Below are positions 1-64,000 of a stretch of 64,000 bases of DNA, in pieces. Made by a program: the position numbers and the translations under genes. This DNA comes from Vairimorpha necatrix (Eukaryota). The stretch covers positions 992,001-1,056,000 of the forward strand of contig CP142730.1 of the NCBI GenBank assembly GCA_036630325.1, written 5' to 3'. Under the pieces are notes generated by a model. That model saw only the letters and a list, made by a program, of their open reading frames with translations, made no database searches and had not been told where the DNA came from. How positions within the stretch are numbered: position 1 is the first letter of the stretch; each line of letters starts with the position of its first letter.

Positions 1-1151
1 AATAATAATAATAAAAAACCATTTTATTTTAAGAAAACTTTGATAATTTCAATGAAGAACTCTCTTGAACTTTTGATGTTTTTATAAATTGCACATCTTC
101 TTCTCCACTTAAATTCTTCCAAAAAAATCAGGGATAGCACTTTCTTTGATCCCTTTTCTAGCTATTATATCACATTTAAGATGTGACCAAACACCTTCTA
201 TTAAGTTTGTGGTCTCTCCTGCTTCGTTTTTAAAGCCTTCATCATGAATTACAACGCGATGATCACCGTTGATAGATTCTACTGCAGCGGGATAAGATTT
301 ATGACCATCAGTTATGCATGTAGTGTCGTTTTTTATATACTTTTTAAAAAACCGAGTCATCGTCTGTATAGTCCGGTTAGGTACTATTTCGATTCTCAGT
401 TCTAACGTTCGCTCGTCTATCGTCCCTACCAACCACACACAGTTTTTGACTGTGTCATATCTTTCCGATGGAGATTTGACAAACTTCTCCTTTACTATAA
501 CCATTTCATCGGTCTATGTCACTTCTTCAAATCCTCCAATTTTTTTTTGGTGTTTGAGATTTTCTTTTTTCAGTGCTTCGTATATTTTTTTTTTAGCCCT
601 GAAGACACTGGAAGCAGACACCCGGGAATTTTTGTTTAGGTTTAGTGTAGACTGCTTTTCAGTGAACGAATACAGAATATACAAATAATTATATATAGGT
701 ATTCGGGGATTAGAAAATGAAGTTTTATCAAAAACTCCGATTGATGTTCCACATACAGTCTTCCCCCTACACTTAAACCGGTGGCAGTTCATGTACGAAT
801 CGTCCGGTGTTAATATCATTATACCAGGACATTTCGTACATTCCATTGTTGTTTTTAGTAGATTTTCATCCACTAACCAACATATTGCCTCATGTGGGTC
901 TTGGAATATTTTTGACCTACTGTCAAGCGGCTCCATACATACCATAAGGGTAAAATATTTTTGAAAAAATCATCTAAAAAACAAAAATGTTTATAACTCA
1001 AGAAATGTTAATGCGAATGAAATTTAAACAAATCTGTATAATTTCGACTCTTGGGGATATGGTTCGTAAAAAACATTTCCCCACTTTACGGTCAGTACCC
1101 GGATTCAGTACGTAAAATATTAAGGAAAGTCCGGGTTTTGACCGTTGCGCC
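1..1151 (-). mobile_element. Merlin-type DNA transposon copy 1 (other end not visible in window)
   Basis: Minus-strand terminus GGCGCAACGGTCAAAACCCGG ends at 1151, upstream of the transposase. It begins GGCGC like the complete Merlin at 49954-51245. The second TIR and the TSD cannot be checked. Confidence 0.7.
24..945 (-). pseudogene. Merlin/ISXO2 (IS1595-like) DDE transposase, disrupted
   Basis: ORFs 514..945 and 109..504 are in frame, separated by one TAG (514-516; KIGGFEEVT*TDEM). Motifs: N-terminal Cys/His cluster (CTKC...CHRFKC), WLVGTIDE, ITDGHKSY, VVIHDEGF, TNLIEGVWSHLK. Removing one base from the A7 run at 121-127 restores FLEEFKWRRR...VFLK* ending at 24. Confidence 0.9.
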
Positions 1152-1269
1152 GATTTTTTAATAAAGAAGTTGAATACGAATTAGCAGTTGTATAAAAGTA
1201 CAATTATAAGCCGCTAATCATTTTCGAATAATTTAAAATAGTTAAATATGTCGCATGGTAACTTTGACC

Positions 1270-1733
1270 AAAAAAAATAAATGAATTTAATTAGGATATG
1301 CTTATTGTAGTTTATATTTATAGTTTAACAAGGATAAGTTCCGCGTTGACGTCTCCTGCTTGTAGGAGGCTTCTCGTCTCCATGGTTCTTTCCACATCGG
1401 CTTCGTCTCCACTCCTTCGGTAGTCCAGAGAAATGCTTTCTAGCTTCTTCTTTAGCGTTTATCTGGAGGTACGCTTCTACCTTCTTAGGGATTTCAAGTC
1501 TAGTGGTATAAGATTTGTTAAACTTAGTCACTATACCGTCCCAAGTGATTACGTAGGGAATTATTTCTGTTTTAAAACCATATATTAGGCCCAGTTCATT
1601 CGCAAGGACATCATACTTTCTTAAATTATCGTTTTCTACTTGCTGAAGATTCTCTTGTGATGTGACACCTATTTCAATATTCGTATCAATTTGTTCTTCT
1701 TATCTACTACGACAATGTCCGGTTTATTATCCG
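1270..1733 (-). mobile_element. 5'-truncated, frameshifted RLE-type non-LTR retrotransposon fragment
   Basis: Manual translation gives NKPDIVVVDKKNK...EIGVTSQENLQQVENDNLRKYDVLANELGLIYGFKTEIIPYVITWDGIVTKFNK (PD-(D/E)xK endonuclease), homologous to the 8.7 and 39 kb copies. Confidence 0.85.
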
Positions 1734-2172
1734 AACTTCTATATACTCATTCTTATATATTCATTATAGAAAATGAAATATAATATTAATTTTAGTATTA
1801 AAGTATGAAGTGTCTATAAATGTAAGCGTACTAGCAAATATGGCGACTCTCAAAGAAGTAGTGTATTTAAAAAAAAAACAATGATAAAGTTTAGAGTTAC
1901 AAACGAAAATAATTTTACTGAAACAATATTTTTTAAAGCTATGCATTCATTAACAATACGTGGCAAGATGTGCTATAACAATATACGGTAAAATTTAAAT
2001 TTACCATATTTAATTATTTTAAAACTTCAATATTTTCTAATATTATTATACAAAAAAATATGTTCGTGAAAATATTATTTGAAATCTATAAACTATGTAC
2101 AAATTTATTTTCTGTTAATTTAATTAAGTTTTCATTTCTTACTCTTACAGAAAAACAAAAACTTAAAGAATT

Positions 2173-3182
2173 TTACAATTCACTTAATTCAGTCTGGTTT
2201 TCATCATGTCTTTGATTCGTAATTCTTTTATGATACCTTCTGTAATATCTAACCCCTAATACTAAAAGAATTAAACAAATCCCCACAAATATAAACATTA
2301 AAAACACAAAACGCCCATAAAACATTGAAGACTTCTGTTTAAAATTGTTTATATTAAATAAAGGTTTAGTATTATTAATATTAAATTTCTTTAGCTTTAT
2401 GAAATTAATTATGCTATTAGCGTCAATTTCAGTAAAATTATCATTTATATAATGAATACTTGTCGAATTTCTATCTCTTTTTTCGATTATTTCACTATCA
2501 ATAATCAATGTTTTATTAAAAAAATCAAAATCCGCTTTTGAACATTTTGCTTTTATAAAGTTATCCTGAAAATTATTGTATTCTTTCTTCAAAAGTTTTT
2601 CAGCATAACTATTATAACACTTTATATAATTGGGGACAATTTCCTCACATAACACAATTATGAAAGAAGGAAAGTTTGCGCTAATACCTTCTTTTATAAA
2701 ACATGTATTATCTTTAATTATATTTTCCAGAGTCTCTTTAATGCCTATAGAATTGTTTATCGCATCAATGTGACAAATACGTAATATTTTATAAAATTTT
2801 TCAACGAAATTTATAAAATATTCTATAAAATCTAATTCCGAGTTCGTAAGCTTATACCATTTGTCGTTGTCAAATTTTATAAAATTTTTCATTAGCAAAT
2901 ATCCATCATATAATAAAGATTTTCTATCAGCAAAGCTCATTTCCATGACATCTTTCTCTGTTAACGTTTTAAAAACTTTATGGTTTGTTATTGTGTTCCA
3001 AAAAATGTCATAAAAAATTTTAACATTTTCATCAGATAAATTTAATTCTAAAATTCTGTCATTCAAGGATTACATTCATTGTCGCTTTTTACTATAGACA
3101 TAAGTATGTTATTTTCATATGTAGTGGTTTTTATTAAATTCACAATAAGTAATAAAGTTTTAAATGAATAAATAACGTTCAT
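2173..3182 (-). pseudogene. 6-Cys type I membrane family member A1, single frameshift (pseudogene or assembly error)
   Basis: CCCTTA-ATG at 3182 gives a signal peptide MNVIYSFKTLLLIVNLIKT...SDNECN. A 1-bp deletion near 3067-3070 separates it from the 2173..3066 ORF (FWNTITNHKVF, ICHID, NTCFIK, FPSF, C-terminal TM). Confidence 0.85.
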
Positions 3183-4859
3183 TAAGGGCTTTAGAAAAAA
3201 AAACCTATATTTAGTGACTAATAAGAACAATCTTAAATTTTTATTAAATTAATAACCAATTATTCTCATTTATAAATGACTAGAGTACTATAACTTTCCT
3301 TTATAAAACAATATAATACTAAATTTGGCGGATCCAATATAATTTGGAGATGTATGTGTATACAAAAAAATTTTACTAATGCTTCATGTCGGAAGTGTAA
3401 TTTCTTATAATGTAAAATTATTTCAAACATTTATAATATTGTTTAATTTATTATTTATACAAAAATAAAGTATAGAATATACACAAAGAAAACAAAAAAT
3501 TCATCATAATATATTTATAGATTTACCGCTAAAATGTATGAAATATCTGACTTTTATCAGTGGAGAATAATTAAAATAAATCTGATAGTTGGAATATGTT
3601 TTTTTTAGCAAGACCAAATCTGGAACTTAACTGATATAAAATTTTATAAAAAACGAAATTTTTCTAACAATATAAATTAGGTTAAAAATTGATAAAAAAA
3701 TTTGTTAGAAAAATAAAAAAACAAAGCTACAAAGAAACAATAAAAAAGACAAAAATGCATTTTTATATTCATTAAATATACATATAAATTTTGTATTAAA
3801 TATATTTGTTCATTTATGAAAAGAATACAGCCCCGTCAAATTAAAGTATATTAAAAAATGAAACCCCTTTTTGATGTTTATGATTATTATATAGCTCTTG
3901 TTTTGCTAAAAAAATTTGTAAATTTTCAAGTTTAGCAATAATATCAAAAAAAAAGTTCATGGTAAAAAAACATATTCTTGAGTAAATGTTCGTTTTATAG
4001 AATGTTTTTTATTGCATTTTATAAAACAGCAAATTTTTATATAGGCATCAAAAAATGCAAAAGAATTATATGACGGTTTTTATTAGTATATGAAAAATAT
4101 TTCTGTCATAGAATATTATGTAAACTTTTACTAAATTTTAATTTATAAGGCCGACGAAGAGATTTTATATGTGGTTGAAAACAAAAATAGTTATAATAAT
4201 TCATAGCAAAATATCTCAACAATTTTATAATAATAAATTGCAAAAACTTTAACTTTTTTTCATAAAATCTATGACACTTGAGTTTATGTAATATTTACCA
4301 TTGAGTTTTTGAAAAAAAATTATTCATTACAACTAAACTGAAAAAAAAATATGAACAATCTATACTTTGTTTCGGGGGACAGATACTTAATATTCTTCAG
4401 ATTTTAATGCTGATATTTAGAATATTATCTTATAAATTCTTCTCCATACTATCTCAAATCTGTTTCCATAGCCTAATTGTACAATTTTATAATCGAGTTC
4501 GAAATTTATTTATATAATTGTAAACCAAAAAAACGTACAATTTAATCCGTTTATTATAATTACGTGAAAACAACATAACATTTAACTATTATGTTCTTAT
4601 GTATATTGGTTCTTGATTCATAATAGTAATTTTTAAGTTGTTCGATTAAGTTATGCTTTTTAAAACCTATTGATATCAATATAATCGTAATCATATAACT
4701 TTTTAGAGTTGTAAAAATAATATTATTCAAACAAAAATACTTATTTGAAAATATTTTTTATTTATTTTTATGAATATATAATCAATAATCCAACCCTTAA
4801 CTAATAATAAACTTAACATGGTAAAGAATAAAAATTATCATTCTTAAACATAAACAAAA

Positions 4860-5350
4860 GAAGAGTTGTCAAGTTCCATAGAGCATTAAAAAATGCAGTT
4901 TATGTATAAATGAGGATGGATGATTGTCTAACAGAAAAGATGGTGATGACTTGCATCAGTCGAGGGACCCGGATATGTGAAGACGCAGGGATCTATGGTA
5001 GTAGCAAAGAAACGGTATGAACTGCAATAAGATCTGGCACAAGACATGACATTTGTAGTTTAGTGGTAATCCCACTGTTCACATTTAAGCTATCATGGCA
5101 ATATAGCTAAACCACCAGTGTTCAAAATTTAGAGAGATTAAAAAGAGAAGAAAATCAAAAACAAATTGTGTTGTAGTTGAAGAATGAGATAGACGGATAA
5201 AATTCAGTTTTATTGTTGGGAGACATGTGTAAAGAAAAATCTCATGCCCATAGACTTTATGTATTATAACAGGGAAAGAGAGTACCGCAAAGACCAATAC
5301 AAGAAGGGATAGTAAGACGTGAAAGATCGAAGCCCAGTCCATAGTCAGTT
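4860..5350 (+). mobile_element. Possible decayed retroelement (integrase-like) relic
   Basis: Purine-rich, less AT-rich stretch with fragmentary resemblance to integrase core motifs. No continuous frame. Confidence 0.25.
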
Positions 5351-5452
5351 AACATTAAAATTGTATTTTTATTTTGAGAACCAAGTAGTAAAGATAATTA
5401 CATCACTCAGTTTTAGATATATCGCAGAAGAAAATTATATATTTAATACAAT

Positions 5453-5494
5453 TTAACCCTTAACTTACAATTATCGTTAACAGAAGTAATTAAT
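5453..5494 (+). repeat. piggyBac-like terminus (TTAA|CCCTTAACTTACAATTATC...), left member of inverted pair
   Basis: From 5457, 19 bp perfect and 34/38 bp match to the reverse complement of 23847-23884. TTAA lies immediately outside both copies. Confidence 0.7.
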
Positions 5495-5914
5495 ACAATT
5501 TAATTATAACCAACAATTAATTTTAAATATATTATGTTTATTAGAAGTGTTAGTTATAAAATATTATTTGGATCATATTCTTATCGTGTAATGTAAAAGC
5601 AAACAAAGTATGTTCCTTATAAAAAACAATTTTAAAAAAAATAAAATTTAGTTTAAGTGGGTAAAAATTTCTAATCATATTTTCTATATTGATCATTTTT
5701 TATAACATTTCATAAAAAAGTATTGTCTTTATATGTCGAAATTATATTTAAAATTATAAATTAAAATTTGTAAGAATGGATTAAAACTTCCTTAGAGCGC
5801 CAAAAAACATATCTTTGTATGTTAAAGCTAAAAATTTCTTTATTTTTTTTTAAAATGATTTACTCCATAAAAACATTGCAAGATTTTCTTTAAATTTTTT
5901 TCTACCGGGGTTTC

Positions 5915-6275
5915 CGGGTTATAAGATCCCACCCAAAAAAAGTCTGATTTTACGACTTGCTAGATAAGAATTTTTATACTATTGGAAGAGATCCACCCGT
6001 AAATAAGATCCTTCCATATCCAAATAATAAAAAATTTAATATTAAAAGAAATACTTTGGTATAATGACCCTTTAATTTCCTAGTAATCTGCAACTCCTAA
6101 GCAGTAAAACTTACGTTGCCTTTGTTTCTACGCAAATATTGTAATCCTCCTAATTTTTTTGGTGTGTAAGATTTTTTTTCATGGGGTAAAGTTTCAAAAA
6201 ATTTCAATCTAAATTTAAAATATTTTATATCAATAAAAAGATCCGTGGTCTTTTTATGATGGATCTTATGACCCG
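5915..6275. mobile_element. Small MITE-like element
   Basis: CGGGTTATAAGATCC (5915-5929) is inverted with GGATCTTATGACCCG (6261-6275), 14/15 match. Internal AGATCC motifs recur. No clear TSD. Confidence 0.4.
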
Positions 6276-7117
6276 AAGTATATTTCAGGAATAAAAATTT
6301 TTTATTTGGTATGCACAAAAAATATGTTATCTTATAATAAAGAAGCTAAGTAATATATATTTAGTAGAAATATCTGAGATAAAAAAGATCGAAATATGTT
6401 TTTTCAATTAGATCAGATAAATTGAATTAGACAAATGGGTGTATTTTAATAAAATTATAAGGAAGTATGAATGTTTTCTATTTGTTGATGGAACTATAGA
6501 TATAAATGTTTTATCGCAGTATAGAAAAAATTATAAAATACTCTATTTGGATCTAAAATAATGTCTAAATTGTTTTTTTCTGATTTGTACAGAGATATTT
6601 TCATACATATATTTTTATAATAAACGCAGTGCTGTTTTTTCAGAATTTTTTAATAAATAAATTATAAAGATATTTTTACTATTGGAAACTAGGGCATTTA
6701 TCATTTTTTAATATAATATTTTAAAAATATAAAAAAATTCCACACATTCTATAATTATTCAATTGTAAAAAATTAAGAAATAAATCTTGAGTATATCTTT
6801 ACAGTTAAAAATTCTTCTTTTTATGATTTTTTTGGTATAACTTTCAATTTATTTATTTCTTTAATGCTTTATTACGTGTATATTTAAATATAGTATTTTA
6901 AACCAATTTCTGCAATAACCCAAGCAAACCAGAGTGTATTATGCCATCATGAATTATGTAAAAATGCAAAAAAGTTGATTTTTAAGATAACAAAAAACAT
7001 TATCATTGTTGTATTTTTGTTAAATAATAGATAAAAACTATATACAAATTTAATTATTAAAAATATCGCATTGGTTGGTTATGAGTTTTAAAAATTAAAT
7101 ATGGACAAAGATAAACT

Positions 7118-8053
7118 TTATCGCTTAATAGATTGTAGTTCGACATCATATGATCGTTGAATCTTATTTCTTCTGTAAAATTTATATCCTATAAACAGAA
7201 CAGTTCCGATTAACATAAAACCTATAAAAACTATGAACCAAACATTTAAAAAAGAATCGGTTCTATTCTCATGAAATGTTTTAAACATATTATAAACTAT
7301 ATGTTCTGTTACATTGTTAATTTTATTACTAGTATAATCTTCATCGATAATATTTTCCAAATTAGTAATAATATCATAAGTTGCATTTTTAAAATCATAA
7401 TTCTCATCCATACAATTTGCAATTAACATTTGTTTCTGATTTTGATTGATTTTATCATAGAGAAATTCTACGCTCTCTTTGCCATAACAGCCGTAATAAG
7501 CTTTAATTAGACTTTTACATTTTTTATAAACAATTATTGGAAGACTTGAGTTGTGATTGTTCTGTATAAAACAGGTGTTTTCTCTTATGATTTCTTCAAA
7601 AGTCTCTTGTGTAGAATTTGACTTAATTATATTATCCTTATAACAGACGCGTAACATATTAAAATATTCTACTGTAATATTTATTATATTATTTAGAAAA
7701 ATTTTTTCGGAGGATGTAAGTAAATTTGTAATGTTATAATCCCATTTTTGTTGACCTAGACGTTCCAAATAACACTCATAAAGTGTCGATCTTCTATTAT
7801 CCCAATTATTTTCCGAAGTGTTATTTTGTGTCAGGTTGATAAAAATTTCATGATTTGTTATCTCATTCCAAACAATGTCATAAAAACTTCTAATGCTATC
7901 ATCTGATTGGGTTTTTAAATAAACTGTGCTATCTAATGAATCACAGATTTCTATATTGCTAATAACTGATTTTAACAAATCTACAACATTATTACTAGTA
8001 TTATTAACGTTAGATAGCAGTACAATAAATCTTAGTACATGTAAATACTTCAT
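7118..8053 (-). CDS. 6-Cys type I membrane family member A2 (311 aa)
   Basis: Start moved to the ATG after CCC (TTGCCCATA-ATG). Signal peptide, ICDSLD, VWNEITNHEIF, VCYKD, NTCFIQ, LPIIVYKKC, GCYG, ANC, TM helix, basic tail. Confidence 0.9.
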   Translation of the reverse strand: MKYLHVLRFIVLLSNVNNTSNNVVDLLKSVISNIEICDSLDSTVYLKTQSDDSIRSFYDIVWNEITNHEIFINLTQNNTSENNWDNRRSTLYECYLERLGQQKWDYNITNLLTSSEKIFLNNIINITVEYFNMLRVCYKDNIIKSNSTQETFEEIIRENTCFIQNNHNSSLPIIVYKKCKSLIKAYYGCYGKESVEFLYDKINQNQKQMLIANCMDENYDFKNATYDIITNLENIIDEDYTSNKINNVTEHIVYNMFKTFHENRTDSFLNVWFIVFIGFMLIGTVLFIGYKFYRRNKIQRSYDVELQSIKR

Positions 8054-8651
8054 TATGGGCAATAAATTTTTTTTATAAATATTTATAAAATAAACTTTGC
8101 CGATGTTAGTTTACTACTTTAAATATATATATATATTGTAACCACTAAAAAATTCCAGAAGACTCTTCGTGTCTTTCCTTTCATATATAATAAATTATAT
8201 TTAAAGTTGATTTTTTTAAAATTATTCGACTTTAAAAGAATTTTAACTGATTTTAAGCAAAAAAGAGATTTTCAACTTTACACTTATTTCAGTAAGGTAG
8301 GAAGAAACTAATCCAAGCATAAGTAAACTTTTTAATTACCTCTAATTAGTAAAAAGAAATTTTTTGTTTTGTATTATCATCTACTTAAGTTATAAAAATA
8401 TAAAAAAGTCAATGTACAATATAAAAACGAAACTTATACACTTCAACAGTATTTTTGTGAATGTTAATACAAAATTGACATTAGACTTGTTTTATTTTTT
8501 TCGTGTTGTTTATAGAACTTACAAAGTAAAAGTTTTTAGTTATTAAAATTATAATTCGTTGTAAACAATATAAATTGTTGCATATATTTTTAGTCTTTAG
8601 CTTATATTTACCAATATTGATATTTCAAAATATATTTATATATATATATAT

Positions 8652-9209
8652 AAAAATAAAAGATTTATTGAGTTAATTTTCAATTATGTTTAGATATTCA
8701 TAGCACAGCTTTCCCCGGTATCGCTCATGGGATTCAGCTCTTCACAGACTTTGGTTTCTGTGGAATTATTAATGTTTTCCAACTTCACTTTAGCAGCTTC
8801 ATTCCCCTTTGCCGACACCACTTCTTTAACAGTCGCCATATTCGCTAGTGCGCTTACAATTCTAGCCACTTCTTCTTCTCCTGCATCCTCCTGATCGTAT
8901 CCTCGTCGTCGTTCCAAAGAGATGGACTCTAGAGTCTTCTTCATCACAATAGACTGGATATATGCTTCCAGGTAGGGTTGGATTTCTAGCTCCCTGATGT
9001 ACTTTCTGTGATATTTGGTCACCACTCCATCCCATGTCATTACATAAGGAACTATTCTTGTCCGGGATTTATGTATTAGTCCCAGTTCATTTGCAAGAAG
9101 GTCATATTTTCTTAGTTTTTCATTCTCAACTATAGTAAGTCGATCCTGGTTGGTTATACCAACTTCAACTATTAAAATTTCTTTCTTCTTCTTGTCAAAC
9201 ACAAGAATA

Positions 9210-9211
<2 letters not shown>
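8652..9211 (-). mobile_element. Young 5'-truncated RLE non-LTR retrotransposon inserted in (TA)n
   Basis: Encodes DILVFDKKKKEILIVEVGIT...KYDLLANEL...TWDGVVTKYH. Near-identical to 39006-39563. Flanked by TA repeats at ~8638-8651 and 9212-9249. Confidence 0.92.

Positions 9212-9249
<38 letters not shown>
9212..9249. repeat. (TA)n microsatellite
   Basis: Perfect TA run abutting the 5' truncation point of the non-LTR element. Confidence 0.95.
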
Positions 9250-9252
<3 letters not shown>

Positions 9253-11321
9253 TATTGAATAAAGCATTAGACAAGGTAATATTTAAGTTATCATTTTTGA
9301 TAAATATTTGCTAATATATTGCATTTAACATGTAATTTAAAAAAATATAAATACGTATAACCTAGAGGGTATAATCCGATTTAATAAATCAATAATAAAA
9401 TTCAATTAAAAATGCCTTATAAATTGATATCAAACATAAGGTTTATTAATACTCGACGTTTAACTTCATATATTTAGCCTTATACGGAATAACATATGAT
9501 TTAATAAAAATTGTAAAATATTATGTTGTTAAATGTCAGTTGTGAAAATAAAAATAAAAGTTTAGGTAATATATATTGGACATCAGTTTTTTTCTCATTA
9601 GTTCAGTTGTAGATTTTTTTTCTTATTTTTTCTAAGTTAACTTCGTTTTTACGTCATTATTACGTGGTGTAAAAACATAGTTTAATTTAGATTTTTGATG
9701 TATGCGGATAGAAAATTTTTTATTTTAAGTAATTTAAAACATTTTACATTTTCAAATAATAATATATGTACAAAAATATATATGCAGATCAAAGTTTTAG
9801 GAAATTTTCATTAAGGCATTGGAATTTATTTTTAACTTTTGCATCATCATATGTGCGCTAGCTTTGAGTTATCTTTTATTAAATAATAATTCATAAAATG
9901 TTTTGTTGAAAAAAATTATGAATTTTTTTGATTTAATGTATATAAACATATTAGATCTATTTGTAATATAAAACGTACAACTATAGCATTTATAAAATCA
10001 TATAAATATCTTGACTTAGTTTTTAATTTAGTTCCTAAAAGAGCGGTATATATGTAATATGAAAAACACAACAGAGTCTCAAAATATAAATCGGTTAAGT
10101 AATGAAAGATATTGATTAAGGTTTATTTCATAAAATCTTTTTATTTAAATGGATCTTGTTATCATTTTTTTTTGATATTAAAGAGGTTCAAGGTGTCTTA
10201 AATTAACGAAATAAGTCTTAGGCCTCATATTACTAAAAATTATACACTTGGGGGAAATATCCTTTCATTTATAGGTGTTAATATAGTAAAAAGTGTTTTT
10301 CTATTTTACATATGTTTAGAAGATATAAAAGCAAATAATTTTTAGTTGATATTGTCTTACAATCAAATAAAACATTTTGTAAAAGGTTAAATTTTAGATT
10401 TCACTCTTTATACGAGATAAAATTTTACAATCTATCTATTATTTTGTACAAGTTGTTTATTTTGAGTCGGCATAATCTATTGAAATAAAAATTTACATTA
10501 CTATCTAAAGTATAATAGACAAAGGGTTTGCTTTATAAAATATATAAATAGGAAGCCTTTCGATCCATTTATTAGTATTTAATTGTAATATTTAGAAGAT
10601 ACAAATAAAAGTTTTGTGTGTCATGTTTAAGGATTTTTCTTGTTAACATATCAATCATATTAAATTTTTTGTATATGTTTGTTAAATTCGTTTAAGTATT
10701 TAAAATTCTAACTTAATATATCTCTTACTTACATCTACGCATCTATAGAATCCTAATAAAAAATCACAAAATTCAAGTATGTAAGCTTCGACATTTGGTG
10801 AAAAACAAAAAGAGTAAAGAATATTGTATATATTAATTTTCATTGTAACAAAATATATTACAAAATAGTAGAGACGCAACTAGAACAAAAAAAAATTTGC
10901 TGTTAAATAATTACTTTGATCTATTATAAATGATCTAAATAACTTTAAATTTACTGTAAATATTGTTATTTTCTCATAAGTTTAAATTATCACACTAAAA
11001 CCTAAAGAAAATAAGTACTTCTATAAATTTGATTAGAAAATGTTAACGTAGTTTGTAAAAAAAACGATTAAGTCCAAAAATATTTTTTTCAAAATTCGCT
11101 TCTAATAAATGATGAATCTTGATATTATATAGAAAAAAAAAACATGTTGTGTTATAATCAAAGAAAGAATCCGGATTAATACAAGTGATCAGATTTGGTT
11201 TATAAATGTAATAGATAGGAAATGACTATAATAAATAAATTAATTTTATATTTAAATGATAAAGTGTATTATTTGAAGCTTTAACACAAGAATATACAAT
11301 TTATTGTCAAATAACTTAATA

Positions 11322-12230
11322 TTACATAATTATACTTTCAGGATTAGTTGAAATAAGCTCAATTTCATCAGATTGATTGTTTTCGTTTTTTTTTGACCAA
11401 CTAAATATTATAAATGCAATTGAACTTATAAGTATACAACACACAAATATCAAAAAAGCAGTATACAAAAATACATTAATTTTGCCATAATTAGTGTCAA
11501 CAATTTCCAACACATCTGTTATGTTTGTATTGACAATTCCATTAGAAAACACCTCCGTAATATTCATGTTTAAAGCGTCTTTTGGACATATAGCTTTTGT
11601 TAGCTGAAGTTGGTTATTTTTTAACTCATTGTTAAGGTGTTCATTGATAAATTCCCCATAACACTCGTTATAATATTTAACTAGACCTCTGCACATTTTA
11701 AAAACAACTTTTGGAAGGTTTTCATTGATCCCATTTCGTATAAAACATGTATTCTTCTTAATAATGTGTTCAAGTGTCTGCACAAGAGAATTAGATTCAA
11801 TTAATGTATCTTTATAACAATTGATAAACATATCATAGTATTCTCTAGCACAAATATATAAATGACTGCAAAACATTTTTTCAGAGTTTGTAAGTGTATT
11901 TAATAATCTTAGATTCCGCTCTTTATTATGTAAACTTTGGAAAAAATCTTCTCTTAAAAGATCTTTCCGTTTTAAAAAACTATTTTCCGAAGTATCATCT
12001 TGAACAATTCTTTTAAAAATTTCATGGTTTGTTATTGTGTTCCAAACAATTTCAAAAAAAAATTTGATATGTTCTAATGATAAATTGTTTTCATTAATTC
12101 TTTTTTCTATTGTATCACATTTTTTAACATTAATAAATATTTTATTGAAAATAATTTCTTTATAACTCTCTTCAGTTTTTATAATTTGCTGTATACATAT
12201 TATCGACAGAATAAGTTTTAGCCACTTCAT
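11322..12230 (-). CDS. 6-Cys type I membrane family member A3 (302 aa)
   Basis: CCCTAA-ATG start. Signal peptide, KCDTIEKRI, VWNTITNHEIF, NCYKD, NTCFIR, LPKVVFKMC, ECYG, AICP, TM helix. Confidence 0.92.
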   Translation of the reverse strand: MKWLKLILSIICIQQIIKTEESYKEIIFNKIFINVKKCDTIEKRINENNLSLEHIKFFFEIVWNTITNHEIFKRIVQDDTSENSFLKRKDLLREDFFQSLHNKERNLRLLNTLTNSEKMFCSHLYICAREYYDMFINCYKDTLIESNSLVQTLEHIIKKNTCFIRNGINENLPKVVFKMCRGLVKYYNECYGEFINEHLNNELKNNQLQLTKAICPKDALNMNITEVFSNGIVNTNITDVLEIVDTNYGKINVFLYTAFLIFVCCILISSIAFIIFSWSKKNENNQSDEIELISTNPESIIM

Positions 12231-12508
12231 TTAGGGCAAAATATTAATTTCTTTATATGTTTCGGTAAATAACGATTTTAATTTAGATGAAAAAATCTAT
12301 AATCAAAATAATTTAAATCAAAAATTTTGAATCAGAAAATCTTTAGAACCTGAATGAAAATAATCAAGCACATGATAAATTTAATTAAATAAATCAAAAA
12401 AAATAAAATAAATAACTTTTTTATATGAGTTTATTATTTTTTGAAAAGAATAAAAAATTTTTTGATAATCTTATTAGTAATACAAACCATGTTATTATTT
12501 TTATAACT

Positions 12509-13282
12509 AAGCAATTTCATTTTACCACCCTTACCAATATAAAAACAGAATTTTTGTTTTTAGCCCTGATTTTTGATAGTCGAAGCGGGAAAAATGTGAA
12601 GGAGCAGAAAAATAAAGTTTTAATAAAATAACATAATTACAAAAATTAAATAAAAATTTTTTCGTTTTTATTATACCTTCTTTCGTTAATTAATCAAGAC
12701 TTATCTCCATATAAACAATATTCATAAGGCTTTTACATCGTTTTAAACGATAATTCTTTAATAAATATTAATTATATAAATATATGATATTTAACTTTTG
12801 GAAGGAAAATATATGAACTCATATAAAATTGATGTTTTACTTATTTCAAAAGGACATAAAAGACTATCAAAAGAACATTTTGAAAATTGTTTGACTATAT
12901 AAATCAATGAAGTACTAAAAAAGACCTAATTAATATATATACCTTAAAATGATAAATATCTAACCTAGAATCTGTTTATAACAACAAAAACTGATTTAAA
13001 ACAAGTTTAACGCTATAAAAAACAATTGTAATGACAAAATAATATAATTTATTTACAAATTTAGACTGCTTTTAAACACATATTTTAAATAATAGTGTAA
13101 AAAAAAAATTTAAATACTGTTGCATATAAATTTTAATCAAATCAGATCTAAATTGAACTATTTTTGTACTATGAAGATTTTTGTTTATTCCTCTCCACTC
13201 TGGCGCCTCAACTTAAAAAACAGGCTGCACTAAAAAATTCTTTATTTATACTGACAAGGGCGTGATAAAGTGTAAATTAGCC
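12509..13282. mobile_element. Non-autonomous long-TIR element, older copy
   Basis: Colinear direct-orientation similarity to 55222-55999 over ~770 bp (e.g. AGTCGAAGCGG.AAAATGTGAAGGAGCA, TAACCTAGAATCTGTTT, ACAAATTTAGACTGCTTT). Imperfect ~85-bp terminal inverted repeats. Confidence 0.75.
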
Positions 13283-13859
13283 TTGTTTAGATTCTTTTAG
13301 TTTTTCCCGAGATACATTCTTCTCGGGTATTAGCCTTATGATACTTAGGATTTATTCTAGTTGAATATTTGGTAGTTTTTCTTGTACTTAATATATGTTA
13401 CGTCTGGATTACACTCATAAGCTTTTATGGTCCTTTAAATTTGTTTTAAATGTGTACATTCGGGCTCTAAACTAAATATTGTGTTATGTGCAATAATAAA
13501 TTCTTCATAATTTCATTTGAAACCTCATAATAAAATAATTTTACATTGTAATTATAAAGAAAGACGCAATTTTAGAAAAAAATGGTAGTAAGTTTTTTGT
13601 CTCTTTCGCATGTTGATATTAAAACTATGTCAATCTTTGTTTTTCATGAAAATTTAATTTCTTGATTTGACTGCAAACTAGTGGCTTGGGTTGTTATACA
13701 ATTGTTTTTTATACATGATTTGTTTATACTGTCGACTCTAAATATATATAAATATATATATATATATATAAATAATATCTTAAAATTATATACATTTTTA
13801 TTTGTTCACAAATTATTTGGACTAATCAAGATTCTACTTGTAAAATAAATCTGGCTAAT

Positions 13860-14873
13860 TCAAAATCGTCTTAAATCTAGATTATCTTCATTATTACGTC
13901 TTTTATAAATTTTATATCCTAAAAATGTGAAAAAAGTCATTAATATAATACACATAAAAATTAGTAAATAAATTTCGTCGTAATAATTGGTCTTGTTTTC
14001 AAATATAAAATAAATTTCAGTTGAACTGATATCAGTAGTGTTATGTAATTCAAGTTGTGAAAGATTATCTATATAAATAATATCTTTAATGCCAGTATCA
14101 TCGATGTAAATGTCATTTGTTATCATATTATAAGTTTTATCATTGACCACTTCAGTAATATTATTAGATATAGTATTATTTTCAACAGTAAATGTCTCAG
14201 TGATGTTTTTAAAGTCATAATCATTATTTATGCATTGTGCTTTTTGTAGTTGATAATAATTATTTTTTATATCTTCATATAAAAGTTTTATTCCATTTGT
14301 CCCATAGCATGTTTTATAATGTATAAATAAGTCTTTACAATACTTATAAACAAGTGAAGGAAGATTATTACTTTTTTCACTCTCTATGTAACACATATTT
14401 TCAATAATTATTTTTTTAATGGCATCTGTGGTTGAATTTGAATTATTAATAATATCTTTATAACATATAAGTAATAAATTATAGTATTCTATTGACGAAT
14501 ACGTAACTTCATCAATAAAATTTTTTTCATTCTTTGTAAGTTGATTGAATGATGTATAGTTTGAACCTTTTAAATCGAAGTATTCTAAATATGCATTCCT
14601 TAGTAAATCACTTCTATTTGCAAAACTTTTTTGTGAATTATCCTTTTCTGTCATTTTTTTAAAAATATCATGTCCAGTTATTGTGTCCCAAATAAGCTTA
14701 CCTAAACTACGAAATGCTTCGAAAGTTTTATTGTTTTTTTGAAATCTATTCTCAAATATATTACAAATTTTTTCACTATTTACAATGATGTCTAGCATAT
14801 TATCTTCACTAACATTTGTTTTTGTAGCGCTTATAAATAATAAGAAAATATAAATAAAAAATAAAGTTTTCAT
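13860..14873 (-). CDS. 6-Cys type I membrane family member A4 (337 aa)
   Basis: CCCCTTAA-ATG start. Signal peptide, ICNIFENRF, IWDTITGHDIF, ICYKD, NMCYIE, LPSLVYKYC, TCYG, AQC, stalk, TM helix. Confidence 0.92.
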   Translation of the reverse strand: MKTLFFIYIFLLFISATKTNVSEDNMLDIIVNSEKICNIFENRFQKNNKTFEAFRSLGKLIWDTITGHDIFKKMTEKDNSQKSFANRSDLLRNAYLEYFDLKGSNYTSFNQLTKNEKNFIDEVTYSSIEYYNLLLICYKDIINNSNSTTDAIKKIIIENMCYIESEKSNNLPSLVYKYCKDLFIHYKTCYGTNGIKLLYEDIKNNYYQLQKAQCINNDYDFKNITETFTVENNTISNNITEVVNDKTYNMITNDIYIDDTGIKDIIYIDNLSQLELHNTTDISSTEIYFIFENKTNYYDEIYLLIFMCIILMTFFTFLGYKIYKRRNNEDNLDLRRF

Positions 14874-16843
14874 TTAAGGGGACTAATGTTTTACTAAATA
14901 AATATATCAAAAAAATTTAATTAAAAATGTACATTTGTATAAAGGTTTTGTATAACTTGATTCTTTTTTGATTTGTCGATTATATGTTAGAAAAGTTGTT
15001 GTTTAATATATCATTGTTCTAATAACGATTTAAAATATTATTGATAACGTGAAAAGAGAGAAACAAAGGAATTGTTTATGGCAAAATCGTCTTTTTATAC
15101 TTACTATGTTTTGATCAGAGTTTTTATTGAAAACCGACGACGTGTCGATTGATAAAGAAAGTTTAAACTTTAAATATAAATGTTTGTTTTATAGTATTTA
15201 TCTCCCATATAAAAGTGTTAAACGTATATAGACATATGTGTCTATGTTAGTACCACAACATTACCCTCCAATTCTTGTTTTATTGATAAATAATCTTTTT
15301 TTAGTTGTATATGATCAATAAATAACATAAGCTAATGATGCAAATATTGTCTTGCACTTTTAATAATAGAAAAAAAATCTGAATCGTTAATTATTATAAA
15401 AAAAATATTTAAGAATATAAAATACTTGTTTTCTTATATAATTAAAGCTTTAATGACGCATTTTTAAATAATTTAGATAATACAGGAAATAAGAATTAAA
15501 ACCAATTTATATTTCAACATAATTATTTTTTGTTTTTAAAAAAAATATCATACTATAAATTAATTTTTATAGAATTTTCTTTACTTTCATTGTATTGATA
15601 GCCCGAAAACTATGATTTTAGAAATTACATAATCTGTACGAGTTTATATCTGTTTTTCACGCTCGAAAATTTCTATTTAAATCGTATTTTGACTATTTTT
15701 GATGAAAATTTGTAAGCTATTGTGCATTTTGATTTATATTTTATTATTTAATTTAAATCTTTATTTCACTATTATATCAATATGGGTTATAAAAAAGATA
15801 TGATTTTATGATCTTATATATTAATATCTATATATTTTTGATCAATATTAATTCAATAGAAAGTTATAATAAGTATTAAAAACGTAGGTTTTATGTTCAA
15901 TTTAAAAACTTTCAGAAATCAAGTGGTTATGGCTAATTACGGCTAAACAATGTAAACTAAGATTCGTACTTTAAAACATTATAGGTTCTATGTTGATTAA
16001 TTCATATTTACATCTATATGTCATTAAACACTAATTATTTGTTTTTTAAGTCAAAAAGATATTATTTTAAAATTTTTTGTAAACAATTTAAATGTCTAAT
16101 TGGATATTTATTACAAAACTTGTGTAGATTTACTTAAAATGTAAATTAGATGTAAGTGAGTCTGTGTAAAGTTTAAAGACAAAAGCATAAAGAATTTATT
16201 ATTGATTTATATAGACAGGATGGTATTGTTTTTTTTGTCAGTTTAATTATTGAATACGCTAATTATTAAAATACGTTTTATGTGACAACATTATTTGTGA
16301 AGATATAAAAATGATATAAATAATAAATGTAAAAATATATTTTCATGTTTTTTGAGAGTATTTCCAAATAAAGTAATAAAAACCTATTGCACTTAATATT
16401 AAATTGTAAAAAAAAAGTAGATCTGACAAACACAACCCAAATACGACTCCATTATGCAGTCTATAAATAAATATAAAATTATATAATACTTTAAAAGTAT
16501 TTCAAAGTATGGTCATCAATAAATACATAATAAGTAATTACTGATTAGATCAAAAAAAATTAAGACATTTAATTCTGGACCTTCATCTTTTAAACATCAT
16601 AAATTAGATAATTCATTAATAAAAACAAAAACATGTTCATAATAAGAACAAAATCTGAATTTATATATTTTTATGAGTGAAAGCAATTTTAATATTAGAA
16701 CAATTATAATAAACGAACTTACTTGAAAAAAAAATGAGCGCCATTTAACATAGAAAATTATGGTTTCGACATATATACATTTTATTAATCGACAAATGGT
16801 GATGATTTACATCAGTATCGATTATTATCAATAAATACTTAAA

Positions 16844-17725
16844 TTAAATGGGGCTGGTATGGCTCTTGTTTTTAATATTATATTTCTTAGACTTTTTTAT
16901 GTATCTTAACCCAAGAAACATAAATATTAAACCAGTCAACATTAAAATGATGATAAAAATAGACATACTACTCCATAAATTTGCTGTTTCTTCTTCTTCT
17001 TTAATATTAAATAAATGTTCAAAATTTATATGCTCAAGTACATCACTTACATTAGTATTTTCCATGCCAATTATTTTGAAATTAATATCATCATATGGAC
17101 ATTCTGCAATATACAATTGGTCTTCGTTGTAAATAAGATTGCTTAATTCTTTTCTATCACAATTTGTGTAGTGTCCAATAAGATCTCCGCAACTTTTAAA
17201 GAAAAAAGAAGGAATGTTTCTCTGTATTCCGTTTTTTATATAGCACGTGTTAATACTAATTATATTTTCAAGCGAATCTTTAGTATAGTTAGTACTATTT
17301 AACACATCCTTAAAACAAATACGCAATATGTCATAATATTCTGTTGTACTGTTTATAAGTTCTTGAATAAATTTTTTTTCAAATGTAGTAAAGGAATTTG
17401 ACAAATCGCTGTCTACATCTTTATTCAAAATCAAGTCTATATATCCTTGCCATAATTTTGTCTTTTTGTTGTTAAAACTATTTATAGAAGTATCAGTTTT
17501 AATCATTCTCTTGAAGATATCATGGTTTGTAATTATATTCCACACCATTTCGCAAAGAATTCTAATATTATTCTCTGACAGACTTTTTTCTTGAATTCTT
17601 TTTTCCAGGGAATCACATGGTTCTTCGTTGTATATAATAGAATTTATCAAATCAATATATTTTTTATTAGATTCTACATTAATTGTCGTACTTAGTACTA
17701 ATTGAATTAAAAATAACGACCACAT
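16844..17725 (-). CDS. 6-Cys type I membrane family member A5 (293 aa)
   Basis: Start moved to CCCCAA-ATG (MWSLFLIQLVLS...). PCDSLEKRI, VWNIITNHDIF, ICFKD, NTCYIK, IPSFFFKSC, AECP, TM helix. Confidence 0.9.
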   Translation of the reverse strand: MWSLFLIQLVLSTTINVESNKKYIDLINSIIYNEEPCDSLEKRIQEKSLSENNIRILCEMVWNIITNHDIFKRMIKTDTSINSFNNKKTKLWQGYIDLILNKDVDSDLSNSFTTFEKKFIQELINSTTEYYDILRICFKDVLNSTNYTKDSLENIISINTCYIKNGIQRNIPSFFFKSCGDLIGHYTNCDRKELSNLIYNEDQLYIAECPYDDINFKIIGMENTNVSDVLEHINFEHLFNIKEEEETANLWSSMSIFIIILMLTGLIFMFLGLRYIKKSKKYNIKNKSHTSPI

Positions 17726-18764
17726 TTGGGGCAATATATTTTTTATGTTTTTATACCACAATATGCTAAATTAAGTTTTTAAAAAGTGATTTGTTTGAGA
17801 TAAAATTAAAATTTATAAAGCTTTTTTCTGATCTTATATGAGTTATCAATATCAAATACAATATTTAAGATATTAATAATTGACGTTTAATCGAAAAAGA
17901 CTTGAGAATAAAACATTATTAGGACGGTAAAAAAAACTAATTCCTTCACTTAACATACATTTTTTTTTATTATTGAAGCATTGGTAGTTGTGTAATTGTG
18001 ATTAGCATAAAAACATTGTTTAAGTTTTAAAAAAATTTGCATTTGAAAAGTTTTATAATTTATATAACTTGTTGTCTTAGATCCTTTAAAAACAATAAGA
18101 TATTAAAATGGCAATGATTCGTTGTTCGTTACTTAAATTTTCACACAAAATACTAAAAAGCATTTTATGATAGAAAATGTTGTTGTTTATTTTGACAACA
18201 AATTTTTTTTATCGTTATTACTATGTAATATGTATTAAATTACGAATATAATCTTAAACTTCATTTTGAAGTTTCGATTTCAATTTTATCTTTGTCAGAT
18301 GTATCTTTGGATTTTGCAAATAATTAAACTTGCGAACAACGAATCTATATAAAATTTTTTAAAAATTGCAATGAAATTCTGCATTTTAAAAAAAAATGTG
18401 TATTAAATTAAAACATCATAATTAAGTAGATTTTACATATGGATACAAATTTTTTTCAATTTTTTGTTTTCTCAAAATTGATATTAATCCTTTTGGATTT
18501 CATAATCTGCCTTTATATTTCAAAATATTCTCGTATTTTTTTCTCCTATAAAGTTCATTGTGCATATGTATTTTCAGCCATCATTAATACTTTGAGAACA
18601 ATACCGTTTATTTATAATAATAAAAAATTAATCGAAAAATATATAATCTCAAATTTTTATTCTTGTTAAATACTCATAAATTTTAATGAATAAAAATATT
18701 TATTAAAATGATATATTTAAAAAATCATGCTTTTATTCGTTTAAAGGAATTGAAACTAATTCCA

Positions 18765-19595
18765 TTAAATCATCGGATCTTTCAATAGTGTTCGTTCTGT
18801 TGTTCTTGTAACTCTCCATCTAGACCAGAAAAAACCTATTAAGAAAATAAAAGCTAAAATTAAGTAAATAGATACCATTACGATAATTATATCCTCTGTA
18901 ATTTTATTAGTATATTCGATAAATTCTCTCGTATTTCGATCATCAATAATACATTTGTATTTTAATAACTCATTTTCGTTATATTTTAAATAATTACTAA
19001 GATATTCCATGCCATTTTCTCCAAAACATTCCTGGTAATTCGGAATAAACCCATCACATAGTTTATAAACTACAGAGGGCAGATTTTCATTAATGCCATT
19101 AGCTATAAAACATGTGTTTTCCGTAATAATTTTTTCAATAATTTCTAAAGCAGACGTTTCATTGTGAACTGTTCCCTGAAAACAATGATGTAATGTTATA
19201 AAAAGGTTATAAGTATTGGTTATAATTTCATTTAAAAAGTTCTGTTCACCTTCTGAAAAAATTTCAAAAAAATTGGTAGTATGAGTTTCTGTATTCATTA
19301 AATCTAAATATCCTAATTTCATAATAGAGCTTCTGTTAGCAAAACTGTTTTCTGATGTATCGTTTTGTGTTATATTTTTAAAAACTGTATTACTTGTTAT
19401 CGTATTCCATACAACTTCTCCAAGAATTCGTACATTATCAAATGCCAGATTTTTTTCATATTTATCTCTTTCAATAGAATTACAAATTTTATCACTGTTA
19501 ATAATCTCTTTTAAAGCATTTTCAACGACATTACTACATTTTGAAAAAAATGTCATAAACATGATCAATTGATAGAAAATGTTTAACTGTTGCAT
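18765..19595 (-). CDS. 6-Cys type I membrane family member A6 (276 aa, minimal stalk)
   Basis: Signal peptide, ICNSIE, VWNTITSNTVF, HCFQG, NTCFIA, LPSVVYKLC, ECFG, YKC, TM helix. Upstream motif is ACCGTCA rather than CCC. Confidence 0.9.
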   Translation of the reverse strand: MQQLNIFYQLIMFMTFFSKCSNVVENALKEIINSDKICNSIERDKYEKNLAFDNVRILGEVVWNTITSNTVFKNITQNDTSENSFANRSSIMKLGYLDLMNTETHTTNFFEIFSEGEQNFLNEIITNTYNLFITLHHCFQGTVHNETSALEIIEKIITENTCFIANGINENLPSVVYKLCDGFIPNYQECFGENGMEYLSNYLKYNENELLKYKCIIDDRNTREFIEYTNKITEDIIIVMVSIYLILAFIFLIGFFWSRWRVTRTTERTLLKDPMI

Positions 19596-22500
19596 TGACG
19601 GTAATATTAAAAAAAAAATTTATACAAAAATAGCTATATTCTTATTAAAATTGAATTGTAACATTTTCGCCGTCTAACCTTATGTAAAAGCAAAGTAAAA
19701 TTTTATTCGATGTTTATTAATTGATTTAAATAAGTATATTAAATTTTGGCATCTTATAAGGATATTTGAAATTTACAAAATACGGACTTAAAATGCAAAG
19801 CCTACAAAAATTAGCTTTATTTAGCTCACTTTACAAAACATAAGACTTAAAATTCTCGATTTTTTCGCAAAAGATATTGTTATTGTAATATAAGAAAAAA
19901 TAGAACCATTTACAATAATAAATGTAATTTGAAAAATTATAGTGAATATATAAATTCTGTGTAAAAAAATTCCAATCTAATATATCCTATCGAATTTTTC
20001 GACTAACTTAACAGACCATATAGATAAATAAGTAAATGAATCTAATTAACAAAAAAAAAATCCAAATTTGAAATTTTTTTAGTTATGTTATGATATACAT
20101 ATGGTTTTAAGTATTATCTGGCTTGCAATATAACTATATATGATGTTTCTTTTGAAAATAAGAAATATTATAATTGACGTACAAGTAAATCATTTTATAA
20201 TCTGTGGAAGATAAATTAAATTAAAACATAACTATGCTTTGTATGCCAATCATATACGATCTTGTTAAAAAAAGACAAGTTTCTAATTAAAAAAAAATGA
20301 CACTAATTAGACGGTAAATATCACCTTAAATGAGAATAACAAAATATATTAGACGGCTAAAAACAAGCGCGTGTCTATTTTTAATTATGAAGAACATCAT
20401 ATAAAGAATATACTAATTAATCCGAAATAAATGTGTTGTTTCTTTAAAATCATTTCATAATTTGTGGTTAAATTTTTTTTTATTAGAAAGAATAAAAAAG
20501 AAGCTATTGCACCTGATATCTGCAAATGTATATGAAAATTAATAAGTAAGACTAAAAAATAATTTTATATTTACTATAGCTATAATTTACATATATATTC
20601 AGGTTTAGAACGTATTTACTTATTTTGAATTTTGTCCTATAGTTATATGTAAGTAGCTAAATACTTTGGTTTGTTTTTTATAAAATTCGATGACAAACAT
20701 ATTTGTTTAAAATTAATATAAAAGAAGTACTACAAATATATATAATATTTCATTTATAATAACAAAGTTCTTGATTAAATTAAAAGATAAATTGAGCATT
20801 CCAAACCACAATGAAAATTTTTCTATGCACTATAAACTTTTCTAAATATATAAAACTATACATAGAATCAATTATTGTCAATTTTCACTCATAATCTATT
20901 TATTGTTGTCTTGTATAAAAAATATATGTTTATTTGATTAAACTAAAACTTTGAGACGTAATTCTCATATAGTTTGCTTAAATTTAATTGTTAAATTGTT
21001 GAATACAAAAGTTAAATTGGCACTTTTTATACATCATTGATAATTTTTATTTAATCTTTTATTAGTTCGTTCTTCTAAAAAAATTGTATTTTACACAGTT
21101 AATTGTCAGTATTTATAGAGCATTTGACATACTTTTTGTGCATACGTTATAGATGTTTAAGCTTATTTTTAATATTTCATATCATTGAAATATTTTGCCT
21201 AAACAATATTTATAATTTAAGCTTAGACTAAAAAAAAACCCACCAATATCTAATCTAGTAGAATATGTTTAATTCATAAGCGTACCTCAAAATATATAAA
21301 ACTGTACTTTAAACGCGCGGTATTACATATGTGATTAAAAAATACTGAGAATTGTATTTTAAACATTTTTTATTTTGGAAGAAAGAATATCGAATATAGA
21401 TTATGTTGTCGAGCTACATAAAGAAAATTTATGATTTTACAATTATAAAGATTTTCAAATTTTACAATATTGATGTTTCTAGAAATATACATTTGCACAT
21501 TTATGATTCAGAAAAATACATAAAAGAAAAGTTATAGATTGTTACAATTTATAAAACGCTAAAATTGAAATTTTAATATTTTTATATGTTGTTTTCATAT
21601 AATAATCTAAAATTTATCTTTCTTGATATTTTTTACAGCAATTTCATTGATTACTAAAACATTAAATTTAAGTAGATGCTTAAAAAATTCAATTCGAATC
21701 ATATATGAAAACAATTAAAATGTTTTTCGGCGAAGTTTTTAACAAAAGAATGATTTAAACATGTAAGATTGATTTTATAAAGATTCAAGTCGTCATAAAA
21801 ATTTTAGCTAGTCAATTGTTGTACTATTATTTAATAGTTTATAACAAGTAAAAATTTTAAAATGTAAATTAGTGGGTATTACCAGAACCATCATAGTTCA
21901 CTTAATAATTATCGGCCAATGCACATTCTGTTTATGTTTACTAAAAATCACATAATAATATCTGCATTTTTATACCACAACACATATTTCTTATTAATAA
22001 TTATATTAAATTTAATTGAAATTGTCCTAATATGAGTCTATTCTTGGATTTGATTAGTAATTGGTTTTACTTTAACAAGAGGAGAACACAAAGCGAAATA
22101 AAGCTACGGAGCAAGAGCAAAAATTGATATAAAAAATTCTCTCTTTGTAATAACATATTAAAAATTATACTAGTTGAATTTTTTTCATTTATTACAATAT
22201 AGTATGAATACTATAAAAAAGATATAAATTTAAGAATTAAAATAATTTCGGAGATAGATTCTCAAGATTTTCAAAAAAAAAAAGATAATTTTCCCAAAGA
22301 CATTTTAAATCTAATAACCGAAGTTTATTAATCTTTTTATCTCTATGCTTCTGATTAAAACAGAGGTCTTCTAATAACTAATATTAATAGATAATAAACA
22401 AACGGCAACATATCTAAACAAATTTTAACAAAGATAAACATACTTAAGATTCAATGAAATATAAAGTCAGAAAATATTTTATATTCTAATAATGCCCTAT

Positions 22501-22708
22501 CGATATATTTGTTGATTCTGTGTTGTAAGCAATTATTAAAAATTTGGAGTTTTTTTGGCCTTACATCAATATTAAAAAAATATTTATATAGATGTAAGAT
22601 AGTTGGGCATATAAAATAGAATGTCTGCTTAATATTTTTAGAGTATTCTCATAGGATGATAAATTTTTGAGTAAAATTTTTATATCTCGTATTATATATT
22701 ATTTCGAT

Positions 22709-23650
22709 TTATGTTTTAGAATATTGTATTTTTTTCTTTTTTAGATTATATAATTTCGTTAAATTATCCAAATATAAACAAATTCTAACCCATACAAAAT
22801 CGCTAATTTTCCATTCTCGTTTTTTTCTTGCATTTAAAATTGTTATTGTTGTTTTATTAAGTTTTTCTTTTAAATTATCACTACACATATCTTCTGCTTG
22901 TTTTTTTGCAGATGCAAATGGTTCTTTGAAATATTCTTCAATATTTTCATTGATTTCTGTATCATAAAATCTCGCAACAAATGTAACTAAAAGAGAGTAA
23001 ATGAATACGTATTCCTGTTCTAAAACGTTTAAACATTTATTTATTCCATTTTCTTGTAAAAATACAATCGTGTTTATTGAAGACATAAAACTATCAGATC
23101 TTGCTTTATTTAACTGTATATTGGTCGCCTTTTCATTTAAGTCTAGCCAGCTAGTTCTAAAAGTAGAGTATACTTTTAGTGCTATCAGTATATTTATATA
23201 TTGTTCCTTTTTTAGTCCTTTTCCAATTTGTCTTAAACATTCCACGCCATTGTCAATGTTAAGTTTATCAATATATTTATCATTTATTGTAACATTATTA
23301 ATTTTTTGAGCTTCAATTTTATCCTTTACAAATGAAGAACTTATGTCTTTTGTGACTTCTTTGTTTTTTGCAAATGAAGAACTTATGTCTTTTGGAGATG
23401 ACGGTATAACACCTTTCTCTTCATGAGGAGGTGAAATAATTTCAATTTCTTCAGAAGAATGAGAATCTTCATCTTTGAATGGATAGGAATCACTGTCATC
23501 AGAAGTTGTAATATTGGTTTCTTTTAAAAATGAAGATTCATTTTCATTTATAGAAGAAGAATCATTGTTTTTACGTGAAAATATGAGATATAAGAAGATC
23601 ACTGTACTTATTGTAATTATAAAATAAACGCTTATAGTTTTCTTGTTCAT
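22709..23650 (-). CDS. Hypothetical N-terminally anchored (type II-like) membrane protein, unrelated to the array family
   Basis: CCCCCCA-ATG start. N-terminal hydrophobic helix, Ser/Asp/Glu-rich linker with duplicated KDISSSF, ~180-aa C-terminal domain. None of the array motifs. Confidence 0.8.
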   Translation of the reverse strand: MNKKTISVYFIITISTVIFLYLIFSRKNNDSSSINENESSFLKETNITTSDDSDSYPFKDEDSHSSEEIEIISPPHEEKGVIPSSPKDISSSFAKNKEVTKDISSSFVKDKIEAQKINNVTINDKYIDKLNIDNGVECLRQIGKGLKKEQYINILIALKVYSTFRTSWLDLNEKATNIQLNKARSDSFMSSINTIVFLQENGINKCLNVLEQEYVFIYSLLVTFVARFYDTEINENIEEYFKEPFASAKKQAEDMCSDNLKEKLNKTTITILNARKKREWKISDFVWVRICLYLDNLTKLYNLKKKKIQYSKT

Positions 23651-23846
23651 TGGGGGGTGTAAATGGAGAAAATTTCATGATAAAGGAGGCTTGCATCTAT
23701 TGGTCAAGTAAAAAGGAACATTAGCCATAATGAATAAGGAGAAAGACTAATCTTAAAATCTAAATTTATTAAAAAAGTAAATTTTAAGAATACTGAACAC
23801 ATATTTTGTCATTCAGCGAAAATGCAAAGACTTAAAATCACATGAG

Positions 23847-23888
23847 ATTAATGAATACTGTTAAAGATAATTGTAAGTTAAGGGTTAA
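23847..23888 (-). repeat. piggyBac-like terminus (...GATAATTGTAAGTTAAGGG|TTAA), right member of inverted pair
   Basis: Reverse complement matches 5453-5494. Confidence 0.7.
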
Positions 23889-26262
23889 ATTTATTAAATC
23901 TATATTCTCAACAAATACGATTTACTATTAGGAATAGGAGATTATTGAAAAATTATTTTTTGGTTTTATTTTTTATTTAAACAAATTAACGTTGTTTGGT
24001 ACTATCAAATAAAAAATTAACTAAATGTCTTTTCAATTACTATACGTTTATCTAAATTTTATATCCACAATAAGACAATTTTTGACGTTTTACAACAGTA
24101 TTTTGCATGTTAAAGGGTATTTTCTGTTCGGTTTTATAGTAATATAATTACAAAGTTTAAATTATAATTTTAGAGTAGAAAAAAACCTTTCTCACAATAA
24201 AGGTTTTCATTTATTCTTCATCTTCGTTATTTGAAATTTTATCTTTATAACTCTCTTTCAGTTTTTTGTATGCAAAATTAAATTTTTTTTTATTTTAATA
24301 ATTTATTGATGTTAAGAACTTAATAACATCATTTATAATTATATTTAGTTATAATATGTCCTAAAACAACTTTTTGTCATTTTAGTTATTGTAAATTCAA
24401 ACTTAAACTATTTTTAAAATTTTTCAAATTATTAAAAAAACATCAAAATATTTGAACATTGAAATAGTAAGATGGGGAAATGACAACAATTTTGTGTAAA
24501 CTGTTAAAAAGTTTCCTATTAAGATATAGCTATTTATCATGGAATAAAATCATTCAGAAATTATCATTATTTTTTTTTTCTTCCTCTTTAGGTGTGAATC
24601 AGCTAAATATTCTTTTTTTCAGATAAGAACAACGTTTAAATAAATTTTTTTTGACATACTATATCCTAAACTCAAATTCCCTTTTTTTTATTAACTATAT
24701 GAATGAATTTTTAGTTTAATTGTAAAAACCTAAAATACAATCCCAAGAATTATTTTAAACAATTTAAATAGACTTTTGATCTAAAAAAACAAAATTTAAT
24801 TTCGTTATATATTTGTTAAAATTTTTTTATTTTTCGTAAAAAAACAAAATTTTTAAGAACGGCTCTACCTATATTTTAAAGTTAATATATGTTATTTCAT
24901 AAATAAAACTTTAAGATAAATTCGTGTATAAAAAACTTATTCATACCATCAGAAACTAGTTTTTGAAATAAATTAAATTTGGTGTAAATAATTAAATAAA
25001 TAAAAAATATTAAAAATACATTTTCTATATTTTATCTTTTTGCTCACAATTTTTGACTTTTTTAGTCTATGTTGGGCAAGTTATCAAAAGTTTGTTCTGA
25101 AGGAATATAGTGTTGATAAAAAATCTTTTATTAACATTTTTATAGTGATTTTAAAATATAATAATACCGAGTTAACGTATATATTTATACCGAAAAAATA
25201 CTGTATTATAGTAATCAATATACTTAACATGGTTAAAGCTAAGGATAATATTATAGGTTTCTCAATCAAAAACACTCACATAATTCATTTAAATAAGAGA
25301 ACTGAAATATTACAAAGAAACTTCCTATAGAACCGTATGAGTCTTTACAGTAATTTATGTTTTTAGTCTAAAAATAAAAAAAAAATTTTTGATAAGAAAA
25401 GTGCTAAAGTAAAATTACTAAAGATAAGTGCGTAATTTAAAAGAAAATTTTTATCTAAAAAATATAAGAGCTGTGCGATTTTATTGCTGCGAGATGAGCC
25501 ATAAAAACTTAGTATATGCAATTAAATCTGTATGACTTTTTTTTTAATAAGATGTATTCTTAAAATAAATTGGGTTTAATTTATACAGATAAAACAATAA
25601 ATATGACTAAATGAGATTATAAGTAGTTTTTAGACGCTCTTGTTGCATAATAATGTACAAAAACATCGGAAAATATTAACAGGAAATATAGAAGTTTTCA
25701 AAAAAAAAATACAACAAACTTATATTAATACCACTAAGCCAAATACGTTTTTATATGATTGTGCATGTTTAAATTCCTATGAAACATACAATATATAGAA
25801 CAGAGTCATATATATATATATGAGGGAAAAAATGTTAAATTAAAAAGCACTATATAGTAAAATCAATAAAAAAAGCAATTTAACATTGTATGGGGCAAAA
25901 TGATAAACTAATGTGTATGAAGAAATTATATTTTAAGACTTTTCTAGTTTCATGATATTATACAGATAATGGATATCAGAAGAATATATTTATTCTACCG
26001 CTGCTTCGATACATAATCCAAAAAAAATTATCGAAAAAAATTTACTTGGTTAGATATTTGCATTATTTAGCTATAGTTATAATAAACTTTGAATTTTATG
26101 ATTAGCTGACGAAAAATGTGATAATATTTAAAAATAATATTAAGCTTTTTATCAAATATCATAAAAAGACGCCAAAGTATAAATATTTACAATTTTTTAT
26201 TTATCTACTAATCAAATTATTTTAGTCTAAATATTTAGTGAATAAATAAATTACATTTTGTT

Positions 26263-27162
26263 TTAGGATATATATTCAAAGGATGAGTTTGCTGCTTCGT
26301 CCCATTGCTTTCTATCTCTTTTTTTGTAATATATAAAACCCAAATAGCTAAAAATACAAATAATTACAAAGAACATTAGAATAACAGGCAAAACAATCCA
26401 TAAATAATAACTTGACTCACCAACATCATTGACTTCTGCATTTATAACATTGTTTATATCTTTAAGAGCTGCTGTAAAGTTAGTATTAAAATTTTGTAAT
26501 TCGATATTATGATTATTTAGACACTCGCCTCTATCAAAGACCTCATTATTGTAGTGTATTGCTTTTAAGTTATCGTCTGTTCTTACTGTTTCAGGACATT
26601 GATTATAATATACAGATGCCTTATTACACAATTTATAAACAAATGACGGCAAATGACTACTAATGCCGCCTTTAATAAAACATGTATTTTCTCGTATTAA
26701 AATTTTCATAGCATCTAGAGGAGCCATTGTTTTACTCATTGTATCTTTAAAACAAATACGTAACATATCGTAAAAAACAAAAATGGCACGTAACATTTCA
26801 TCTTTGAATCTTGTTTCATTAACTGTAAGGGCATCAAGATATTTTTCATCTGGTTCTTTTAGAGATAAATTTTCTAAAAAAGCATTTTTTAGTTTAACAC
26901 TTACGTTATTGTAACTAAAATCTGATATGTCATCTTCAATCATTCGCTTGAAAATTTCATGATTAGTTATTGTATTCCAAAAAAAATCAAAAAAGAAACG
27001 GACTTTTTCACGAATAAGAAAATCCGCATTAATTCTACTATCTAATCCTATACATAAATTATCAGTATTAATATAATTGGCTAATATAGCAGCATGTTCT
27101 TCATTGGAATGTATCATGCCCGACAAGAATATGATAGAGTGGATAAAAAATAATGAACGCAT
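26263..27162 (-). CDS. 6-Cys type I membrane family member A7 (299 aa)
   Basis: Start moved to CCCCCCA-ATG (MRSLFFIHSIIFLSG...). LCIGLDSRI, FWNTITNHEIF, ICFKD, NTCFIK, LPSFVYKLC, QCP, GEC, TM helix. Confidence 0.9.
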   Translation of the reverse strand: MRSLFFIHSIIFLSGMIHSNEEHAAILANYINTDNLCIGLDSRINADFLIREKVRFFFDFFWNTITNHEIFKRMIEDDISDFSYNNVSVKLKNAFLENLSLKEPDEKYLDALTVNETRFKDEMLRAIFVFYDMLRICFKDTMSKTMAPLDAMKILIRENTCFIKGGISSHLPSFVYKLCNKASVYYNQCPETVRTDDNLKAIHYNNEVFDRGECLNNHNIELQNFNTNFTAALKDINNVINAEVNDVGESSYYLWIVLPVILMFFVIICIFSYLGFIYYKKRDRKQWDEAANSSFEYIS

Positions 27163-29365
27163 TGGGGGGACGATTAATTTTTTGATATAAATATAATAAA
27201 AAAAAATAAAGTTGTCTTTAATTCTAAACTGTTCAGATTTCATACCTAATTTCGGATTTGAAACATAATCGCCCAAAACGTTATTTTCAAATATATTTTT
27301 TTATAAATGAAATTTGACAAGTGTAATTAATTGAACGAATAAAAGAACGGAATTCTAAAAAAAGCAAAAAAAATGTAATAAAATCAAGTAAATGTATTTA
27401 GTCTCCAAAATTAAAGCGAAGTTCTAACAACAATAATTGCCAGTGATTATATATAAATTTACTTTTTTTAATTCATACTTAGTTATTAGATTAAAGTTGC
27501 AAAAAGTAAATTTTAATTTAATATAAATTTTATCCATTGATAATAAATAAATGAGACGAAAAATATTCATTTTTTAAAAAAGTTTTCCTTAACATTTAAA
27601 TACAGATTTTTTTAGTTTGGGTCTGTTGGATTACAGTAGAAGCAACACCTTGTAGAACCCAAAGAACAGAAAAAAGTATAAAATTTGGCATAATATCATA
27701 AAAAAGTAAAATTTTTTAACTTTTAAAATGTTTCATTCATCTAATCAATATTAATTGAACAAGACTTAGCTTAATTATATATTGCAATGTAAAATAAAGA
27801 AAAGTCTCGATATACTTCTATGAAGGAATTAATTTTTATTATACATTGTTATAAACACTATTATGTAGGAATAAGCAATTATTTTTGACGAAAAAATTTA
27901 ACACATTTTTGGAAACAATCTTTTAATAATATTTTTTTAGAAAAGCTTCAGTATTTGATTTTTAGATTTTTATTCTTTATAAAACCAATGAAATTCTAAA
28001 AAGGACAAAATGATAAAAATATAATAAATTATTTTTTCTATGCTAAAAACTAGGTAGAATATCATATAATGAAAAAAGATGTCTAAGAAAAAAAATTATA
28101 TTACATAAAAACAAAGGTTTCTATATGTATTTTATTTATTACTTTTTTGAAGACAGATTCCTAAAATGTACACCATAAAAACAGATTATTGTTTTTTATG
28201 AAAATTTACATTTTAATTAGATCGAAACGCCTTTTTTATTTTAATTTTTTTATTTCCGTCTTTAGTTCTCACTGCTTGAATTTCAAAACTAAGTGTTAAT
28301 TATAGATAAAATTTATTATTTATTCGTTAAAATGAAATTTGCTAATTAAGGAAAATAAAAATTTTTATAAAAAATGAGTTACAAAAATAATTTTTTTGCA
28401 ATCTTAGTGCATTATTTATCAATTTATGCTCATAAATTATTATAAATAATGTAAATTTATCGCAGTGGAAAAACGTCGACTTTGGTTGTTTTTGGGAAAA
28501 TTATGTTATGATAATAACGAAGTCGTTATTTTATTGTAAAATCATCTATGGCGCACTAAACTTTATTTGGGAAAAATATACTATCTTACTTACTAATTAC
28601 TTTTTACAAGATACGCTTACAATCTCTTCTGGAAGTCCCCGGAGCTCCTTCTGAAATTTACGCATTGAATTCTCAAATATTTTTCCTGATCAGTATCAAT
28701 ACCTAGTCTGAATGACAAAGTTGACATATAAAGTCATTTAAAAACTCTTGGTTGTATAAATTCTTCAGTTCTGGGCACAAATCAGAGCTCTTTGATATTT
28801 GCGCGGTGAAAATTAGTTATCATTCTATTAAAAATCATCACATAAGAAATTATTTCGCCTTTATTTATCAAGAGAAGCTACAAGCATTTACGGCAAATTT
28901 ACTTTCTTAATAATATTTTTTTTTAACTTGCATAGCAATTTTAAACTACAATGTAAAACATGTGTGTAAGAGTACACATAAAGGTCGATAATAATTTTAA
29001 AAAATATGTAGTCCCAAGGCCGGCCAATAACCCAATTCTATCTACGGTATATACTACGTTGAGAAATAGAAAAGCTTGCTATTTTAAAATTTATCAAGAA
29101 GATGCTATATAAAAACCAATTATAAAATTAAATATATTGATTATTTATGTAAAATAGAAATATTTTTTACGTTGTTTTTTGATTTTTAGTAGTAGGACAA
29201 TGTAATTCAAACTAAAATACAAAAAAAATTATTACAAACAATCAAATTTAGTATTTTAAAATTACTGTTACATATATAGCAAAAAAAAAATATTTTCAAA
29301 ATAAATACACTAATTTATTATAAACTAATTCTAAATCAATTATAAAAGAAAATATTAAACTACAA

Positions 29366-30262
29366 TTATAACGTAAAAATGATCGAATGTGTTACTATCT
29401 CATTAGATCGAGGAGTTTTACATCTTTTATAGTATATGTAATAAGAAAAAACAATAAAACTTATTATTAAACAAATTAGAGCAATTATAAAAATAGCACT
29501 CTCAAAGAAAACAGTAGAATCATATTTGTAAGATCTTGTAATAGTCATATTTTCGGCTAAATAATTATACCCTTTAGGGAAAATACTTGTAATATTCGTA
29601 AAATCATAGTTGTTATTAATGCATTTTGGGTTAAGTAATAGATCATGCTTTTTAATAATTTCGCCGGAGAGAAATTGGAACTCTAATTTTCCATAACATT
29701 TGTTATAATGTGGAATAAGGTCTTTACAAAGTTTGTAAACAAAAGAAGGAATGTTTTCATTAATGCCATCTTTTAAAAAACATGTATTTTGTTCGAAAAA
29801 ATCTTCTAGCAATTTTCTAGTAAGTTTTCTTTGGGTTTTATGAGGGTTATAGCAGTGCCGTAACATTTCATAATATTCTTTTGCACCAAGAAATAGATAT
29901 TCAATAAAATTTATTTCAGGTTTCGTGAGAGAATTTTCTACCATATAATCCCATTCATTTTGATTTAACATTTGCAAATATCCTTTTTTAATCAGTGTAC
30001 TTCTGCTTGTAAAGCTATTTGTTAATCGATTTACTTGTGTCATTTTTTTAAAAATAGTATGATTTGTTATTGCATTCCATAAAATTTCGTAAAATATTCG
30101 AACATTGTCTTTAGAAATATTATTTTCATAAATTCTTTTATCTAAGGAATCACAAATTTTAGCGTCATTTAAAACTTTACTAAGTAAATCATTGTCGAAA
30201 TTACTACATTTTATCACTTCAGGAAATAACGTAATTGGCAAAATATAAAATAACGAATTCAT
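29366..30262 (-). CDS. 6-Cys type I membrane family member A8 (298 aa)
   Basis: CCCCTCAA-ATG start. ICDSLDKRI, LWNAITNHTIF, HCYN, NTCFLK, IPSFVYKLC, KCYG, PKC, TM helix. Confidence 0.92.
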   Translation of the reverse strand: MNSLFYILPITLFPEVIKCSNFDNDLLSKVLNDAKICDSLDKRIYENNISKDNVRIFYEILWNAITNHTIFKKMTQVNRLTNSFTSRSTLIKKGYLQMLNQNEWDYMVENSLTKPEINFIEYLFLGAKEYYEMLRHCYNPHKTQRKLTRKLLEDFFEQNTCFLKDGINENIPSFVYKLCKDLIPHYNKCYGKLEFQFLSGEIIKKHDLLLNPKCINNNYDFTNITSIFPKGYNYLAENMTITRSYKYDSTVFFESAIFIIALICLIISFIVFSYYIYYKRCKTPRSNEIVTHSIIFTL

Positions 30263-31168
30263 TTGAGGGGTTTAAGTTTTTTTTAATATATATGTGAAAA
30301 AAGAATAAAGTGTAAAAGTCCGTAAAACTATTTATATACTCATTTAATAGCATATGGGGGAAATGTATCAGTACTCAAATATATTAATTTGTAAATTAAT
30401 TTTTGAAATTTCTGTTTATTTAACCGAAATAAACCGGAAAAAAGTGAATATGAGGAGTAATGTTTTAGTTTTTCCATAATGGTTAACAACTTTTCTTGAA
30501 AGAATAATTTAGTGACTTTTTACATAAAATTTGATGTTTCATATTTTTGATATCATATACATATAGAAAAATTTAACATTTATATTATACTTACTTTTAA
30601 CTAAAAAAATATGGCTATAATGTATAAATTTATAATAAACGGGGTTTTTTTTACTTTAGATGAGTTGCATGCCTTGATAAACAAAAGTAATATGTAGAAA
30701 ACATTCAATTAGTTATAAATTATATTTTAAATAAATATTTACAGTCTTATTATCTGTAACGACATTGCAATATTTTTATTTTAAAATCGAGTATGAAGTT
30801 TAGAGTAAGTAAAACCCTAAAAATTCGACTTCAAAAATACTTTTCTCGTAAAAGACAACCGATGTCTAATTTAAAAAAAGTATTTTTATCAAAGGAATAT
30901 ATTATTTAAAAATTCAATCAAACAATTCAAATGATTGGTTCTGTATTTTTATTAAAAAAAAAAAAAAAATGCAAATAAATTATCTATTTTTTTTCGAGAA
31001 AAAAATGATAAAAAATTGGATTTATTACTTAATATAATTTTGTTATAATATATCATATATAAATTTCAAAATTCAGCCTGTTTGCTCCATTATTAATAAA
31101 AAAATTTATTATAAAAACTTGAAAATTTTATAAATTATTAGTATAAGATGTTTAATTGTATTAATATC

Positions 31169-32259
31169 TCATAAACTTGTTTCTTGTTGCCTAAGAGATT
31201 CGAGTAAACGCCTTTGGTTTCTTTTCTTCAAACACACATATCCTAGTCCCAGCCCCATAAAAAATATTGTCGTTAGCAATACTACAAGAAATATAGAGCT
31301 AATACTACTAACAAACAAAGAGCTTTCTTCATTAATATTACTATTTTTAATATAATGATCAAACTTAATAGTATCCGTCATATTATTCATCTCAGTAGTA
31401 ATAGTATCTGTTATATTATTAATCTCAGTAGTAATAGTATTTGTTACGTTATTTCTTTTAAAGTTAAATTTGGCGATGGAATCGAAAAAACTATTAGCAT
31501 AATCATCATATAAAACATTGTCCTTCGTAATAATACCACACATCTTGTTAAAACTATCAATATCCATGTCATCAATATTATTGAAATTTACAAAATCATA
31601 ATTTTCATTGAAACATTCTGCCTTTACTATTTGATTGTGTTTGAATTTTATTACGTTAAACATATATTCCCGTCCACTTAATTTTCCACAAAAACTGTAG
31701 TATGAAACCACATCTTTACACATCTTAGAGACAAAGGAGGGAAAATTCTCAATCAGCCCATTTTGTATAAAACACATATTTTGGTTAATAACGTCAATAA
31801 TGGAATTTTTAATTGAATTATTTTCATTTATGATATCTTTATAACAAAGACGCAGCGTGTTGAAATATTCTGAGGTAGTTGCATGCATGTTATCAATAAA
31901 CATTTGCTCGTGTGCTTTTAAATTTTTATACTTCATTACATCAAACCCCCATCATTAAAATATTCTAAAAAACCATCAAGAATCATTTTTCTTCTGTTAT
32001 TAAAACTATTGACTGATGTATCATTTTGTATCATTCTTTCGAAAATCTTGTTACTTGTTACCGTATCAAAAATTAATTTACCGAAAAAACGAAAATTGCT
32101 GTATTTTAGGTTATTAATTTCCAATATTTTATCTAAATAATTACAAACATTTTGACTATTAACGATTATATCTAATATGTCTCTTTTATTGTATGACCCT
32201 TTAATAAAAGTAACTAAGAAAATAACTTGTTGAAAAAAAAATTTTTTTATCAATATCAT
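31169..32259 (-). pseudogene. 6-Cys type I membrane family member A9, single frameshift in a G5 run
   Basis: CCCTTA-ATG at 32259. ORFs 31936..32340 and 31169..31936 join into one full-length paralogue (…NDGGFDVMKY…) if one G is added at the C5 run 31946-31950. Confidence 0.85.
31367..31454 (-). repeat. 33-bp (11-aa) coding tandem repeat in the A9 stalk
   Basis: NNVTNTITTEI-NNITDTITTEM-NNMTDTI. Confidence 0.85.
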
Positions 32260-35200
32260 TAAGGGTAGAGATATTTTTTCATTATAACTTAAAAAAAAGT
32301 TAACCATAAAATTTATGTTAAATTCTAAAAATAAGTTCATTTTGTCTGAAAAAATATTTTTATAAATTAAATAAAAATATTTTTTTTGTACATTTAAGTA
32401 TATTGATATATGAAAGCAACGGTAATCAGATTAATTGAAACATGTAAAGTAACATTTATTAAAGATTTATATAAAATTTCATAAAAATACTTGTATATAA
32501 CATGATTTTATGCTTTTAAAATATTAAATCATAAGAATATATATTACTTTAAATATTTATTAATTTTCTTATTGTAAGTCTAATTTTCGAATCGTATAGG
32601 CTTTTAATTGTCTCAGATTACTAAAAATAGTGTATCATGAGAAATTATATGTCTAAAATTATTATTGCTAAATGTCTTGAATATTTTTTTTTTGCGATTT
32701 ATTTTACTACAGTTAAAATGTCTTCTTTATGCATTATATGATATTTTGATAAAAATTTTTATAAAGTAATAATAGTACTTATTGCTAATGTTGTCTTTTA
32801 ATAGTCGAATAAATACAATTTATGAGACAACTTCTAATGAATATCTTTTAAATACATCAAAACACCTTCAAAAGAACGCCATATAGACGGTATTGGTGTT
32901 TTTTTAAATTACAATGAACTCACACATTGTCTTTGAAATTGATTTGTTTTTATTCTTCAACAATTATTTAAGACATGTTTTCTAGATACCTAATTTATTA
33001 ATTTTTTATAAAAAACAAAGAGTAGACTTAAACAAAAAATTATTTAAAAGGATATCAATGTAAACATATTAAAATCAAGACAGATATATTAATTGAGTTT
33101 ATAAAGTAACATGACTCACTAATTTTTGTTTTCTTTTTCATTTTATTAAAGTAGTGTATTTATTTTTGCTTGGCTTATAAAAAATGTCTTAAAGAAAAAT
33201 TTAACTTTATATCAATTGTGGGATTGCCATTAACATCCAAACCAAAAGTTTATGTGATAAAGCATATGATCTAACTTCTTATCTTAGGCAATGCATTTAT
33301 AAGCGCGCTTTTTTTCTAAAAAACTCCAAATATGGATTTTAAACTTAATAAAACAAAAAATTGAACATTTCAAAAAAACAAAATTACTCGAGGCATACAA
33401 AATACTATAGTCTGATATTTTAAAAAAAAAGCTTTAATTTTGTTTTATTTGTATGTTTCCAATACATATTGTGTTTTTCTTATCGCCATAAAATATTGCA
33501 CATAGTTGAAAAATACTCTAAAATTATCTACTACATCTTACAAATGAAAAAACATTGTAAATCTTTATGTTTTATCTTTGAAGTAAGTAAAAAATTTTTT
33601 GAACAAACATATATATATATTTGTTACAACTCTACTAAACTGATCATGAAAAACGAAAACAATCTTAAAAAGATATATATCGATATACAAATGAAAAATT
33701 TTAGTAATCTTGTTTAATTTGGTTATTTTTTTTATGATTTTAAAACTTATCATAGGTGTATATTCTACATAAAAGCTATAATAAAATTATTTGGAATTGA
33801 AAAAAAAAAACGCCATATTTTTTTTTCTTCGATCACTTACTTAACTACAAGACTGCTAATCTTATTTATTTTTATTTAAGTTGTAGCTAAGAACATCAAA
33901 AAATTTCAAAAAACGTGTCGAAAATACAAACAAAATTCTGTTTAATATTTTCTTATGGTTGGTAAGAACAAATATGCTAATTTGGCGTTTGGGTAAATTC
34001 TTTTGTATCTTCGCTAAAGCTTTATTTTACAATGAGTGTCTTATCTACAAGATCTTCAGGTTCTATTGTCGGAAGATCAAACTTAAAAACAACAATAATA
34101 TAATACAAATTCAAATTGCAAATAAAATATTCGATAAACAAATTATATCGATTGCATATATGATTTTAACATATATGAAAATTATTTGAAAATAATTTAA
34201 GTATTTGACTTTAGGTAGTAATAACAAAATGCAGTTATAAAAAAAGAATGTAGAGTCTAATTATTGACATTTATTTTTAGAATTCACTCTGCCGACGCGA
34301 AAATATATTAAAAATCTTGTAAGACTTTAATTTTCGCTTTGCGGAAATTTTCATATAAACATTTTTCTTCCACGACAATATACAGACATCCTCTAAAAAG
34401 ATAATATATTCACAAATTTTCGCCCGTGAAAATTTAGTTATGATTACACCAATTGTAACAATACAAATATGGTGAAATTGCGCTAATAATATGAAGATGT
34501 AAAGCGTAGCTGAAATTTTAAAAATTTTTGGTTTTATATAGTAAAGATAATTGCTAATATAAAAACACTAACAATTAGCTAATTAAATTTTAATTATCTC
34601 TCAATCTTATCTGGGAGACATTTTTAATAAGTCTAACGCAAAATTTATAAGTTCTATATTTGTTGGTCAGAATTGTCGTATACTCATCTAAAACTTCTAA
34701 AATGATATATTTGGGCGTTCTGGGACAAGTAAAAAAAAAGATAAGAATGAGACATTAATACGTTTATCTTTTTTAATAGTTTTCTTGGCATTATGAAAGT
34801 AGAGAAAATCCATCCATAAAAAAACTTAATTTTTTTTTTCATTTTACATATAACATTGTGTAAGAACTTTTTGCAAAATAAGATTAAATAATGAAAAATT
34901 AAAACATATTTTCGCATTTTAACTGTTGAAAAAAAAAAGAAAAACATATTATAAGTCGTTAATTTTGACATAGTATTGATTCATTTATATTTACTAAGCC
35001 AACAACTATTAAAAATAACTACCCTTAATTTAAAAAAAACATGTTAAAATTACTCGTTGATGCTAGATAAATCTTGAATATTACAAAATGACATGAGAGC
35101 TTTTAATGACAAATCAGATTCTATGTACCTACCAGCGGATTCTAATCTTTTTTGCAACAAAATTTACTTATATTATATAAAGTTCTTACTATAAATAAAA

Positions 35201-36885
35201 AAATTCATTTTACCACTAACAATCAATGAGTCAAGATGATTGCATATGATTGAAAGCCAATACATTTCGAGTTGTAAGCCTTTGCAAACATATAATTATA
35301 ATGAGCGGTAATTATGAAGTAATAAGATTAAAAACTACAGATAAGAACATTATTCAATTTAAGATGTGGGAATCTTAGCACAATCTAAATACTTAATGCA
35401 ATTAAAATTAAGTAGAGTAAGCCTGCATGTACCAGTGTAAAAAAAATTCTAGAGGTTTGATTTACGTATAAAAATTCTAAGTAAATTTTTTACCAAAAAG
35501 AGCTTACGTATGATCTCAAAAGAACATTAGGCTTATATCTTAATCTTACTATAATTATTAAATGTGTAGTAAAATGCTTTGGCGTGGTTTTAATTTCTAT
35601 AGACACTTGGTAAATGAGCAAAGCTAAAGAAATACGAATTATATATTGGATAGTTTACTTGAAGTGACCTTGGAAGTCTAATTATTAATTTCGCTTAAAC
35701 ATACATAATTAGAAGCAGAAAAGGAGCATCATATTGGTAAATCGTTTACCTAGACAAGGTTCGTAGTTCGATTTCTTTTTTTCGTAGTTAAGATGAGTTA
35801 AAATACTTTTTCTAAAACCGTCTATTTTTTTTATACTATGCAAATTAACAATCAATATGATTATAAGAATGTTATTGTGATGACCTTATTAATAAATGTA
35901 TGACAAAATCACGTTAATCATTTAGTTCATAATATTTAAATCGACTAAATTCCATTCATTATTCATTTTTTGTATACAAACAATAAAATATTTAAAAACA
36001 TTTCTTTAACAAAAAAAAAGGAACTATGCAATAAAATTAATAAAAACTATTATATTGAAAAAATATCTACAAACACCAAAACAACAATCTTATTTTGACT
36101 TATCTTATCGTGTTGTCAAATTGAATTCAAATTTTATGCTAAAAAGTATTTATTTAATAATGATACAAAAATTTATTAATTTCTAATTATACAAGAAGAC
36201 TGAACTGGAATGAAAATATGTACTTACTCTTTTGTATTCTATGGAATTTTATGCTATTAAAAAAATATGATATCTAATTTCTAAACTTGTGTCAAAAATC
36301 TTTATTGAAACGTGTCTAAACCTTTCCTTGAAACTTATAATATGAAATAAAAGGTCTTTTTTTAATATACGTGTTGATAAGAATTTACTTTATATTATTA
36401 TATATATAAATTTGAGTTAAATTTACTGAGTAGTGATAAAAACACTGCAAAAATAATTTTTTAGGACATGAAAGTTGCTTTTTTATGTATTAATATACCA
36501 TAAATATTTGTAAATTTATAAATATAATTACACAGAAAACCGTTGTTGCTCTAGTTCTTAGCCAAATTACAAATCCATCATTATTAACTTTAAAAAAGCT
36601 ACTAGAGCCTGTTTTATTAAATAGAACATCCACGGAACTTGTGCGAATATAAGACATATATAGCCGGAACTAAGTTTTTACTATACAAAACAACGGCCAA
36701 AAAACGACTTGATATAACTTCTACTTACAATTATTTAAAAAAACATTAAATTTAGAAAAAAAATTAATTTTTTGAAACAATTCAAAATATTGAAGAACAC
36801 AAATATCTTTTATTTTTTCAAAACTATATAAAAAATAAATGAAATAAAACTTTTAATGATTTTTTTAGCAGATGTATTTTTCAAT

Positions 36886-37889
36886 TTAACATCTTGATAC
36901 TAAATGTTGTCTGCGCGAGTTAATTAATGTCTTTTGTTTTTTTAGTTTGTAACGCAAATATCCAAATCCTAAAATTACAAAAAATAAAATCATTAGAGTT
37001 ACTGCAATAACAAAAAAATTAAAAGAATTTAAAATATAATATGTTTCTTAGTTAACATTATTAATTTCTGACGCCTCAATATCTTCTTTATTATTTACGT
37101 CAATATATTTATCAATTGAATCAATTAATTCATTGGGCGGTTTATCATATAGTAAATTATCTTTCGTAGTAATACCAAACATATTGTTAAAATTATCAAT
37201 GTTCATATTTGTAATATTAGTAAAATCATAATCATCATTGTAACATTCAGCCTTTAATAATTGATTATGTTTTTCTTTTATATTGTTGAATATGTATACT
37301 CGACCATCTGCATTCTCACATTCATTATAATATTGCACGACTTTTCTACACAATTTATTAACAGTTGATGGAAATTTTTTACTCAAACCATTCTCTATAA
37401 AACACATGCTTTGATTAATGGCATTTTCAAGAGCTTTTTTAGAAGAACTACCATTGTTTATGAAATCTTTATAACAAAGATGTAACGTTTTGATATATTC
37501 TACTGTTATTATATATAGGTTGTCAGTAAATTTTTGCTCATACGGTCTTAACTTATTATATTCAATAATACTATATTCGTTGTCAATGAAATTTTCTAAA
37601 TATACCTCCCTAAGTTTTTCTTTTCTTTGTTAAAACTATACTCAGATGTATCAGTTTGTATCATCCTTTTAAAAATTTTATTACTTGTTATTGTATCGAA
37701 AATAAATTCACCGAACTGACGAAAATCGGCAAATTTAAGTCCATTTTCTTCTCTTATATAGTTAAAATATTGACATTCGTTTTTACTATTATCAATTATA
37801 TCTATTATATCGTCTTCACTATGTGACGTTTTTATAACATTAAATAAGAAAATAATTTGCTTAAGTAAATTTAGTTTATGTATTTTCAT
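36886..37889 (-). pseudogene. 6-Cys type I membrane family member A10, one frameshift and one in-frame stop
   Basis: CCCCAT-ATG at 37889. A 1-bp deletion near 37626-37628 breaks SFNKRKEKLREVYL. The frame then runs through LCYKD, SMCFIE, FPSTVNKLC to TAA at 37048-37050 and continues in frame to a TM helix and tail ending at 36886. Confidence 0.85.
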
Positions 37890-38650
37890 ATGGGGCTTAA
37901 TTTTTTTAGCTTTTATCTTTATAAAGAGTTGACCATAACTTATTAAAAGCTTTATTTTTTTTAAGTCTTTTTATATTGTAATGCCAATGGACAATTCTAG
38001 GTGCATACTGATAATTGCCTTTTTTTAGAAACAAATTATATGGTGACAGGTCCGTTGAAAGATTAAGAAAATAACTGACTTTTGACAGGACAAACCAGTT
38101 GCCATAATTGTGTAAAAAATGCCAGTAAAAAAATATATTTGCAAAAACTATTCAATGAAAATATACCAGCATGACATTAGCAAATATATAAAAAAAATAT
38201 ATCTATAAGATGAAACTAAGAAAGGATCAAAAAAAAGCTCGAAAGGAACAGAAAATTAGAAAAACTAAAATTAGATTTATTTAATATCTGGGCAAAGGCC
38301 TGTCTCAAATTCATATACATAATTAAGCAAATTTCTGTGTTTCTGCGACATGTCAATTATTTCATTTTGTAAAAAAATTATTTGATATAAAAATATAATA
38401 CGACATATAGACAGTAGGAGTAAACGAAGCTAAAAAGAAAATGAAATAAAGTGTATTTATAAAATAACTAATTTGATAATTTTTTAACTAATTGAAACTT
38501 TTCCATGGGGTATCATAATAATATTTAAAACTATAAATGATATATCTAAGTGAAGTGGTATTCAAAAAATCAAAACTTCGGTAATTTTTAAATAAACATT
38601 TTATGAACTATAGATTAATTATTAAAAAAAACTCAAATCAAAATCGTAAT

Positions 38651-38979
38651 AAAATAGGATAAAAGATTATTTAATTTATCATTAATATTAAATATTAATA
38701 GCACAGCTTTCTCCGGTATCGCGCATGAGATTCAGCTCTTCAAGGCTTTGGTTTCTGTGGAATTATTTATGTTTTTCAACTTCAAACTTTCAGCTTCATT
38801 CCCCTTTGCCGACACCACTTCTTTAACAGTCGCCATATTCGATAGTGCGCTTACAGCTCTAGCCACTTCTTCTTCTACATCCTCATGATCGTATCCTCGT
38901 CGTTGTTCAAAAAAGATGGACTCAAGAGTCCTCTTCATTACAATATACTGAATATATGCTTTTATGTAGGGTTGGATTT
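38651..38979 (-). mobile_element. Older diverged 3' fragment of the same RLE non-LTR family
   Basis: MKRTLESIFFEQRRGYDHEDVEEEVARAVSALSNMATVKEV aligns with the C-terminus of the young copies, with substitutions and small indels. Confidence 0.88.
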
Positions 38980-39005
38980 AATAAAATTAAATTTTTAGAT
39001 ACATA

Positions 39006-39910
39006 AAATAAAAGATTTATTGAGTTAATTTTCAATTATGTTTAGATATTCATAGCACAGCTTTCCCCGGTATCGCTCATGGGATTCAGCTCTTCACAGA
39101 CTTTGGTTTCTGTGGAATTATTAATGTTTTCCAACTTCACTTTAGCAGCTTCATTCCCCTTTGCCGACACCACTTCTTTAACAGTCGCCATATTCGCTAG
39201 TGCGCTTACAGCTCTAGCCACTTCTTCTTCTCCTGCATCCTCCTGATCGTATCCTCGTCGTCGTTCCAAAGAGATGGACTCTAGAGTCTTCTTCATCACA
39301 ATAGACTGGATATATGCTTCCAGGTAGGGTTGGATTTCTAGCTCCCTGATGTACTTTCTGTGATATTTGGTCACCACTCCATCCCATGTCATTACATAAG
39401 GAACTATTCTTGTCCGGGATTTATGTATTAGTCCCAGTTCATTTGCAAGAAGGTCATATTTTCTTAGTTTTTCATTCTCAACTATAGTAAGTCGATCCTG
39501 GTTGGTTATACCAACTTCAACTATTAAAATTTCTTTCTTCTTCTTGTCAAACACAAGAATATCAGGCTTATTATGGGTTACCTTTATATTAGTGGATATT
39601 CTCGTATCTACTCTTATTTCTGCACGATCATTTTCCATGATCTCTTGTACTGAGTGTCCACGTATTTTCTTTGTCTTCTTAAACCCATATTTAATACATA
39701 GTAAGAGATGAATGCATCTAACTACCTCGTTGTGTCTTTTCATATAATCAAAACCCAACATTCGATCACACTTGGTAGCTAAATGATCCACGGTCTTCCT
39801 ATGAGATCCACAATGGGGACATTGTCCCTCTTGTCCACAGAAGATATTTCTATCCTGTAGGAAGCAGTAAATTGCTTCGGATCTAGCCTGATTGTTTCCT
39901 TTAACCAGCC
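39006..39910 (-). mobile_element. Young 5'-truncated RLE non-LTR retrotransposon (R4/Dong-like) with 12-bp TSD
   Basis: Open frame LVKGNNQARSEAIYCFLQDRNIFCGQEGQCPHCGSHRKTVDHLATKC (CCHC finger)...RHNEV...NKPDIL...EVG...KYD. Direct repeat TTTAGATACATA at 38994-39005 and 39911-39922, followed by (TA)n. Confidence 0.92.
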
Positions 39911-41249
39911 TTTAGATACATATATATATATATATATATATATAAATTTTGCTTAACTGTCAATTTATAACTTATCTTTCCTCATTTTTTAAAGAATAAG
40001 TATCCACTATCATTTAAAAATATAACATCGACAAAAATATAATAGGCCAAGACATACAGTAATGTGAAGCAATAAAATTTATGTATTTATAATGATAAAA
40101 ATGTCGAAATATAATGACTAATTTTTTTAAAAATTTCGGTTATCTAATCAAACTTTTAATTTCATATTATGTTTATATTTAAAGGATTCATCGTATTCTA
40201 ACATAAAAAATTTATTAATTCAAATTTTAATATCAGTAAAAACGAAAATCAAGATAAAAATCAAAATCATTACTTAGGAAATATAAGTTAATTTCAAAAA
40301 CTATAGTAATAGACATAAAGATTAATCTATTTTACCTCAAAAAACAAGTCAAATTAATATAAATTTTTTAAAAAAACAATATTCAATACTTCGCAATACA
40401 AGCTTACGTAACATAAAATTGATTACTCATGAAAGACACAACTTTATCGTATACATTTAGTCTGACATGCAAATGTGAAACCCCTTACTTGTATTACCTA
40501 TTGCAACGAAATGCAAGGACAGAAAAGGCGATTTTCTATAACATTAGTTTAATAAGTTGATATATGACGCAATATTATGGATATCTATTAGAATGTATAA
40601 ATTGGGGCGAATTGAGAATGATTTTTGTAATAATTTTCTTATAAGATAATTAAAGTTGTTTTTATTGAAAACTCAAAAGAAATCTTTGTGTCAATAATTA
40701 GATAATTCTAAAAGAAATCAGAATATAAAAAATAAAAGAGATTTTTCAAATCTAAATCAGCTTTATTAGATCTGTTAAAAGAGGCTTGTTAAAGTATGGT
40801 GTTAATAATGAAAACAAATTAGTCGTGAACGACTTCACAATCCAGTTATAAAATTAGAAAGTCTTTTACTAATGCCCCAATAAAATATCATCTTTATTTT
40901 GTCTTTATAAAACACAAAATTAATCTTTATAACATAAGTTTATAACTTTACTATTTGCGTCAAATATATTAAATTTGTATATTTTATTATATTTAATACC
41001 TCAAAAAACCATGCTACAGAATATTCTTATTACATATCATTTTTTATATTCTTTTATATACTTGCGCGAATTATATTAAAATTTGTTTAAATATATATAA
41101 TTAGTAGCGTTCTTTAAATTTCGTTCATTTCCGTTCGCGTTTTATTTTTAAACCTTTTAAATTGAAATATCCTAAATAACTAATTGCACTGAGTATGAAA
41201 AAATCAAATAAAAACACCTAAACCTTCCAGCTCGATTTAAGGGGTGCAT

Positions 41250-41900
41250 TGTATCTTTAATTGCGCAAGTGCCATTAAACTGATTTTAGAATCATGATTA
41301 TAACATATTGCTTTATCAGTAGTTTTTGATTCCTTTTAATTTTATTAGAAAATGTTTCATCATTTATTCTATAACATAAAGTGTAACGAGGTATAAAAAT
41401 ATCCGCAGTTTATAAGCAAAAGAAGGGAGCTCATTATCGTGGCCCTGTTGTATAAAACAAGTATTTTGTCTAAAAATATCTTCAATGGCCCTTTTAACAT
41501 ATCTGTCATTAATTATATACTCTTTATAACAGTGAAAAATAAATAATATACTTTTACTTCAATGTAGATATCAATAAAAAATTTCTAACGGAATTTGCAG
41601 AAAATTTAAATAATGGGTATGCCTCTTCCTTTAGACCTAAAATTTTATGATATTCTTTTTTAATATTTACTTCTGTTGTAAATTATTTTCTTTAGATTCA
41701 TTCGAGATTGTAAATTAGAAAATTTCATGCTTAGTAATTGTGTATAAAAAATATCAAAAAAAATTTAACTTGTTATTTGACAATTGAAAATCGTAGATTA
41801 TTTTTACAAATGAATCACAGATTTGTTCATTATTAAAAATTACTTTTAGTATATCTTCATAACTATCAACAGTGTAGGTCATATATCCTCCGAACAAAAT
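41250..41900 (-). pseudogene. Decayed 6-Cys family relic A11 (not in ORF track)
   Basis: Fragments readable across frameshifts and stops: NNEQICDSFVKII, TITKHEIF, HCYKE, NTCFIQQGHDNELPSFAYKL. Confidence 0.8.
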
Positions 41901-44900
41901 TAATTTGATAACGAACAACAATCACAGCAAATAGAGGCTTTATTTCAATTCTAAAATACTTTTTAAATATAAAAAAGATTAGATGAGACGATTTTAGAAT
42001 TTATATCTGTTACTTTAGGATTGATATTTACACACTTCTATCAGCCATTCTTATCAACTATAATAGATGTATTACGATGTTAATAGCCTTAAATTTCTCA
42101 ATTACAACCATATTAAAGACACAATACAATAAAAACTTTTAAATACTAGTTAATTATATCATCATATATATGTAATAGTTTTATTTAATTTTTTACCCCC
42201 AAAGTTTTTTGTGGTTTTGAAATATTGAAACTGCGTATTTGATCGAATCGTGTTAAACCAACAACAAATGTATATTTTATGGTCTATTTTGATTCTTGTA
42301 ATGTGTATATTATATGTTAATACTTTAATGTTTTTTTTTTTATTATTTTTTAAAAACTTAGTCTTAAAATACTGTCAGAATCGTTTTTTAGAACTTATTT
42401 AACCCTTCCGCAAGAAAATTCAAAAACAGTCTACAAATAAAGGATTAATATAGGTGTCGAAAATTGAATTTAAAAACATAAGAAAGTCATTCTATTGAAT
42501 CATATAGATTTATCTGACCTAAATTTTGTTCAAGTCAAATTCAATAGCTAATTTTGTTTATTTTAGAAATTACATCTATGCTTTAGTCATTCTAAAAAAA
42601 TGGAAACTGAAAAGAATAAAGTAGGTGGTAAATACCATAAACAAAATATATATCATGTTTGCAAAACGTGAAAGCATATGCTGCTATAAATAATTGATTT
42701 TATGTTAGCAGAAAAAAAATACAAGTAAATCAAAATTCATAAATTTTTAATTGATGTCATTATAATGTTTTTTTGCAATGAAATATTTATAAAATTGTTT
42801 GATTCATGTGTATTCTGTTTACTAATTTGAAAAATAAAATTATAGCTTTAGTCTGTTCCAAACATCTAAATTACATAAAAATTGCACTCAATGTGAATTA
42901 AAATGAGTAATACATTTTGTAGTAAAATTAATTTGAAATAAATATTTTTTGTTTTGTTATTTCCTCTATTCTGCCAATCTAAAGATTGTATAAAAGACAA
43001 ATCTAATCTATTATATAAGTAGAATAAATATTAATTAGCTTTTAAAGATTATAAAACATTAACTTGTCGTACAAAGGAAAAAATAAATATAAATTTCACC
43101 GGTAACATAGAAATATGAAGAATACAAACTAATCAAATATAGAAATCATATAAATAATAAAATCAAAAATGCTACTTCTAAATATTCATTCAAATTTCAT
43201 TATATTATCGAAGATATAATCTATAAAACCTTTTAAACCTATTGATCTTCATTTTTTGCTTCAATTACTTCGGTCTGGAATAAAACTTGATAGTTTATTA
43301 TATTTGTTTTTTCTAGATAAATTCTTAATTTAATCTGGTACTGTATTGATTATAAATTTAAATATAATTAAAATATTGTTACACAATCTTCTTGGAAAAG
43401 ACCATAGAGCCTAGAAGCTAACGCAGAACCTATTTTTGTTAAAAAAGAAATATGAACTACATTAAGCATACCCTAATTAAATTAATAAATTTCACAATCT
43501 TATTACTTAAGTTGAAAACACTTAAGTTTAAACAATAGATCAAAATTTTTAATTTAAAGATACTGTTTTAGATTTTAAAAGAAAATAAAGCATAATAAAA
43601 AATAAAAAAATTTTGTCATAAACTTTGATTTAATTAGGGATTTACACAAATATTCTTTTATTTCTTCTAAATATATGTATAGTTGAATAGGCCAAAAGTC
43701 CAATTAAGAATCTACATATATTTACCATATTATCACTAAAAGGTCTTTTTTGGATTGAAATTTCTACAACAGCTTGTATTTTAATATGCAAGAAAAGGCC
43801 TTTGTTCGATCATCATGTGCTATTTTTAATAATTTAATAATGCAATGACCAGGACACAAAATAGAAGATAATAGAATCATAATTTATTTTATGAACATGC
43901 AATAGAATAAAAAAAATTTTAATGCCACTAAAGCAATATTAAGTTTGGGATTAACCATTACAGTAACAAAATCAATAAAAGTTTCACTCTGATAATCTTT
44001 TTTTGTCTTTTTATTTTATTTATTTGAACTGTAAGTTTTTGTGCTATTTTAAGTCTATAGTTACGTTTTATAAGTAATTTATTAATATAAAAAATTCTAA
44101 AGCTCATTTTTTAGGCTGACACATAAATTACTATAAGGAATTGTTAAAAGCTTTTTCGCATAATATAAATTCTTGTGACAGATATAAAGATTTTGTGTGT
44201 ATAAATATCTATATGTTTTTACAAATAAAACTTTATTTGTACATTTTCGTTTACACTTCATAGAATCCTTTATTAAAAATTATACCTTTAAACTCAGTTT
44301 TAAAAACTTTTTAGTTTGTTTTCTGATGTTTCAGCTAAAAAAACATTTGTAATTGCTTATGCTGATAACATTCTTACATGTTGATTGCCATTGTCATTAA
44401 TAAAATCTTCTCGTCCAGGTTAGAGTCACCTACATTTTAAATTAACCAAAACTGAAAAAAAAAACAAAAAAATATTAATGAATCTAATGAGCACCTTAAT
44501 ATTACAAGAAAATAAAGTCATATTGTATATCTTTATAAATTTTTTCTTAACAAAGGTGTAAAACCTAACAAGTGCTGTACTTAAGCATAGGATAAACAAT
44601 CCAATTGCTCTATTTCTACATATAATTCATGAATGAAAGAAAAGTACATAAGAAAATGTAATCGTGCAAGTTGGGCGAAAAGGTAGTTGACGTGTAAAAT
44701 GCAATTTTTAAAAAATACCTTAAATTTTTGTAAAAAATAGTTTTGAGATTATAGTTATCTAATTTTATACTATATTTATATGAATAAATGCTTTTCTGTC
44801 AAATATATTTTAATTTTTTATACAAGCTTCTAAAAGCTATAAAATCATGTTAGATATTTATGTGGGCTTATATACAAAACGGAAAATTTTAATAATTTTT

Positions 44901-45149
44901 TTAAATATTTTTTTGTTGTAAAATTTTGTAGCTTAGAGTTTTTTAAAAAATTACTTAAAAAAATGATTAATGTTTTTGATTAATTAATTTTCGTAAAAAA
45001 AAATCAAAAAATATTATAATATCTACCGAAGGAATGGCTTTATTTATTTAAAAAACAGGCAATATTTTATATTTCACAAAATCAATTAGTAGGTTAATTT
45101 ATAACTAAATTTTGATTAAACTATTTATTTGAATATAGGTATTGCCCCC

Positions 45150-46202
45150 ATGAAACATGATATGGGAATTTTTAACTTCTTAGCTCAATTAATCTTCTTC
45201 TTAAAAACATGTTTATGTACTTCCAATGGTATAGACTATAATAGTAATCGAATTAAAATTTGTCAAACACTAGGTGGTGTTGCTGAGGTAACTGGCTATC
45301 CCTCAATTATATCTGAAAAGTACGTAGAAATGGTTTGGGAAATTGTAACAAAACATGATGTTTTCATAAATTTTCTTGCTAAAAATAAATTAAAAATTTA
45401 TTGGGCAGAAAGGATTGTTTTTTTAAAGGAGGCATTTACAGAAATTGTAAAGCCCAAGTTCGGCTTAAAATTACCTAATCCTTTTTCACTAGAAAATTAT
45501 AGCATATCGGAACAATGTTTTATTAATGACCTTATAAATGTCACGACCGGATTATATAAGCAGTTTGGCCTTTGCTATAATAATGCACTAGATAATTCGA
45601 CACATGCTAGAAAATGGACGAGAATAGTATATGAAAATACATGTTATAAACCGAACGGGAAAGGGAACTTACCGTCAGTAATTTATAGAAAGTGCGACGA
45701 ATTAAAGAATTATTTTGAAAATTGTTTTGGATTGGAGGGAAAAGACAATATAACAAAAATCTTAAAAAAAAACGAGCACGATCTTAAAAATTCAATTTGT
45801 CATGATAGTACCCCATTTAAATTGGCACTTCAAAATGATATTTTTAAATCTAAATATTTTAAAAATAATATTAATTCTGATGCTCTTGTTAGTGATACTG
45901 TTATAAAAACAAATGATAACTTAGAAAGTGATAATGATTATGAAGTCGAAAATGCTAGCTTTTTGAAAAAAAATCAAATTGATTTATTTTTCAGTGAAAA
46001 TTATCGATTTATAACGACAATGTGTATAATAATTTCTATAGCTGCTTTCATGCTTTTAATGTATCATTTTCTGTTTAAAAAGTTGTTTAGTTCAAAAGTT
46101 CATCCATACAAGAAAGCTGTTATTGTAAAAACAAGAATCAACAATGGCAATCATTTGAAAAATAATTTCTATGATAATCCTACGATATATTTGTATCAAT
46201 AA
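45150..46202 (+). CDS. 6-Cys type I membrane family, subfamily B member B1 (350 aa)
   Basis: Start moved to GCCCCC-ATG. KICQTLGGVAEVTGYP, VWEIVTKHDVF, EQCFINDLI, LCYN, NTCYK, LPSVIYRKC, NCFG, SIC, TM helix. Confidence 0.9.
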   Translation: MKHDMGIFNFLAQLIFFLKTCLCTSNGIDYNSNRIKICQTLGGVAEVTGYPSIISEKYVEMVWEIVTKHDVFINFLAKNKLKIYWAERIVFLKEAFTEIVKPKFGLKLPNPFSLENYSISEQCFINDLINVTTGLYKQFGLCYNNALDNSTHARKWTRIVYENTCYKPNGKGNLPSVIYRKCDELKNYFENCFGLEGKDNITKILKKNEHDLKNSICHDSTPFKLALQNDIFKSKYFKNNINSDALVSDTVIKTNDNLESDNDYEVENASFLKKNQIDLFFSENYRFITTMCIIISIAAFMLLMYHFLFKKLFSSKVHPYKKAVIVKTRINNGNHLKNNFYDNPTIYLYQ

Positions 46203-49200
46203 TTCGTTTATTAAAAATTTATTTTTACTGTTGCATGTTAAAGAAAATAATTGACGATATATGTTTAATTAATTTATATTTTTACTTGTATTTAACAAAA
46301 ACGTTTTCTTATGTGCAGTAAAAAAAAAACAATTTAAATTAGATAGATAATTTTTTATTCTAGTTTCTGACAAATAGTCATCAAAAAACTGCCTCTACTA
46401 GTTATTTGTTTATAAGAATTTTAATTATCATTTAAGTAATAAGAGATAAAGTTTTTACGAAAATAAGTAATAGGGATATTTAGTTCTGTATACTTTAAAA
46501 AAAATTTCTTATGATTTTATGAAGATGATAATTTTCTTAAAAGTCTTCTTATTCAATAAAATTGATTGTATTCAAACATTATTAATCTAAAATTATACAT
46601 TAAATATACATATCAATTATACATGTACACGAATTAGAATATGATTCAATTTTATACACGTTCTAATTCATAAATTAGTTTTAATAATTATAGTGACCAA
46701 ATAGCTCGTTTAATATAATTAGCATTTAAATTCTAATATTAATAACCTATCTCTTAAATAGTGCGCAAGGGTCATGATTTTTATATATAAAAAAATATAG
46801 GTTTGCAATTGGAAAATGAATACTCGTTTCGTAAATAGAAATTTTTGCTGTAGTGTGTCAGATCACGACCTAAACATATGAATCGATTAAAGACGGTTTA
46901 TCGGGTATATTAAAAAAAAGTTGCCAGTTAAGTCACATAAAGCTTTGTTTGTAATCATTTAAATAAGATTATCAATTATATATTTTGATAGTTAAATTTG
47001 TACATTTCTATATAATATCTATTATAATGTTTTCAACCTATATGTTGAATTTTAACCTTAAAAATATATGACAAAACTTGTCACGCGACATAATTCCTGT
47101 GCCTAGTATGGTCAAGTAGGACTCTAAGACTTAAACCCCTCAGCTGCCACGCCTTAAAACAGCCGAGTTATAGACGTAAACAAATACGTCTTCGTCAACA
47201 AACAATGATGAATAAGAAAATGTCTAATCTGGTGAATAATGTAAGAATATGGAAAGTTGTACAAGGGACCAGCTTTCCCTCCAATGAATTATAAGTTTGA
47301 CATTTAATAAAAATAAAATATAAAAAGATGAATTTTTAGCCTGTACGTTGGCACGAAAGATTTAAAAATCAATAAAAATTTTAAGAATAATTAGATTTTA
47401 AACAAGCCGAGCGGCCAGGAAGGCATCTAGCACCACAAAACTAATTTTATTAAGAAAGTCTAATTAACATTTTTGTGTTAAAAAAATTATTCTGGTGATG
47501 CAAAATTTTTAGATAAAAAATTAAATCCCTTTAATGATGTCAAGTATATTGTATTAATATAACCTAATTATTAACGTTAATTATATAAAAAGTAGCAATT
47601 TTATTAGTAAAAAATGTTACACATTAAGTAGTGTTGCAGATATTGGCCAGTCGTTTATACCACCATTGGCTTTTTTTGAAATTTTATAAAATATCATTAC
47701 AGAGCATGAATACCTATAAAAGTGTTTAGAAAATCGCTCGATATATTTTTTATTTGAAAAACGAAATTTAAAACAAAGCTTGCATATTTATAATTAGGTA
47801 TGTCCGAATTGATATAAAGGCAAGAGGGCGTTTTCATCAAGAAAAATTTGTACAGAATGAACAAAAATTTCTTGCTTATGTTGTAGGTACCACAAAAAAA
47901 TAAGTTCTTTAAAATCTTGAGTTTTTGTTACAAAATTCCTCGAGAGTGGGGTACCAAAGGAAGATACAATTGAAGATATGATACTTAACAATTGTGTTTT
48001 TTTCCAAAAGCTATTAATAAATGACATGTATTGCTTATAAAATGTTGAAAGGCCAATTAAAGTGATCTATAGGTTGTAAATCGGAGATAAGAATGACAAA
48101 TTACATTTAATAAATTAAAAAAAAAAGTTATAAAGATTCTGTGTGTTATAATAATATTCTTTCTGCTCATTATGGTAATTCTTACATAACATATACTACC
48201 ATAATGATGAATCTATTGTAAATAGCACTGTTAAGTTTCTCGACTTCTTATGTTAAATAAATCAAAATTTTTTACTAGAAATGACCAACCTGGACTTGAT
48301 ATATCGATCATAAAGATTTAGTTTTTTTTTACGTTAATTATTCTTTAATACAACTTATATTAGCGTACTTTTTCTGTGCTTTTTATATTATTTTGTATTA
48401 AGAAATTACTGCCACAAAAAATGAAAGAAAAAGAAACAATTATGAATGTGGTATTATAAATATTACAAATCATTTATTTTTATTTTTTCAATTTTCCTTT
48501 TTTAAAAAATTGACCATTCGACCGGTCTATTCCAAAAATCAAATATTTATTTCTTTTTTGCCCTGACCCCCACCGGATCATGAAAAAGATTACGATCATT
48601 TCCCTTGGAAGAGAAGACCAGTGAAGGGCTATGCAGCTAGGGATCAGACTTCCGTAAAGGATGCCCAACGAAGCCATAATAAAAACAATAAAACAATTAG
48701 TTTTATAAAATTTTATTTATTTAGAGGTAGCTCCTCTGGATTACGTCAATGAAGAAAAAAAGTTTTGATTTTCAAAAAAAATTTGACCTACAAAAAATAC
48801 TTGAAATTTATGTATAGATTGTTCTTTAGTTTGGAATTCAGGGGTTTTAATGATTAGGGTTATTATTTTTTGTTAGTTTCTAAGATAATATTTATAAATT
48901 TTATTGAGTGTTTAATGTAAAGTCTTTCTAGGTTTAATAAATTACAACAAAACAGACTGTGTAGTTCTGTAATACTGGTGTGTATATGCATTTAACAAGA
49001 TTTGACAATTGAGTTTTTTTCTTTGCAAGTAAAAGATGGGGCGAAAGCTTACATAAGGACCAAAGGGATTTGAGCTGTATCCACATTAAAATGGTACTTT
49101 GAATTTTTATCTAAAATACTCTTAATATAACTTTTCAACGCAGCAAGCTGCCATATACATTGAACTTTGGCTTCAGGAGAACACTTTCCATTTATGACTC

Positions 49201-49953
49201 AAAATGCGTCCAGAGTGATCTCGTCCCGGATATACTTAACGGAATTGGTTAATTATAACTCAAGGATAGACGTCATCGTACTAATTCAAAAGTCACTATA
49301 ATCATCTGTAATGCACACACGATTCCTACATGCCCACACCATCATCCCAGCGTTTTTTATTGAGTTGCGTTGACCTCCAGTCTTCCAATAGTTTCTGCAA
49401 TTGTGCTTAGAATCTTGTAGAATAGGGTTCACTAGACCGTCCATTGTCCTACTTCGTATAGTCTCTTAGTTAGCTCATAATCTCGCACTAAAAACATATA
49501 TCATGGGCTCAAATTAGGTACCACAGGGGTGATGCTGTTTTTCGGTCATGAGGCCGTTCCTACACTAGATGCTAATTCTCTTCTGGCTGGGGCACACACA
49601 AGTTTCCTTGAATCAACTTAATAATTATCATAGATTTTTGAATAATCTGGGTTAATTTATCCGTACACATGAAAATAGAAGCAATTTGGTGTCCAAGAGA
49701 TTAAATACAGCCATTGCTTGCTCAATGGATTATCGCCGTGACAACAAAGACTTTAATGATGACTTTTTTGATTTATTTTTATATTTAGACTTATAGATAT
49801 ATTTAAATTATATAATGTATATTTGAATTGTCTGGATCTACTAAGACCGTCGGTGTTCGTGATTCAGTGCAATCATTTTTAATATGATAATGATATATAT
49901 TAAGCCACTTTTATGTTAGACAACAGTTAGTAATAACAAATTATAATATTATT

Positions 49954-51245
49954 GGCGCTACTTAAAAATTCGCACCCCCTAAAAAAATTACATTGACCAA
50001 TTAAATTTATATAAAAAAAAAATTTTTAACACTTAAAATTATATTTAAAACAATATTTTTATGAAAATATGAATTTACAAAAGTTAAAATATTTAAAAAA
50101 ACAGTTATAACATATTATTTAGTTCAAAAATTTAATTACTATAACATAGGAAAAATATCAAATATTTTTACGAAGGCTAATTTGATTGTAAATGGTTTTG
50201 AATATTCTATATTTTCCTTTTTCCATTTAAACTCATCTAACCAACATTTAATTCTTATTTTATTAATTCCTCCACGCTTTCTATAATCATGCTTAAGATG
50301 CGACCACATATTTTCTACATAATTTGTATTTTGTCCTTCTTCATTACAAAATCCCATAGAGTGATTTACCACACTATGGTGAGAACCAAATTTACTTATA
50401 GCCCGTGAATAGGATGGATAACCATCAGTTACTATATCCGTGCCTACTTTTACATATTTTTTTAATATTAGTAAAATCGTTTCCCATTTTCTATTGGGTA
50501 TTAGTTGCACAAAAAAACTCTCTACAATTTCCTTCCAACACACCTCCTATTATCCACTGAATTCCAGGTTCAGAATCCAATCGACTTGACGGATTCGATA
50601 CTATAATTCCATTACAAATAGCTGTTTCGTCTATTTGTATCCTCTGACCAACTCCACCTATCGTTGTAACAACAGTAGAAGACTTGGAAATTGTTTTCAT
50701 TATTATTTCTTTTACAGAAATATATGTTGGTTCAGAAGTTTCACACATGTTGATAGCCTGAAAATTAGTATATGACAAACACCAACCATAAATGCAACGA
50801 AGAATTTTTTTTAAATTAAATATCTAAAGATTCATATTTAGAACCTTTATTTAATGAACATCTTCGTTACAAATTTTTTTGCTACATTTGTGCCCCGTTC
50901 CTTGAGAAAACAAAGATATGTTTTGAATAAACATAATTCCTTTGCACTGATCATTAGTACAGGGAATACAATTATATAACAAGTTGTTCTTCAATCCGTA
51001 GTCGATTGCCCTGTCATAGTCAGTGAAAATAGGATTGTATGGATTGAATTGAAGCATTTCGTCCATCATCCTGCTCATTATAAGGGATAGATAAAATAAA
51101 AAAATTTCACGTTCAAAATACCATTACTTAAAAATTCGCACCCCCGGAAAAAAATCCTTTAAAATTTGATTTAATCTCATTTTATACTAAATAATTTTTT
51201 CAGTGAACGTATTTTTTTAGGGGGTGCGAATTTTTAAGTAGCGCC
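49954..51245 (-). mobile_element. Full-length Merlin transposon (1292 bp) with perfect TIRs and 8-bp TSD
   Basis: 35-bp perfect TIR GGCGCTACTTAAAAATTCGCACCCCCTAAAAAAAT at both ends. TSD ATATTATT at 49946-49953 and 51246-51253. Confidence 0.95.
50139..51078 (-). pseudogene. Merlin/ISXO2 transposase split by several frameshifts
   Basis: Three ORF pieces carrying CIPC/CKG/KCSKKIC, IGGVGQRIQIDET, WIIGGV, VTDGYPSY, VVNHSMGF, TNYVENMWSHLK, WLDEFKW. One frameshift is an extra base in the A7 run at 50511-50517. Confidence 0.92.
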
Positions 51246-51946
51246 ATATTATTTTATTTTTTATTTAAATAAATTGGAGTCTTAAGATTGAAATATTTGT
51301 TTTTAATAGAATCAGTCGAGTTGAATATCTTTCTATATAAATTATTTATAAGTTTTAAATATTTTAATTAGTAGCATTTGATTGTTCAATCGGATTAAAA
51401 GATAATTTTTGATTTTGTAAAATTGTCGTTGTTATGTGTTTATTCGTGTATTTATTATATATGAAAATGTAGTTGATTTTTTTTATACCAAGGTTAAATC
51501 TTTTAAGATTTACTTTCGAGTTCTAATTTAGGTATTTATGATGATCGATGTATATTATTCAGTATAAAAATTTATATTTTTGATTTTTTTATATAATAAA
51601 GTTCAAAAAAAATCACATAAATGATATAAATGTTAAATTGAAAATTCAAAATTTTTTTAGTTATATTTAAATAAATTTTTTTGTGAATCATAAAAAATCG
51701 ATAAAATTCAGTTTGGAAATGATTTACAGGCGTTAACGATATACATTAATCTCTAATGTATCAAATAATTTACCATACTTTTTCTATTATCTTTTATCAT
51801 AATTTTATTTACAAATGATTGTAAAACTGTGAGTAAAGCCATATAGTTCTTTATCTTTGAAAGTTTTTTATAATTATATTTTTAAAATGTAAAAAAAGAA
51901 TCATTTTTTATTTTGATGTTACTTAAATAAATCTTACAAAAACCAT

Positions 51947-52542
51947 AGGCGGGTACCAAAAATATTCTTCTCAGGGGGAGTTAACTTAATTTTTTTGAAC
52001 CTTAAAAATAAAGTGCAAAAAAAAAACAGAAGCGGTAAGAGGGCAAAAATAACAAAGTACTTATATGTTAAAAATATTAATTTAACATAAATATATAACA
52101 AAAATTGATTTAAACAATAAAATACTATACATAAATTTAATACAAATTTTTGTCAGCTAATTCCTTTTGTTTTTTTTTCAATATTTAAAATAAAAGGGGT
52201 TTCTTTCATAAATCTTCTTCTATAATAAACTGACTGTTAAAAAGGAATACTAGTCAGATATCGAATTGTTAAACACGACTTCTACATTCTACACAAAATT
52301 TAAAATAAACAAAAATCAACATTAAAATAGTCTATTAATTAGAGAAGAATAGTCTTAAAAAATTTTAATTATTTAAAAATATATTTTACATACAAATAAA
52401 TTTTTATTTGGTGTTTTTACTGTTTAAATATAGTATTGGTTCTAGTGCTATGCTTGTCCTTTTTTTTTTTGCACTTCATTTTTAAGGTTCAGGAAAAAAA
52501 AAAACACCCTTTAAGGAGGGGGTATTTATAATCCTTACCCCC
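51947..52542. mobile_element. MITE (596 bp) with 9-bp TSD, TIR core related to Merlin copy 3
   Basis: AAAAACCAT at 51938-51946 and 52543-52551. Inverted GAACCTTAAAAAT[A/G]AAGTGCAAAAAAAAAA near both ends, resembling GAACTCCAAAAATGAAGTGCAAAAAAA at ~61107-61133. Confidence 0.75.
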
Positions 52543-53517
52543 AAAAACCATTCGGAAAATATAAAAGAATTAGATTATGCAAAAAGTATCAAATATTACA
52601 AATTTAAAATTTATAAATTTTGCACTGCATTTGTTTATTATTAAATATCAAGAATGAATATAGTATCAGGTTATATTAATTAATCTATAAATTTCTAAAT
52701 CAATATTTATTGTTCTTTACTTACGCATTTTTTTTGTATACATTGAATCTACAAATATATTTCCTTTAATGTAAAGTCTAAATTTCTTAAATTTTTAATT
52801 TTTTTTTGATAATTTATAAGAGAACTCTGATTTTATATTTTTAAGTAATTTAAATGGTACGAAAAATCTTTGCCTAAACATATTTTTACAAACAATTCTC
52901 TGTCCACTAAAATTTTAATAATGAGGTTAAGAATAAAAAATAGAAATTTTTCAATTGCAGGCATTACAACGCATATCGTTCTAGAATTAATTAAAATTTA
53001 TACGAAATGCAACATCATAGAAATACATTGTATTTCGTAGTTCTAGAAATCTTTATATAGTTGTTTTTATTATATAACAAATATTGTATTGATGAAAATG
53101 AATTTTATTTAACTAAACAGAGCATATTTTCATTTTTTTTTTCTATTGTTGGCGATTTATCTATAGTATATAATTTATAACAAATAAAGTCAGATAAAAT
53201 TTCTATGAAATTATGATATTAAATAAATATATGGAAAATTTTACAATTATGTTGATTATATATGTATTTATGCTTTAAATATGATATTACACATGATAAA
53301 TACTAATTATTTTTGATTGTTTTTATTGATCAAAAATAATAACCAAATAGTTTACCCTAAGTTTACAATAATTTTTTTATCTCAAGTCATTTCTCCTATA
53401 TAACATTATTGGAAAATGTATTACTAGAATGAAATTTTTCTTGCAAAAAATACAATGTTTTCGTGAAATTTAAACTAAGATCGATTTATTAAAAAATTAC
53501 TTATGGTGCCCCCCCCA

Positions 53518-54723
53518 ATGAAACAGTTTATAATTTTTATCAGTTTAATATATAATAATACTAATAGAATCAGTAACGTTATAAGTAAAAGTATGTATAT
53601 AAAGAACCACCATAAAATTTGTGATACAACGAATGGTGTAGCAGAAATAACAGGACAACCTGCCATTGCTCCAAAAATTTTTATTGAGATGATATGGAAC
53701 ATCGTAACTGATCATTCTGCCTTTAAATATTTCGTAAGTAATAATATTACAACATATCCTTTTTATAATAAAGAAATTAAATTAAAAAAAGCGTATCAAA
53801 AATTAGCAAAACATATGTTTAGTTTGAAAAGTAGAAAATTTAATTACCACACAAGATTTAATACAAATGAACAAACTTTTATTAATGACATGATAGGTGT
53901 TGCAACTGGATATTATAAAATGTTAGGCTTATGTTATAAGAATGTTCTTGATAAGGCGATTTTCGTGGAGGTCAAAGCTAAAGAAATAATGAATAGAAAC
54001 ATATGTTTTATACCCAATCGTGAAAACGAGTTACCTGTAGTTGTATATAAATTGTGCAACGGGGTAGTAAAGTTTTATGTAAATTGTAGGATTGGTACCA
54101 AAAGCAAAATATTAAATTTAATAAAACAAACAAAAGAACAAATATCGACTTCTTATTGTTTTAATAATTTAAAAAAAAGTGATATTTCTGGTGTTAAACT
54201 GCAAAATTTAGTTAATAATACACGTGATACTAATATTATTGATTATACAACGAGTATTTCTAATATAAACACTAATACTACTATATACGAAGGTGTTTCT
54301 TTTTCCAACGTTACTTATCCTTACATCATTCCTAGTGTTCTCAATAATAACACCATTGATAATGCTATTACTTTCCAAACTTATTTTGTTAATGATTTTG
54401 CTAATAATAGCGACGTAAAGAACATAAAAATATCAGAATTCTCTATTAATGACGATTACAAATTAAATATTGATAAAACAAATAGTAATACAAAAAATTC
54501 AATAATTAATGACAGAAGTACGTCATTTAATAAGATTTTTTCTTTAATACCGACGACAATTGTTGCCATTGTTATTATAATTATACTGGTGGTTTTATAT
54601 TATTTTTTATATAAGAAATATTTTGTCTCTGATAATCGTCGTTATATGAGAAGGTCAAGAAGAAGTAAAGATTTGGGAGTTTTTAGAATAGATGAAATTG
54701 TCGAATGTACAACAACACTTTGA
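53518..54723 (+). CDS. 6-Cys type I membrane family, subfamily B member B2 (401 aa)
   Basis: Start moved to C8-A-ATG. HHKICDTTNGVAEITGQP, IWNIVTDHSAF, GVATGYYKMLGLCYK, NICFI, LPVVVYKLCNG, NC, SYC, long Asn/Thr stalk, TM helix. Confidence 0.92.
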   Translation: MKQFIIFISLIYNNTNRISNVISKSMYIKNHHKICDTTNGVAEITGQPAIAPKIFIEMIWNIVTDHSAFKYFVSNNITTYPFYNKEIKLKKAYQKLAKHMFSLKSRKFNYHTRFNTNEQTFINDMIGVATGYYKMLGLCYKNVLDKAIFVEVKAKEIMNRNICFIPNRENELPVVVYKLCNGVVKFYVNCRIGTKSKILNLIKQTKEQISTSYCFNNLKKSDISGVKLQNLVNNTRDTNIIDYTTSISNINTNTTIYEGVSFSNVTYPYIIPSVLNNNTIDNAITFQTYFVNDFANNSDVKNIKISEFSINDDYKLNIDKTNSNTKNSIINDRSTSFNKIFSLIPTTIVAIVIIIILVVLYYFLYKKYFVSDNRRYMRRSRRSKDLGVFRIDEIVECTTTL

Positions 54724-55221
54724 ATTGTTCTAGCTTAAAACAATGTTATTATAATTCTAAAAGCCTTAAAATTTTCTCTTGTAATTAAATTTTTATGTAG
54801 CTTCGAAAGATGTATTTTTTTTTATTATATTTTATTATAAAAACACAAAATATCTTGTATTTTTTTCATTATACCAAAATCTTAAGTTTTTCTAATTATA
54901 TACGGTACATTGTCATAGAATTTTATTTTTTAATCTGATTAAGATTCAAAAATATAATATAAAAATTTAATTTGACCAAGATGTTTAAGAGATATAGACA
55001 AACGAAGAGACACTTAAAATCTTTTTTTATAACTTTGATCTAAATTAAAAAATTTATTTTAAAGAAATATGCTCTTTATTAAAATTTGAATTTTGGCATA
55101 ATTTTATAAACAAAATGGCTCGTATATTATTTGATAAAATATAATATTGTAAAAAAGATAATACACAATTGTAAATTATAAAATTTCTGTAATTTAAATA
55201 GATATAATATTAATTTGTTAT

Positions 55222-55999
55222 GGAGCATTTCCACTTTAGTTCCTTTTACAAATATAAATACAAAATTTTTTATCTTTAGCCTTGTTTTCGAAAGTCGAAG
55301 CGGAAAAAATGTGAAGGAGCAAAAATCAAAAAAATAAAGTTGTAATAAAATAGCATAATTACCAAAAATAAATAAATTATTCCTTCTTTCGTTTATTAAT
55401 CAAGACTTATGTTTATTATACATTGCTTGGTATAATAGAGATAAATCTTATTTAATCTCTATATAAACTATATTATATATGGTTTTTACTTCATTTTAAA
55501 CAATATTTCTTTAATAAATTATAATTATATAAATATACATTTCTACTTTTGGACGGGAAATATAAATATCATATAAAATTGATTTATGATAAAAAAGATT
55601 ATAAATATTACATATTACAAGATTTTTTTACTATAAAAACCAATAAAGTATTAAAAAAGAATTTAATAAAATATATATTGTTTCCTAAAAACTATAATAA
55701 CATAACCTAGAATCTGTTTTTAATAACAAATTCATTTTAATGACAAAGAATATTACATATTTCTACAAATTTAGACTGCTTTAACCACATAAAACAGTAA
55801 TACGTCATTAATAAAGATTTCAAATAATGTATATAATAAATATTGATCAAATCAGATCTTAATGAGATTAATTTTTTGTTTTATGTAGATTTTTATTTGT
55901 TCATTTCCGCTCTGGACGCTTCGATTTCAAAAAAACAAGGCCAAAAATAAAAAATTCTGTATTTATATTGACAAGGGGAGGCTAAAGTGAAAATTGGCC
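55222..55999. mobile_element. Non-autonomous long-TIR element (Merlin-like ends), better-preserved copy
   Basis: GG...CC termini and ~85-bp imperfect TIRs (CACTTTAG...AATATAAATACA.AATTTTTTAT.TTT.GCCTTGTTTT...TCGAAGCG). Candidate 8-bp TSD TTTGTTAT/TTTATTAT (7/8). Homologous to 12509-13282. Confidence 0.8.
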
Positions 56000-56429
56000 T
56001 TTATTATAGATATTTACAATAACATTCATAGCTGTTTGTCGATTTGTAACTTTATTTTAAAGACTGATTGTTTTAAAACGGCTTGAAAATCCATCATTTT
56101 TTTATTTGGTACTGATATCATTTAATAATAGTTTGTATTCGTAGAAAATTCAACATAAAAGTATATAGATTGCTAACTAAATTTGTAATTTTTAAATAAA
56201 TTTTATCAATTTTTTGTTTGATTAATTGTACCTTAAATTTATTTGTGCACTTTTATAGTTTAACTATAAAATTTAATTATAACAAAAAAATTATTAATTT
56301 TTTAATGTATCAAAAAGTTTGTTTGACTTGAAAATGTTAAAGTCTATATATGCTTTTTAAACATAATTTAAAAATTAAAATACTAATTTTACAATGCACT
56401 CTATCATTAAAGAATTTAAGCAACCCTCA

Positions 56430-57998
56430 ATGAGACATTTATTTTCTATATTTAATCTAATTATTATTAGGCCAAATCTTATATCAACAAAAAAGAATTC
56501 AATAAGCAAACAACGTTATATAATTGATCATCATAAAATTTGTCATACTTTGGATGGAGTTGCAGTGGCGACAGGTCAGCCTTATATTCATCCTTTGACT
56601 TATCTTGAAATAGTGTGGGATGCTTTAACAGAAAATGATATATTCAGAAGTTTAATTGATATCACCAAAATTAAAAAAAGTTTTTACAAAAGAGTTTTCA
56701 AGTTAAAGATTGCGTATTTGGAATTGGTCATGCCACAACTTAATTTAAAGAAGCATAGGGATTTTTCATTAAGTAAATTTAGGAACACGGAACAACATTT
56801 TATTAATAACGCTGTAGGTGTGGCAACGGGATATTATAAGATGTTAGGACTTTGCTATAAAAAGAGTCTTGATAAAAGCTTGTTAATAGGAGACGAAATA
56901 AAAAATATAATATATAAAAATACGTGCTATATATATAATGGGGAATATGAAATTCCTTCGATAATTTTCAAGATGTGCAACGGCCTTGTAAGATACCATG
57001 TAAGATGTGAAATTGAGTTAAAAAAAAAAATTTTGCAAATGTTAAAAAATAACAAGAAGCTCATATCGAATGCCGTATGTTATAACAACATCTCAAACAA
57101 AGCACCAATCAACATCGAAAATATGCGTTCCCACTCTAAAAGAAGTGTTATTGATTATAGCAATTTTACCAGTGTGATTAATGATACTAATAAAACTCAA
57201 GGTATTAATTATACCTCTACTTCTAATATACATGATTTTGTCAATATTGACGACATACAAAAGTATCCTCATATAACTACAGAAAATGATATTAGCAAAA
57301 ACACTAATCCTAATATAATGGAAAACTTTGATCATAACACTACTGGTATTGTAAGATATGAAGGTAATTCCAGGATGTTTATTGATGCTCCTACGACTGA
57401 AAGTATTGATTATATATCTACTACTTTTCTGCCCGAGTTTATTAACGTTACTGAGTCGATTATTAATGCTACTATAACCAATACTTTTAAGCACATACCT
57501 ACTGCTAACTTAGTTAATTTTTCTGCCATTACTGAAAATGTTTATATAAATACTATTGCCAGAGAAATTGATCATACAACTGTAACGGAAGGTATCGACT
57601 CTAATATTGTAACTGAAGACGTTGTCCAAATCAATACCACTAAAGCCATTGATAATACCATAAATAATAACAATTACAAAAATGCCATTTTAGAGGATAC
57701 AAGAGTTAATAATGATATTGAAGATGGATTTAAGAACCTTAAAAATTATACAAATAATGGTAGCACTAACATTGGTTTTTTAAAAAGTGAGTATTACCAA
57801 TCATTTTGGGATAATAACTTTTCTTTTATAGTAAATACATCTGCTTTGATGGTTTTGATTATTGTTATAATGATTATTTACTATTTTGTATTTAGGAAAT
57901 ACTTCAACAAAAAAGGAACTCGCAAAATATACGAATCTGATAGTAATGTGTTGGAATTAACAGAATTTAATTCTTTATGTACATCTAAAGATAAATAG
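56430..57998 (+). CDS. 6-Cys type I membrane family, subfamily B member B3 (522 aa)
   Basis: Start moved to CCCTCA-ATG. HHKICHTLDGVAVATGQP, VWDALTENDIF, GVATGYYKMLGLCYK, NTCYI, IPSIIFKMCNG, RC, AVC, ~250-aa Thr/Asn-rich stalk, TM helix. Confidence 0.92.
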   Translation: MRHLFSIFNLIIIRPNLISTKKNSISKQRYIIDHHKICHTLDGVAVATGQPYIHPLTYLEIVWDALTENDIFRSLIDITKIKKSFYKRVFKLKIAYLELVMPQLNLKKHRDFSLSKFRNTEQHFINNAVGVATGYYKMLGLCYKKSLDKSLLIGDEIKNIIYKNTCYIYNGEYEIPSIIFKMCNGLVRYHVRCEIELKKKILQMLKNNKKLISNAVCYNNISNKAPINIENMRSHSKRSVIDYSNFTSVINDTNKTQGINYTSTSNIHDFVNIDDIQKYPHITTENDISKNTNPNIMENFDHNTTGIVRYEGNSRMFIDAPTTESIDYISTTFLPEFINVTESIINATITNTFKHIPTANLVNFSAITENVYINTIAREIDHTTVTEGIDSNIVTEDVVQINTTKAIDNTINNNNYKNAILEDTRVNNDIEDGFKNLKNYTNNGSTNIGFLKSEYYQSFWDNNFSFIVNTSALMVLIIVIMIIYYFVFRKYFNKKGTRKIYESDSNVLELTEFNSLCTSKDK

Positions 57999-59404
57999 AG
58001 GTTGTATTATTATAAACAACGATAATAACATTTCGTTGAGATCTAAAAAATTTAATGTAAATAAATGATTGATTTTACTTAGATCAATATTTTTTTTATA
58101 TTAGTTTGATTAAAATCCATTTTAATATGTAAAATTGTCAAAAATCTAATATCTACCTAAATTTGGCCCTGCTTGCCAAAAAGTTACAGACACAAAAATG
58201 CTTTAGCTCAATCAAGATAGAATATCTATCGGCGCATATTGTTTAAATCATAAAAAGCCTTTATTTTTTATTTTTGTATGATTAGAACATCATTTTACAA
58301 TTAGCATCTCGTTCGAATCCTCTTTTTTACTTTGCACATGATATTTTTTTCCAAATTCTCCTTCGATGTTTTTAAGGTCCTTGTATGAGTTATAAATTAA
58401 GATATACCTGAAATTATGCTTTTTTAAATCTTGCATGTTGCTAAATTTGTAAGTCTTTTCAAGTAGACATATAGAATTAGTTTGATTAAACATCCATCAA
58501 TAGACCAAATTTTGATTCTTAAAATGTTGACTTATGTAATTTTCCCAATTCATTATAGAAGATTGTCAATCTATGTGACTAATATTTCATCGGGTAAAAT
58601 TTATTAATTGACTTTCTATATAACTACTATGTCTAATTATTAAAGCATGATTTTTGAAGTTGTAAAGTAGCGTCAAGATTTATAACTACGAATTAGAAGC
58701 TACCTGATAACCGATGGGTTTCTTAAGATACTTATATACATCTTAATCTTAAATTCTTTACATAAGATCATTATGCAAAAACTTTTTCCATATGCGTTGT
58801 ATGTTGTCGTGGCCCCTTTTTGCAAATTTTTGCAATATATTTCCAATTTTAAAGATTGGTTATAAAAAACATTGGTTTTTTGTTTTAATAAGTAAATTAC
58901 TATTTAATTGAAAAATAGTCTGCTTTCTATGTTGCCCGTGTATTTAATTTTTGTAGCCACAGCCAATTGTTTCAGCAGCAGCCTAAATCATTTTAGTCCT
59001 TAAGTTCAATAAAAACTTAAAACTAAAGTATCTTTTTGTGTGCGGTATTTAAATTGTAAAATTTTTGTTTTTTTCTTAAATTTTGCTTCCGTTGACATCT
59101 TTTGTTATTTTACAAAAAATTGATAATATAATTGCTTCTAAATATACAAAAGATGATAATAATAAACAATAAAAGATTAACTGCTGTATATAACATTGGT
59201 CATGTGATTGGTTCTTAATAAATTTATAAATGCGAATCGCCTATTGTATAATAATTGAATCCATACCTCACTTTTTAAAAATTGTTTTAGTTTGCTAAAA
59301 AATTTCTTATGAATTAAATTAAATTAATCATAAGGTAATTATTAGATAAATATAAGGCTAAAGTTAGCTTTAGCTAACAAAAATGCATATAGGGTTTTTT
59401 TTTT

Positions 59405-59634
59405 AATTTACCTCCACTGCCGCGCCCTCTATATGGTCACATCATCTTCTAGCTACCTCTACTATGTTCTTGGTTCCAGATCCTCCTATGCCGAGTTCTT
59501 TCCGGTGCACAAAGGAGATGCTTTCAAGTGTTTTCTTTATAATTCTAATTAGTATTAAGCTTCAGTACTAGTCGATAGGCCGATGGCATAAAATAATTAC
59601 TGTGGTATTTTGTCACAATTCCGTCCCATGTATT
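59405..59634 (-). mobile_element. Decayed RLE non-LTR 3' fragment
   Basis: Reverse strand reads TWDGIVTKYH and IKKTLESISF, matching the RLE family C-terminus. Confidence 0.75.
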
Positions 59635-61053
59635 ATTTAATTCTTAATATAGAGTCTTTAATGTTCTTAATAAAAAAATGTGCAATTAAAAAAAATGTAG
59701 TTTCCATGTTCAACCTTTTTCTAATGTAATTTATTGAAATTTTTTTAACTGCAGGATTAAATGTAAATGTAGATAAAGGACATATATGAATATCGTGATA
59801 TCGGACAGTATTTGTTAACATCTAATTCGAATAAAAAAAATGATCTTTATATACATGTAGATTCAATAAAATTTCAAGCAGAAAAAAATGCGATTTATGT
59901 TTGTTTTATTTATATTTATAAAGATTTAAATCTGTTTTAAGCTAATGTGAAGACATTATAGTCTATTTTGAAAAAGTTACAGTGCGTTGTTAAAATAAGA
60001 CTTTCCTATTTTTAAAATCCCTTTTTATTAATCAAAAACAATATTTCATTTATTGTTTCTTAATATTTTAACACCCGCTGGTAGTTTCACTGCCGCTTTC
60101 TTCTTTATTTGATATACTTCCTTGCATATTTTATATTATAAAATTTTGAATCAAAAATACAAAAGTTGTGCTTTTTTACTTTTAGATTTCTGTGATATTC
60201 TTTAAATGTTTATCGACTACTTCGAAGTTATTAATAAAACGTTTGCCTATAGGTATTAATGACACCTGCCATGTGATTGTTGTCGAGTTACTCTCAAGAC
60301 AATAATTAGTGGCTTTTTAGAAAATAGTGTTTTATTAATGAATTTTTTTTACACATTGTGCCCTTTTTTAAGGCAATTTGCTTAAATACATTTTCTAAAC
60401 GTTTCCCCTAAAATGTAGCACTTGGATAGGAAATAAAAGTAACACAAAAGTTGTAGAAATATGTGCAGAACATACATTAATAACATAATTGCTGGAAATT
60501 CCAGAAGTGCCAAATATCTCATTTGTTCGAAACAAATGCAGAATTCATTTTGACTAGGAATTCTGATGGTCGGCGTAGGTTAGCCACATGACAGCGATGT
60601 TAATAATAACATCGCGTTGTTATTTTTTTATTTTGAGTGTTAAGACTTTTTGTGGGCCTGATTTGATTATTTAATATGCATGCTTACATTATAAAATCTA
60701 ATGTTATTTGCGCTTGAAAAGTCTAAGTTTGTGGTCATTGATTAGTTATATCTCACAAAGGTGTTTTTGTTTATTTATCGAGGATTTTACGTTTAAAAAA
60801 TTTGTCACTATTTTTGTAAAATAGTCGTTCTATATGCCTTAATTACACAAATAGGCCTTCAAAATTCAATCATTTTTTAGTCTCTCAATAAACCTGTCAC
60901 AATGAAACTAATTTTTTTAACTTAAATAGTCTCAAAAAGTATCAACTTTTTTACTGACACAAAACAAAGTTCTTCAATTATTTTATTGATGTTTCTTAAT
61001 TAAAAAAATCTTATATGTGAAATCTTTTTTATCGCAATGTATATTGCTAAAAT

Positions 61054-62308
61054 GGAGAAAGGATACTATTAGCCCACGCATTTGAGGCGCTACGATTTTT
61101 TTTCTCGAACTCCAAAAATGAAGTGCAAAAAAAGTAGGAGAAGATAGGGGACAAAAAATACTTACCACTTTCGATAGTTAAAATTCTTAATTATAACATA
61201 GAACACATTTAATTAAATTTTTAAACCAAATTTTTTCCTTTTTTTGTGTTTAAATATATAATTTACATTTTACAATTTTTTTAAATTTCTTAAATTTGTA
61301 ATAAATAAATCCTTACAAATGATTGAGAAGTATAAAACATCTAAGGAATCATGGATGCATCAAAGAAATTAAATTAACTACTATTTTCTGTCCACTTTGC
61401 ATTGGTAATTTAAAAAGATGCAAAAAACCTCGAATAAACTCATTTGTTCGACGAGAACATGTAGAAAAAATATTATTATTACAAATAAAAAGCCTTTTTT
61501 AACGCACTATTACCATGGTTAAAAATATGTCAGGTGATTTTTTTGTTTATTCATAATACTCCTTCTAAAAAAAAATATATATTATATATAAGTAGAAAAA
61601 CAATTAATGCAATTATCAGTGATGTTAGCAAAAATGTTACCGGTAATAAAAAGATTGGGGGACCTGGTATCATTGTAGAGATTGAAGAATCTAAATTTGG
61701 GGAAAGGAAATACAATAAAGAACACAAAGTTGAAGGAGTCTAGGAACTTGGAATGATCGAAAGGACAAAAGAAAGGGGTATAGTCTTACTTAAGGTAAAA
61801 AATAGGAAAACTGAAACTTTCGAAGGTTTTACCAAAGAGTACGTACTGCCTGGCTCCATAATCTATACAGATTGTTGGAAAGAATACTCAAATCTATCAA
61901 AAATAAGAATATATGACCACTATACGGTAAATCATTCAATCGGTTTTGTAAATCCAATTAATGGAGTCCATACAAATACGATCGAAGGAACTTGGTCTGC
62001 AGTAAAAAGAGTAATACCGATAAAAAAATCGTGTATAAAATGATATAAATTGCTTTGCAAACATTTTTGCATTCAGAAGAAACAATTCATATAAACCCGT
62101 ACTAATCTTATTAAATAAAAGTTTTAACTTAAAATCTTGGTTTAAAAATTTAATTAAAGTCGTTTTATTTTAGGTAAAGAATTTTAACTATCGAAAGTGG
62201 TCAATATTTCTTTTCCTCTACTTTCTCCTCCTTTTTTTGCTCTTCATTTTTGGGGTTCAAAAAAAATCGTAGCGCCTCAAATGCGTGGGCTGATAGTTAT
62301 CTTTAGCC
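61054..62308 (+). mobile_element. Merlin transposon copy 3 with long (~170-bp) imperfect TIRs
   Basis: AGCCCACGCATTTGAGGCGCTACGATTTTTTT and ACCACTTTCGATAGTTAAAATTCTT on the left are mirrored exactly at ~62178-62291. Exact termini and TSD are uncertain. Confidence 0.85.
61319..62043 (+). pseudogene. Merlin/ISXO2 transposase, disrupted
   Basis: KIGGPGIIVEIEESKFGERKYNK (catalytic D apparently changed to E), in-frame TAG at 61741 (probably from TGG), IYTDCW, TVNHSIGFVNP, HTNTIEGTW. N-terminus is frameshifted and the start is approximate. Confidence 0.88.
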
Positions 62309-62460
62309 ATTTGCTTGCATACTTTTTAGCAAATATTTATTGTGGTATTTCTCAGTGGGACATTCTCCGTACAAAGAAAACTCTCTACTATATTCGTTAT
62401 AGTTTTATAATTTTGTTTAATAAGATTTTTATTGTAATTAATACAGTCCATTTCATTTTT

Positions 62461-62631
62461 ATAGACACCTTGTTTCATAATTATAGACACCTTGTTCCAT
62501 TTTTATAGACACCTTGTTTCATTTTTATAGAACCCTCATTTTATTATTATTATAGACACCTTGTTTCATTTTTATAGAACCCTCATTTCATTATTATAGA
62601 CACCTTGTTTCATTTTTATAGACACCTTGTT
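62461..62631 (+). repeat. 22-bp tandem repeat array (8 units, two variants)
   Basis: Units start at 62461, 62483, 62505, 62527, 62552, 62574, 62596, 62618. Type A is ATAGACACCTTGTTTCATTTTT. Type B (units 4 and 6) is ATAGAACCCTCATTT(C/T)ATTATT. Confidence 0.92.
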
Positions 62632-62665
62632 ATAAAATGTAGGGTTTAGAACCCTTAATAAATAA

Positions 62666-64000
62666 ATGGTTAACATGGCGAACACAAGGATGAACAGGGA
62701 AACAAGAGAGTCCCGTAGTCAAGAGGCTAGAACATTAGAGAAAGAGGCAATTAGGATAGATAAGAGACTAAAGTTAATATTGAAAGTTGAGAAAGTTGAG
62801 TGGAAAGATGTTATGGATTTGGCATCTGCGAACTTGCAGGATTATATTTTTGAAAATTTTTGTGACGGAAGGAGCAGTTGGGAGGAAATTTATAAAGGCT
62901 TACAAAAAGGAGCAGAATTTGAGAGAGAGTCAGAAGAAAGACAAGAAATGATTAAAGAGATTATGGATAAAGTGTTGAAAGAGTTTAGGGAAGAAAGAAA
63001 AGAAAATCTTAGGATGTATAGGAAAAGAAGAGAAATCAGAGAAACTACAAAATGTTTTATATGTAAGAAAGAAGGGCATTACGCTAGAGAATGTCATGAA
63101 AGTGTAGCTGGTAGGGAAAAATATAAAATTAAAAAGGAACAAGTTTTACAGAAAGAACCAATTATCAACAATGAAGGGAAAAGATGTAAAACAGTAAATA
63201 AGTTAGAAAATTTAATTAAAAAGTATCCGGAAGTTTTTAAAGAATCAGAAGAAAAGATAAAATATCTCACAGGAGAGAAGTGTCCAATAAATACTAAGCA
63301 AGGTGAAAAGGTTGTGAAAAGAGGGCAGAATGTGCCATACTACCTTAGGGTGAAATTTGAGGAGTACTTGAATAAGTTGAAAAATAGAGGGGTTATAAGA
63401 CGTTCCAAAAGTGAGTGGAGGAGTCCAATAAGAGCACTTGAAAAACCAAATGGGGACGTAAGATTGGTAAGCAATTTGATGGCGTTAAACGATTTGGTTG
63501 ACAAGGACCAGTACTCACTACCGTTAATTAAGGATATTATGAGAGCCACACAGGGGTCAAAAGTATTTACGGTTATCGACTTAAAAGAAGGGTTTTATCA
63601 TATTGAGATTGAGGAGCACCATAAGCACAAAACAGCATTTGAAGTGAATGGTCGAGTATACGAATGGAATAGTATGGTTATGGGGTTTAAGAATTCGCCT
63701 CATATAATGCAGAGAGTAATGAACAGAGTTTTAGATGAATTCAGAGGTAAAGGCGTGGAAGTATATATGGATGATATAGTTATTCATGGTAAAGACGTAA
63801 GAGTGCATGACGAGTTACTAGAGAGGGTAATTAAAAAGTTTAAAGAGTGTGGGTTGAGAATAAACCAAACAAAGATACAATACAAAAAAGATGAGGTGAT
63901 GTTGCTGGGAGTAACAATTAATGGGGAGGTCATGGGACCGAATGAGATTAAAAAGCAGGAGACATTGGAATATAGAAAACCTGAGAATGTTAGAGAGTTA
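62666..64000 (+). CDS. Ty3/gypsy-like Gag-RT polyprotein, open to window end
   Basis: Uninterrupted frame from ATG 62666/62675. CFICKKEGHYAREC knuckle at 63053-63094. RT motifs SEWRSPI, KPNGDVRL, FTVIDLKEGFYHI, KTAF, MGFKNSP, YMDD (63764-63775). Confidence 0.93.
   Translation, partial: MVNMANTRMNRETRESRSQEARTLEKEAIRIDKRLKLILKVEKVEWKDVMDLASANLQDYIFENFCDGRSSWEEIYKGLQKGAEFERESEERQEMIKEIMDKVLKEFREERKENLRMYRKRREIRETTKCFICKKEGHYARECHESVAGREKYKIKKEQVLQKEPIINNEGKRCKTVNKLENLIKKYPEVFKESEEKIKYLTGEKCPINTKQGEKVVKRGQNVPYYLRVKFEEYLNKLKNRGVIRRSKSEWRSPIRALEKPNGDVRLVSNLMALNDLVDKDQYSLPLIKDIMRATQGSKVFTVIDLKEGFYHIEIEEHHKHKTAFEVNGRVYEWNSMVMGFKNSPHIMQRVMNRVLDEFRGKGVEVYMDDIVIHGKDVRVHDELLERVIKKFKECGLRINQTKIQYKKDEVMLLGVTINGEVMGPNEIKKQETLEYRKPENVREL

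What the first reader, a model, noticed from the sequence alone, without database searches (positions are those of the whole stretch)
2173..57998. 56-kb array of 14 hyper-diverged 6-Cys type I membrane protein genes: candidate variant surface antigen/receptor family
Seen: the 13 full-length copies share signal peptide, C1 (xCxx[LIFT]), a W-x-x-[IL]-T-x-[HN]-x-x-F-like motif, E-x-x-F, C2 (C[YFH]K), C3 (N[TM]C[FY]I), [LIF]P-x-x-x-x-K-x-C4, Y-x-x-C5, C6, stalk, TM helix and short basic tail, while intervening residues differ widely. The relic retains several of these motifs. Intact, recently broken and decayed copies coexist among TEs. I do not recognise the domain. Inference: a lineage-specific, probably helical, three-disulfide ectodomain family under birth-and-death evolution, architecturally analogous (not claimed homologous) to variant surface families of other intracellular parasites.
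Basis: partly seen in the sequence, partly recalled or inferred. Interest (0 to 1): 0.8.

Follow-up and report, generated by a model that had tools for sequence, protein, structure and literature searches.

The report
Moth-parasite membrane protein gene family
A single-celled parasite of caterpillars carries about 60 copies of an undescribed membrane protein with a helical outer domain; the copies are old and conserved rather than fast-switching antigens, and their stalks are oddly rich in sugar-attachment signals for an enzyme this parasite seems to lack.

Summary
The array is real but larger than described. They belong to a family of at least 62 loci on 9 of 12 contigs, 33 of them in one 190-kb cluster. 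The genome is microsporidian; databases name its family members Vairimorpha necatrix 'SP-containing membrane proteins'. The ~200-aa six-cysteine domain folds confidently as a helical bundle (pLDDT 86), with no significant Pfam, PDB or fold match. It is not species-specific: V. ceranae has a four-cysteine relative. Antigenic variation is not supported: dN/dS is below 1, site tests find no positive selection (low power, saturated), and copies carry their own start signal and signal peptide and share no cassette sequence. Best reading: host-facing type I binding proteins of a known kind, the microsporidian large gene families. Unexpected: stalks hold 1.4 times the expected N-x-S/T sequons (N-x-T 1.55), specific for spacing and direction, yet no oligosaccharyltransferase was found. 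Expression, location and glycosylation are untested.

The parts
2173..3182 (-). Family copy, broken by one frame change near 3070
   Evidence: CCC motif before the ATG at 3182
7118..8053 (-). Intact member, 311 aa
11322..12230 (-). Intact member, 302 aa
13860..14873 (-). Intact member, 337 aa; its ectodomain is the folded model
16844..17725 (-). Intact member, 293 aa
18765..19595 (-). Intact member, 276 aa, shortest stalk
26263..27162 (-). Intact member, 299 aa
29366..30262 (-). Intact member, 298 aa
31169..32259 (-). Family copy, one frame change near 31950 in a homopolymer run; young pseudogene or assembly error
36886..37889 (-). Family copy with two lesions: frame change near 37620 and an in-frame stop before the TM helix
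41125..41918 (-). Decayed relic, many stops and frame changes
   Evidence: (77.6 bits)
45150..46202 (+). Intact member, 350 aa, plus-strand subfamily
47534..48150 (+).
   Evidence: (15.9 bits, controls at most 5.0)
53518..54723 (+). Intact member, 401 aa, plus-strand subfamily
56430..57998 (+). Intact member, 522 aa, 240-aa N/S/T-rich stalk

Best explanation
An expanded family of parasite type I membrane proteins in a Vairimorpha microsporidian. Shown: each gene has its own start context and encodes a hydrophobic N-terminus, a ~200-aa helical six-cysteine domain, an N/S/T-rich stalk of 13-492 aa, one TM helix and a short basic tail. Inferred: the protein enters the parasite ER, forms disulfides and is displayed on the parasite plasma membrane. 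The stalk holds the domain at different heights towards the host cytoplasm or host membranes. The domain works as a non-enzymatic binding module: a fixed core (W, F, P, Cys) carries variable loops, chiefly residues 75-92 and 168-178 of the model. Copies arose by old local duplications in TE-rich DNA and are kept under purifying selection as a repertoire with different partners or stages, not as an archive for antigen switching.
For: Architecture: 49 of 50 with TM; more Lys/Arg after than before the TM in 47 of those 49; no KKxx tail in 50. CCC within 10 nt of the ATG in 9 of 10 intact window genes against 56 of 2220 window ATGs. Confident helical model, pLDDT 86.3, pTM 0.85; same order of helices and strands in the V. 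ceranae relative. No invariant polar residue: best His column 29 of 50, best Asp 35 of 50. Site classes of dN/dS 0.02-0.40. Tree clusters by location. In Nematocida, members of large families with C-terminal TM helices were tagged as host-exposed (PMC5423893, passages).
Against: No expression or location data for these genes. Two named members show low or blank spore RNA counts in a published V. necatrix table (16 and empty), which neither shows nor excludes expression in growing stages. No binding partner is known. Disulfides facing a reducing host cytosol would have to be buried (inference). The sequon excess in the stalks is not explained by this reading.
Confidence: 0.55

Rival explanations
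1. Variant antigen family with mutually exclusive expression and switching, like VSG, var or Msg.
For: Many divergent copies, pseudogenes, a fixed cysteine frame with variable loops.
Against: No site class above 1 (low power, synonymous sites near saturation, tree length 95.8 per codon). Only 16 of 1225 upstream and 10 of 1225 downstream flank pairs give a blastn hit, the strong ones between recent duplicates; exact shared coding DNA over 25 nt occurs only in 5 close pairs. The cluster ends about 180 kb from the contig end. Lepidopteran hosts have no antibodies (established knowledge, recalled).
Confidence: 0.1
2. Structural or trafficking proteins of parasite-made membranes (spore plasma membrane or wall, polar filament, polaroplast, sporophorous vesicle), not host-facing.
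For: A disulfide-type domain suits an oxidising or extracellular site. S/T-rich stalks (median 20% S+T) suit O-mannosylation; a PMT is present and O-mannosylated tube and wall proteins are known (PMC3879972, PMC10381864, passages). Purifying selection fits.
Against: About 60 copies here against one V. ceranae hit is unlike a core structural part; the two named members have low or blank spore RNA.
Confidence: 0.2
3. The proteins are truly N-glycosylated, by an unrecognised parasite enzyme or by the insect's oligosaccharyltransferase after reaching the host secretory pathway.
For: Stalk N-x-S/T 226 against about 160 in 10-residue local shuffles (0 of 300 as high); N-x-T ratio 1.53-1.56; reversed 0.92-0.94; N-x-x-S/T 0.88; N-S/T 1.01. 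N-P-S/T 1 against 5.6; tails 9 against 11.2; 71 cytosolic-type ORFs 1.07. Lumen-only excess with Thr preferred is the pattern described for human TM proteins (PMC5562741, passages).
Against: No STT3 or GT41 found; none annotated in a published V. necatrix table; E. hellem is said to lack N-glycosylation. Noticed after the fact. The folded domain shows no spacing-specific excess. V. ceranae relative 3 against 3.0. Eleven of 39 longer stalks fall below expectation. A local preference of the O-mannosyltransferase could give the same bias.
Confidence: 0.12
4. Degenerate HD-domain phosphohydrolases (SAMHD1/dNTPase-like) displayed on the surface.
For: The five best VIA-align rows are HD proteins (best 2q14, Z 5.3, rmsd 4.5, 152 aligned); Cas3 HD recurs for the second model (Z 5.3, rmsd 4.2, 123 aligned).
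Against: These Z values lie below the tool's noise level for helical proteins; Foldseek gives 0 matches at E<=0.001; no conserved His or His-Asp pair.
Confidence: 0.03

Closest known systems
Microsporidian large gene families, especially Nematocida NemLGF3 and NemLGF4 (PMC5423893, passages seen)
   Same: At least 10 paralogues enriched in signal peptide or TM helix, genus-restricted, often adjacent, no known domain; NemLGF3/4 have C-terminal TM helices and are not enriched at chromosome ends.
   Different: No sequence link: the 52 profile hits are from this genome, V. ceranae and two unnamed records. This family has signal peptide and TM together, plus a cysteine frame. Host exposure was shown for Nematocida, not here.
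Vairimorpha ceranae NCER_101438 / AAJ76_3900026599 (P0048, P0053)
   Same: Homologue (E 3.7e-13); same architecture and order of helices and strands; keeps C1, C2, C4, C5.
   Different: Uncharacterised; lacks C3 and C6; short stalk; the only V. ceranae cluster found; no sequon excess.
Variant surface families: Plasmodium PIR/RIFIN, Pneumocystis Msg, trypanosome VSG (features recalled)
   Same: Multicopy, helical disulfide-type ectodomain, membrane anchor, pseudogenes.
   Different: None appears among the listed fold matches; no positive selection, no cassette junction, cluster not at the contig end.
HD/PDEase phosphohydrolases (2q14, SAMHD1, Cas3 HD)
   Same: Weakly similar helix packing (Z up to 5.3).
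   Different: No metal-binding His/Asp set; a secretory-pathway cysteine-rich domain.

Membership tests
Microsporidian large gene family (definition in PMC5423893) | At least 10 members in one genome | tested here: met
   62 loci by hand tally; 50 intact ectodomains aligned
Microsporidian large gene family (definition in PMC5423893) | At least 2-fold enriched in signal peptide or TM helix | tested here: met
   49 of 50 with TM by hydropathy; a published V. necatrix count is 382 TM genes among about 3000
Microsporidian large gene family (definition in PMC5423893) | Restricted to genus or species | tested here: inconclusive
   49 of 52 hits from this genome, 1 V. ceranae, 2 unnamed records of unknown taxon
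Microsporidian host-exposed proteins | Shown in contact with host cytoplasm or nucleus | not testable with these tools
   needs tagging or immuno-EM
Antigenic-variation family (VSG/var/Msg type) | Mutually exclusive expression and switching | not testable with these tools
   no RNA holder listed
Antigenic-variation family (VSG/var/Msg type) | Diversifying selection on the ectodomain | tested here: inconclusive
   no support in M1a/M2a, M7/M8, M8a/M8 on 49 and 23 sequences, but synonymous sites are near saturation and alleles were not available
Antigenic-variation family (VSG/var/Msg type) | Silent cassettes sharing recombination sequence, moved into an expression site | tested here: not met
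   own start context and signal peptide per copy; no shared flank block or conversion tract beyond recent duplicates
PIR/RIFIN/Msg/VSG folds | Structural similarity of the ectodomain | tested here: inconclusive
   not among listed rows; an unlisted family is not excluded
HD phosphohydrolase | Conserved H...HD...D metal site | tested here: not met
   best His column 29 of 50, best Asp 35 of 50; invariant residues are W and four Cys
HD phosphohydrolase | HD helical fold | tested here: inconclusive
   Z 5.3, rmsd 4.5, 152 aligned
OST-modified N-glycoprotein | Lumen-side excess of N-x-S/T with Thr preferred | tested here: met
   stalks only
OST-modified N-glycoprotein | STT3 and lipid-linked precursor pathway in the genome | tested here: inconclusive
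   none found; the same search found 1 PMT where a published table lists 2, so a very divergent enzyme can be missed
OST-modified N-glycoprotein | Glycan on the Asn | not testable with these tools
   needs glycoproteomics

The most novel reading that the evidence does not exclude
These are N-glycoproteins of a parasite that has lost the canonical N-glycosylation pathway. Either an unrecognised microsporidian enzyme reads N-x-T/S, or the proteins (or their mRNAs) reach the insect ER, are glycosylated by the host oligosaccharyltransferase and are displayed on host membranes with an undescribed helical fold. Selection for sequons in the fast-evolving stalks would be the footprint.
Probability: 0.12. 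Interest if true: 0.92.

Novelty: new member of a known kind. Interest (0 to 1): 0.55.

Why it matters
Most microsporidian host-interface families have no structure or mechanism. This one is large (about 60 loci), was annotated one gene at a time as 'SP-containing membrane protein' with poor models (pLDDT about 35 for two named members), and folds confidently once its own paralogues are aligned. That gives a defined, apparently unmatched domain to express, localise and solve. The sequon excess makes a standing assumption, that microsporidia lack N-glycans, testable with one glycoproteomics experiment.

Tried and rejected
Pfam: no curated cut-off reached by 12 family ORFs or pieces among 17 proteins; no family matched more than 2 of 50 ectodomains. 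PDB sequences: 2 rows, E 0.6 and 0.77. Foldseek: 0 matches at E<=0.001 in PDB and in viral models. VIA-align: no Z>=8; PIR, RIFIN, Msg and VSG were not listed. ESM Atlas: no usable feature hit for a window member; viral-glycoprotein rows at 0.75-0.79 for the V. ceranae protein are below chance level. Word-based searches added no new taxon; phage collection none; JGI metagenomes none with one protein. RNA runs: no RNA holder listed, so no reads were laid. Tail motifs: YxxPhi 20 of 50 against 26 shuffled, KKxx 0. Shared upstream motif: only AT-rich words. Sequon artefacts tested and not sufficient: local composition (10- and 20-residue shuffles), close paralogues (38 of 50 kept), the conserved site after C6 (distal stalk 239 against 185, reversed 181), N/S/T-rich non-secreted segments (56 against 63 in 84 segments). 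Earlier scan notes: nothing relevant. Literature: no description of the family or of sequon selection in microsporidia in searches; the library lacks most subscription papers and bioRxiv supplements were closed. No complex prediction was sent, as no binding pair is claimed.
Full report
Verdict. The count, the limits of the array and the 'variant antigen' reading need correcting, and one feature it did not see (sequon excess without a known enzyme) is the most surprising part.

Organism. The window is G000:C5:992001-1056000 in a 15.0-Mb, 12-contig genome, 24.5% GC. Its SSU rRNA scores best on the microsporidian Rfam model. Database entries identical to family members outside the window are named Vairimorpha necatrix 'putative SP-containing (membrane) protein' or 'uncharacterized' (10 of 10 looked up). 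V. necatrix infects Lepidoptera (PMC10759460; abstract passage and section 9 read).

Observation. A profile from 11 window proteins finds 15 loci: 10 open genes, 3 full-length copies with a frame change (one also has an in-frame stop), and relics at 41.1-41.9 kb and 47.5-48.2 kb. Reversed and shuffled controls reach 5.0 bits at most. Its motifs hold in 9 to 13 of 13 copies. Nine of 10 intact genes have CCC just before the ATG, against 56 of 2220 window ATGs. The family-wide figure, 45 of 50, is inflated because the start was chosen partly by C content.

Extent. A hand tally gives 62 loci on 9 of 12 contigs, a lower bound; 33 lie in C5 925-1118 kb, which ends about 180 kb from the contig end. 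On a 50-sequence tree the label 'in this cluster' needs 3 changes against 17.0 for shuffles (0 of 500 as low), as local duplication predicts. The window's minus-strand and plus-strand genes are different subfamilies. Stalks run from 13 to 492 aa and tails have a median of 25 aa; 49 of 50 have a TM helix, 47 of these with the basic side after it (hydropathy only, no SignalP or TMHMM).

Relatives. HMMER over 1.84 billion representatives gave 52 hits. Of these 43 are exact products of fetched loci, 5 are other gene models of such loci and 1 was then found in the genome. Three are foreign: V. ceranae NCER_101438 and two unnamed records. All three keep the type I layout and C1, C2, C4, C5. C6 is missing in all three and C3 in two, as in one distant member of this genome. 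The domain is therefore older than this species; the six-cysteine expansion is not. Co-loss, and strands at both cysteines in the model, suggest a C3-C6 bond; the other pairings are not determined.

Fold. With 50 paralogues AlphaFold2 gives pLDDT 86.3 and pTM 0.85: a helical bundle with a very small sheet. The V. ceranae protein gives the same order of elements. No Pfam, PDB sequence or Foldseek match is significant. VIA-align's best rows are HD phosphohydrolases at Z up to 5.3, below noise for helical proteins, and no His/Asp site is conserved. I treat the domain as unassigned and non-catalytic.

Selection. The 15 closest pairs have dN/dS 0.15-0.61. Codon models were my own implementation, with branch lengths from IQ-TREE and one scale factor; the M0 likelihood was within 4 units of IQ-TREE's. 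They ran on 49 sequences, because one of two genes on a shared locus id dropped out, and on a 23-sequence subclade. M0 gave 0.15 and M7 classes 0.02-0.40 (0.42 with other codon frequencies); M2a and M8 gave no gain (largest statistic 1.06, p 0.59). Synonymous sites are near saturation, so episodic positive selection is not excluded. The least constrained stretches are residues 75-92 and 168-178 of the model. Flanks share no block beyond recent duplicates, and exact coding matches over 25 nt occur in 5 of 1225 pairs, all close paralogues. 'Hyper-diverged' thus reflects age under constraint more than rapid diversification, and nothing resembles a silent-cassette system.

Sequons. Noticed after the fact and then tested with 12 patterns. 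In stalks N-x-S/T occurs 269 times against 192.8 expected (50 proteins). After keeping 38 of 50 proteins under 45% identity and shuffling within 10 residues it is 226 against 160 (0 of 300 shuffles). N-x-T is 1.53-fold; reversed, adjacent and longer spacings are 0.88-1.01; forward exceeds reverse in 28 proteins and the opposite holds in 7 (p 0.0005). N-P-S/T is 1 against 5.6. Cytosolic tails give 9 against 11.2 (low power), 71 cytosolic-type ORFs from 600 kb give 1.07, and 19 other signal-peptide ORFs give 1.20 (z 1.7, with N-x-x-S/T as high). A sequon lies within 18 residues after C6 in 31 of 49 against 18.3 expected. Against: the folded domain shows no spacing-specific excess; the V. ceranae protein shows none (3 against 3.0), nor does one unnamed relative, while the other has 10 against 3.9; 11 of 39 longer stalks fall below expectation, and the window's ten distal stalks alone give only 25 against 18.3; z values assume independence. 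The pattern matches that described for human TM proteins (PMC5562741, passages). Yet no STT3 or GT41 was found. A published V. necatrix annotation and InterPro table has no 'oligosaccharyl', 'STT3', 'ribophorin', PF02516 or PF00953 entry, and all 21 'dolichyl' places are O-mannosyltransferases (supplement 1 of PMC10759460, term searches). E. hellem is stated to lack N-glycosylation. The control search found one PMT where that table lists two, so a very divergent enzyme can be missed. The bias is real; its cause is open: true N-glycosylation by an unknown route, a PMT preference for Asn at -2, or something not thought of.

Mechanism. Shown: architecture, conserved fold, constraint, local duplication and loss. 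Inferred: passage through the parasite ER, display on the parasite membrane, binding of host or parasite partners through variable loops, height set by the stalk. [quoted passage not shown] Confidence 0.55; internal or spore-membrane role 0.2; true N-glycoprotein 0.12; switching antigen 0.1; HD enzyme 0.03. Expression is untested apart from two named members with spore counts of 16 and blank.

Novelty. It meets the definition of a microsporidian large gene family, a known kind, as a family I found described in none of ten literature searches (open-access library only). The V. necatrix paper's section on abundant folds names serpins, ricin-B lectins and spore wall proteins, not this family (its network figure was not visible). 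PMC3879972 and PMC10381864 were seen as passages; other listed papers only as listings. Interest 0.55.

Noticed in passing
window 22709-23650 (-): A 313-aa non-family gene inside the array: N-terminal hydrophobic anchor, Ser-rich linker, no Pfam family over cut-off.
   Followed up: partly
L084:1788-2783 and L084:7542-8477 (G000:C5 about 1098 and 1104 kb): Two distant family members that have lost most domain cysteines and end in longer hydrophobic stretches; they sit inside the cluster.
   Followed up: partly
L102:1093-2073 (-), G000:C7: Distant 326-aa member closest to the unnamed foreign protein P0051, 2 kb from a canonical member on the opposite strand; keeps C2, C4, C5 only.
   Followed up: partly
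L018:1330-2295 (G000:C1): The one member of 50 whose frame ends without a TM helix; secreted form or broken copy.
   Followed up: no
window 112-969 (-) and 50142-50823 (-): Split IS1595/ISXO2-like transposase remnants.
   Followed up: partly
window 8620-9310, 38650-39911, 1328-1864: Near-identical fragments (99% over 300 nt) of what looks like the 3' end of a non-LTR retroelement; label recalled, no Pfam hit over cut-off.
   Followed up: no
window 61050-62312 and 62451-64000: A 1.26-kb stretch with 54-nt inverted ends (89%), then a 22-bp tandem array just upstream of a gypsy-type gag-RT frame.
   Followed up: no
window 12531-13165 and 55246-55875: Two copies of a roughly 630-bp non-coding element, 73-87% alike in blocks.
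   Followed up: no
L137:480-3557 and L141:3997-7078 (G000:C9): A pair of signal-peptide genes duplicated about 43 kb apart, with the same lengths and N-termini.
   Followed up: no
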